Part shown: positions 1 through 64,000 of the stretch, one piece after another
Layout of the letters: the number at the start of each line of letters is the position of its first letter
Position numbering within the stretch: position 1 is the stretch's first letter
DNA from: Selaginella moellendorffii
Taxonomy: Eukaryota > Plantae > Lycopodiophyta
DNA: 64,000 nucleotides
Assembly (NCBI RefSeq): GCF_000143415.4
Contig: NW_003314349.1
Span: forward strand, 195,172 to 259,171
Reading direction: 5' to 3'
Made by a program: the position numbers and the translations under genes
Notes under the pieces: generated by a model
The model's database searches: none
Told to the model about the DNA's origin: nothing
Seen by the model: only the letters and a program-made list of their open reading frames with translations

Positions 1-2131
1 TTTAAGAACTTCTCGATGACATCTTTCCTTTGTGGCAAAATTAAACTCCTAGAAAGTTGCAAACAGAAGCTTGCTTGAAAGTAACAAGTTGACTTACCAA
101 TGGAACTGTCACATGACGTTTCTGATGTCGATAAATCCCCGAATCTCCTCGGCTCTCAAAGACCTGCAGCAAGTCGATGTGAATGTGAAACAAGACCAGG
201 AAATGACGACCTTTTTGTTGAATGGCAGTGCCTTGAACTTTGGAACTTTAGCTCGCTCATCTTGTACCAGTTCGTCGCTGCTTTTGGCCCTGAAAGAAGA
301 CTTGTAAAATGTGAGACTCTTAAGAGAAAGTAAGATACCTTGGCCGATCTGGTATGGAGATATGACCCGCAGGAGCAGACTTGCGTCTTTGCTTCTTCTT
401 TGTTGAGAGCTGAGGAGACAACAAATTGTTTTCAAATCGGACAAATAACAACAACAAACTTACGTTCAAAGGCTGCTCCACACACTTTAGCGAAGTATGC
501 TGCATAGCACGCTCGTTCGTTCTCAGATTGAATTCCTGTAGAACATTTGTCGACATACCGAAGTCTTATATTTTCGTATACCTGAAATCGTGGTAACTCA
601 GGAGTACTTCTCGGGAAAGCAGGCAAAGTCGGGGCTTGAAGGATCTGTGAACATTAAATGCGAGAATTTTCATCATGAGAAGTCTTACTTTCTTATTTGC
701 GGGGCGCGCTTTGAACTTTGGCATTTTAGAAAGAATTTCTTCCTCGAGCTCGGTAGCGCTCTTTACCCTGGTAAGACGATACGAATTAGTCTTATCAAAC
801 GATGTCAAAGCACGGGCAAAACAACTAGCCTCGGAGGTCGTGATCGAGAAGAAGTTTCTAGTTCTGGATCCTTTGGCCTTGACAATGTCAATTTTGGTTT
901 CTGATTTAATAGGACGTTAGAAATTAAAAAGTAAAATATGCTCTCACATTTTGCTTCTGAAAGGGTGCAGGTGTTCTAAGGTGAAACCGTTGAACTTGTT
1001 CAGCCACTGATACGAAAGTGCTCAGATCTCCCATCTGAAGGAGATCGCGTTAAACTTTAGACATACCAATATTCAAAAATCACCTTTGAAACACTGTCAT
1101 GTCCTCCTTTTCTATGCATTTGTGCTCTCTTGTCCGTTGAAAGCTGAAATATTTGAGGAACGGTTGGAGCAGGCGTATACTTATGCGCCTGCGCCTACAA
1201 TGTTGGCTTAGTTTTGAAACAACTAAAATGCATAGAACTCTCACCTGCTTTTGTCCTCCATCTAGTTTTCGTCTTTTACAGGAATTTCCTTGAGGTGTTG
1301 GGGCTGTTTGTTGCTTGGCAATGGCTTTCTTCTTTTTCGTAGTATCGTGAGTATGCCTGTAAGCATAGAAATCAAGCGTCGATTTAAATATTTCCAGTTT
1401 CATAGAAGATTACGTACCTTTTCATTTGTTTTTTCACAACGGCTGGTTCCCATAATCTCTTGGCAGGAAAATCTGCAGTCAAACCTGGTTGCATCCTGGC
1501 AGAATCTTCCGGCACTTCATCGCTGCCAGTGTCCGCGCTTACTATGAATTCATTTTTCTTGGGCGTTGAGAGATCTATCACCTCTGGCAAATCTGAACCA
1601 GCAGCTGCAACAAAACAAAAACGTCCAAGTTGAACATGATAAATCCTACTCACCCAGAGAAGTCGTCGTGGCTGTAGTGTCCGTTGTCTGGTTGTCTAAT
1701 CGGATCAAAAGCTTCAACTTCCTGTAAAAGTCGTGAGAAACAACAAGTCAAATTGCTGATAGCCTTACAGTTGCTCGTCTCTATCCGGATGTGTGATCTG
1801 GATCGAAATTAACATCACGTGTTAGGAAAAATCGTCGGAAACATTGTCTTTTTATCAGCCATCACAGACCTGGTCTTGTTTGGAGTCGGAGAATGCACAA
1901 GCTGTTAGAAGGAAATACCACACTATATTAATAGCACAAGAAAAAAAGATGGTGGAACTTACGTGATGGCTCGTAACCAGCAGCGATCTCAAACCACCTC
2001 TCCACGGCTCGGACCTGTTCTTCAGTCTCATCCACGCAGAAATCGAAGAAGCGCGGGGCACAAAACTCGTAGCAAATGTCGTGGCAGCTCAAGGGAGACA
2101 TCGGCCCTAACACCATCGCCATTGCCGCCAT
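1..2131 (-). CDS. TPX2: TPX2 (targeting protein for Xklp2)-like microtubule/Aurora-binding protein; multi-exon, 3' end lies outside the window
   Basis: First exon encodes the plant TPX2 N-terminal motif YEFCAPRFFDF..ETEEQVRAVERWF, followed by a GTAAGT donor near 1961. Later exons give KRRKLDGG, RAKQL, KSATELEEEILSKMPKFKARPANKK, STPELPRFQ/EFNLRTNERA and KVPKFKALPFNKK. Start codon (ATG 2131) is uncertain. Confidence 0.85.
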
Positions 2132-2991
2132 GCCAAGCTCCAATGCACTCTAATCCTAGGGTCACACCGATCGCGCCATTCTTTGGTCACATTCTTGGAT
2201 TTCTTGGAAATGCTCCACAATATGTCGGCGATCGAGAGGATTCTTGCTCACCGCTGCGATCAAAACCCCGATTCAATGAGGTGCGCGCAAAGATTGAGAG
2301 ACGAGAAGAGAGATCGGGAGGGAGATTTCAAGAACACTCACCAGGATCACCGCCATTGCCCCACAGCGCCGAGAATTAGGGGTTTACCACGCGAAACTCC
2401 TGCGATATTCACAGCATCACCTGGCAGCGCCAGCGTTAGATTCTCTACTCAAGAGCAAAATATTCCCATGTGAAAAGGCATATTCTACTATACTAAGAAT
2501 ATTCTAGATTCTAAATTCAAACCATTTTCTTATTTTCTTACCGCCCACGAGCGTCGACCAAATCCGGGGGAGACACGTGCAAGAAAGTGAAGCCGCGAAG
2601 AAGCTACTCTCCATTAATAAAGGAAGCTGCGCGGTTTGTCCGATTAAGCCAATTCGCTACGTGCTACCATGCCTTGCTCGTTCGTCAACTCGTCAAACAA
2701 AGAGTGCTGTGTGTGTGGCGGCATATCCACCTAACGCGGTACAACGCACCGTTACCCGCACGGTACACCAACCTCCCACCAGACCGCGCGGTCGTTTCGG
2801 GCGCCGCGCGCTCTAAAGGAAGCTAGTAGCGGCGCAGCCAGGCCCCACTATAGCGCCCGACCGGACCCAGCGGCGCCGCCGTGGTCCACGGGTCAATCCC
2901 CTTGCTTTATAGCCCATCTCTCTTCCTCCCCAGAGATAGAGGGCTCTCACTTTCTCTCTTTCCTTCTGGAACTTCTCCGCTATAGCAGCGC

Positions 2992-4134
2992 ATGGAGCTC
3001 TCGATCGAGAAACTGAGATCGCCCAGGAGGAGATCATCGTTCTCGAGTAGCTTCTTCCCGGAGGATCAAGCTAGCAGCGCTTGCTCCACCCCATTCGTGA
3101 GCGCCCCCTCCAGTCCCCGCTACTGCTACTACAGCGCGCCACCGAGTCCTCCTCCCAGGCATGATCTAGGCGGAGCCGAGGCGGCGGTGCCTTTCTCCTG
3201 GGAGGAGCGTCCAGGAACTCCAAAGTCATCGTCGCCAACTTCTTCTTCCAGGACGACGATGAAGAACTCGGTGGATCATCTGGCAGCCATGGGAATGGGA
3301 TTCCACTTCAGTGCTCCGGTGAGCCCCCAGCGAGGAGAATTCGACCACCAGGTGAATGGAGGATTGATCGACGAGTTTGAGTTTAGCTCCGCCAGGATAT
3401 CTGACGCCGACTCGGTAGTCTCCCACGCCGATGAGCTCTTCTTCCAAGGACAGATCCTTCCACTCACGCTTCCCAGCCGCTTAAAGCACCACAAGTCCAT
3501 CTCTCTTCAGCTCCAGGATTTTAGTCCACGGACGAGTGATGTCTTTAGCCCCGGAGCAGCGCTGTCCAGCCACCAGCTTCCATCTCCAAAACCGCTGCTC
3601 AAGTCACCACCCCGGCTATCCTCGCCTTTGCAATCTCCGCATCGATCCAGGTCGCCGTCCAAGCTTGCGAAGGTTGGCTTCGAGAATAGTTTTAGGAGCC
3701 GGTCTCGTCATCCTCCACCATCGTCTCCACGGAGAAGCTTGCGAGAGTTGCTCCACCTCAACGTGAGCACCAAGTTCGCCATCCTCAAGCCTTCCGACAG
3801 CCGGAGTGGCAGCAAATCTTCATCTGGAACCGACAGTAGAAGTGGCAGTCTCAAGTCCTCTGGAACTGACAGTAGAAGCTCCAGCAACTCCTCGTCGTCT
3901 CAGAGGTTCTCCAACTCGAGGAGCTCGTCCGTTTCATCGAGCGGAGGGAACTCCGCCGCGTCCAGGCAAGTCACTCCTGTGTCCTCGCGGGAGCTGCTCC
4001 AGAATTACAGCAAGAATCACAAGCCGCAAGAATTGAGAAGGAAGACGTTGCTACCTTACAGCCAGGGTCTTCTAGGATGTCTCAGCTGCCTCACGGTGCC
4101 GTCCCTCCGACGCGTTCAGGATCTGGACTATTAA
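2992..4134 (+). CDS. Intronless Ser/Pro-rich plant protein, DUF1645-like
   Basis: 380-aa ORF with motifs ACSTPFVSAPSSP, YYSAPPSP, VPFSWEERPGTPK, ADELFFQGQILPL and C-terminal LRRKTLLPYSQGLLGCL. Confidence 0.75.
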   Translation: MELSIEKLRSPRRRSSFSSSFFPEDQASSACSTPFVSAPSSPRYCYYSAPPSPPPRHDLGGAEAAVPFSWEERPGTPKSSSPTSSSRTTMKNSVDHLAAMGMGFHFSAPVSPQRGEFDHQVNGGLIDEFEFSSARISDADSVVSHADELFFQGQILPLTLPSRLKHHKSISLQLQDFSPRTSDVFSPGAALSSHQLPSPKPLLKSPPRLSSPLQSPHRSRSPSKLAKVGFENSFRSRSRHPPPSSPRRSLRELLHLNVSTKFAILKPSDSRSGSKSSSGTDSRSGSLKSSGTDSRSSSNSSSSQRFSNSRSSSVSSSGGNSAASRQVTPVSSRELLQNYSKNHKPQELRRKTLLPYSQGLLGCLSCLTVPSLRRVQDLDY

Positions 4135-4363
4135 AGTGGAAAAACGATGAACACGTTTGGTTTGGAAAAGAATACTTAATGGATCACTTACTGGATCGGA
4201 GGAACAAAGAAAAAAAAAAAAAGCTGTTTTGTTGCAGTAGCTAGATGCCGCACGAATGAATGCCCCTGTAAAGAAAAATGCCTGACAGTTTGTAATAGAA
4301 AAGCGAGCACGATGCACGCACAAGGAAAAAAAAGGAGGAAGCCTTACCAGTGAATATTCTGAT

Positions 4364-6036
4364 TCATCTTGCTTTTCTCTTTCTTGGCCGGACGTAAGAA
4401 GTCACTGGTTTCGGTAAAGCAACTCCAGCACTCCGGGAGAGTTGAGCAAGCTGTTGAAAAAGGGCTTTGCTTTCGTTGTTGATGAAAGCAATCGCAGTAC
4501 CCGGCTCATCCAATCTCGACGCTCTCCCGAGCTGATGAGTGTACTCCTGGACAGTGTTTGGCATGTCGAAGATGATCACCTGCGTGGCTCTGAGAAGATC
4601 CAACCCCCGCCCCAAAACTCCTGTAGCAACGATCACGTCCAAGCTCCCAACCAGGAAGCTTTTCAGCACCTCACGCCTCTCCTTCATTGCCTTGTGCCCG
4701 TGCAGCGAAGCGCACCGCAACTTCGTCACCTTGGAGATGGCGTCGGCCAAAAGCTCCGCTCCAAGTCTAGAGTTGACAAACACCACACCTGGCGGTTGGA
4801 AGCGCGAAGAACTCTGAAGAAAGTCAAACAACTTCTTCTTCTTGTTCTTCGTTTCCACCCAGACAACCGTCTGCTGCACGGCACCAGTGGGAGCACCCGG
4901 CGGACCCGCGGAGATGACCATCAAACTCTTCGCGATCGACGTCGCAAACTTCTCGATCTCGGGAGGAACAGTAGCCGAGAAAAGCATCACCTGCGGGGTC
5001 GGGAGAGCCCGGACGATCTGCATGACTTGCTCACGGAAGCCCCGTTCCAACATGCAGTCCACTTCGTCGAGCACGAGCACGGAAACTTTGGCCAAGTTGA
5101 CGTCCTCGTGCCTGGAAAGCACGTCCAAAAGCCTGCCTGGAGTCCCCACAATGAGCTCCACTCCCTTCCTGATCCTATACGCTTGCTGCGGCATCACATC
5201 TCCTCCGACCACCAGCGCGGTTTTGAAAGGCAGGCCCTTGGCGAGAATCTTAGCGTGGTCCTCCACCTGCGAGCTTAGCTCCCTTGTCGGCGTCAAGACC
5301 ATGGCGAGCGGAGGACGAGACGTCTCGTCGTCCTCGTCCGGACCTCCACTCCGGATCTTACAGCACCTGGCGATGATCGGCAGTAGAAAGCTCAGCGTTT
5401 TCCCGGATCCGGTGTGAGACGAGACGAGCAAGTCGCGCCCTGCGAGAGCTGCTGGGAGAACTTGCATCTGGATTGGAGTGGGAGCCTCGTAGCCAGCGCT
5501 TGACAAGTTCTCCATGAGCCTGGGAGCGAAGCCACACTGTCCAAAGTCGAGGATGGGAGGAGGTGGCGGAGCTCCTCCTCCTCCGCGGACCGAGACACCG
5601 ATGCTTTCTCTCAGAGCTAGAGCTTCCTGGATCGAAAGACCGCCTGTGATGGATTCCTGGTCGATCTCCCACTGCTCGTTCCTAGCCTTGTGAGAATTCG
5701 AAGTGAGCTCTTTGTACCTGACCACCACCTTCTTGCATTCCAGGCTACACACATCGTCCCCGGTCTCGTCGCAAATGTACTCCCCAAATCGCCCACACAC
5801 GGCGCACCGCGGCTCGCCATCGCCGGCATTTCGCTGCTCCACGCACCGCTCCTTGACGGGCTCGTCATCGACCTCTTCTACCAAAACCAGAGAAATTTCT
5901 TTGGAAAACCGATCCAATCCCACCGGCGCTTACCTTCACGATGCTCCTCCTGCGCCGCCGAGACGAGATCCCTCCTCCCGAGCTCCGGAACGCGCGATGG
6001 ATCTCCGCGCGCCGCTAGACAGCGTGGGAGGAACAT
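4364..6036 (-). CDS. RH41: zf-HIT + DEAD-box RNA helicase (RH41/DDX59 orthologue), 2 exons
   Basis: Zn finger CAVCGRFGEYICDETGDDVCSLECK, Q motif PTPIQ, HTGSGKT, PTREL, TPGRL, DEVD, SAT, RGLD, HQLGRASR. Exon 1 (ATG 6036, MFLPR...) splices in frame over a GT-AG intron at about 5879-5933. Confidence 0.9.
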
Positions 6037-6046
6037 AGCACATAGA

Positions 6047-6055
6047 AAACCCTAA
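6047..6055 (+). promoter_or_regulatory. Telo-box AAACCCTAA just upstream of the helicase ATG
   Basis: Exact motif about 10 bp upstream of the ATG. Telo-boxes are typical of plant RNA-processing and translation gene promoters. Confidence 0.45.
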
Positions 6056-6222
6056 TTTCTCACTCCAATTAAAACCAAGTATACATACAGTTAGCTCGCA
6101 ATCGTCCACCATAGCCAAGCCTTCGGACCTTCCACCGGAATTCTTCCAGTCTCGCCCAAGGAGCTCTTTGCGAGAGAGCTCCTCCTCGTCTTGGTGCTTG
6201 CTAGTTAAATGATTCGTTATTG

Positions 6223-9200
6223 TCATTGATCTTGGTCTTGATCTATAGCAGTGTGATCTTCGGCTGCGTGGTTAATTCCGTCCAGCTCTCCATCGTCGTC
6301 ACACATTTGAGTTTCCGCGTTAGCAGCAGCAGCTTGTTTCACGAACTGGCCTCTCACTCGCGGACGCTGCTCGGCCAGCCTCTTTCTACTTTGGTATCGG
6401 ACCTGGAAGAACAAGACATTAGAATTAGCTGTGACAATTCTCACATCTTCAAGCACTTGGAAATCGATCCATCAAAGGAAAAAAAAAAGCTTTCTCTCCT
6501 CGCACTCTCGTCAAGCATTGAGAAGATCACGAAAATGATAAAGTTCACAAAGCAAGGAAAAGAAAAAACCGAATTTTCAGAGCACAAGAAAAAAAAAACA
6601 GTTTTGAGACCTCTCTCCGCTCGCATTCTCGCCAAGCATGAAACTCTAATGCTTTCACTAGGAACTAAAAGCAAGGAAAAGAAAAATCGAACAAAAGAGA
6701 AAAACACGAAGAACACAACCAAAACGAAGAGAAACACGAAGAATACAAACAAAACGAAGAGAAACACAAGGAACACAAACAAAACGAAGAGAACGCGAAA
6801 AACACAAACAAAACGAGGGAAGCACGAAGAACACAAACGAAATGAGAAGAACACAAACAAGGCGAAGGAAGAACATACCTTCTTCTCGAAACACCGCTCT
6901 TTCCTCTTCTGCCGGAACTTGTAGAGAGCAACCTCTCGCCGCGTGAGCCGAGCACTGTCTGGAACTTGTGTTGCTCCACCCGCTTCATTGATGGTGTTAC
7001 TAGTGTTGCTACCATTGGTCACGCCCGTAGCAGCGGTAGCGTTCCCACCCCTACTGCTCCCATTGTTGGTACCACCACTGTCACCATTACCAGCCGCTAG
7101 ACTGCAGCTCCCCTGGCCTTTGTGGATGTTATTGTTGTTGGCACTAAGATTGTTGCTACCCGAGACGCTACCATTCACGCTACCATTGGTGCCATTCACG
7201 CCGCAGCCATTGCTACTGCCACCATTGCTCGCCTCCTCGTTGCCACCACTGTTGTTAGTAGCCCCACCGCCAACACCGGCCTTGGGAGCTTTGACGCTCA
7301 CGTTGGACGATCCACACTGCTGAGTGCTTCCAACTCTCATCAAGTTAGCATTGTTGGTAGTGTTGTTGTTGCTGGTGTTGGTGTTGTTGTTCACGGTTAG
7401 CTCGTCCTCCTCCTGCGGCTGCTGTGCATGCTGGTGGTGATGGTGGTGGTGGTGGTGGTGATGGTGGTGTTGTTGTTGTTGTTGCTGCTGCTGCTGCTGT
7501 TTTTGGCTTTGATCTTGCTGCTGTTCTTGGTGGTGGTGCTGCTGCTGCTGCTGGAGTTGGATATGATGCTGGAGCTGCTGTTGTTGTTGTTGCTGCTGCT
7601 GCTGCTGGTGAGGAGCTGCTAGCATCGGAGGCGGCCACGCCGGTGGAGAAGAGCCGTGGTAGAAAAAGTGATGGAGAGACTGAGCGTAAGCTGCCGCGAT
7701 GTCGTTAAATGCCACGAAGTCCGAGGCTGCGAGCTTGAACTGGGAGGCGGCGGCTGCGGCAGCGGCGGCAGCGGCCGCCACCGCCGCTGCCTCGGCTTTT
7801 GGAGGCTTGAGGACTTCAGCGGCCGCGGCCGCGGCGTTTGCATGGTGGTGATTCTGGTCTGCTGCTGCCGCTGGTGTGGATTTCTCGTTTCCAAACCAGA
7901 GGTTGGCGGCGATGGAAGAGCTCAAAGTCGAGTTGTGCTGGAGCAAAGGATTGTTGCTATACCTGAGACACGCAAAGTGTCAGTGATCTTTATCGTAAAA
8001 GTGAAAGAAAAAGATAAAAACCCGACCTTGAAAAGGCAGATCCACCGGAATGATGCAAGAGCCGCTTTTGCTCGCCATCGCCGTCGTCTGGCCCCTTAAC
8101 GCGCGTCCTTTTCAGCGACAACTCGAGCGCTGAATCGTTGGAAGGCACCGAGTTATCCTTGGAGTCTAGTTTCTCACCCGGCTGCTCAAACGCCGCTTGC
8201 TTCTGTATGCTCGCCAGTAAATCCTTGCACGAAGGCTCCCCTCCTCCTCCACTCTTCCCTCCCGCCGCGAGCGATGGAGCCCTCTCGAAAATGGTGATGG
8301 AACTCGAAATGGTGGACTTTGCTCCGAGAAGATGATCGCCGAGCAGCTGAGAAGCAGTCCTGCTTTTTTCCGCCATAGCCACCTCTCCGCAATCACGATC
8401 GATGTCGATCTCCTCTGCAAGCCAACCACCAGTTATCTCACGGAAAGATTGGACTCGAGAAAGAATACCACGTTTGTCACGCTGGAGAACCAGCTCCTCG
8501 GCGGCATGGCTTTGAACTTCCACTGGCTTCTTCGTCCACGAGCTCTGCAGGAGAGAAAGAGAGGCGTAGACACGAAAGAACGAAAGCGAGACGCTCAAAA
8601 AGCCTACCTGGGTACCGCTACCATTGTCACTCCCACCTCCGACGTTCAAGCCACTTCCATGCTCACTTCCACCGTAGCTCTGACTGTTGTTGTTCCCCCC
8701 GGCAGCCTTTCCAGTTTCACTTCCACTGCCACTGCCACTCGACTTTCGAGCACGCAGCCAAGAAAAACGGGATTTTTCATCAGCAAACACGAACTCCAAG
8801 GCATATGTCAACAGCTTACGCTCAGGCACATCCTCCAAAAGTGCTGCCACAGGTTCTTGAGCTCGTTCTTGCGAACCGGCTTCACGAGGAAGTCGACCGC
8901 GCCTTTGGACAAGCACTTGAGCACAACGTCCATCGAGTCCAGGCAAGACATCACTGCAAAAATCCGAGAAGCGTTAGACCATGGCACTCGCAAGCGCAGC
9001 AAACACTTACTAACAACTGGTATCCTCTTGGGTGAGTCACGGCTCATGATCTTGCCGAGGAGCTCGATCCCGGACAGCCGCGGCATCATCAAGTCCGTGA
9101 GCACCAAGTCGACGCTGCTGGATCTCGTCTCGAGGATCTCCCAGGCTTGCAAGCCACTAGCGGCAGGCGTGACTGAGATTCAAGCACAAGCACAGAGCCG

Positions 9201-9641
9201 ACAATTAGAATCGTGATCCGAGAAACCAAGACAGTAACCTTCGTAGCCACAGTTCCGGAGGAGCGCCGCCACGACGTGCCGGGTGGAGTCGTCGTCCTCC
9301 ACGAGAAGAACTTTAAGGTGGTGATGCTGGAAAGCATTCTCAGCTTGCTGCTGCTGGCGATGGCGATGCTTCTCCTCCCCCTCTGGCTGGAGCTCTTGCT
9401 CCTCCTTTTGGTTCCTCGCATGGATCTTCGAATTTGGCTCCGCATTCTTTAGATCGTTCCCGCTATCGTTGTCGTCGGAGCTATTGTTCGTGGGAGGAGC
9501 TCCATTCTCGTTGCTACCCTGTGCTCCTTTGCCATTCTCGCCGCTGGCCTCTCCCCTAAGAGCACACGACACGCTACTAGCTATGGTGGCGGTAGTAGTA
9601 GTAGTAGTACCGTTAACAAGCACGCCTTCCACCTTATTCAT
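6223..9641 (-). CDS. PRR7: Pseudo-response regulator, PRR7/3-type clock protein (receiver + CCT domain), about 7 exons
   Basis: Receiver KVLLVEDDDSTRHVVAALLRNCGYE..DLVLTDLMMP..KGAVDFLVKPVRKNELKNLWQH. Also QSSWTK, EAR-like LELSLKR, LHHSGGSAFSRY, CGSSN, and CCT domain RREVALYKFRQKRKERCFEKK|VRYQSRKRLAEQRPRVRGQFVKQ. Confidence 0.9.
6701..6870. repeat. About 30-bp minisatellite (5-6 copies) inside the PRR CCT-domain intron
   Basis: Unit approximately aaacacgaagaacacaaacaaaacgaagag, repeated with decay. Confidence 0.8.
7420..7610 (-). repeat. Coding trinucleotide repeats (poly-Gln/poly-His) in PRR
   Basis: (CAG/CAA)n and (CAC)n tracts within the long PRR exon. Confidence 0.85.
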
Positions 9642-10057
9642 CAAAGGAGACCCGCGATTCCTATCCTCGAGAGCTAAGATCCTAGACACCACTCCCTTGA
9701 TCTTGTGGCTGGATCAACCATCTGTCCCCTGTCCTACGCTTAGCCGGGACGGCGGCACTCCAGGAGCTCGGGGCTTCACCTCGCGGGACATTAGGAAACC
9801 CCGTGAGCTCCAGCTTGATCCTCCATGTCTGACCCACCGGGAAGATTTGCGCCCTTACCCACAATTCCCAGCGATCCGCGCTCCAACGCCCAGGAATTCC
9901 TGCGGCGCAGCACTGGCGAAGCTTGCGAAGCGAATCCACAGCGGCAAGGAAGGATAGACGCGAACAAAAGAAAGAAAGATTATAGTCGACCCTTCCACAA
10001 TCCTAGCTGGCGCACACCACGCGGACGTGGCTCAGCCAGCAGGGCGGAAATCTCGGA

Positions 10058-10277
10058 AGATTTTTCCCCGGCCAAGTCGAGCTGGCATGCCACGCGGCGT
10101 CCCGGGACTCGCTGATCCTGTCCACGTTGGCGGCGAATCATGCGGATCTAATGGAGGGACGCGAGTGGTGAGAGGATCAAATGGGTGGCCAACCAGCACA
10201 CGAGATATTTTGTGGACACGTGGCATTTTTACTAGCACGGGAACGACGAATTCTGGTGGTCGGCTTCCCTCCACGTG
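10058..10277 (-). promoter_or_regulatory. PRR promoter: CCA1-binding site (10058-10065), evening element (10203-10211), G-boxes (10217-10222, 10272-10277)
   Basis: AAAAATCT and AAAATATCT on the - strand plus two CACGTG sites, 400-640 bp upstream of the PRR ATG. Confidence 0.6.
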
Positions 10278-11474
10278 GCTAGGGTTAAGCTGCGGGAATA
10301 TTCGCTCAGACCCTACAATAAAGCAAAAGATAAAGTAAAAGCGCTTCGCTTTTTTCTCTTTAACGCGCTTTAGAAGGACTTGATCGATTCTGCTGCCAGT
10401 AGTAGAAACCTTTGGACAGGTGGGCTAAAGGTCGATCATTCCAGATACCATACTGTTAATCACTCAATCTATCTTAGAATATATTTCTTGACCGATTGTC
10501 CTTTTTATCGTGGTCTCTTGCTTTGAGAGCCACGTACCATCAAATTTATCCTTCTACGATAAGGATAAGCCTAGTATTTTATAACAACATATTGCTATGA
10601 AGTACAGTTGAATTCTTTATAAAGAACATTTTCATCCAAAGTATGCTAAGTAAGTTCTAACACAACAAATTAAGTGAATTCTCTAACAATATAGAGAATT
10701 GTGTGTCACAAGAATTGTCTACATATAGAGTGTTAACTTTTGTTTGGAAATGAAAAGTGTCTATAATCTATATATCTATGCCGACCTCTGCTGAGATCCA
10801 GCCCGTGCTCACCACATTTTTCGAAAGAAGAAACCGGTGACTATCCTCAGTGACATTCCTATCACTGCAGCGACGAGAAGCAACAGGACTCACAGCTGAG
10901 TTCCTTAAACACCCACTTACTATAATGCTTCGTCAACGCATTTGACACAGTTCCTTGCCACAACACCAAGTGAAGTTTCCGGGGTTCCTTTTCAGGATGG
11001 TGTGCATGAACAGTGTTCACAAGGCATGTTGTATGGTAGCTTCGCTAGTGTTGGCGCAGCTATTGATCGCAAGGCCTAGCGCTTTTATCCTGCACTTGAA
11101 ACCATCAACAAAAACCCTGACCTCGGAAAAGTGATATTTTCTTGACTTCAAGAAAAGCGAAGGCGCTAAAGTGATATCCAAACCGAATGCCTAGAGACTG
11201 TCTCACCCTTCAACCAGATCTGGAGCTAGAGAGCGCCCCAAGAAGGATTCGATTTAGGGTGTCTCTCTTCTTGATCTAACCTAGGCTTGATTTTTCTCCT
11301 GGGAAATGCGAGGACATGGATCTTTGGAGACGACGTACCTTGAGAACCGGGAGAGTCTTGCGAAGTCACTGAAAGACTCGTTGACTTTGGAGATGGGTTG
11401 CGTAAAGTATATATATCCCACCACACAAACTTTTGTTTGAATTGATGCGAAAATGAATATAGCGCTCAAGAATC

Positions 11475-12290
11475 CTAGAGTCGGAAGGTAACGAGCTCGG
11501 GATCAATGCCGGCGGGTGCCGTGCTGCCCTGGCCTGGATCGTGTGCCAGCTGCTTGGCAATCGCCATAGCGGTGCCCAGGTAATCTTTGTGCTGCTGGAG
11601 TAGTGGGAGTTTGGTCCATTCCTTGTGTAATGTGGCCTTGGCGGTGGTGTTGATGCTGTTCTTCTCCTCGTATTTCCAGTTCCCAGTCTGCCACTCGAAT
11701 TCGTAGAGGGGGAGAAAGCGCTGGCCATAGTCCGCCACGAACTCTATGGCGCACAGCAAGAAATGGAACTCTTCCTTGGAGAGGAAGTATGCGAAGTTCA
11801 AGCGCGTCCATCCAGGTTTGACACCGCTATATCCCTGTGAGAAAAAAAAAAAGGTTCTTTCCTCGTTAGAAAAAGCTCCTTGGCGAAACCTTCTATTGTT
11901 TTGCTTCTCAACCTCTTGAATTGCTGCTCGAAATTTCAGGGAGAGCTCATCACTGACTTTGATAAGCGAGTGGCCTTAAGGACCAGCACACGAGCATCCT
12001 CCTCTCGACTGGATCCCAAACAAATCGTTGAGGAGCTTGGCTACAAACCGGCCTTGCATCACGGTTTGCTGGATTCCACCGTTGGAATCAGTGGTCCGGA
12101 CGAGGAACGAGACGATTGCTGCTCGTTTCACTTGCGTGTTCCCGAGCACCACTATCTTTCGGTTCTTGGACAACCTTTTCAACGCGGTGGTGATGAAGTT
12201 GTGCTCTCTCGACTCGATGAGACGGTATCCCATTTCTTCTTGGACAGTGAAGACAATCCCGGCTTTTATCCGCTAGAGTATGGAAGGTGC
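11475..12290 (-). pseudogene. Class-V PLP enzyme copy A, 5'-truncated (last two exons only)
   Basis: Nearly identical to the 3' half of copies B-E. It has Q>TAG near 12275 and Y>TAA at 11976, and homology stops at about 12290. Confidence 0.85.
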
Positions 12291-12752
12291 AATGATCACC
12301 GCCATGTGGATCTCAGCACTTGATCTGGTCAACTAGCTGCCGAGGGTCTCATATCCAGCACGTCCCGGATGGAGCCTGGCAGGAGTCAAGAGGATTCACA
12401 ATGAGCAGAACTGGCTGCTCACAGTGCGTCCACTCTTTGACACCATCATCTCGTCACCGTATGTTCTCCTTTCCCATATTTAAGTCGCTCGTAGCTCGTC
12501 ACATGGTCCTCCGTGTGTGTGTGTGCATTCATTGTTTTGTGATTCCAATGTGTGATAGGAGATAGTCAAAATGGGAACCAACGACAACAACGTATACATC
12601 TCTCTCCAAAAGTAGTAGTGTCTTATAATTTTACAAAAATTTATGAGCCATTGATTCTTTCCTGGAGTTTAGAGATCATCCACAATGCTGATGCTTCTTG
12701 GAAAAATTAAGATATAAATAAAATAGAAACTCAAGCCCTTGAAAATCATTTT

Positions 12753-12993
12753 CATAACAGGGTCTTTATGAAAATGATTTTCAAGGGCTTGAGTTTCTAT
12801 TTGGAACAACAATTCTTAAACAATATCAAATAGATCTCTCAAGATCTAAATGGTTGAACTTTATAATCCTGTTAAGCATGATTTTGGTTTATTGAGGAAT
12901 TTTTATTACTATCATCAAACTCACTCAGCTCATAGATGGGAAAATTCTGATGTTTAAAATTAATAGTAGGACCTCTAAGAAAATAAATGCTTA
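12753..12993 (+). pseudogene. ABCG last-exon fragment
   Basis: [26 protein letters not shown]. It shares the internal deletion seen in the ABCG pseudogene near 62900; 12753-13778 duplicates about 62865-63875. Confidence 0.8.
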
Positions 12994-13327
12994 AAATTAA
13001 AAGTATGGCTTCGTGAGCTTGTCATTCACGTTTCACTTGTCATATTTATAAATGATCTTCTGGCATCTAGTAAGTGTCACTCAAATTGTCTTCAACCTTC
13101 ACCTAACTTTTGTGTGGGGTGGAGTTCAAATGCAAACTGAGAACTAGAACATAATATGCTTTTGTAAGAAATGCATTTGTAAGCACTTTGATTGCTTCGT
13201 AATTATCTTTTGAGTTAGCCAAATGCCTTAGTCTAATATCTTCCTGTTCAGATCATTAAGAAAATTTTCCTAAAAAGCTATACAGATGAAAATACCTTAA
13301 ACACTGTCAAAGTCCGAATCGATAATT

Positions 13328-13778
13328 CTAAGAAGAATACCATGCTATCTTCCATGGTATTTCCAAAATATAAACTTGAGAGATTAAGAAAAGATTATTA
13401 AACTGCTAAAACACTTTGCTACTTGTCTGATGAATTTGACATGATAAAAGTGCGCCTACATGACAAGCGGATGCTTTGCACAGAAAATCATCAAATAAAT
13501 CAGACATGATAATTACTTCTCTAAACCACTAAGACATGACTGCGTTTGAGTGTCCAAAGCAATGCTCACTCTTCATTTCTTCCCTCCACTCAATCCATGC
13601 AAGAACCACTGTCTCCAAGCCCCATCTCACTGTCAACCATCTCCTCTTTTGGCTGCGTGGTAGGCTGCCTCAAATAAACAGAGTAAGTGATTGTCTCCAG
13701 AACAGTGAGCTTTCCCAGCAAAGCATGCTCTTGATTTACATAAGCATCTGATAGAAAGCTTGAGAATCACTAAATCAA
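13328..13778 (-). pseudogene. Inverted, decayed ABCG relic (exons 3-4)
   Basis: Reverse complement reads [39 protein letters not shown] and matches the ABCG exon-4 end (tatattttgga..ccatggaag). Confidence 0.75.
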
Positions 13779-13846
13779 ATAACTAGCAAGAGGCCAATTC
13801 TTTTCAAACTTTCTAAAGGTTTGTCCCATCCAGTCTTGCCGTGGCT

Positions 13847-15339
13847 ATGGCTTCTCAAGGTACGTCGTCTCCAAATATTCATGTCCTCGCATTTCCCGTC
13901 CCAGGCCAGGGACACATCACTCCGATGATGCATCTCTGTAAAAAGATCGCCGCTCGAGATGGATTCACCGTCTCGTTCGTCAATGTCGACAGCCTCCACG
14001 ACGAGATGATCAAGCACTGGAGAGCTCCACCCAATACGGACCTCCGCCTCGTCTCAATCCCACTCTCCTGGAAGATCCCACACGGCCTGGATGCTTACAC
14101 TCTCACTCACTTGGGTGAGTTCTTCAAGACCACCACCGAGATGATCCCAGCTCTCGAGCATCTCGTCTCCAAACTCTCTCTCGAGATCTCGCCGGTCCGC
14201 TGCATAATCTCGGACTACTTCTTCTTCTGGACCCAGGACGTTGCTGATAAGTTCGGGATTCCAAGGATTGTTCTGTGGCCTGGATCCGCTGCCTGGACCA
14301 CGATTGAGTATCACATACCCGAGCTCATCGCCGGGGGCCATGTCTTTCCCAGCTTGACCGAAGGTAACTCCACTTTCAATGGGATTCACGTACGCCTCAA
14401 AATTTTGCAGCGAAGAAGCTTGTCGCGGATGAATCTGTAGTGGGGATTATCAAGGGACTGGGACCTCTTCATCAAGCCGACATACCTCTCTACTTGCAAG
14501 CTGACGATCATCTCTGGGCGGAGTACTCCGTGCAGCGAGTCCCCTACATCCGCAAGGCCTCCTGCGTGCTCGTCAACTCCTTTTACGATCTGGAGCCGGA
14601 AGCTTCCGACTTCATGGCGGCCGAGCTCCGCAAAGGTGGCACGGAGTTTCTCTCCGTCGGTCCGATGTTTCTCCTGGACGAGCAGACCTCCGAGATCGGA
14701 CCAACCAACGTGGTGCTCAGGAACGAGGACGACGAGTGCCTGCGGTGGCTCGACAAGCAGGAAAAGGCTTCCGTTCTCTACATATCTTTTGGCAGCATTG
14801 CGGTCGTGACTGTCGAACAGTTTGAGGAGATTGCGGTGGGACTGGAAGCAATCGGAAAGCCTTTCCTGTGGGTTTTACGGCCAGAACTTCTCATTGGCAA
14901 TCCGGTAGAGAAGTATAAGGAATTCTGCGAACGTACCTCCAAGAAGGGATTTACTGTGTCCTGGGCACCGCAGCTACGAGTTCTGAAACACCCCTCCATC
15001 GCTGCGCACCTCAGTCACTGCGGCTGGAACTCGGTGCTGGAAAGTATCAGCAATGGAGTGCCCCTCATGTGTTGGCCTTGGGGAGCTGAGCAAAACACCA
15101 ACGCAAAGCTGGTTATACACGACTGGAAGATTGGAGCTGGATTTGCAAGAGGGGCGAATGGACTGATCGGCAGAGGCGACATCGAAAAGACGCTGCGGGA
15201 GGTGATGGATGGGGAAAGAGGGAAGCAGATGAAAGACGCTGTTGAGGTGCTGAAGTGCAAGGCAAGGAAAGCTGTGGAGAGTGATGGTCGATCCGCTGCG
15301 AGCTTGGATGATTTTCTTAAAGGCCTCAGCAGCCAGTGA
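13847..15339 (+). CDS. Family-1 UDP-glycosyltransferase copy 1 (broadly UGT85-like), 2 exons
   Basis: HVLAFPVPGQGHITPM (catalytic His), CIISDY, PSPG box WAPQLRVLKHPSIAAHLSHCGWNSVLESISNGVPLMCWPWGAEQ. A 47-nt GT-AG intron at 14364-14410 joins the two ORFs in frame. Confidence 0.93.
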
Positions 15340-15654
15340 TGCGATGATAAGTTATCACTGCAAGTGCTAGTGTGAGATGGCAAACATGTGAAAAACTTAC
15401 ATGCCATGAATTTGTCAAGCTTGACAAAACATGAAGAGAATAAAATATTCGTCTAGCTTGCAACGCCTTTGTTGACTGGAGAAAACAAGACAGAATCCAC
15501 CGTTGAATAGCGCTGACCACTTGTAAATGCCGTGATGGATCAAACGTGCCAGTGTTTGATCAGGCCACGACGAGGCATGGGCTAGAGCAGTGAAGGCTGA
15601 AAAGGAACAGTAGGAATAGTGCCACTACGTTAAGTGCCTGCTTGTTCTATATGG

Positions 15655-18150
15655 ACATCATGCCATCCTATGTGTTTGCAAAATATCTCAAATCTGCCAT
15701 GTGGCTTGCCTAGGTAAGTCCTAAGAAATGTGGAAGCAACTATAGCAAGGGAGGTTAGGCAATACAAGGTTACCCAACTCGCTTGTTGGCCAAAAAGACT
15801 AATTGGTCGAGCTAAAAAGTGCATAAAAAATCTTGTGTGAGAGAGGAGGATGTAATGTGATTAAAGAGACTTTAAGCCACCATGTTTCCACCAGCCAGCC
15901 ACAAGCCACCCTAGAACTGGGAAGATGGGGGCTCCAAAGCACCAAAAAAGGTGCATTTGCCCCAACATTTGCAGGGAAGAGCCCGAAAACATTATCTTAC
16001 TAATCAGATATGCTTAGGGCCACTATGTTACTGCCAATAGACCATGAGCCTCTCTTTTCTATTCTAGAATTTTCCCTCAATCTCTCTCAATCCTCTCATT
16101 AGAACACTTTGAAAATATGACTCCTCAAGAACACTTTTAAAATTAAGATTATTGTCTTAGGGCCACTATATTGCTAAAGAAATCTCACAGCTTACAAGTG
16201 GCAACATGGTGGCCCTAAGTTTGTGTGTGAGCATTTCATGGCTGACTAGAAAACACTCTCCATTCTAAGATCTACCAGAACATTATTAAACACTTTTAAA
16301 TGTGACGTCTAACCTATTACTATCACCATCCTCCTCATTATATCCCTAAAATTGGATTGCAAGTCTTCAAGTGAAGATATTAGGCACCTAAATCACAAAA
16401 GAATATCCTAATAGATCTCCTTTCCTTACTTTAGTGCCAAATGATTAAAACACGCTATTGACTATAGATAGTAAAACTATATTATCTTGCCACCACTTAG
16501 GATGTAATGCTAATTGCATCCTCACCAAAATCTTACTCAATTTATAAATTCCACTATAATTGACAAATATAAAATTTTCTGTCTTGAAAGTTGCTATTCT
16601 GGCATCACTTTGCTTCCTTTAGCTATTCTCTTTTATTAAACTTATAAATTCCTTTTCTCCTTGCATCCCAAAAATCTTTGCATCCAAGGAAATTATTTTC
16701 TTTTTGTTACAACATCTTTTTCATCTCAAGCTTAACCACTTGGGATCTCCTTTCAACTTCTTGTCTATTCATTACCACTTTTGGCTCTTTATATCTGTCT
16801 ACTCCTAATGTTCAAATATTTTTTTTCTTTAGCTTTGGAATTTTCATAACTCCTTTGTGACTTGTAATTTCTATAGTCACTATTGCTTTTCCACCCACTT
16901 ATCTCCTCAACAATCAACCCTTCATTATTGAAATCTCAAAAGCTTGTCTAGACTCATTCCACTTTATCCCCTTTTCCAAAAGCTTTTGCACTCATCTTTG
17001 TCATATCTACTTCTATTCTACACTCCTTTGTAGAGAATGGTTCTTTTCTATCTTCTTATTTATACTGTAAAAGATATATTATGATTCCTCATTTTTTCAC
17101 GAAAAGGGTATACCTTATTTCTTTACCCATCTTTTGACTAAGGCATCTTATATGATACCACTATCCATATACCATATATTTCTTATGTCCTCAAGAAATC
17201 TCTACTCACTTCTTTTAAAGAAAATCTTGATAAAATCCTGTTCATGACCTTTGATGCTCCTAGAATTGAACTCTTACCTACTATTCTTACAAATACGTTC
17301 TTTTGAGAATCTTCCTGAACCAACTCACTACTCTCTAGATTAGAGAATAGTAATATCTTCCAAACTCTTCCACTATATCCATATGTGTAGGATGTAAAAC
17401 TCTTCTCCTCTGATATTAAGGCAAACCTAACAATTAAATTTGCCCATATGTTTGCTGAATATCTCAAATCTTCCACATGGCTTGTCTAGGCAAGTCCCTC
17501 CAAGAAATGCAAAAGTGGCAATAAAAGGGGAGGCCAAGCAAATCCAAGGCACTCATTGCTAAAAAAACCAACTAATCAAGCTAGGAGTGCTAATTCTTTA
17601 TTGCATTGCATAGAACGAATATTGCATCTAATTTTTTCACTATCATACACACTTGTAGGAAAGAGCTTAAAAACACCCTCTTGCTACTCAAATATGCTTA
17701 AAGCCACTATGTTACTGCCAGCAGACTATGAGCCTCTCTTTCCTATTCTAGAATTCTCCCTCAATCTCTTTCAATCCTTTCAAGAGAACACTTCGAAGAT
17801 ATGATTCCTTAAGAACACTTTTAGAATCAAGATTACTATCCCAAGGCCATTGTGTTGCCATTAGCTAGCTCATACATAAGCTTATAGCCATTATGTTATT
17901 ATTCACTGGTTGTGATATCTCTTTGGAAAACACTCTCTATTCTAAGTTTTACAAGAACATTATTAAACATTTTAAATGCTTTTGGAAAGGGGTGAGGCCT
18001 AGTCTAACCCTTTTTGGAGTCATCCTCCTTTCTAAATCCCTAAAACCTGATTGTAAATCTTTATTTACACTTTGTTTTGTAGTGAAGATTTTGGCACCCA
18101 AATCACAAAAGAATATCCTAATGGATCTCCTCTCTTTGCCTTAGTGCCAT
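15655..18150. mobile_element. Decayed repetitive element, probably a retroelement remnant, with an internal direct repeat (about 15660-16440 vs 17440-18150)
   Basis: Two diverged copies of about 700 bp, no intact ORF. It interrupts the + strand PLP-enzyme relic. Confidence 0.4.
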
Positions 18151-18182
18151 TTCAACTGTTTCTAGTTTGGACAATATTAGAG

Positions 18183-18850
18183 TGTAAATAACCAAAGGGA
18201 ATAACTCGAAAGATGAATTATAGAGGTTCAAATATAGAAGGAAAGGGCCCATAAACAAAAGTGCATCCCCTTTTTCAATCGGTTAAAAATTTTAGGATAA
18301 TTGGGGTTAAATATCTTTAGGTTTGAATAATATTGGGCCAGGAAGTCCAAATTTAGGAGCTTACATTTGGTATCAAAAAAGTCTTGGGTTCAACTTTATT
18401 GGTTTGCTAAGGGAATCACACCATATATTGATTGATATTTGGTAAGTTTAGTTTGCTCTCGGCTAAGCTTGACTTGAGGGGTAGGGTGTCAAGAGAGCAA
18501 GGCTCTTGTGAGAGTTGTAGCTCTTAGCTTTCGTTCATGAGGGCGTGAATTTGTAGGGAAACGTGGTGGATTGTAAGCAACCAAAGAAAACGTTTCGAGA
18601 GACGATCCATAGGGGTTCAAATATAGAGGGAAAAAGCCCATGAACAAGAGTGCACACTATAGTGGATTGTAAGCAACCAAAAGGAACGACTCGAGAGACA
18701 ATCCATAGGGGTTTAAATATAGAGCGAAAGGGCCCATAAATAAAAGTGCACCCTCTTTTTTAATCAGTTAAGGGTCTTGGGATAATTCTTTGGGTTTGAA
18801 TAATACTAGGCTGGGTGACCTCCTGGGAAGTCCAAATGCAGGAGCTTACA
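18183..18850 (+). mobile_element. Cassandra-type TRIM (5S-rRNA-containing LTRs), complete
   Basis: LTR1 TGT..ACA at 18183-18365, then PBS tggtatca (tRNA-iMet) and a short internal region. LTR2 at 18668-18850 has a partial duplicate from 18572. 5S C-box-like tactaggctgggtgacctcctgggaagtcc. TSD TAGAG on both sides. Confidence 0.88.
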
Positions 18851-19044
18851 TAGAGCTGTGAAAAAACTCCATGAACATTTAGGCTTGTATGTACCACCCC
18901 AAATGAGAAACTCAACCATGGTAGCAATCAATAATAAGAAAAGATGGCTAATGTTCATAATAAACATCACTCCAACATTCTTCCCTAAGGCAAAGTCTTA
19001 TTGAGGTTTCTTTTAATCTGTCAACTATTTAAACTAGAAGTTAT

Positions 19045-19470
19045 TCTGACTAATTATGGATTGATTGATATGAAGTACCTCAAGCGCACATACCTTTTTT
19101 TGCTTGTAGTGTGTAACAGGAGTTTCAGTGGACTCTTGCATTCTACACAAACACGAAGCATTAGCATGCTTTGATTTTGCAAGCTAGTAAGATGAGATCA
19201 GAATAAAAGAAGCTTACTTGTTGAATTTGATCAACAATAGTCTACATTAAGATTGACATGCGACCCTTGTAATGTTGAGTCCACACAAGTATGTTGAAGG
19301 GCTAGGAAAGTTTAGTGTGCTTTGCATAAACAAAAAGCTTTACAAGCTCAAGGATCACACATTGTCAACAACAAGTGGAGGAGTAGTAAACTTTGTCAAC
19401 TATAATAAAGAGGTAAGTGCGAAAGGAAAAGAAAACCAACTCTACAAACTCATACTAAGGCAGGGGATGG
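19045..19470 (+). pseudogene. Decayed + strand relic of the class-V PLP enzyme (exons 3-4)
   Basis: GLIDMKYL and MLSPHKYVEG..NKKLYKLKDHTLSTTSGGVVNFVNYNKE, with indels. Confidence 0.8.
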
Positions 19471-20149
19471 TCTAAAATTGAGTTAAGCTTACGAATTGAG
19501 CTTAGTTTATCTTATGTCAATATTAATCAATATAGTCAACCATAAGTTTTACAAGGAAATTTCATATCAGAAAAATTCTTTTAAGATTCATGAATTTAAT
19601 TGTGAATGGTTTGGAGAAATTTCTATTCTTTGAATCTATTTATGGAGAAAACTTCTAATTTCTAATGCGACCTATACAATAAAATACTAATTTACTAGTT
19701 TCTAGAATTAGAAGTTCATCCAAATCCATATAATTGTTACATTTTGTATTTAGAATGTTTTGGTTATAAAGAGCTTTTTTGGGCCCAAATAAAAATGGAA
19801 ATATTGAAGTTTGCACGAATATAAAATTTCTATTGTACATTTTGACATTTCAACAATTGACCAGAAAAATATAAATAATTCAGAACACTAATTTACTTAT
19901 TCATTTTTTAGGGTTTTACAAAGAAAGCACTAACAAATCCACCTCATAAAACCTATTTCTATGAGCATAATATATAGTATCTTTGTTTTTTTTCTAATCT
20001 TTTTGCAAGTGTGTAGTATACATGATGTGGATGAATCAAAGAGTCAAATCTATATATATTTTTGACAATAAAAGGTAATTTTACAAAAATGCATATTTGT
20101 GTGTCTGCATACATTTACCATTAATATATATAGTAGATCAACTATATAA

Positions 20150-20900
20150 AATAAGGCTATATATTAATTATGTGCTAATTTTTAGCTTCTAAAACCCTAT
20201 AGCTGTAAGCAACTAAATTTTCCTCCTTCTCCACAGTCTGGGGCTTTGGGATGACATTTTGATACATCATGGCTTTACGTGAACCTTGTAGGTACTCTCC
20301 CCACCTTCCACCTTTAGGTGCCCTAGCTATGTGGCTAAGGTGAGGTTCCAATGAGCCATGCCAGGTATCCAAGTAAGTAGTGCCACTCACACTTGGATTG
20401 GAGCATTGACCATTTGATTTCCCGAGGGAGCTAGAGTCGGCTCTTGAACACTTCACCAAACTATCCCACTTGTCTATCCATATTCATTTTAGCTTTGGAT
20501 TCCTCAGTGGTTATATCATCACCCACTAGATTTCTTTATCACATTAACCTTTCCTAGCCAAACTGGCTCCACTAAAGTCTTCCCCTTACTATACTTTTGG
20601 AGCTCACCAAACCCCCTAAGGTCTGGGAGATGAATACTTTGGGCTTTCACCCTCGGACTCGGACTTAGACTCGGACTCGGGCTCGGACTCGAACTCGGAC
20701 TCGGACTTGAGCTCAAGCTCGGACTTGGGCTTGTGCTTAGGCTTGGACTCGAACTCGGTCTCAATCTCGGTCCCGGCCTTGGCCTCGGTTTCAGTCTTGG
20801 TCCCGGTCTTGGTCTCAATCTTAGTCTCGGTCTCGGCCTTGACCTTGGAGTCCATCTCAGGTCCCTCTCAGACTCCATCTCAAACTCCACCATATGTTAT
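20150..20900 (-). mobile_element. LTR-retroelement 3' end remnant with hexamer repeat (ctcgga/ctcggt)n at 20651-20890
   Basis: On the - strand, gggtgaaagcccaaag..ggggg..caaaagtatagtaagggg resembles the PPT/LTR junctions at 27770 and 32230-32310. The PRPR/SPSP ORFs come from the hexamer repeat. Confidence 0.5.
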
Positions 20901-23299
20901 GTGTTGGTCCTTTTGTGTCTCTTTTCTAGAGACTTTTTTATTGCTCGCTTCGTGCTCATTCTTTGAGCACTCTGTTAGGAGTTCCACTCTCACTCTTGAT
21001 TCTTCAAGTTGGAGTTTTTAATCCAAACATGTTATGCTCATTTGGCTTCCACTTCAGCCACTACCACGTGGCACCCTTTTGGCTCCACTTTGGGGCTTAG
21101 GGATTTGTGTCTCACAATAGCCACTTGTCTTTAACAGTAAGTCACAATTAATATATAGTCCTATTATTGAGACTAAAAATTAGGATTTAATATATTGCTG
21201 TGTTACAATAAAACCTCATTCTCGAGATTGAAATGTAGTATATTAATTAGTACCAAAAAATATAATCATCAAAGAAATCTTATTACTGGAGAGTTATTTC
21301 TTTTTGTTTGTTGAAATAGTTTGGAAAAAGCTTACTTTTAGTCCCAAAGGCATCGCATATGACTCTCCACCTCCATCCCCAAGCTCAACCAATAATCCAC
21401 TTTCACCATTACGTAATAATCTTCCTTTCATTCTGAAGGGTATTTCCTTCCATATAACAATTGTTGTGAGGCTTTTCTATTTATGACCTCAAGTGTAAAA
21501 ATTCCCTTCTTATGACGTTGCTAAAAGAGTTGGATTGCATTCAATGCTCCAAGAGTGATGCCAATATTTTCTTTAAGATTTTGCTCCAAATATGATATGA
21601 GTGCTTGATGTAGATAATATTATCTATGGTATCCCATATGCTATTTCTATTTAAACAAGCTAAATAGTTGCATGGGTTTGGTAAATTTTCTTGAGCATTA
21701 TCGCAAATGCTTAAAAGTAGGTTTGAAAGGTGTGCATGTATGGATGTACAAAAAAATCAAAAAAAAATTAAAGACACATAGTTATTATAATTTCATGGTG
21801 AAGAACAATATTCCATTGATGAACACTATATCAGTGAGTGTTGAATATGGGATATTTAGACCACTCTATAATGTAATGTGAAAGTCATGAGAGTCATAGT
21901 TTCTTCAAAAGTTTAGTTCATTATGAGTAAAGTGGAGAATCTTATATTTTCAAAAAAGTATTTTAGCATATATATAGATATTATTATATATAATTATAAT
22001 ACAAGTGGTTCTAACATTGTTATAATTCAAGACTTCTATTTTCAAGACTAACAATCTAGATCTTCAAGAATCCCTAGAGTTTTTCTTAGTATAAATATAG
22101 ATAAAGGATGTGTAAATGACTAAATTTTCCATTCTACTTTAGTCACTTAAACACACTTTTGACTATTTGGAAGAGTTTCACTTACAACCTCCATAAGTCT
22201 TATTCTCAACTTAGGGCATGCTATCCTTGTGAATGATATTTATGCCACTTAGCCTTTGCATTTAGTCCAAGTGCTCCACGTGTCCACTCCCATGACAAAA
22301 GACTAAGACATTTCTACTGTATAATTTATTTTGTAACAGTTAATCAATGGTAGATTCTAGAATAAAATCATTCCTATCTTTCATATTATGATGTATGCTT
22401 GAGGTGATATTTCTTTCCATTTTGCCAAAAGCTAGTCTATATAATAACTTTGAGCATGTTTTTGAATTCAATGTATACAAACTTTTAATATTGTCTAACA
22501 TAGTCCTTTATACTTCAAATAAACCTTATTATAACATCATTAATCAATGGTAGATCGTGGAATAAAAACTTTCTTACTTTTCACATAATGGTTGAGGTGA
22601 CATTTCTTTTTGTTCCAACTCTAAATACTCTTTATGATACCTTTGAGCATGTTTTTGAATCCGATGTAAAGATTGTAAAATAATGTAGACTTTTAATATT
22701 GTATAACAACATAATCTTATCATAAAAGTTCAAACTTCCAAAACCGGAAAGAAACTAAATGGAAAGCTTTCTTTTGCATTACCAAGATCACCCACCCCTT
22801 TCTTTCTCCCAAACTCTTATTTCAGAAAGTTTTCTTTGCTGATGTTTCAATCTTTTTCTTAGTTCTATATCATTAGAGGCTGTGATTCGCAATAACACTA
22901 GTGTAGTCAAATTTCTTCTTTCAAGTGTGGGTGGAGGTGGATAGTATTGGGATTTGGAACGTTTCAAATCTAAAAAGATTCAAGTTTTTAGATTTCCAAT
23001 CAAAGTGTGAAGTTACGATCATGCCAAAGAAGCAAGAGTCATTCATTATCATTTCCTCCTATTATAGTTCTAGTCTAGTGCTAGCCACAAATCAGTCAAC
23101 TTTGACTTCACTATTATGTAAAGCTGTTTGCAACTCTTTTTAGTTTTCCTACCACTCTATCGATGTGTGTTCATTTTTATATAGGCCCATAAACAAGCTC
23201 CCATCCATATACAATAGCAACATCTTCTTTGAACTACCACCTCTTATCAGCTCAAAAGAAAAAGGGATGGAGACCAAGCAAAACATCCATAACTAGTGC

Positions 23300-25750
23300 A
23301 AAATCAAGATTACACACTTTTAGCATTTCGAAGGCACAATGTCTATGGTTCATTATGGTGGTTATTTAGATTAGTATGCAATTGAGAGCACGGAAAAATT
23401 CCACATTTTTTGAAGGATTTACAATTAATCCTCCCATTTGGTGACACCATTGGTGTAGGATTCATGTGCTAGTTTTGCAAGAATGCTCCATTATGTCATA
23501 CCATTTGCAAGGTTATTATTACTTTCTTTTACAGGATGGAGAGGTTAATAAAGTTGTAGTACATATTAGCACATATGCATATTCAATGCATGAAGGGATA
23601 TAAAGGAGTTCAGTCAACCGTTTCAAAAATGTTGTGTAGAGAAAGACTATGAGAAACTCATCTGCAATTCTGAAACATGTTCAATAGACAATGCTTAAAA
23701 ATTTTATCACCAACACCCTACTCGATCTAGGTTACAAGAAGACTCAATTGAATAAGGTTAGCTTATGGGAGTTATTATGATATGTGCAACCTACAACTAG
23801 TCTCAGGAGGTAGAAAAATACTTTTCAATAATATCTCTCTTATATTTTGTTTTATTTAGGATAAAATCTTAGATATGTGAATCTAGAAAGGGGAAGCTAC
23901 AGTAAAAAATTGACTCTATCTTAAACTAAAACAAACCTACCTCTATGAGTTTATCCATAGGAGTTTATTTCCAGATCAAATTATTAATGAGTAAGAGTGC
24001 CCTTTCATCTTTAAAATGTTTATTATGGGCCCCACTTCTTATGTAAATTTTATCTTCTGAATGGATATGTCTGGGTCAAATGACCTTGCTAATGCATGAG
24101 TACATTTTGACTATATGAAGCGGATATTGGGTTGGACAACCATAGGAGCTCATATATATGATCTGAGGTAGTTATTTTTTTCTCACTATTTTAAAATGGT
24201 TTTTAAGCATTACTTTTTTCATAGGCTACATTCTAACTTGACAATTGCAACAATAAAGTTTAAAGTACAAGAATAAATGGCCTAGAAAATATTTTAGAAG
24301 TCCCTCTCTAACATTGTATTAAAGCAAATTGATAAACCTACAGTTTCATGATAAATAAAACTAGGGCTAATTGGAATAGTGTAGTTTTTGGGAATGGTCA
24401 GCCCCTAGAGGGTCGTGAGAGGACTTGTGAGTTCCATTGGGCTCAAAGTCTAAACTAACATTGCCATCTTATTAAGTTGAAGATTATATCAAATCCCGCC
24501 ATGTTTAACAAGATTTCCAATTAGTGTTTAAAAAGTTTTGTAAACAATGGCAGGTTGCACTTTCTAAAGAAGAGCATGAGGCAAAAGTAAATGAAATTTG
24601 AATGTGGTGGTGTGAAGATGGCCATACGAATACAAGTTGTCTACCCAAATTTGAGTCGTGGTTGGGGTGGTGGGAAGTTAAGATGTTCTAATAGAGACAT
24701 CACTCTCTTCATGTTGATTTTTTTTTTTATTCTCTTTTAATATTGTCTTTTTCATTACTTGAGGATTTCAATACACCCCAAATATGAATCTCTTAGAGAG
24801 TAAACATTGGACCTAGCATTCCACTAAGGCAAGGAAAGGGAAGATGAGTTTATATAAAGTATATCTATCAAATTTGATATATGCTATAAAGCAATCTTCA
24901 AAAGCTTTGGCATTTGAGGAAGATACATAGGAATAGAATCTTCAGTTGAGATGTTACACAATTGAATGAAAAAGAAAGTGACTCCACTAGCACGAACAAT
25001 GGCAACTTTAGTAGAGGAAGTGATCCATGGATATCTATAAAGTACACTCTCTAGGTTTCTATTGGTAACATAAAGATCATTTGCTTAAAGCATCACTTTT
25101 CCTTTGCTAGTGAAGATGTTGGCATGAACCTTGGAGTGAAAAACTCCTATAGGCCTGATCTTGAGTAGCATTCTGCTTCAAGACATTGCCCTTGGACAAT
25201 GCCACCTTCAATGGTTGATAAAGAGAGTGCATCATAATATGTTGAAATCACTTACTGTAGCATGGAATAAAAATAATAGGCAAATCACCACATGCCAGCA
25301 AAATTTAATATAAGGTGTATGGGGATGCTTCCAAGAGAAAAATGCCAAGCCTAGATCCGTAGTGACAAATCTTTTTTTGTTCTAGCCCCATGTTTCTATG
25401 GCAAACACAAACAAGTAAAATTTTCAAGATAGTGCTAGTTGTATTACTGCAACCTTGATGCTAACCATATGAAACAGCTTGAAGACACTATAGTGACAAA
25501 ACTTGATATAGTACTTAAAGAATGGCTAGTTGCTAATGGGGTCACCCTCACCTTGGATGAGATTGAAAAGCTTGAAAAACCTAATTTCAATTTTGAGAGG
25601 AGGAAAGTTGGATACATGAGTGATAGACTTAACACTATTCTCACAGAGATAAAGATGCACAGGAAACTTGCAAGAAAAAGTAAAGTAGTTAAATTTATTA
25701 ATACCATCTCTAAGCAGAAATAGGGGAAAGTAAGCCTAGCTCAAATGCTT
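23300..25750 (+). mobile_element. Degenerate DDE (Mutator-like) transposase remnant
   Basis: Broken frames give HFDYMKRILGWTTIGAHIYD (about 24100-24160) and SFMINKTRANWNSVVFGNGQPLEGRERTCEFHWAQSL (about 24340-24450). The second contains the CxxH signature of MULE/hAT-type transposases. Many stops. Confidence 0.5.
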
Positions 25751-26656
25751 AAGTGTGAGATTTTCTCATCATTACACTAGTAAAGGAATACACTATAAAA
25801 ACAGAAAGTAGAGAGTATACAATTGTCATTCAAAATCTTCTTTCTTGCATATGTCTAGACTTTACGAAACCCGAGGAACATGGGAAGGCATATGCTTCTT
25901 ACAAGTATATGTACTACATTTTTATTCACATCTTACACCAGGATCATAAAGTGGATATTTATATACATCAAGAAAGTATTACTATTGTTAGTTGTAAAAG
26001 ACTTTTGGAGTTAATTAGATTTTTCAAGAATATTAATGTTTATTCTCTATTGATAATATAAATTTATTATAATTTATATAATTAATAAAAAAATTAAATT
26101 TTCATTTGATATACTTGTAAGTGTTCTTTTTACAATATTGCCTATAATACTCGTGTGTCTCCATTTCTATCTTTACCATCTCAAAAAATATTTCATGGTA
26201 GTTTTTCGAGTGCATGATATTGCAGTGTGTTGCAAAAGTATATATACTATCATATTGATCATCGCCATTATTTCCACCACAAGCCAGAAAATATATAAAG
26301 CATTTCTTGAAAGTCATAGAATTGCAATTTTCTAAAACAAGTAGGAGAACATTCCTTTTCACCCAATTTATTACACCATTTGTCATTGTATTTATCTTCA
26401 ACTCATAATTATTATTTTCACTATCCTTTCTTTATTTTTCTTGTATGGTTTAGTTGTATTGCGCAATGGGATGATTATTATAGCTTCTAGCCCTTGAATT
26501 ATAACTCTAAGTTAAATTACCAATATTAAAACCCATAAATTTATAAATTTTAGAAACTATGCTATGATAATGTAAGCTCCTGAATTTGAACTCTAAGTTA
26601 AATTACCAATATTAAAACCCATAAATTTATAAATTCTAAAAACTATGTTATGATAA

Positions 26657-26850
26657 TATAAGCTCCTGAATTTGGACTTCCCGGGAGGTCACCCAGCCTA
26701 GTACTATTTAAACCTAAGGACGCTTAACCCCAAATATCCTAAGACCCTTAATCGATTGGAAAAGGGGGTGCACTCTTGTTCATAGGCCCTTTCCCTTTAT
26801 ATTTGAACCCCATGGGTTGTCTTTCGAGTTGTTCCCTTTGGTTGCTTACA
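26657..26850 (-). mobile_element. Cassandra solo LTR
   Basis: - strand reads gttaagcgtccttagg..tagtactaggctgggtgacctcccgggaagtcc (5S A/C boxes). Same family as 18183-18850. TSD GATAA at 26652-26656 and 26851-26855. Confidence 0.88.
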
Positions 26851-27049
26851 GATAAATCCCTTAGGAATGTATTCTAAAGAAAATCCAAATCTTTCTTTTA
26901 TATGCAACAAGTTTATTAATGGTTTTCTTTTCTTTCAAACGGTTATATGACTTTATATAGAATCTTATTTCAAATTTAATTCTGAATTTAAATTTTTTAA
27001 ATTCTAATAAATTTGATATTTACTAGCCAGAAAGTCCAGAGTACAGATT

Positions 27050-27976
27050 TAAGGAAGTGGTTGTAAGCCACAAATTTTTCCTTTCTAATTCACCAGCTTA
27101 CTTCGTGTATTTGACCACCACTACTTTAGCCTTAATTAAGTTTCTTTACCAAGGTTCTTGCTTATTGTACCAACTCCTACTTGGTTTAAACAACTCACTA
27201 CATGAGCAACAAAGCATTAATCATCCATCCATGGATTCTCAAATTTTCTCTCAATCCCCCTCTTTAGGTTAAACTGAACTTAAAGTTCAGTTATGCTCCC
27301 TGCAAGTACAAACAGCCAAGCACACCAAATCTCTAAATTCCTAACATCTTTTGGTATAACAAAATTTGATTATGAAACTCTCTAAATCCCAAGCCTTGGG
27401 TGCATTACTTGCTTTGGGACACTAGGGGGAAACACCATAGCCTAACAGCTCAATATAAGTACACTTACTCCCCCACTTCCATCTTGAAGGGAAGGCCCAA
27501 GCCTCTGGGAAGGAGTGAGGACCAATGAGTCACAAGGTACTCAAATGGGGCACCACTCTACATGAGTCGGAAGCACTATAGTTTATTTCCCTTCTGGAAG
27601 TGAAAATTGCTCTTAAGCACTTTTCAAGTGGCTTTTTTGGCACCACCTAACTCAATGTCTAAAGCCCTTAACCCCCAAACTTAACTTTAAGTCAATTTGA
27701 AAGCACCATTAAAGAGTTTCTTTAAGATTAGTTCCTAAGCCTCACTATTCCTACTGTACTTTTGAAGCCCCCCCCACAAGAGACACATGCTTTGGGCTTT
27801 CACCCTATGATTTGTATTAGTATTTAGACTTAGTTTTGGACTCCGTCTCAAACTCAATCTTAGACCTAATCTTGAATGTCAAACTCAATCTCGAACTTGG
27901 TCTTGGACTTGGTCTTGAATTCGGTCTCGGAGTCAGTATTAGAGTTAATCTCGAACTCAGTCTCAGAGTCAGTCTT
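27050..27976 (-). mobile_element. LTR-retroelement remnant (PPT near 27767-27776, decayed hexamer repeats 27830-27976)
   Basis: - strand gggtgaaagcccaaagcatgtgtctcttgtggggggggg resembles the PPT at 32230-32277. It abuts a truncated ABCG. Confidence 0.5.
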
Positions 27977-28335
27977 GAATTGCCAAAAGGCTTTTGGAAA
28001 TATCCAATGCATTATATAGCATTTCAAACATATTTACTTCAGGTAAACAAATACTATTTATTTTCTTGAAACTAAAAAAATTATAATAGGGTCTTTATGA
28101 AAATGATTTTCAAGGGCTTGAGTTTGATAATAATGATATTTCTGAAGGAAAGCTATCAGGAACAACAATTCTTAAACAGTATCAAGTAGATCTCTCAAGA
28201 TCTAAATGGTTGAACTTTATAATCCTGTTAAGCATGATTTTGGTTTATTGAGCAATTTTTATTACTATCATCAAACTCACTCAGCTCATAGATGGGAAAA
28301 CTAAAATTAATACCTCTAAGAAAACAAATGCTTAA
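27977..28335 (+). pseudogene. ABCG 3' fragment (last two exons)
   Basis: [22 protein letters not shown]|GLYENDF.., matching 36335-36698. 5' part replaced by the retroelement remnant. Confidence 0.85.
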
Positions 28336-28903
28336 AATTAAAAGTATGGATTCGTGAGCTTGTCATTCATGTTTCACTTGTCGTATTTGTAAATGATCTT
28401 CTGGCAGTCTGATGCATTAGTAATCATAATTTTATAAAAACTTTATGTGTCACCCAAATTGTCTTCAACCTTCACCTAACTTTTGGGTGGGGCGAGTTCA
28501 AATGCAAATTGAGAACTGGAACACAATATGCTTTTGTAAGAAATGCCTTTGTAAGCAATTTGATTGCTTCGTAATTATCTTTTGAGTCAGCCAAATGCCT
28601 TAGTCATGTAATTAGTGACACCCATGAATGGGATTCCCACTGCCCCTATCAATATCTTCATGTTCAGATCATTAAGAAAATTTACCTCGTGTTTGTCTGG
28701 AGATTCCCATTGGATCCTTCTCACCTCACAATCTACCTGTGATGAACGACAATGCAAGAATCTTGGTCTCAAACACGTGATCAATCTTTAGAGAGTCTTG
28801 CGAAGTCACTGAAGGACTCGTTGACTTTGGAGATGGGTTGCGTAAAGTACACACAAACTTTTGTTTGAATTGATGCAAAACGAATATACTAGTACATAGA
28901 ACC

Positions 28904-30960
28904 CTAGAATCGAAAGGTAACGAGCTCGGGATCAATGCCGGCGGGCGCCGTGCTGCCCTGGCCTGGATCGTGAGCCAGTTGCTTGACAATCGCCATAGCG
29001 GTACCCAGGTAATCTTTGTGCTGCTGGAGCAGCGGGAGTTTGGTCCATTCCTTGTGTAATGTTGCCTTGGCGGTGGTGTTGATGCTGTTCTTCTCCTCGT
29101 ATTTCCAGTTCCCAGTCTGCCACTCGAATTCGTAGAGGGGGAGAAAGCGCTGGCCATAGTCCGCCACGAACTCTATGGCGCACAGCAAGAAATGGAACTC
29201 TTCCATGGAGAGGAAGTATGCGAAGTTCAAGCGCGTCCATCCAGGTTTGACACCGCTATATCCCTGTGAGAGAAAAAAAAGTTCTTTCCTCGTTAGAAAA
29301 ACCTCCTTGGTGAAAACTTCTATTGTTTTGCTTCTCAACCTCTTGAATTGCTGCTCGAAATTTCAGGGAGAGCTCATCACTGACTTTGAGAAGCGAGTGG
29401 CCGTAAGGACCAGCACACGAGCACCCTCCTCTCGACTGGATCCCAAACAAATCGTTGAGGAGCTTGGCTACAAACCGGCCTTGCAGCACGGTTTGCTGGA
29501 TTCCACCGTTGGAATCAGTGGTCCGGACGAGGAACGAGACGATTGCTGCTCGTTTCACTTGCGTGTTCCCGAGCACCACTATCTTTCGGTTCTTGGACAA
29601 CCGTTTCAACGCGGTGGTGATGAAGTTGTGCTCTCTCGACTCGATGAGACGGTATCCCATTTCTTCTTGGACAGTGAAGACAATCCCGGCTTTTATCCGC
29701 TGGAGTATGGAAGGTGTTCCAGCGTCTTCTCGGCTTTCAATGTCCTCCAGGTAGAGCGTGTCCTGGTATGAGTTTGTTTAGTGTTGGTTTACTTTTTTCT
29801 TTCACTGGAAAGGGAACTGACCTCTTTGTTGTAGTTGACGAAGTCTACCACTCCTCCGCCTGTTGTCGACGGTGCGTGATCCTTGAGCTTGTAAAGCTTT
29901 TTGTTCATGCAAAGCAGGCCCGGTGTTCCTGGCCCTCCGACATACTTGTGTGGACTCAGCATCACAGCATCATATCCATCAGCTTTTCGCGATCGCATGT
30001 CGATCTTCACGTATGGACCGCTGTTGATCAGATTAGCTTATTTTCGTCCTTGGTAAAAGATCTCGTCTTACCAGCTTGCGAAATCAAAACATGCTAATGC
30101 TCCATGTTTGTGTAGAAGGCGAGCGATGGCTCTAGTGTCCACTAAAACTCCCGTGACATTACTGCAAGCGGAGAAGGAACCCAGCTTTGGACGATCTGCG
30201 TGCTTGGGATTTTGTAGCTCCTCTTCGAGGTACTTCATGTCAATCAATCCATCCTCGGTCATTGGAACTTGAATAACCTGTGGTTTAAACAGCTGACAGA
30301 TTGAAAGAAACGAAAAAGTCCAACCTCGGCAAGACTTTGGCTCCAGGGAAGAATGTTGGAATGATGTTCGTATGGGCCTATGAACACCAGCCATCTCTTC
30401 CTGTCATCGATCGCTGCCACGGCTGACTCTCTTATTTGGGGCGGCACAGACAAGCCCAAAAGTTCGTGGAGCTTTTTCACAGCTGCAGTGGTTCCAGAGC
30501 CGCAGAAAAAGAGAGCATCATCCTCGGTTCCTCCCAGGGACTCCTTGACATAACTCGTGGCCAGTTTCACCATCCGGGTGGTCTTCTCTCCAACGTAGCT
30601 GTCCTCGGCATGCGTGTTCCCTGAAACAGAATGCAGCGGGTCCAGATGTGCAGAAGAGAATTCACGGCTTCACTCACCGTAGGACGGCATGACGTGCTTG
30701 ATGAGGAAGTTTTCAATATAGAACAAGCAGCGGCCAGAGGCAGTGTAATCGGCATAAGTGAGAAGCCTGCTGCCGAATGGTGTGGAGATTTGGAGCTGGG
30801 AGCCAATGATCTGGGATCTGAGCCAAACACACTTTTGCTCATCGTCAGAGGGGCTGAAGAACTTGAAAGGATTGGGCTTGAAGTTTGGCTGCCAATCCTC
30901 CTCGATGCTGGGAGTTATGTTGCTGATCTTGGAAGCCAACTTTGAAGCAAAGCACTTCAT
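28904..30960 (-). CDS. Aminotransferase class-V / cysteine-desulfurase-like PLP enzyme, copy B (6 exons)
   Basis: YADYTASGR, YGNTH, GSGTT, EHHSN, SACSNVTG, FDFA, PLP-lysine SPHK, EDAGTP, SufS-like RGGCSCAGPYG, KPGWTRLNF. Five GT-AG introns splice in frame. Confidence 0.88.
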
Positions 30961-31157
30961 TGTCTTATTGGTGAGCACTCTCCTGATATGTTCACTACTT
31001 ATAATTTGTAGTGAATTTTGTGGTAGCAAGATCTCACTACCCGTAGTATTTGTATAGTTTGGTTGTCAAGCTTAACAAATTCTAAGGGATTTGTCACCTG
31101 AGTGGGCTTGATTATGAAGTCTTAGTCTTTTGTTGATCTTGTAGATATTTGAAGGTA

Positions 31158-31755
31158 CTATTCAAAATTAAGGATGTTATATCCTAAGATTTTTAACTAA
31201 TTGGAAAAAAAGTGCATTTTTATTTATAAGCACTTCCTTTTTATATTTGAACATTGTCTCTCAAGTCGTTTTCTTTAGTTATTTACAACTACCATGCTTC
31301 CTTATAGGCTTTCTCGTGAACGGAAGTTGAGAGTCATAGCTCTTTCAAGAGCCCCACTCTCTTGACACCTCGGGTCAAACTCACATTGGGGTAAACTAGA
31401 CTTGAATCTCAACATGTAGTGTGATAAGTCTAAATATCAATCTCAATATTGATTGAAAAAGAAAGGTGCACTCTTATTCATGGGCTTTTCTTTGTATATT
31501 TGAACCCTTATAGATTGTTTTTTAAGTCGTTCTCTTTGGTTGTTTATAATCCACCATGCTTCTTTGTAAACTTCCTCATAAACGAAAGTCAAGAGTTGTA
31601 GCTCTCCCAAGAGGCTTGCCCTCTTGACACCCTACTCCTCAAGTCGAGTCCATTCGAAGGTAAACTGGACCAAACTTCCTTGTAAGCTTCCTCATGAATA
31701 GAAGTCAAGAGTTGTAACTTTCCTAAGAGGTTTGTTTTCTTGATACCCTACCCCA
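31158..31755 (-). mobile_element. Cassandra-derived tandem LTR/internal array (also 32747-33520, 39524-40120, 41109-41707, 44886-45841)
   Basis: Reverse-complement similarity to the LTR and internal region of 18183-18850. 45661-45841 keeps the 5S-like segment. Confidence 0.7.
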
Positions 31756-32223
31756 CGATGGCAGAAGGTCAGTATTGTTGGACCCGTTATTAGTCTCTGC
31801 CTAAGCTAGTTGAGAAACTGGTCATCACATGTGCACTTAGACCGGAAGGGCACTAAGGAAGGAAATCCTAAGTTGTCATTTACTCAAGCAGACTTGACAC
31901 GGTGATGAGAAACTCATGATGTTGGCTGGCACTTGCTAGAGTTAGAAACCCCCGCGATATTGAGCTTGGTCCCTCAATATCGCTAGATGATAGCTTACCG
32001 TGTCTGCCAAACACCCTCGCTATCATGCCCTTAGCATTAGTCTCATTTCGGTCCAAAATGCTATTTATGGAAAGTATCCAGATTTGCTCATTTGGCATAT
32101 TTACGGAATGTAGAGATCGTCCTGAACACAATGGTGTTCGTCCCATGTCCAAATTCGCAATTTAGGGACATTCCATATTTAATAAGTTTCAAGCTTGTCC
32201 CAGAGACTAACTCATGATACTAA

Positions 32224-32746
32224 GGGAGGCTTGGGGTGAAACCTCAAAGCATGTGTTCCTCAAAGGGGGGGGGGGGCTGTAAGGGGTTCCAAATGTATAG
32301 TAGGGATAGTGGGTAGGTCGGGCATGGCCGACCAACCTGAGGCATAGTCTAGCTCCCGCTTGCGTGCCTGTCCTTGTTCTGCGTCCGGCTTGGGTCTAAG
32401 CCTAAGTTCCATTCCATGCTAGTTGGTGGAGTACCCATATCTTCACGTTAGACCACTGGTATGCCGAAATAGCGCCAGACTCCGTTTGGCTCCATTTGCT
32501 CCTTGGGCTTTATGCTTGGGAGTTGCTCCGTGGTACGGTTTCGTCACTCCATGGCATCATGCTTGGGAGTTTGGCACCGTTCCTTCGTTCAGTGGCCCAA
32601 GGCCCTGAACCTCGGGTTCCTATGGACACGTGGCATGTGACACATGGCATCTGTCACGTGGCACAAAGAGGGTTTAGGTTCCGCTTCGTGGTGTTATCCT
32701 ATGGTAAATCACCATAGGATAAAGGGTCAAAACCACGTGCGCTACA
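32224..32746 (+). mobile_element. PPT + 3' LTR (TGT 32278..ACA 32746) of an LTR retrotransposon
   Basis: Poly-G PPT directly before a 469-bp TG..CA unit. Second copy at 40640-41108. Confidence 0.7.
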
Positions 32747-33521
32747 ACTATTCAAAATTAAGGATGTTATATCCTAAGACTTTTAACTAATTGGAAAAAA
32801 AGTGCATTTTTATTCATAGGCACTTCCTTTTTATATTTGAACATTATCTCTCAAGTCGTTTTCTTTAATTATTTACAACTACCATGCTTCCTTATAGGCT
32901 TTCTCGTGAACGGAAGTTGAGAGTCATAGCTCTTTCGAGAGCCCCACTCTCTTGACACCGCGAGTCAAACTCACGTTGGGGTAAACTAGACTTGAATCTC
33001 AACATGTAGTGTGATAAGTCTAAATATCAATCTCAATATTGATTGAAAAAGAAAGGTGCACTCTTATTCATGGGCTTTTCTTTGTATATTTGAACCCTCA
33101 TAGATTGTTTTTTAAGTTGTTCTTTTTGGTTGTTTATGATCCACCATGCTTCCTTGTAAACTTCCTCATAAACGAAAGTCAAGAGTTGTAGCTCTCCCAA
33201 GAGGCTTGCCCTCTTGACACCCTACTCCTCAAGTCGAGTCCATTCGAAGGTAAACTGGACTAAACTTCCTCGTAAGCTTCCTCATGAATGGAAGTCAAGA
33301 GTTGTAACTTTCCTAAGAGGTTTGTTTTTTCTTGATACCCTACCCCTCGGGTCGAACCTACTTGGAGGCAAACTAGACCTACCAAATGTCAATTTTAACA
33401 TATGGTGTGACATGTGCAATTGAGGCTTACCAAATGTTAATCTCAATATATGGTATGATTCCCCTAGTTAACCAACAAAAATCTTAACATGTGGCATGAT
33501 TTCCCTAGTTAACCAACAAAG

Positions 33522-33824
33522 TTAAACTTGAAATCCCTCTATGAGAACCTTTTCATTCAGGAGCATTGACTCGTACTTGACCGGGATGAGCAATCTGTGC
33601 AGGCTATTCACGTCGCTGGCAGTCAGCTTCTTGCCAAATAATAAAGCCCAACGAGATGGATCGCAGGTGACGAGAGGATCCTCGCGTTTCTGGGGTCTCC
33701 ACTTGTGACACTTCGATTTCTTGGTGTCTCCCACCGCTTGAATCGCGCCATCTTCACCAGAGGAGGAGGAATCTTTCACCTCATCAGTCCTTGAACTGAA
33801 ATCTCGATTGCCCATCGTCTTCAC
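33522..33824 (-). pseudogene. Captured B3 DNA-binding-domain gene fragment
   Basis: LLFGKKLTASDVNSLHRLLIP matches the B3 N-terminal consensus. It is truncated by Cassandra-derived sequence. Confidence 0.6.
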
Positions 33825-34255
33825 AAGTGCCTAGTGGATTATGTCCTATTTTTCCAATTCAATTTAGGAGAAATATAGTCAAGGAAACAACATGTTTTGT
33901 CAAGCTTGACAAATTCTAAGGGACCCACTACCTAAGTGGGCTTGATTATGAAGCCCTTGTCTTTTGTTGACCCTTAGAGATATTTGAGATGTGATATGGA
34001 AGAACTTAATGGGGAGTTGCCATTGGGAAAGACAAGGGAGTGGTCCTTGGAATGCCAAATTTCCTGAGAAGATGACACTTGAGAGTTTCGAGAATTTCGA
34101 GACTTTTGGACAGACTTTGAATGGGAACAACACAAGAAAGAAACTAAACAATACTTTACACTATTAATCTCCTATGAATCTAAGATCTTACTGTGTTACA
34201 GTAGCTGAAAGTCCAAGTCCAACTTGGAGAGCTATAAATCTTATCCAAAGTTTTC

Positions 34256-36698
34256 ATGAGAAAGGAGAACAGATATATTATTATGGATGTCACATGGAAG
34301 GAATTGAGTGTGAGTGTGAGCAATGGGCGGGTGTTGCTGGAGAGTATGTGTGGCTATGCCCAGAGTGGCCAAATCACGGCGATCATGGGTCCTTCAGGAT
34401 CCGGAAAGTCCACCTTGCTCGATGCGCTTGCTGGTATAGTTTTCCAAGATTGATTTGGGTTTGGGCAATAGATTAAAGCTCCAGATTCTTGCATTGTCAT
34501 TCATCACAGGTAGATTGGCCAAGAACGCAAGGCGAGAAGGATCCATTTTTGTGAATGGGAATCTCCAGACGAACATGAGACATGGGACTGCGGTGTGTAT
34601 ATAAACATTTGATTCTGTGATTCTCAAACTTTCTGTCATAGGCCTATGTGAAACAAGAAGATGTTTTGCTAGGAACACTCACTGTCTTGGAGACAATCAC
34701 TTACTCTGCTCAATTGAGGCTGCCTCACTCGCTGCCGCAAAGCCAAAAGATGGAGATGGTTGAGAGTGTGATCACTGAGATGGGGCTTGGAGATTGCAAG
34801 CATACAGTGGTGGGAGGTTGGTTCTCGCGTGGATTGAGCGGAGGGGAGAAACGAAGAGTGAGCATTGCTCTGGAGATTCTAACTCAGCCATCTCTTTTGT
34901 TCATGGACGAACCAACCAGTGGTTTAGACAGGTGAATATTTCGGTTTATCGTAATTTTTATTTGATGTTTTTCTTTGCAGTGCATCCGCGTTTTATGTGA
35001 TTAAAACAATTAAGAACCTAGCTACTTCAAAACGCACCGTTATTATGTCAATTCACCAGCCAAGTAGCGAAGTGTTTGAGCAGTTTGATAATCTTTGCCT
35101 ACTATCTCAGGGAGCACTTATATATTTTGGAGATGCCATGGAAGCTAGCACGGTACTTTTCTCAAATTTGATATTATTTATGTTTTATATTTTATTTTAG
35201 TTCTTCGAGTGTGCTGGATTTCCTTGTCCTCTCCGAAGAAATCCATCAGACCACTATCTTAGAGTTATTAATTCCGATTTTGACAATGTTCAAAACAAAT
35301 TTAAGGTATTCATTTGTACTGTTTTCTAGAGATTTTTTTTCTTAATAGTCATCTTAATCTGAACAGGAAGATATTGAAACTGAGGAAATAATTCCATCTT
35401 CTGAAGCAATCAAAGCACTTACAAATGCATTTCAAAATTTGCATTTAAGCTCCCTCCACACAAAAGTTGACATTCTTTGTGTGACTAAGGTGAACCTTCT
35501 AAACAGTTTGTGTGACACACCTGGTGCAAAGGTAAATGACTTGATTTTTTAAAATCTTATGATTACTAATGGATTATTATTTATAGAATGAATGCATCCA
35601 GATGCCTCAAGCAGGAGTTCTCCATCAGCTTTCCACGTTAACTAGAAGATCATTTCTAAATATGACAAGAGATATTGGATATTATTGGCTGAGAATCTTT
35701 GTGTACTTTATGCTTAGCATCGTTATTGGCAGTATATATTTTAATGTCGGCATTAAATACAACTCCATTGCAGTAAGAGAATACCAAAAAAAATTCCTAA
35801 CCATGGTTAAGCTTGTTTGGTTTTCTTTAGGCAAGGATTGGCTGTATGGCTTTTATTGGTAAATTTCTTACATTCATGTCAATTGGAGGTTTTCCATCTT
35901 TCATTGAAGAGATTAAGGTATGGGATAGTTCTAGAATTGTTTTGTTTTCATATCCAATGCTATTTTCTTCAGGTTTTTAATCATGAGAAACAGAATGGTT
36001 ACTACGGTCCCATTATGTTTACTCTCGCAAACACACTCTCTTCCATTCCTTATCTCCTTCTTATTTCGTTGATATCAACAAGCGTGTTTTATAATATGGT
36101 TAAACTTCACCCAGGCTTTGATCACTTCATATTTTTTGTGTTGAACTTATTTGCATCTGTGACTGTGGTGGAGAGCTTGATGATGTGTGTAGCCTCAATT
36201 GTTCCCAATTTTCTCATGGGAATAATTACAGGATCTGGAATCTTGGTAAAATCTCTTTATATTTCTTAAACCGTTTCTAATATGATTTTTCAGGGGTTAT
36301 TCATGCTTGTTGACGGATTTTTTAAACTTGCTAATGAACTGCCAAAAGGCTTTTGGAAATATCCAATGCATTATATAGCATTTCAAACATATTTACTTCA
36401 GGTAAACAAATATTATTTATTTTCTTGAAACTAAAAAAATTGATAACAGGGTCTTTATGAAAATGATTTTCAAGGGCTTGAGTTTGATAATAATGATATT
36501 TCTGAAGGAAAGCTATCAGGAACAACAATTCTTAAACAGTATCAAGTAGATCTCTCAAGATCTAAATGGTTGAACTTTATAATCCTGTTAAGCATGATTT
36601 TGGTTTATCGAGCAATTTTTATTACTATCATCAAACTCACTCAGCTCATAGATGGGAAAACTCTGATGTTTAGGACCTCTAAAAAAATAAATGCTTAA
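34256..36698 (+). CDS. ABCG (WBC) half-transporter, ABCG11/12/15-like, copy 1 (11 exons)
   Basis: Walker A GPSGSGKS, signature LSGGEKRR, Walker [13 protein letters not shown]-loop [43 protein letters not shown]. All introns are GT-AG and the frame is intact. An additional upstream exon cannot be excluded. Confidence 0.9.
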
Positions 36699-37260
36699 AA
36701 TTAAAAGTATGGCTTTGTGAGCTTGTCATTCACGTTTCACTTGTCATATTTATAAATGATCTTCTGGAGCTGCATTAGAATCATAATTTTATAAAAACTT
36801 TATGTGTCACCCAAATTGTCTTCAACCTTCACCTAACTTTTGGGTGGGGCGAGTTCAAATGCAAATTGAGAACTGGAACACAATATGCTTTTGTAAGAAA
36901 TGCCTTTGTAAGCAATTTGATTGCTTCGTAATTATCTTTTGAGTCAGCCAAATGCCTTAGTCATGTAATTAGTGACACCCATGAATGGGATTCCCACTGC
37001 CCCTATCAATATCTTCATGTTCAGATCATTAAGAAAATTTACCTCGTGTTTGTCTGGAGATTCCCATTGGATCCTTCTCACCTCACAATCTACCTGTGAT
37101 GAACGACAATGCAAGAATCTTGGTCTCAAACACGTGATCAATCTTTAGAGAGTCTTGCGAAGTCACTGAAGGACTCGTTGACTTTGGAGATGGGTTGCGT
37201 AAAGTACACACAAACTTTTGTTTGAATTGATGCAAAACGAATATACTAGTACATAGAACC

Positions 37261-39326
37261 CTAGAATCGAAAGGTAACGAGCTCGGGATCAATGCCGGCG
37301 GGCGCCGTGCTGCCCTGGCCTGGATCGTGAGCCAGTTGCTTGACAATCGCCATAGCGGTACCCAGGTAATCTTTGTGCTGCTGGAGCAGCGGGAGTTTGG
37401 TCCATTCCTTGTGTAATGTTGCCTTGGCGGTGGTGTTGATGCTGTTCTTCTCCTCGTATTTCCAGTTCCCAGTCTGCCACTCGAATTCGTAGAGGGGGAG
37501 AAAGCGCTGGCCATAGTCCGCCACGAACTCTATGGCGCACAGCAAGAAATGGAACTCTTCCATGGAGAGGAAGTATGCGAAGTTCAAGCGCGTCCATCCA
37601 GGTTTGACACCGCTATATCCCTGTGAGAGAAAAAAAAGTTCTTTCCTCGTTAGAAAAACCTCCTTGGTGAAAACTTCTATTGTTTTGCTTCTCAACCTCT
37701 TGAATTGCTGCTCGAAATTTCAGGGAGAGCTCATCACTGACTTTGAGAAGCGAGTGGCCGTAAGGACCAGCACACGAGCACCCTCCTCTCGACTGGATCC
37801 CAAACAAATCGTTGAGGAGCTTGGCTACAAACCGGCCTTGCAGCACGGTTTGCTGGATTCCACCGTTGGAATCAGTGGTCCGGACGAGGAACGAGACGAT
37901 TGCTGCTCGTTTCACTTGCGTGTTCCCGAGCACCACTATCTTTCGGTTCTTGGACAACCGTTTCAACGCGGTGGTGATGAAGTTGTGCTCTCTCGACTCG
38001 ATGAGACGGTATCCCATTTCTTCTTGGACAGTGAAGACAATCCCGGCTTTTATCCGCTGGAGTATGGAAGGTGTTCCAGCGTCTTCTCGGCTTTCAATGT
38101 CCTCCAGGTAGAGCGTGTCCTGGTATGAGTTTGTTTAGTGTTGGTTTACTTTTTTCTTTCACTGGAAAGGGAACTGACCTCTTTGTTGTAGTTGACGAAG
38201 TCTACCACTCCTCCGCCTGTTGTCGACGGTGCGTGATCCTTGAGCTTGTAGAGCTTTTTGTTCATGCAAAGCAGGCCTGGCGTTCCTGGCCCTCCGACAT
38301 ACTTGTGTGGACTCAGCATCACAGCATCGTATCCATCAGCCTTTTGCGATTGCATGTTGATCTTCACATATGGACCGCTGTTGATCAGATTCGGCAAGTA
38401 AGCTTCTTTTCGTCCTTGGTAAAAGATCTCGTCTTACCAGCTTGCGAAATCAAAACATGCTAATGCTCCATGTTTGTGTAGAAGGCGAGCGATGGCTCTA
38501 GTGTCCACTAAAACTCCCGTGACATTACTGCAAGCGGAGAAGGAACCCAGCTTTGGACGATCTGCGTGCTTGGGATTTTGTAGCTCCTCTTCGAGGTACT
38601 TCATGTCAATCAATCCATCCTCGGTCATTGGAACTTGAATAACCTGTGGTTTAAACAGCTGACAGATTGAAAGAAACGAAAAAGTCCAACCTCGGCAAGA
38701 CTTTGGCTCCAGGGAAGAATGTTGGAATGATGTTCGTATGGGCCTATGAACACCAGCCATCTCTTCCTGTCATCGATCGCTGCCACGGCTGACTCTCTTA
38801 TTTGGGGCGGCACAGACAAGCCCAAAAGTTCGTGGAGCTTTTTCACAGCTGCAGTGGTTCCAGAGCCGCAGAAAAAGAGAGCATCATCCTCGGTTCCTCC
38901 CAGGGACTCCTTGACATAACTCGTGGCCAGTTTCACCATCCGGGTGGTCTTCTCTCCAACGTAGCTGTCCTCGGCATGCGTGTTCCCTGAAACAGAATGC
39001 AGCGGGTCCAGATGTGCAGAAGAGAATTCACGGCTTCACTCACCGTAGGACGGCATGACGTGCTTGATGAGGAAGTTTTCAATATAGAACAAGCAGCGGC
39101 CAGAGGCAGTGTAATCGGCATAAGTGAGAAGCCTGCTGCCGAATGGTGTGGAGATTTGGAGCTGGGAGCCAATGATCTGGGATCTGAGCCAAACACACTT
39201 TTGCTCATCGTCAGAGGGGCTGAAGAACTTGAAAGGATTGGGCTTGAAGTTTGGCTGCCAATCCTCCTCGATGCTGGGAGTTATGTTGCTGATCTTGGAA
39301 GCCAACTTTGAAGCAAAGCACTTCAT
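37261..39326 (-). CDS. Class-V PLP cysteine-desulfurase-like enzyme, copy C
   Basis: Same motifs and exon structure as copy B; no lesions seen. Confidence 0.88.
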
Positions 39327-40589
39327 TGTCTTATTGGTGAGCACTCTCCTGATATGTTCACTACTTATAATTTGTAGTGAATTTTGTGGTAGCAAGATCT
39401 CACTACCCGTAGTATTTGTATAGTTTGGTTGTCAAGCTTAACAAATTCTAAGGGATTTGTCACCTGAGTGGGCTTGATTATGAAGTCTTAGTCTTTTGTT
39501 GATCTTGTAGATATTTGAAGGTACTATTCAAAATTAAGGATGTTATATCCTAAGATTTTTAACTAATTGGAAAAAAAGTGCATTTTTATTTATAAGCACT
39601 TCCTTTTTATATTTGAACATTGTCTCTCAAGTCGTTTTCTTTAGTTATTTACAACTACCATGCTTCCTTATAGGCTTTCTCGTGAACGGAAGTTTAGAGT
39701 CATAGCTCTTTCAAGAGCCCCACTCTCTTGACACCTCGGGTCAAACTCACATTGGGGTAAACTAGACCTGAATCTCAACATGTAGTGTGATAAGTCTAAA
39801 TATCAATCTCAATATTGATTGAAAAAGAAAGGTGCACTCTTATTCATGGGCTTTTCTTTGTATATTTGAACCCTTATAGATTGTTTTTTAAGTCGTTCTC
39901 TTTGGTTGTTTATAATCCACCATGCTTCTTTGTAAACTTCCTCATAAACGAAAGTCAAGAGTTGTAGCTCTCCCAAGAGGCTTGCCCTCTTGACACCCTA
40001 CTCCTCAAGTCGAGTCCATTCGAAGGTAAACTGGACCAAACTTCCTTGTAAGCTTCCTCATGAATGGAAGTCAAGAGTTGTAACTTTCCTAAGAGGTTTG
40101 TTTTCTTGATACCCTACCCCACGATGGCAGAAGGTCAGTATTGTTGGACCCGTTATTAGTCTCTGCCTAAGCTAGTTGAGAAACTGGTCATCACATGTGC
40201 AGTTAGACCGGAAGGGCACTAAGGAAGGAAATCCTAAGTTGTCATTTACTCAAGCAAACTTGACACGGTGATGAGAAACTCATGATGTTGGCTGGCACTT
40301 GCTAGAGTTAGAAACCCCCGCGATATTGAGCTTGGTCCCTCAATATCGCTAGATGATAGTTTACCGTGTCTACCAAACACCCTCGCTATCATGCCCTTAG
40401 CATTAGTCTCATTTCGGTCCAAAATGCTATTTATGGAAAGTATCCAGATTTGCTCATTTGGCATATCTACAGAATGTAGAGATCGTCCTGAACACAATGG
40501 TGTTCGTCCCATGTCCAAATTCGCAATTTAAGGACATTCCATATTTAATAAGTTTCAAGCTTGTCCCAGAGACTAACTCATGATACTAA

Positions 40590-41108
40590 GGGAGGCTTGG
40601 GGTGAAACCTCAAAGCATGTGTTCCTCAAGGGGGGGGGCTGTAAGGGGTTCCAAATGTATAGTAGGGATAGTGGGTAGGTCGGGCATGGCCGACCAACCT
40701 GAGGCATAGTCTAGCTCCCGCTTGCGTGCCTGTCCTTGTTCTGCGTCCGGCTTGGGTCTAAGCCCAAGTTCCATTCCATGCTAGTTGGTGGAGTACCCAT
40801 ATCTTCACGTTAGACCACCGGTATGCCGAAATAGCGCCAGACTCCGTTTGGCTCCATTTGCTCCTTGGGCTTTATGCTCGGGAGTTGCTCCGTGGTACGG
40901 TTTCGTCACTCCATGGCATCATGCTTGGGAGTTTGGCACCGTTCCTTCGTTCAGTGGCCCAAGGCACTGAACCTCGGGTTCCTATGGACACGTGGCATGT
41001 GACACGTGGCATCTGTCACGTGGCACAAAAAGGGTTTAGGTTCTGCTTCGTGGTGTTATTCTATGGTAAATCACCATAGGATAAAGGGTCAAAACCACGT
41101 GTGCTACA
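40590..41108 (+). mobile_element. PPT + LTR, duplicate of 32224-32746
   Basis: Poly-G, then TGT(40640)..ACA(41108). Confidence 0.7.
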
Positions 41109-42296
41109 ACTATTCAAAATTAAGGATGTTATATCCTAAGACTTTTAACTAATTGGAAAAAAAGTGCATTTTTATTCATAAGCACTTCCTTTTTATATTT
41201 GAACATTGTCTCTCAAGTCGTTTTCTTTAGTTATTTACAACTACCATGCTTCCTTATAGGCTTTCTCGTGAACGGAAGTTGAGAGTCATAGCTCTTTCAA
41301 GAGCCCCACTCTCTTGACACCTCGGGTCAAACTCACGTTGGGGTAAACTAGACATGAATCTCAACATGTAGTGTGATAAGTCTAAATATCAATCTCAATA
41401 TTGATTGGAAAAGAAAGGTGCACTCTTATTCATGGGCTTTTCTTTGTATATTTGAACCTTTATAGATTGTTTTTTAAGTCGTTCTCTTTGGTTGTTTATA
41501 ATCCACCATGCTTCTTTGTAAACTTCCTCATAAACGAAAGTCAAGAGTTGTAGCTCTCCCAAGAGGCTTGCCCTCTTGACACCCTACTCCTCAAGTCGAG
41601 TCCATTCGAAGGTAAACTGGACCAAACTTCCTTGTAAGCTTCCTCATGAATGGAAGTCAAGAGTTGTAACTTTCCTAAGAGGTTTGTTTTCTTGATACCC
41701 TACCCCACGATGGCAGAAGGTCAGTATTGTTGGACCCGTTATTAGTCTCTGCCTAAGCTAGTTGAGAAACTGGTCATCACATGTGCACTTAGACCGGAAG
41801 GGCACTAAGGAAGGAAATCCTAAGTTGTCATTTAGTCAAACAGACTTGACACGGTGATGAGAAACTCATGATGTTGGCTGGCACTTGCTAGAGTTAGGAA
41901 CCCCTGCGATATTGAGCTTGGTCCCTCAATATCGCTAGATGATAGTTTACCGTGTCTACCAAACACCCTCGCTATCATGCCCTTAGCGTTAGTTTCATTT
42001 CGGTCCAAAATGCTATTTATGGAAAGTATCCAGATTTGCTCATTTGGCATATTTACGGAATGTAAAGATCGTCCTGAACACAATGGTGTTCATCCCATGT
42101 CCAAATTCGCAATTTAGGAACATTCCATATTTAATAAATTTCAAGTTTGTCCCAGAGACTAACTCTTGATACTAAAGGTCACTGAAAGACTTGTTGACTT
42201 TGGAGATGGGTTGCATAAAGTATATATATCCCACCACACAAACTTTTGTTTGAATTGATGCGAAACGAATATACTAGTACATAGCGCTCAAGAACC

Positions 42297-44355
42297 CTAG
42301 AATCGGACGGTAGCGAGCTCGGGATCAATGCCGGCGGGCGCCCTGCTGCCCTGCCCTGGATCGTGAGCCAGTTGCTTGGCAATCGCCATAGCGGTACCCA
42401 GGTAATCTTTGTGCTGCTGGAGCAGTGGGAGTTTGGTCCATTCCTTGTGTAATGTGGCCTTGGCGGTGGTGTTGATGCTGTTCTTCTCTTCGTATTTCCA
42501 GTTCCCAGTCTGCCACTCGAATTCGTAGTGGGGGAGAAAGCGTTGGCCATAGTCCGCCACGAACTCTATGGCGCACAGCAAGAAATGGAACTCTTCCTTG
42601 GAGAGGAAGTATGCGAAGTTCAAGCGCGTCCATCCAGGTTTGACACCGCTATATCCCTGTGAGAAAAAAAAAAAAGTGTTAGAAAAAGCTCCTTGGCGAA
42701 AACTTCTATTGTTTTGCTTCTCAACCTCTTGAATTGCTGCTCGAAATTTCAGGGAGAGCTCATCACTGACTTTGAGAAGCGAGTGGCCGTAAGGACCGGC
42801 ACACGAGCACCCTCCTCTCGACTGGATCCCAAACAAATCGTTGAGGAGCTTGGCTACAAACCGGCCTTGCAGCACGGTTTGCTGGATTTCACCGTTGGAA
42901 TCAGTGGTCCGGACGAGGAACGAGACGATTGCTGCTCGTTTCACTTGCGTGTTCCCAAGCACCACTATCTTTCGGTTCTTGGACAACCTTTTCAACGCGG
43001 TGGTGATGAAGTTGTGCTCTCTCGACTCGATGAGACGGTATCCCATTTCTTCTTGGACAGTGAAGACAATCCCGGCTTTTATCCGCTGGAGTATGGAAGG
43101 TGTTCCAGCGTCTTCTCGGCTTTCAATGTCCTCCAGGTAGAGCGTGTCCTGGTATGAGTTTGTTTAGTGTTGGTTTTCTTTTTTCTTTCGCTGGAAAGGG
43201 AACTGACCTCTTTGTTGTAGTTGACGAAGTCTACCACTCCTCCGCCTGTTGTCGACGGTGCGTGATCCTTGAGCTTGTAGAGCTTTTTGTTCATGCAAAG
43301 CAGGCCCGGCGTTCCTGGCCCTCCGACATACTTGTGTGGACTCAGCATCACAGCATCGTATCCATCAGCTTTTCGCGATCGCATGTTGATCTTCACATAT
43401 GGACCACTGTTGATCAGATTCGGCAAGTAAGCTTCGTTTCGTCCTTGGTAAAAGATCTCGTCTTACCAGCTGGCGAAATCAAAACATGCTAATGCTCCAT
43501 GTTTGTGTAGAAGGCGAGCGATGGCTCTAGTGTCCGCTAAAACTCCCGTGACATTACTGCAAGCGGAGAAGGAGCCAAGCATTGGACGATCTGCGTGCTT
43601 GGGATTTTGCAGCTCCTCTTCGAGGTACTTCATGTCAATCAATCCATCCTCGGTCATTGGAACTTGAATAACCTGTGGTTTAAACAGTTGACAGATTGAA
43701 AGAAACGAAAAAGCCCAACCTCGGCAAGACTTTGCCTCCAGGGAAGAAGGTTGGAATGATGCTCGTATGGGCCTATGAACACCAGCCATCTCTTCCTGTC
43801 ATCGATCGCTGCCACGGCTGACTCTCTCATGTGGGGCGGCACAGACAAGCCCAAAAGTTCGTGGAGCTTTTTCACAGCTGCAGTGGTTCCAGAGCCGCAG
43901 AAAAAGAGAGCATCATCCTCGGTTCCTCCCAGGGACTCCTTGACATAACTCGTGGCCAGTTTCACCATCCGGGTGGTCTTCTCTCCAACGTAGCTGTCCT
44001 CGGCATGCGTGTTCCCTGAAACAGAATGCAGCGGGTCCAGATATGCAGAAGAGAATTCACGGCTTCACTCACCGTAGGACGGCATGACGTGCTTGATGAG
44101 GAAGTTTTCTATATAGAACAAGCAGCGGCCAGAGGCAGTGTAATCGGCATAAGTGAGAAGCCTGCTGCCGAATGGTGTGGAGATTTGGAGCTGGGAGCCG
44201 ATGATCTGGGATCTGAGCCAGACACACTTTTGCTCATCGTCAAAGGGCCTGAAGAACTTGAAAGGATTGGGCTTGAAGTCTGGCTGCCAATTCTCCTCGA
44301 TGCTGGGAGTTACCTCGCCGACCTTGGAAGCCGACTTTGGAGCAAAGCACCTCAT
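42297..44355 (-). CDS. Class-V PLP cysteine-desulfurase-like enzyme, copy D
   Basis: MRCFAPK.. N-terminus. All motifs (SPHK, RGGCSCA) and six exons intact. Confidence 0.88.
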
Positions 44356-46638
44356 CGTCTTACCAGTGAGCCTCTCCTACTTTGCTTGTGATACGTTCGC
44401 TAGTAAGACATCGTTTGCAAACTTACCTTGTTCTTAACACTCCATCTCCTCTTCAGCCATCACAAATATCCTGTTTTAGTGCACGAAAATGTTGCCCAGT
44501 GGATTTTTGTCCTATTTGTCCAGATCACTTTAGGAGAAACATGGTCAGTTACGATGCTGGGAGTTACATTGCTGACCTTGGAAGTCGACTTTGAAGCAAA
44601 TCACTTCATTGTCTTATTGGTGAGCACTCTTTTGATACGATCTGTATTTATAATTTATAATGAATTTTGTGGTAGCAGGATTTTACTATCTGTAGTATTT
44701 GTACTTCATTTTACTATTAATTACTATAAGTTAATATATTTGTATGCTTCAATTAGTTTTATTGTCTATAAATATGGTAAAGATGGTTTGTTTTGTCAAG
44801 CTTGATAAATTCTAAAGGACTTATCACCTAAGTGGGCTTGATTATGAAGTCTTAGTCTTTTGTTGACCTTAGAGATATTTGAAGGTACTATTCAAATTTA
44901 AGGATGTTATATCCCAAGATTTTTATTCTTATTCATAGGCTTTTTTTTTATATATATTTGAACATTTATGGATTATCTCTCAAATCATTTACTTTAGTTG
45001 TTTGCAACCATTATGCTTCCTTATGAACAAAAGTTGAGAGTCATAACTTTCTCTCGAGCCCCTATAATGCACCCTATCTCTCTTCCCTTAAGCCAACTGC
45101 AAAAGGGGCAATTGTTTGATGAGAGAGCCCTTAGTGGCTATTTTATCCCCATTTATCCCCTAAGGTTCCAAGGATCATGGTGACAATATATTTAAATCTC
45201 ATCCTATGATCACATGTGCTATAGCCCCACTCTCTTGCCACCTTAATTCTCAGGTCAAACTCATAATGTGACAAGTTCAAATATCAATCTTAACATCAAT
45301 TGAAAAAAAAAAGGTGCACTTTTATTTGTGGGCCCTTTCCCTTTATATTTGAACTTTTATGGATTGTCTTTTATGTCATTTTTTTTTGTTGTTTATAATC
45401 TATGATACTTCCTTGTAAGCTTCCTCATTAATGGAAGTTAAAAGCTATAACTCTCTCGAGAAGTCTGCTCTCTTGACACCTTATTCCTCAAGTCGAGCCC
45501 ATCCAAAGGTAAATTGAACTAGACTTCTTTGTAAACTTCCTCATGAATAGAAGTCAAGAGTTGTAACTTTCTTAAAAGATTTGCTCTCTTGACACTTTAC
45601 CCCTTGGGTTGAGCCCACTTAGAGGCAAATTAAACCTACCAAATGTTAATTTTAACATGTAATATGATTTTCTTAGTTTCCCGAAAAATCACCCATCCTA
45701 ACACTATTCAAACTAGGATGTTTAACACAAATATTTTAAGACCCTTAATCAATTGAAAAACAAAATGCAATGAACCATTTCCCTTTATATTTAAATCATT
45801 ATGAATCATCTCTAAAGTTTTATTCTCTTTGGTTACTTACAAAAACAAGATGTTATAAAACATCTTTTGCAAACTTACCTTGTTTTTAACAAAATGGTTG
45901 CCTAAAATGCACTCTAAGTTCCCTTTAACCATCACAAATATCCTACTTTAGTGCACCATGTGAGGAAAATGTCTTCACAAGTGCTTAGTGGATTATGTCT
46001 TATTTTTCCAGTTCACTTTAGGAGAAATATACTCAAGGAAACAACATGTTTTGTCAAGCTTGACAAATTTGAAGGGACCCACCACCTACACATCCAGTGC
46101 ACTTGTAAACACCAATCAACATCCACATCGAGATCGGTGGGATCAAAAACAAGGTTGTCCATTGAGTAGGCTTTCCACTGCTGCCAGTTGGAGATATCCT
46201 GATGCACTTGGTGCATATAATTGGCCTCACAGTGTTGTGCGCCAACTTGCCTCTAACGTGATCATCGACACCGGCCTGTTATAGTTATCAGTCAGAACTA
46301 TAGGACCTGCTGGAGTCATTCTTGATTATGAAGCCCTTGTCTTTTGTTGACCCTTAGAGATATTTGAGGTGGGAAGAACTTCATGGGGAGTTACCTTTGG
46401 GAAAGACAAGATATGTCTAGGGAGTGGTCCTTGGAATGCCAAATTTCCTGAGAAGATGACACTTGAGAGTTTCAAGAATTTCTAGACTTCTGGACAGACT
46501 TTGAATGGGAACAACACAAGAAAGAAATTAAACAATAATTTACAATATTAATCTCCTACGAGTCTAAGATCTTACTGTGTTACAGTAGCTGAAAGTCCAA
46601 GTCCAACTTGGAGAGCTATAAATCTTACCCAAGTTTTC

Positions 46639-49105
46639 ATGAGAAAGGAGAACAGATATATTATTATGGATGTCGCATGGAAGGATTTGAGTGTGAGCGC
46701 GAGAAATGGACGAGTGTTGCTGGAGACTATGTGTGGCTATGCCCAGAGCGGCCAAATCACGGCGATCATGGGTCCTTCGGGATCCGGAAAGTCCACCTTG
46801 CTCGATGCGCTTGCTGGTATAGTTTTCCAAGATTGATTTGGGTTGGGCAATAGATTAAAGCTCGAGATTCTTGCATTGTCGTTCATCACAGGTAGATTGG
46901 CCAAGAACGCGAGGCGAGAAGGATCCATTTTTGTGAATGGGAATCTCCAGACGAACATGAGGCATGGGACTGCGGTGTGTATATAAACATTTGATTCTGT
47001 GATTCTCAAACTTTCTGTCATAGGCCTATGTGAAACAAGAAGATGTTTTGCTAGGAACACTCACTGTCTTAGAGACAATCACTTACTCTGCTCAATTGAG
47101 GCTGCCTCACTCACTGCCGCAAAGCCAAAAGATGGAGATGGTTGAGAGTGTGATCACTGAGATGGGGCTTGGAGATTGCAAGCATACAGTGGTGGGAGGT
47201 TGGTTCTCGCATGGATTGAGCGGAGGGGAGAAACGAAGAGTGAGCATTGCTTTGGAGATTCTAACTCAGCCATCTCTTTTGTTCATGGACGAACCAACCA
47301 GTGGTTTAGACAGGTGAATATTTATATGATTTTTAAGTCCGGTTTATTGTAATTTTTATTTGATGTTTTCTTTGCAGTGCATCTGCGTTTTATGTGATTA
47401 AAACAATTAAGAACCTAGCTACTTCAAAACGCACTGTTATTATGTCAATTCACCAGCCAAGCAGCGAAGTGTTTGAGCAGTTTGATAATCTTTGCCTACT
47501 ATCTCAGGGAGCACTTGTATATTTTGGAGATGCCATGGAAGCTAGCACGGTACTTTTCTCAAATTTGATATTCTTTATGTTTTATATTTTATTTTAGTTC
47601 TTCGAGAGTGCTGGATTTCCTTGTCCTCTCCGAAGAAATCCATCAGACCACTATCTTAGAGTTATTAATTCTGATTTTGACAATGTTCAAAACAAGTTTA
47701 AGGTATTAATTTGTACTATTTTCTGGAGATTTTTTTTCTTAATATTCATCTCAATTTGAACAGGAAGATATTGAAACTCAAGAAAAAGTTCCAGCTTCTG
47801 AAGCAATCAAAGTGCTTACAAATGCATTTCAGAATTTGCATTTGAGATCCCTCCACACAAAAGTTGACATTCTTTGTGTGACTAAGGTGAACCTTCTAGA
47901 CAGTTTGTGTGACACACCTGGTGCAAAGGTAAATGACTTGAATTTTTAAAACATTATGATTATTAATGGATTACTATTTATAGAATGAATGCATCCAGAT
48001 GCCTCAAGCAGGAGTTCTCCATCAGCTTTCCACGTTAACTAAAAGATCATTTATAAATATGACAAGAGATATTGGATACTATTGGCTGAGAATCTTTGTG
48101 TACTTTATGCTTAGCATCGTTATTGGCAGTATATATTTTAATGTTGGCACTAAATACAACTCCATTGCAGTAAGAGAATACCAAAAAATATTCCTAACCA
48201 TGGTTAAGCTCGTTTGTTTTTTTTAAGGCAAGGATTGGCTGTATGGCTTTTATTGGTAAATTTCTTACATTTATGTCAATTGGAGGTTTTCCATCTTTCA
48301 TTGAAGAGATTAAGGTATGGGATAGTTCTGAATTGTCTTGTTTTCATATCCAGTGATATTTTCTTCAGGTTTTTAATCATGAGAAACAAAATGGTTACTA
48401 TGGTCCCATTGTGTTTACTCTCACAAACACACTCTCTTCCATTCCTTATCTCCTTCTTATTTCATTGATATCAACAAGTGTATTTTATAATATGGTTAAA
48501 CTCCACCCAGGCTTTGATCACTTCATATTTTTTATGTTGAACTTATTTGCATCTGTGACCATCGTGGAGAGCTTGATGATGTGTGTAGCATCAATTGTTC
48601 CCAATTTTCTCATGGGAATAATTACAGGATCTGGAATCTTGGTAAATCTCTTTATATTTCTTAAACCGTTTCTAATGTGATTTTTCAGGGGTTATTCATG
48701 CTTGTTGACGGATTTTTTAAACTTGCTAATGAACTGCCAAAAGGCTTTTGGAAATATCCAATGCATTATATAGCATTTCAAACATATTTACTTCAGGTAA
48801 AACAAATATTATTTATTTTCTTGAAATTAAAAAAACTATAATAGGGTCTTTATGAAAATGATTTTCAAGGGCTTGAGTTTGATAATAATGATATATCTGA
48901 AGGAAAGCTATCAGGAACAACAATTCTTAAACAGTATCAAGTAGATCTCTCAAGATCTAAATGGTTGAACTTTATAATCCTGTTAAGCATGATTTTGGTT
49001 TATCGAGCAATTTTTATTACTATCATCAAACTCACTCAGCTCATAGATGGGAAAACTCTGATGTTTAAAATTAATAGTAAGACCTTTAAGAAAATAAATG
49101 CTTAA
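46639..49105 (+). CDS. ABCG half-transporter copy 2
   Basis: Same exon structure and motifs as copy 1; frame appears intact. Confidence 0.88.
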
Positions 49106-49389
49106 AATTAAAAGTATGGCTTCATGAGCTTGTCATTCACGTTTCACTTGTCATATTTATAAATGATCTTCTGGCATCTAGTAAGTGTCACCCAAATTGT
49201 CTTCAACCTTCATATAACTTTTGTGTGGAGCAGAATTCAAATGCAAACTGAGAACTAGAACACAATATGCTTTTGTAAGAAATGCATTTGTAAGCGCTTT
49301 GATTGCTTCGTAATTATCTTTTGAGTTAGCCAAATGCCTTAGTCATGTAATTAGTGACACCCATGAATGGGATTCCCACTGATTCTCTG

Positions 49390-49810
49390 CACAGAAAATA
49401 ATCAAATAAATCAGACATAATAATTACTTCTCTAAACCACTAAAAGATGACTGCGTTTGGGTGTCCAAAGCAATGCTCAGTCTTCATTTCTTCCCTCTAC
49501 TCAATCCATGCGAGAACCACTGTCTCCAAGCCCCATCTCACTGTCAACCATCTCCTCTTTTGGCTGCGTGGTAGGCTGCCTCAAATAAGCAGAGTAAGTG
49601 ATTGTCTCCAGAACAGTGAGCTTTTCCAGCAAAACATGCTCTTGATTTACATAAGCATCTGATAGAAAGCTTCAGAATCACTAAATCAAATGTTTATACA
49701 CACCGCAGTTCCATGCCTCATGTTTGTCTGGAAATTCCCATTGGATCCTTCTCGCCTACCTATGATGAACGACAATGCAAGAATCTTAGTCTCAAACACA
49801 TGATCAATCT
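49390..49810 (-). pseudogene. Inverted, decayed ABCG relic (exons 2-3)
   Basis: Reverse complement matches ABCG intron 1, exon 2, intron 2 and exon 3. Confidence 0.75.
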
Positions 49811-49964
49811 TTAGAAAACTCTATCAGAATGCACGTCGAGCAAGGTTTGACTTTCCCGAGCCTGGCTGGACCCTGATCTCAAGATTTAAAAGTCGACAAA
49901 ACTAGCAAGAGGCCAATTCTTTTCAAACTTTCTAAAGGTTTGTCCCATCCAGTCTTGCCGTGCT

Positions 49965-51472
49965 ATGGCTTCTCAAGGTACGTCGTCTCCAAAGATCCAT
50001 GTCCTCGCATTTCCCGTCCCAGGCCAGGGACACATCACTCCGATGATGCATCTCTGTAAAAAGATCGCCGCTCGAGATGGATTCACCGTCTCGTTCGTCA
50101 ATGTCGACAGCCTCCACGACGAGATGATCAAGCACTGGAGAGCTCCACCCAATACGGACCTCCGCCTCGTCTCAATCCCACTCTCCTGGAAGATCCCACA
50201 CGGCCTGGATGCTCACACTCTCACTCACTTGGGTGAGTTCTTCAAGACCACCACCGAGATGATCCCAGCTCTCGAGCATCTCGTCTCCAAACTCTCTCTC
50301 GAGATCTCGCCGGTCCGCTGCATCATCTCGGATTACTTCTTCTTCTGGACCCAGGACGTTGCTGATAAGTTCGGGATTCCAAGGATTGTTCTGTGGCCTG
50401 GATCCACTGCCTGGACCACGATTGAGTATCACATACCCGAGCTCATCGCCGGAGGCCATGTCTTTCCCAGCTTGACCGAAGGTAACTCCAATTTAAGTTT
50501 AAGTTCTGCCAATGGCAGTCACGTACGCCTCGAAACTTTGCAGCGAAGAAGCTTGTCGCGGATGAATCTGTAGTGGGCATTATCAAGGGACTGGGACCTC
50601 TTCATCAAGCCGACGTACCTCTTTACTTGCAAGCTGACGATCATCTCTGGGCGGAGTACTCCGTGCAGCGAGTCCCCTACATCCGCAAGGCCTCCTGCGT
50701 GCTCGTCAACTCCTTTTACGATCTGGAGCCGGAAGCTTCCGACTTCATGGCCGCCGAGCTCCGGAAAGGTGGCACGGAGTTTCTCTCTGTCGGTCCCATG
50801 TTTCTCCTGGACGAGCAGACCTCCGAGATCGGACCAACCAACGTGGTGCTCAGGAACGAGGACGGCGAGTGCCTGCGGTGGCTCGACAAGCAGGAAAAGG
50901 CTTCCGTTCTCTACATATCTTTTGGCAGCATCGCGGTCGTGACTGTCGAACAGTTTGAGGAGCTTGCGGTGGGACTGGAAGCAATCGGAAAGCCTTTCTT
51001 GTGGGTGTTACGGCCAGAACTTCTCATTGGAAATCCGGTAGAGAAGTATAAGGAATTCTGCGAACGTACCTCCAAGCAGGGATTTACTGTGTCCTGGGCA
51101 CCGCAGCTACGAGTTCTGAAACACCCCTCCATCGCTGCGCACCTCAGTCACTGCGGCTGGAACTCGGTGCTGGAAAGTATCAGCAATGGAGTGCCTCTCA
51201 TGTGTTGGCCTTGGGGAGCTGAGCAAAACACCAACGCAAAGCTGGTTATACACGACTGGAAGATTGGAGCTGGATTTGCAAGTGGGGCGAATGGACTGAT
51301 CGGCAGAGGCGACATCGAAAAGACGCTGCGGGAGGTGATGGATGGGGAAAGAGGGAAGCAGATGAAAGACACTGTTGAGGTGCTGAAGTGCAAGGCAAGG
51401 AAAGCTGTGGAGAGTGGTGGTCGATCCGCTGCGAGCTTGGATGATTTTCTTAAAGGCCTCAGCAGCCAGTGA
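49965..51472 (+). CDS. Family-1 UDP-glycosyltransferase copy 2, 2 exons
   Basis: Near-identical to copy 1. Intron 50482-50543; PSPG box ends in EQ. Confidence 0.93.
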
Positions 51473-51769
51473 TGCAATGATAAGTTATCACTGCAAGTGC
51501 TAGCGTGAGATGGCAAACATGTGAAAAACTTACATGCCGCGAATTTGTCAAGCTTGACAAACCATGAAGCGAATAAAATATTCGTCTACCTTGCAACCCC
51601 TTTGTTGACTGGAAAAAACAGGACCGAAATCCACCGTTGAATAGCACTGATCTCTTTCTCATCACATGTAAATGCCATGATCGATCGCGCCGTGTTTGAT
51701 CAGCCACGACAGAGCAGGATTCTTAGTGAAGGCTGAAAAGGAGCAGCAGGAATAGTGCCACAGCATTAA

Positions 51770-52445
51770 GGATAGGCTCCCAGCGTAGCAGGCTTCTCAT
51801 TGCTTCTCATTACACTGCCTCTTCCTTGTTCTCTATAGAAAACTTCCTCATCAAGCACGTCGCCCTATGGTGAGTAATCTCTTCTGCATATCCTGGAATT
51901 CTGTTTCAGGGAACACGCATGCCGAGGACAGCTACGTCGGAGAGAAGACCACCCGGATGGTGAAACTGGCCACGAGTTATGTCAAGGAGTCCCTTGGAGG
52001 AACCAAGGACGATGCTCTCTTCTTCTGCGACTCTGGAACCACTGCAGCTGTGAAAAAGCTCCACGAACTTTTGGGCTTGTCGGTGCCACCCCAAATGAGA
52101 GACTCATCCGTGGCATCGATGACAGGTGTTCATAACCACCCGTGTCCCCCGTGTCGAGCAGACCTCCGCCGAGCTGTGTGTCTGCTCGTGAGGGGTTTCG
52201 GCGGTGTGTGCCGTTTGTAACGAACATCATCTTCCCCGAGGCAAAGTCTTGCTGACAATCTGTCAACTGTTTAAACTACAGGTTATTCTGACCGATGATG
52301 GATTGATCGACATGAAGCACCTCGCTGCATGCACGCCGTCCAAAGCTAACGGGGGATACCAGCCATCGCTCGCCTTCTACACAAACATGGAGCAGTATAG
52401 CATGCTTTGATTTGGCAAGCTGGTAAGACGAGATCAGAACGAAAA
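51770..52445 (+). pseudogene. Decayed + strand relic of the class-V PLP enzyme (exons 1-3)
   Basis: IENFLIKHV, GNTHAEDSYVGEKTTRMVKLATSYVKESLGG, DGLIDMK, with indels and filler. Confidence 0.85.
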
Positions 52446-52449
52446 GTGA

Positions 52450-55400
52450 TTGTTTAGAATTTTTGGGTAGCTGTTACAATGACCATCATAGAATATCTTT
52501 TGTCTTTAATATTTGATACATGCTCAGGAAAAAAATGAATATCCCTAGGTATCTTGCCTTTTAGTCCGTTTTATACATTAGTAAACATGTGTATACACAA
52601 ATTTAGTTTTTTTATAAGATCGATTTTATATATGTACACAAATTTAGTTTTTTTATAAGATTGATTTTTGATACACCAAATCCCTTATTTGAGATTGATT
52701 TGCAATTTCATACTTCTTAAACAACTAGTTTCCTTGTCTATAAAGATTGTATTTTTGTCTGACTTCACCATATTTGCTATTTCATATTGTTTTATGAGAT
52801 TTTGGTAGGCAATAATAGTTTTTTTAAGTCATCAAAATTTATATGAGCTCTCTTTATCACATATTCACGATAAATTTTCATATATAGATGTAGGTGCATT
52901 TTGTCTGATACTAAGTCTTTACATTGTTTATAACATTTAATTGAGTTGTATATTCCTTGATTGTTTCAGATTTTGCTTGATAAAGTTTTTGTAGTTCATT
53001 ATAATTTTCTCCTGGGTTTGTTTCCATGAAAAAATCTTTAAAGAAATTTTTTGTCTATTTATCAAATGTGCCAAGCTTTTTGACATCATTATTATAATAC
53101 TAATCTTTGGCTTTGCTTTTTAGTGTATAGCGGAAAAGATTTTTTCCTGTCTATCTACTTGATTAAGCTTAATTGCTTCTATGTATTTCTCAATATACAG
53201 TTGTGGGTCTTTTCCTTTAATCCTAGAAAAAGATGGATATGTGATGATGGTATTTATTGCTATTCCTGCAATTGCCATCATGTTCATTGCAATTTGATAG
53301 AAAATGCTCTATTTTGCAACTAATATAGACAAAATAGGTATTTGGTTCATAAAGAACCTAAATCATCGTTAGAGGGTTTATAAATTTAACTAATCTGCCT
53401 TTTATAGAGTATCACTTTAATTGTTTTGTGTTCCACTACTCTCAGTTGAAGTAGAGGCATTTTCTATGTGCCAATGCTGCCAAAGAGAATAGCATATGGA
53501 TTTACGTATTTTGGATGACCATCAAAGTCGTATTGGGATTTTTAATTTCCTTTTCATTGAGGTGTACTTAATATGCTTTCAGCTCACTCTCTTTCAAATT
53601 TTTCTTTAATTTGGTTAAGTAATGATTTAGTTTGTTATGAAGGGAGGTCAAGATTGCAAATATCATGAGCAAGTACTCTATAATCTCGTTTTAGATCTTG
53701 TGAATACTTCTTTTCAGACTACCTTCTACTATTCAAATTGTAAGGGAAATATTGTATATCTATTACCTTATACAGTGATAATTTTATATATAGGGACTAT
53801 TCCTTTTAAAGCTTTATAGGTAAGATCAATTGTTAGTCTATGCCTATATATTTCCAGGTTTGTTGGCATTGTTATTATGGCAAGCCTAGTTATTATGCCT
53901 CGTTCGTGGAGTGAGTGGTACAAAGTTTTGGTATGAATTAATTCCCTTTGTAAATTGGCTTATCAATCATTCTTATGAGCAAACATTTAACTTCTCAATC
54001 AATTTTGAAATAGGGATGGCTTTCCTTTAGAGGCCAAATGTCTAGAACATTGCTTATACAAGAGTTCTAGGAATTTCTCGAGCAACAAATATTATTTTTC
54101 ATAGCATATCTGTCTTACTTAAGTGTGGTCCACTTTAAAAGATTTTAACTCCACAAAATTTTGTTGCCTATCAATCTAAATTTAGAATTGATCTAACATC
54201 TATTAGCCCAATTATCAATAAGTGTATTTCTACCTATGGGTATCTAAGCTTTATTGTGGACCATTAAAGTTCCTATAATAATGTCTTTGCCTAAGATTGC
54301 ATAGAATTATAGCAATTGTCTAGTAGGTAAAATTTTTTAAATCATTTGCAAGTTATAATACTCAAAATTTGCATCTAACTCGGATAGACAAACTATCTCT
54401 CTATCTAGGAAGAATCCTAGTGCTATTTTATTTTTGTATAGGTAACTCCTAGATATAAGTCTTGATTACACTATGTACCTACAAAGTAATCTAAGTGTAT
54501 TATCACACCTTTTTTGACAATAATAAAGGTACCAAGAGTCAGACTTCTATATGCCTTGAGCAGAATACTGTCAAGTATTTCACTCGGTAATTCATTGAGC
54601 TATTTAAGTAATTTTGTTAAATCTATCATTTGTTGGCATAATTAAGTATACAAAATAGTTTAGTTTTTGCTTTTTTATACTTTTGCCTAGTCACACAGAG
54701 TGGAGATCAGACAACTTCCATCTAATTCTATAAGAAAAATGTATCTTATGATAGGTGTGGTGAATTGCTAGTAAACATTCTTATTTTGTCTACCCTAATT
54801 CCCCCATTCAACTTTTATCAGGATAGTAGAGGGTCATCAATCCTTAATCTCTCCACCTATGTGTGCAGGAAGTCTTCGCCTTTTTGCTTATGTTTAGTGT
54901 AGTTAAGATTAATTTAGTGCAAAGTCTCTGGCACATAATACCCAATTCTAGAGTAGTTTGCCTACTTTGGCTTATAACCAACCTTGCCCTTATAACTATA
55001 GAATTAAAAAGAGTATTCAATTGTTCTTGGCAAATCTTGAGCAAACCTCTTTTAAATGGTTCAACACTAGGGACTAATTTGAATGGGGCATGGAGATCAA
55101 TCCGTGAAATTTCATTATATAATCAATACAAGAGTTAAATTATTTAGCACATGATAGTTGTTCTAGATCAATTTGCTTGTGGAATGACTTTAGATAGCTT
55201 TTCAAACATATGATAACTAATTCGTGGAAGATTTTGCTTTAGATATAGACAAAAATTGTTTTTTAAGGTAAAGTTTTCTCTAGCATATTCGCCAACAGGC
55301 AATTATGGTCAATACAAATCTTTGTTCAAGCTTGTATGATAAATTTTTAGCTTTGCAATGTATTTCAAAATTTTTGGAAGTGTTTAAGGTTATTTCACCT

Positions 55401-57290
55401 TTTTAAACAAAACCCTTATCTAATATCTTTAAGTTTATTCTAGCTCTTTAAAGATCAAAGTGTGTCTCCAAGATTGATGCATTTGCCTAACAACAAGTTC
55501 TATAACTCTCTATTCCATGTTTATAGCATGAAGCCTCTCAACTGCTTTGTCTGGCAAAAACTCAATTAACACATAAGGTGATTTATATATTCCAAACATA
55601 GGCAAAAATTGAGTTACAACTCTTATTCTAATAATTGTATAATTTTGCCTATATGCAAAATATTGACTATCTAGGAATTATCTTTTGTAAGGATGTTTAC
55701 GTCTCACAAAGGGTGGTTCACACCTTGCAAAAGGTGTTTCATGCCTAAAGTGATGAGTATTTCCTTTAACAATTTAGTTTGCTTAACTAGTTTGAAAAAT
55801 GAATTTTCATGTCTATTCACTTGTATATTTGTTCTTTGTCTATACCTCATTTTAGAGGATATAGGGCATATTTCATGTGATTGCCCTTGATTTCTCCTTA
55901 TGGGGCTAGATGTTATGTGAATGCTCTCAGAATCTATAGGAGAGTGATAACTTTCACACTAAACAGTGTTTGCAAGCTCTCTTTATATAATAGATAAGCT
56001 TTGATTAATTCATTTAAGTGTACTAAACATAAAGTGGTTTGAACGGTTATAGTGGTTCATGATAACTATTTCCAAATTTTCAATTTTATGAGTCTTGTTT
56101 GAGTCTTATAAGCTCTTGTAATATGCATAGAAGAAAACTGTATATGAGTAGTAGTTAATGCTAAAGGACTTTGGATCAAAGTCTTGAGACAACACAATGT
56201 TTTAATTATAATTTTGCTTCTATTAAAGCCTCATAAGATTTGGGTGAATAGTTCCTCAATTTATTCTTCACTAAGACTGACTTTAACTTTCTTTAAACTA
56301 GAGTCAAAAACAAAAGTTATAAGTGCCTAATTTTCCTATTTATGTATGCCTAGAAAAATTGTGACACGCTACTAAAAAAAGTGTCTTTTAAAAACCCAAG
56401 TGAGAATTTGCTTAGAAGGAAAGAATTCTAGAGTAGTTGATTGTGTCTTCCATATCAAACAAACTCCATTCCTTTTTTTTTTTGGATTTTTCTCAAGAAA
56501 TTGTCGGTAAAACAATTTAAACTTGAGTTTTTTAGTAATGTATGTTGTACTTCAATTTTAAACTCGTCCTATGCTCTATAACTTTAGTGATAGTTGAAAA
56601 ACTATATTTCTTATGTTGTTTAGGCACTAAGCCACTACAATTACTAGAAGACATTTTTCGTTCATTGTTGTTTAGGCTTAAGGCCTTTAGAATCATTGAA
56701 GTGATCTACTTGTGAATCCTAATGCTTGACATGTTTGGAATTCACAAGGAATTTTCTCTCAGTTGTTTTTCAAGCTAAAGAGTGATGGCTTATCCTACCA
56801 TAGTTGTTAAAAGTGAGTAAGGCTTTTTCTACTTGTACTCATGTTCTTGCCCATGCCTGCAAAATAGTGACAAAAAACATAGATAAGAATGTAAAAGAAA
56901 AAGAGAGAAGAAAATAGAAAATAATAGAACTCAGCCTCAAACCCCAAAGGCGTGAGTAATAATAAGTATATGTTATTTTTTAACTTTACTTTGTACAAAC
57001 AATCATAAGTGGGAGAAAAAATGGTTAATTCAATGCAAATGCATACAATAGTGAGCGAGGGTTATTTTTTAGCACGTCTAAGTGTTATTTATATACTACA
57101 TGATTTTATAACTGTTTTTAACTATTTCATGTTTGTCTATGACAAGCATTGCTTAAGTCAAGTTTTCTTTTTTGGATACTTAAGCTTAGGCATAATTTCA
57201 TTTCATCTAAGCTTCTTTCTTCTGCTCTATTTGGGAAGATATACAAAATAAAACATTTACCTCTTCATCAAACATTGCCAAAGTCTGAAT
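52450..57290. mobile_element. About 4.8-kb AT-rich degenerate insertion, unclassified (possibly Helitron-like)
   Basis: Interrupts the array at both ends and has no long ORF. Only weak helicase-like words on the - strand (AIAGIA near 53260). Confidence 0.3.
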
Positions 57291-57296
57291 TAATAA

Positions 57297-57865
57297 TTCT
57301 AAGAAGAATACCATGCTATCTTCCATGGTATTTCCAAAATATACAAGTCACTTTGCTTGAGAGGTTAAGCAAAGATTATTAAACTGCTAAAACATTGATA
57401 AAAGTGCACCTAGATCTAATCACATATCAAGCCACAGAAAATCATCAAATAAATCAGACATAATAATTACTTCTCTAAACCACTAAAAGATGACTGTGTT
57501 TGGGTGTCCAAAGCAATGCTCAGTCTTCATTTCTTCCCTTCACTCAATCCATGCGAGAACCACTATCTCCAAGCCCCATCTCACTGTCAACCATCTCCTC
57601 TTTTGGCTGCGTGGTAGGCTGCCTCAAATAAGCAGAGTAAGTGATTGTCTCCAGAACAGTGAGCTTTCCCAGCAAAACATGCTCTTGATTTACATAAGCA
57701 TCTGATAGAAAGCTTCAGAATCACTAAATCAAATGTTTATACACACAGCAGTCCCATGCCTCATGTTTGTCTGGAAATTCCCATTGGATCCTTCTCGCCC
57801 CACAATCTACCTGTGATGAACGACAATGCAAGAATCTTAGTCTCAAACACGTGCTCAATCTTTAG
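57297..57865 (-). pseudogene. Inverted, decayed ABCG relic (exons 2-4)
   Basis: Same relic as 13328, 49390 and 63435. Confidence 0.75.
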
Positions 57866-57995
57866 AGAGTCTTGCGAAGTCACTGAAAGACTCGTTGACT
57901 TTGGAGATGGGTTGCGTAAAGTATATATATCCCAACACAAACTTTTGTTTGAATTGATGCGAAACGAATGTACTAGTACATAGCGCTCAAGAACC

Positions 57996-60062
57996 CTAGA
58001 ATCGGAAGGTAACGAGCTCGGGATCAATGCCGGCGGGCGCCGTGCTGCTCTGTCCTGGATCGTGAGCCAGTTGCTTGGCAATCGCCATAGCGGTACCCAG
58101 GTAATCTTTATGCTGCTGGAGCAGTGGGAGTTTGGTCCATTCCTTGTGTAATGTGGCCTTGGCGGTGGTGTTGATGCTGTTCTTCTCCTCGTATTTCCAG
58201 TTCCCAGTCTGCCACTCGAACTCGTAGAGGGGGAGAAAGCGCTGGCCATAGTCCGCCACGAACTCTATGGCGCACAGCAAGAAATGGAACTCTTCCTTGG
58301 AGAGGAAGTATGCGAAGTTCAAGCGCGTCCATCCAGGTTTGACACCGCTATATCCCTGTGAGAAAAAAAAAAAGTTCTTTCCTCGTTAGCAAAAGCTCCT
58401 TGGCGAAACCTTCTATTGTTTTGCTTCTCAACCTCTTGAATTGCTGCTCGAAATTTCAGGGAGAGCTCATCACTGACTTTGAGAAGCGAGTGGCCGTAAG
58501 GACCGGCACACGAGCACCCTCCTCTCGACTGGATCCCAAACAAATCGTTGAGGAGCTTGGCTACAAACCGGCCTTGCAGCACGGTTTGCTGGATTCCACC
58601 GTTGGAATCAGTGGTCCGGACGACGAACGAGACGATCGCTGCTCGTTTCACTTGCTTGTTCCCGAGCACCACTATCTTTCGGTTCTTGGACAACCTTTTC
58701 AACGCGGTGGTGATGAAGATGTGCTCTCTCGACTCGATGAGACGGTATCCCATTTCTTCTTGGACAGTGAAGACAATCCCGGCTTTTATCCGCTGGAGTA
58801 TGGAAGGTGTTCCAGCGTCTTCTCGGCTTTCAATGTCCTCCAGGTAGAGTGTGTCCTGGTATGAGTTTGTTTAGTGTTGGTTTTCTTTTTTCTTTCGCTG
58901 GAAAGGGAACTGACCTCTTTGTTGTAGTTGACGAAGTCTACCACTCCTCCGCCTGTTGTCGACGGTGCGTGATCCTTGAGCTTGTAGAGCTTTTTGTTCA
59001 TGCAAAGCAGGCCCGGCGTTCCTGGCCCTCCGACATACTTGTGTGGACTCAGCATCACAGCATCGTATCCATCAGCTTTTCGCGATCGCATGTTGATCTT
59101 CACATATGGACCACTGTTGATCAGATTCGGCAAGTAAGCTTCGTTTCGTCCTTGGTAAAAGATCTCGTCTTACCAGCTGGCGAAATCAAAACATGCTAAT
59201 GCTCCATGTTTGTGTAGAAGGCGAGCGATGGCTCTAGTGTCCGCTAAAACTCCCGTGACATTACTGCAAGCGGAGAAGGAGCCAAGCATTGGACGATCTG
59301 CGTGCTTGGGATTTTGCAGCTCCTCTTCGAGGTACTTCATGTCAATCAATCCATCCTCGGTCATTGGAACTTGAATAACCTGTGGTTTAAACAGTTGACA
59401 GATTGAAAGAAACGAAAAAGCCCAACCTCGGCAAGACTTTGCCTCCAGGGAAGAAGGTTGGAATGATGCTCGTATGGGCCTATGAACACCAGCCATCTCT
59501 TCCAGTCATCGATCGCTGCCACGGCTGACTCTCTCATCTGGGGCGGTACAGACAAGCCCAAAAGCTCGTGGAGCTTTTTCACAGCTGCAGTGGTTCCAGA
59601 GGCGCAGAAGAAGAGAGCATCATCCTCGGTTCCTCCCAGGGACTCCTTGACATAACTCGTGGCCAGTTTCACCATCCGGGTGGTCTTCTCTCCGACGTAG
59701 CTGTCCTCGGCATGCGTGTTCCCTGAAACAGAATGCAGCGGGTCCAGATATGCAGAAGAGGATTCACGGCTTTACTCACCGTAGGACGGCATGACGTGCT
59801 TGATGAGGAAGTTTTCTATATAGAACAAGCAGCGGCCAGAGGCAGTGTAATCGGCATAAGTGAGAGGCCTGCTGCCGAATGGTGTGGAGATTTGGAGCTG
59901 GGAGCCGATGATCTGGGATCTGAGCCAGACACACTTTTGCTCATCGTCAAAGGGCCTGAAGAACTTGAAAGGATTGGGCTTGAAGTCTGGCTGCCAATCC
60001 TCCTCGATGCTGGGAGTTACCTCGCCGACCTTGGAAGCCGACTTTGGAGCAAAGCACCTCAT
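57996..60062 (-). CDS. Class-V PLP cysteine-desulfurase-like enzyme, copy E
   Basis: Six exons, motifs intact (CASGTT variant). Only about 615 bp from the divergent ABCG start. Confidence 0.87.
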
Positions 60063-60676
60063 CGTCTTGCTGGTGAGCCTCTCTTACTTTGCTTGTAATA
60101 CGTTCGCTACTGTAAGACATCGTTTGCAAACTTACCTTGTTCTTAACACTCCAGCTCCTCTTCAGCCATCACAAATATCCTGTTTTAGTGCACCGCGTGA
60201 GGAAAATGTCTTCACAGATGCCCAATGGATTTCTGTCCTATTTTTCCAGATCACTTTAGGAGAAACATGGTCAAGGAAACGACATGTTTTGTCAACCTTG
60301 GCAAATTCTAAGCACCCGTCGCCTTAGTGGAGAGGTACGTCGGCGTGATTATGAAGTCCTAGTCTTTTGTTGACAAGCTTCTTCCTTGCAGAGCATTGAG
60401 GCGTGACATGGAAGAATTTAATTACCTTTCGAAAAGACAAGATATGTCCAGAGAGCGGTCCTTGGAATGCCAAAGTTCCTGAGAAGAAGACACTCGAGAG
60501 TTTGGAGAATTTCGAGAGTTTGGATAGACTTTGAATGGGAAAGTCAAGTCAACACAAGAAAGAAAGTAAACAATATTTTACACTATTAATCTCCTACGAA
60601 TCGAAGATCTTACCGTGTTACAATAGCTGAAAGTCCAAGTCTAACTTGGAGAGCTATAAATCTTACCCAAGTGTTC

Positions 60677-63105
60677 ATGAGAAAGAAGAATTGATATATT
60701 ATTATGGATGTGGCATGGAAGGATTTGAGTGTGAGCGCGAGCAATGGACGAGTGTTGCTGGAGAGTATGTCCGGCTATGCCCAGAGCGGCCAAATCACCG
60801 CGATCATGGGTCCTTCGGGATCCGGAAAGTCCACCTTGCTCGATGCGCTTGCTGGTATAGTTTTCCAAGATTGATTTGGGTGCAATAGATTAAAGCTCGA
60901 GATTCTTGCATTGTCGTTCATCACAGGTAGATTGGCCAAGAATGCGAGGCGAGAAGGATCCATTTTTGTGTGACCAAAGGATCATCCATTGCGGCAACGT
61001 GATTGCTCAGCTACACGAAAGTAATAACACCGTCAGAACATCATACCAGAATGGGAATCTCCAGACGAACATGAGGCATGGGTCTGTGGTGTGTATATAA
61101 ACATTTGATTCTGTGATTCTCAAACTTTCTGTCATAGGCCTATGTGAAACAAGAGGATGTTTTGCTGGGAACACTCACTGTTTTGGAAACAATCACTTAC
61201 TCTGCTAACTTACTCGCTGCCGCGAAGCCAAAAGATGGAGATAGTTGAGAGTGTGATCACTGAGATGGGGCTTGGAGATTGCAAGCATACAGTGGTGGGA
61301 GGTTGGTTCTCGTGTGGATTGAGCGGAGGGGAGAAACGAAGAGTGAGCATTGCTTTGGAGATTCTAACACAGCCATCTCTTTTATTCATGGACGAACCAA
61401 CCAGTGGTTTAGACAGGTGATATTTATATGATTTTTAAGTCCGGCTTATCGTAATTTTTATTTGATGTTCTTCTTTGCAGTGCATCCGTTATTATGTCAA
61501 TTCACCAGCCAAGTAGCGAAGTGTTTGAGCAGTTTGATAATCTTTGCCTACTATCTCAGGGTGCACTGGTATATTTTGGAGTTGCCATGGAAGCTAGCAT
61601 GGTACTTTTCTCAAATTTAATATTCTTTATGGTTTATATTTTATTTTAGTTTTTCGACAGTGCTGGATTTCCTTGTCCTCTCCGAAGAAATCCATCAGAC
61701 CACTATCTTAGAGTTATTAATTCCGATTTTGACAATGTTCAAAACAAGTTTAAGGTATTCATTTGTACTTTTTCTTAGAGTGTTTTTCTTAATATTCATC
61801 TCAATTTGAACAGGAAGATATTGAAACTCAAGAAATAGTTCCAGCTTCTGAAGCAATCAAAGTGCTTACAAATGCATTTCAAAATTTGCATTTGAGATCC
61901 CTCCACACAAAAGTTGACATTCTTTGTGTGACTAAGGTGAACCTTCTAAACAGTTTGTGAGACACACCTAAATGACTTGATTTTTTAGAATATTATGATT
62001 ATTAATGGATTACTATTTATAGAATGAATGATCCAGATGCAGGAGTTCTCCATCAGCTTTCCACGTTAACTAGAAGATCATTTATAATTATGACAAGAGA
62101 TATTGGATACTATCGGCTGAGAATCTTTGTATACTTTATGCTTAGCATCGTTATTGGCAGTATATATTTTAATGTTGGCACTAAATACAACTCCATTGCA
62201 GTAAGAGAATACCAAAAAATATTCCTAACCATGGTTAAGCTCGTTTGTTTTTTTTTTAAGGCAAGGATTGGCTGTATGGCTTTTATTGGTAAATTTCTTA
62301 CATTTATGTCAATTGGAGGTTTTCCATCTTTCATTGAAGAGATTAAGGTATAGGATAGTTCTCAATTGTCTTGCTTTCATATCCAGTGATATTTTCTTCA
62401 GGTTTTTAATCATGAGAAACAAAATGGTTACTATGGTCTCATTGTGTTTACTCTCTCAAACACACTTTCTTCCATTCCTTATATCCTTCATATTTCATTG
62501 ATATAAACAAGTGTATTTTATAATATGGTTAAACTCCACCCAGGCTTTGATCACTTCATTTTTTTTTGTGTTGAAATTATTTGCAACTGTGACTGTGGTG
62601 GAGAGCTTGATGATGTGTGTAGGATCAATTGTTCCCAATTTTCTCATGGGAATAATTACAGGATCTGGAATCTTGGTAAAATCTCTTTATATTTCTTAAA
62701 CTGTTTCTAATGCGATTTTTCAGGGGTTATTCATGCTTGTTGACGGATTTTTTAAACTTGCTAATGAACTGCCAAAAGGCTTTTGGAAATATCCAATGCA
62801 TTATATAGCATTTCAAACATATTTATTTCAGGTTAAACAAATATTATTTATTTTCCAAAAAATTATAACAGGGTCTTTATGAAAATGATTTTCAAGGGCT
62901 TGAGTTTCTATCTGGAACAACAATTCTTAAACAATATCAAATAGATCTCTCAAGATCTAAATGGTTGAACTTTATAATCCTGTTAAGCATGATTTTGGTT
63001 TATCGAGGAATTTTTATTACTATCATCAAACTCACTCAGCTCATAGATGGGAAAATTCTGATGTTTAAAATTAATAGTAGGACCTCTAAGAAAATAAATG
63101 CTTAA
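60677..63105 (+). pseudogene. ABCG copy 3, pseudogene
   Basis: TGA at codon 6, 79-nt insertion at 60971-61049, frameshifting deletion near 61207, deletion near 61488, TAA near 62504, and deletion in the last exon. Confidence 0.85.
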
Positions 63106-63434
63106 AATTAAAAGTATGGCTTCGTGAGCTTGTCATTCACGTTTCACTTGTCATATTTATAAATGATCTTCTGGCATCTAGTAAGTGTCACCCAAATTGT
63201 CTTCAACCTTCACCTAACTTTTGTGTGGGGTGGAGTTCAAATGCAAACTGAGAACTAGAACATAATATGCTTTTGTAAGAAATGCATTTGTAAGCACTTT
63301 GATTGCTTCGTAATTATCTTTTGAGTTAGCCAAATGCCTTAGTCTAATATCTTCCTGTTCAGATCATTAAGAAAAATTTCCTAAAAAGCTATACAGATGA
63401 AAATACCTTAAACACTGTCAAAGTCCAAGTCGAT

Positions 63435-64000
63435 AATTCTAAGAAGAATACCATGCTATCTTCCATGGTATTTCCAAAATATACACTTGAGAGATTAAGA
63501 AAAGATTATTAAACTGCTAAAACACTTTGCTACTTGTCTGATGAATTTGACATGATAAAAGTGCGCCTACATTTGCACAGAAAATCATCAAATAAATCAG
63601 ACATAATAATTACTTCTCTAAACCACTAAGACATGACTGCGTTTGAGTGTCCAAAGCAATGCTCACTCTTCATTTCTTCCCTCCACTCAATCCATGCGAG
63701 AACCACTGTCTCCAAGCCCCATCTCACTGTCAACCATCTCCTCTTTTGGCTGCGTGGTAGGCTGCCTCAAATAAGCAGAGTAAGTGATTGTCTCCAGAAC
63801 AGTGAGCTTTCCCAGCAAAGCATGCTCTTGATTTACATAAGCATCTGATAGAAAGCTTGAGAATCACTAAATCAAATGTTTATACACACCGCAGTTCCAT
63901 GCCTCATGTTTGTCTGGAAATTCCCATTGGATCCTTCTCGCGTACCTGTGATGAACGACAATGCAAGAATCTTAGTCTCAAACACATGATCAATCTTTAG
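63435..64000 (-). pseudogene. Inverted, decayed ABCG relic (exons 2-4)
   Basis: Same relic that precedes both UGTs. Confidence 0.75.

Follow-up and report, generated by a model that had tools for sequence, protein, structure and literature searches.

The core of glucosinolate biosynthesis includes a C-S lyase, SUR1, followed by an S-glucosyltransferase, UGT74B1. SUR1 is a lyase of the class I/II aminotransferase fold without a catalytic cysteine, and the SUR1 and UGT74B1 genes are not known to be clustered in Arabidopsis. Tandem arrays are abundant in the genome of the lycophyte Selaginella moellendorffii. In the sorghum dhurrin cluster, CYP79A1, CYP71E1, UGT85B1, the transporter SbMATE2 and a GST are co-expressed and act on one compound (PMC5107947). 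AT1G24100 appears as a glucosinolate gene in PMC5570173, and a classification of the group II cysteine desulfurases is available (PMC8931425).

We analyzed a 64-kb window of S. moellendorffii (GL377653.1:195172-259171) in which genes for a class-V PLP enzyme (PLP), a half-size ABCG transporter (ABCG) and a family-1 UDP-glycosyltransferase (UGT) recur. The array resembles the dhurrin cluster in that a family-1 UGT and a transporter adjoin enzymes, but the transporter is an ABCG instead of a MATE, the enzymes are of only two types and there is no known product. The likeness to the glucosinolate steps is that of a PLP enzyme on a cysteine-derived sulfur compound, then a UGT; unlike SUR1, however, the Selaginella enzyme is of class V, with the Lys and catalytic Cys of SufS. 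The amplification is real, with most copies intact, and the locus is probably a tandemly amplified neighborhood and not a demonstrated pathway cluster, in which each gene type looks functional by itself.

Layout of the array

Spliced gene models were built by hand and projected onto every copy. They reproduced the coordinates and copy numbers of PLP, ABCG and UGT given in the original prediction, and Pfam bore out the three families, with hits to Aminotran_5, ABC_tran plus ABC2_membrane, and UDPGT. The window contains four intact PLP genes, two intact ABCG half-transporter genes and a broken one, two intact family-1 UGT genes and several fragments, as follows.

11301..11345, minus strand: UGT N-terminus fragment of 15 codons, marking the array's left border (tblastn, 100% identity to aa 3-17 of UGT_2)
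11474..12289, minus strand: PLP_A, 3′ fragment (part of exon 5 and exon 6), annotated as SELMODRAFT_427096, 232 aa
12754..12991, plus strand: ABCG last-exon fragment (unit 1)
13169..13745, minus strand: old ABCG relic, inverted, within the spacer that precedes UGT_1 (tblastn, aa 88-298, 35-63% identity)
13847..15339, plus strand: UGT_1, intact family-1 UDP-glycosyltransferase, 481 aa, exons 13847-14363 and 14411-15339, identical in every residue to RefSeq XP_024518014.1
18855..19412, plus strand: PLP-like relic, strongly diverged (tblastn, aa 141-328, 41% identity)
27962..28332, plus strand: ABCG 3′ end fragment, start of the youngest repeat
28904..30960, minus strand: PLP_B, intact SufS-like class-V PLP enzyme, 588 aa
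34256..36698, plus strand: ABCG_1, intact half-size ABCG transporter, 617 aa
37261..39326, minus strand: PLP_C, intact, 588 aa
42297..44355, minus strand: PLP_D, intact, 588 aa, the reference model, with Lys287 and Cys442/Cys444
46639..49105, plus strand: ABCG_2, intact, 621 aa, 11 GT-AG exons, with Walker A, signature, Walker B and H-loop
49445..49760, minus strand: old inverted ABCG relic upstream of UGT_2
49965..51472, plus strand: UGT_2, intact, 481 aa, exons 49965-50481 and 50544-51472, identical in every residue to RefSeq XP_024518050.1
51772..52397, plus strand: old inverted PLP relic directly downstream of UGT_2
57271..57797, minus strand: spacer copy with inverted ABCG relic, here beside the 3′ end of PLP_E
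57996..60062, minus strand: PLP_E, intact, 588 aa
60677..63105, plus strand: ABCG_3, pseudogene with a stop at codon 6, deletions in exons 2-4 and frameshifts in exons 7, 9 and 11
63280..64000, minus strand: spacer with inverted ABCG relic, preceding UGT_3

The array runs on for ~70 kb past the window end and is at least 125 kb long on GL377653.1, and the sister scaffold GL377607.1 carries further, diverged units of its own. A further UGT had been predicted beyond the window, and UGT_3 indeed starts at window-equivalent position 64137, 137 bp past its end. PLP and ABCG stand head to head with their start codons 0.6-3.3 kb apart, and the UGT follows ~0.86 kb downstream of ABCG. The set of two enzyme types and an exporter fits within 10 kb. 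The array mixes several unit types, namely PLP-ABCG-UGT, PLP-ABCG and solitary PLP, besides a deleted unit. An internal deletion marks unit 1, which is otherwise of the PLP-ABCG-UGT type; RNA contigs at PLP_A continue into exon 5 of intact PLP copies. No intact PLP lies within 10 kb of UGT_5.

The encoded proteins

The PLP gene has 6 exons, is on the minus strand in the window copies and encodes 588 aa. Its exons 3 and 5 match PF00266 (Aminotran_5, class-V fold), and the family profile matches SufS structures at E = 1e-39. The PLP-binding Lys occupies the SufS position ('lsphkflGGPG' aligned with 'FSGHKMLGPTG'), as does the catalytic Cys ('RgGCsCaGPY' aligned with 'RAGHHCAQPL'), and Lys287 and Cys444 are found in 5/5 intact copies on GL377653.1, four of which are in the window. 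The SPHK Lys and RGGCSCA loop described in the original prediction were seen in all copies. The class-V fold and the EHH(S/A)N motif are shared with the group II enzymes SufS, CsdA and CpNifS (PDB 8D8S, 5XT5, 1JF9 and 4Q75), in which SGHK replaces SPHK and the short loop with the catalytic Cys reads RAGHHCA instead of RGGCSCA. Unlike SufS, the Selaginella enzyme has a second invariant Cys (C-x-C), an insertion after the Cys loop and a C-terminal tail of ~85 aa, and no SufE/SufU-type partner is known.

By sequence, the PLP is a distant, uncharacterized relative of the SufS-type (group II) cysteine desulfurases. As the SufS Lys and catalytic Cys are both kept, it is predicted to be a cysteine desulfurase; the residues point to this activity rather than to that of a conjugate C-S lyase. 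The enzyme would move sulfur (or selenium) off free cysteine onto its own Cys as a persulfide, instead of freeing a small-molecule thiol by C-S cleavage of a cysteine conjugate, the reaction of SUR1 in glucosinolate synthesis. SufS proper was rejected as its identity: against TIGR01979, whose curated cut-off is 475 bits, the window piece reaches 29.5 bits and full-length homologues 84.6-125 bits, which indicates a separate family. That family has members as far apart as bacteria, archaea, plants and cnidarians, with at least 7,988 matches at E<1e-30 among 8,000 candidates scored, and Selaginella has at least seven copies that are intact and expressed. Most members are named 'uncharacterized' or 'probable cysteine desulfurase'. 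The interest of the PLP lies in this very large plant family, which keeps the full SufS catalytic set and for which our literature search found no characterized member.

The ABCG gene has 11 exons on the plus strand and encodes 617 or 621 aa. ABCG_1, ABCG_2 and ABCG_4 have the features of half-size ABCG proteins, with the NBD before the TMD, ABC_tran and ABC2_membrane domains, Walker A, signature, Walker B and H-loop; ABCG_3, a pseudogene, does not. The best solved matches are ABCG25, ABCG16 and ABCG2, and the domain order and all ATPase motifs are shared with the half-size (WBC) transporters AtABCG25, AtABCG16 and human ABCG2. Judged by these motifs, the ABCG looks like a functional half-size exporter with complete catalytic machinery. 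Among named relatives, the one nearest to its membrane exon is 'ABCG11' (61% identity over a single 146-aa fragment). In Arabidopsis, ABCG11 exports cuticle lipids.

The UGT gene has 2 exons and encodes 481 aa that match PF00201 (UDPGT) at E = 4.6e-24. The PSPG box (HCGWNS at residue 375 and WGAEQ at 396) is present in UGT_1 to UGT_5, four of which also have PGQGH, the motif of the N-terminal catalytic His, at residue 19. The UGT looks functional and appears to be an ordinary family-1 glycosyltransferase. Its automatic NCBI name is 'UGT85A2', but identity to seed-plant UGTs is at most 42% and the UGT85 name is not established. All three families are typical of specialized metabolism, which we counted against reading the array as an amplified neighborhood.

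Duplication history and selection

Self-blastn revealed blocks of 1-5 kb in the same orientation at 93-98% identity, introns, noncoding spacers and pseudogene relics included. This is far beyond chance and bears out the tandem amplification of the original prediction. In the youngest repeat, 27976-33346 matches 36335-41706 at 98.4%. The dS between copies ranges from 0.005 to 0.085 and intron distances from 0.003 to 0.05, except for the single 47-nt UGT intron at 0.11. With shared noncoding flanks, a single orientation and graded divergence, the copies form a tandem segmental duplication array. Like other arrays produced by segmental duplication and unequal crossing-over, this one consists of same-orientation multigene blocks with spacers at 93-98% identity and varying unit make-up, and it mixes intact, truncated and pseudogene copies. 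It is unlike the usual ones in that three unrelated genes, not a single family, make up its unit and that most copies of two gene types are intact and under purifying selection.

These features suggest repeated block-wise copying of one ancestral arrangement with PLP and ABCG head to head and UGT behind ABCG; unequal crossing-over between the repeated spacers is the most likely mechanism. Because whole blocks were copied, spacers and relics included, the recurrence of the three gene types amounts to one ancestral adjacency and not to repeated independent evidence. The PLP-ABCG adjacency outlived at least two rounds of duplication, and old inverted relics flank the UGTs; this persistence was counted against the amplified-neighborhood reading.

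Among the sampled full-length copies, PLP is intact in 7/7, UGT in 6/7 and ABCG in 4/7. The dN/dS values of 0.14-0.38 for all three gene types, mostly at p<0.01, indicate purifying selection, and its action on all three after duplication was likewise weighed against a mere amplified neighborhood. Selection would retain PLP and UGT copies and let ABCG copies decay. Given the counts of intact copies, the amplification most plausibly raised the dosage of PLP and/or UGT, while ABCG probably for the most part hitch-hiked.

Transcription

PLP and UGT exons were covered by spliced RNA contigs in 4/4 transcriptome runs (contigs only, so that levels are not comparable), and the intron of UGT_1 was spliced out. 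The contigs show mixed variants at several sites, as expected with several copies expressed. In the same four runs the spacers had zero contig cover, as did the ABCG 3′ fragment, a weak negative given that it covers the last exon only, contigs only and four runs only. The joint presence of PLP and UGT in every transcriptome examined was another observation counted against the amplified-neighborhood reading.

Linkage in other plants and functional coupling

Linkage in other plants had been proposed as a check on the original prediction. No ABCG or UGT was found, by annotation or tblastn, within 10 kb of the PLP homologues of Riccia, Acorus, Nelumbo and Cornus, and PLP alone is tandem in Riccia (two copies) and Nelumbo (three copies). 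These four genomes were informative for the linkage, and Adiantum was not. With duplicates collapsed to one per type, the window has a transporter and just two kinds of enzyme (class-V PLP and UGT), which falls below the plantiSMASH working definition (PMC5570173). Functional coupling of PLP, ABCG and UGT is unproven and somewhat disfavored; we infer that their three functions are independent. As an amplified neighborhood, the array would be one more of its kind and a warning against taking co-duplication as pathway evidence.

The original prediction was of a module that makes, glycosylates and exports a small molecule. Adjusted to the active site, the SufS-like PLP would take sulfur or selenium off cysteine or selenocysteine and pass it to a small molecule, or else cleave a cysteine conjugate, the UGT would glucosylate the product and the ABCG would export it, with amplification for flux. 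The presence within 10 kb of two enzyme types and an exporter, all under purifying selection, argues for this, as do the head-to-head placement of PLP and ABCG, an adjacency that persisted through an older inverted duplication, the joint detection of PLP and UGT transcripts in four runs, and the precedent of a plant cluster with a UGT and its transporter (PMC5107947). However, no test supports it: block duplication explains the co-recurrence, ABCG decays and its 3′ end was not seen in the transcriptomes, the linkage is absent in four other plants, the enzyme types are too few for the plantiSMASH definition, and the SufS-type Cys predicts a protein-bound persulfide and not a free thiol. Our literature search also turned up nothing published on the PLP family or on a cluster of this kind. 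We regard such a module as possible but rather unlikely. A lycophyte-specific version, in which the SufS-like PLP with its invariant C-x-C loop adds sulfur or selenium to, or takes it from, a small molecule that the UGT then glucosylates and the ABCG may export, seems quite improbable; if true, it would provide the first function for the PLP family and the first known gene cluster for sulfur handling in a plant other than a seed plant.

Alternatively, PLP and UGT might act as a pair in one process, such as the detoxification of a sulfur/selenium compound or a xenobiotic, beside an unrelated ABCG11-like neighbor. Both were detected in 4/4 runs and ABCG was not, their copies were kept while ABCG copies were lost, and the membrane exon has 'ABCG11' as its nearest named relative. 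Four unnormalized contig sets cannot show co-regulation, however, UGT_5 stands apart from any intact PLP, and the ABCG11 name rests on one 146-aa fragment. This pairing is very unlikely; if true, it would be a rare gene cluster from a non-seed plant. That collapsed or misjoined haplotypes of a heterozygous two-haplotype assembly mimic tandem copies is extremely improbable: the identity of the youngest repeat is presumably within the range of haplotype divergence, but copies differ at 1.5-8% of synonymous sites and have private indels and distinct disabling lesions, the units vary in structure, the second scaffold has its own diverged array, and mixed variants occur at several sites in the RNA contigs.

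A P450 and a DHAR-like GST stand where the array ends, ~70 kb past the window, and were also counted against the amplified-neighborhood reading.

Extent and composition of the array

The PLP/ABCG/UGT array is a real feature, and the original prediction described it well. The clearest unit was spliced by hand and its exons were then projected onto each copy, giving models of 588 aa in 6 exons for the class-V PLP gene, 621 aa in 11 GT-AG exons for ABCG, and 481 aa in 2 exons for UGT. Pfam domains were Aminotran_5 in PLP, ABC_tran/ABC2_membrane in ABCG, and UDPGT in UGT, and both UGT models of the window are residue-for-residue identical to RefSeq proteins. With these models on every copy, the coordinates, copy counts, and motifs proposed from the sequence all proved correct: the window holds four intact PLP genes (PLP_B, PLP_C, PLP_D, and PLP_E), two intact ABCG genes, and two intact UGT genes, plus one ABCG pseudogene, ABCG_3, whose reading frame meets a stop at codon 6 and is further damaged by frameshifts and by deletions in exons 2 to 4. 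It also contains several older relics and unit 1, in which an internal deletion joins a PLP 3′ fragment to an ABCG last-exon fragment.

The left border lies ~11.3 kb into the window, where the array had been predicted to start. The first 11 kb carry genes unrelated to it, namely, a DUF1645-like open reading frame (ORF), a zf-HIT DEAD-box helicase, and an 853-aa gene. The helicase (window 4364-5923) is a single ORF of 519 aa with an N-terminal zf-HIT domain (DEAD, 1.5e-44; Helicase_C, 1.3e-19; zf-HIT, 1.5e-08). At the extreme left edge, beside the truncated PLP_A, an inverted 15-codon piece of the UGT N terminus was found (window 11301-11345, 100% identical). Long ORFs and strong tandem repeats were absent from the two AT-rich spacers of the window (15.6-27.9 kb and 52.4-57.2 kb). 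Two of the loci compared coincide with the window: L002 (GL377653.1:196646-217404, reversed) equals window 1475-22233 at 100%, and L007 overlaps exactly with the last 9,864 window bases. These matches place the window at GL377653.1:195172-259171.

The further UGT predicted past the window end exists: UGT_3 starts 137 bp beyond it. PLP_F, ABCG_4, and UGT_4 carry the array onward on GL377653.1, and its far end is a more diverged UGT_5 followed by P450 and DHAR-like GST genes at record position ~330-338 kb, with ~30 kb in between not covered. The bounding P450 genes and the GST, which has CLIC-like_N/GST_N domains, occupy positions 15136-18474 of locus L008 (~334.5-337.8 kb of the scaffold). The sister scaffold GL377607.1, which is a paralogous array or else the second haplotype, has two or more additional units that are 93-97% identical; P450 genes likewise lie downstream of a UGT there (L005 13007-21509).

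Block duplication and inverted relics

Self-comparison showed that entire blocks are repeated at 93-98% identity, with their introns, spacers, and pseudogene relics. The make-up of the units differs along the array (PLP-ABCG, PLP alone, PLP-ABCG-UGT, and the deleted unit). Since whole blocks were copied together with spacers and relics, the recurrence of the three gene types is inherited from one ancestral adjacency, and it offers no repeated independent evidence for functional coupling.

The surroundings of the UGT genes point to an older arrangement. An inverted ABCG 5′ relic lies no more than ~250 bp upstream of UGT in all seven copies examined, and an inverted PLP relic lies 200-330 bp downstream in five of the seven, that of UGT_5 spanning aa 69-572. 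Both relics flank a UGT at the following positions.

Window 49445-52397, UGT between inverted ABCG and PLP relics
L006 9463-12433, same arrangement
L008 9224-13315 (GL377653.1), same arrangement
L001 9512-12301 (GL377607.1), same arrangement
L005 9462-12081 (GL377607.1), same arrangement

Flanked in this way, UGT sits at the site of a promoter once shared by an earlier PLP/ABCG pair in inverted orientation, and the PLP-ABCG adjacency predates the present amplification.

The shortest PLP-ABCG intergenic regions measure 614 bp (window 60062-60677) and 591 bp (L001 6104-6696), and ABCG is broken in both units; start codons are 1.8-3.3 kb apart in PLP-ABCG units with an intact ABCG. The youngest duplication (window 27976-33346 versus 36335-41706) extends over 5.4 kb at 98.4% identity, a divergence close to that separating the assembly's two haplotypes, and holds sub-repeats of 1.07 kb and 0.6 kb in the PLP upstream region.

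The PLP enzyme is predicted to resemble group II desulfurases

PLP and ABCG proteins were compared by using exon pieces and the homologues that searches returned. The PLP family ranges over bacteria, archaea, fungi (a chytrid), cnidarians (a sea anemone), and plants. Its angiosperm members, at least 7,988 matches at E<1e-30 among 8,000 candidates scored, mostly bear the label "uncharacterized" or "probable cysteine desulfurase"; protein atlas searches returned generic names only, and no characterised member was found in the literature. The loop RxGCxCAGPY is kept in all homologues of alignment A1. Searched against solved structures with phmmer, a 283-aa PLP piece had no match; the family profile matched SufS best (8D8S, E = 1e-39). 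In the profile alignment, the SPHK lysine corresponds to the PLP lysine of SufS and the second cysteine of RGGCSCA to its catalytic cysteine. Scores of the family on the curated SufS model were 96-125 bits, the cutoff being 475. By the group II desulfurase classification (PMC8931425), the enzyme would be group II desulfurase-like in its working; it lies outside SufS proper. The lysine and cysteine match favors formation of a persulfide from free cysteine or selenocysteine as the predicted reaction. It speaks against cleavage of a conjugate to a free thiol, the step required by the C-S lyase/glucosinolate analogy drawn in the original prediction.

ABCG and UGT proteins

ABCG has the full set of ATPase motifs, and its best solved-structure matches were ABCG25, ABCG16, and ABCG2; the closest named relative, a single "ABCG11" fragment, is a lead only. 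UGT possesses the catalytic His and a PSPG box. Searched by exon, it matched S. moellendorffii proteins at 99% identity, and its nearest paralogues are 53-56% identical. Identity to seed-plant UGTs is at most 42%, so the automatic name "UGT85A2" does not denote orthology.

Linkage in other plants and comparison with known clusters

The proposed linkage did not hold in the other plants checked: neither annotation nor tblastn revealed an ABCG or a UGT up to 10 kb from the PLP homologues of Riccia, Acorus, Nelumbo, and Cornus. Those homologues are in tandem in Nelumbo (three copies) and Riccia (two copies), showing that the PLP family amplifies by itself in other plants. Compared with these four genera, the three-gene linkage looks Selaginella specific. 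The plantiSMASH working definition of a cluster is at least three enzyme subclasses, duplicates counted once (PMC5570173); with two enzyme types and a transporter, the window lies outside it. The sorghum dhurrin cluster is an example of a plant cluster that includes a UGT and its transporter (PMC5107947); in that case, co-expression and a common product have been demonstrated. Literature searches on the locus tags, Selaginella gene clusters, and the PLP family yielded nothing relevant.

Selection and transcription

Intact full-length copies on both scaffolds amount to 7/7 for PLP, 6/7 for UGT, and 4/7 for ABCG. Pairwise dN/dS was 0.14-0.38 for PLP, 0.18-0.34 for UGT, and 0.17-0.29 for ABCG (informative pairs), with Fisher p <0.01 in most pairs; dS between copies was 0.005-0.085, and intron distances were similar in size. 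These values indicate purifying selection on all three gene types since duplication, but ABCG copies have been lost more often.

For transcription, contigs of four transcriptome runs from four studies were aligned at 92% likeness to unit 1 (window 11300-15700, 4.4 kb), which takes in 3′ parts of PLP, ABCG, and UGT. PLP exons 5 and 6 were covered in all four runs, with contigs extending into exon 5 of intact copies, and both UGT exons were covered. In X1, X2, and X4, the UGT intron was spliced out with canonical GT..AG borders; the one long contig of X6 retains it. Spacers and introns lacked cover, showing that the runs are RNA; cover and splicing together show that PLP and UGT are transcribed. 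The contigs give no expression levels. The ABCG last-exon fragment of unit 1, 95.7% identical to ABCG_2, had no cover in any of the four runs, a gap that in contig data proves nothing; ABCG_2-like copies were thus not detected in these runs, which sampled ABCG by its last exon alone. No spliced S. moellendorffii fragment matched ABCG exon 9 at >70% identity, a search uninformative on expression because full-length products were filtered out.

Most PLP and UGT copies on the array are therefore intact, and both types are transcribed. We consider it probable that a chance or old PLP/ABCG/UGT neighborhood was amplified as blocks; selection would then act on the dosage of PLP and/or UGT, and the ABCG copies would be decaying passengers. 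A true PLP-UGT(-ABCG) functional module, including its two-gene variant, is a doubtful alternative: it is consistent with the constraint on all three types and the transcription of PLP and UGT, and it draws no support from their block-wise recurrence. That the array is an assembly artefact is very unlikely for copies that differ in unit make-up and carry lesions of their own.

PLP and UGT contig depths ran roughly parallel over the four runs; we rejected this as co-expression evidence, as n = 4, the depths are unnormalized, and depth is unfit for ranking genes. Contigs of X1 and X6 also contained GT..AG joints opposite in strand to the PLP or UGT gene (window 11812-11937, 11575-11676, 14434-14486, and 14864-14936), which may be spliced natural antisense RNAs. 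In one contig of 1,501 nt, the sense UGT intron is kept, but 51 nt bounded by splice ends of the antisense strand are skipped.
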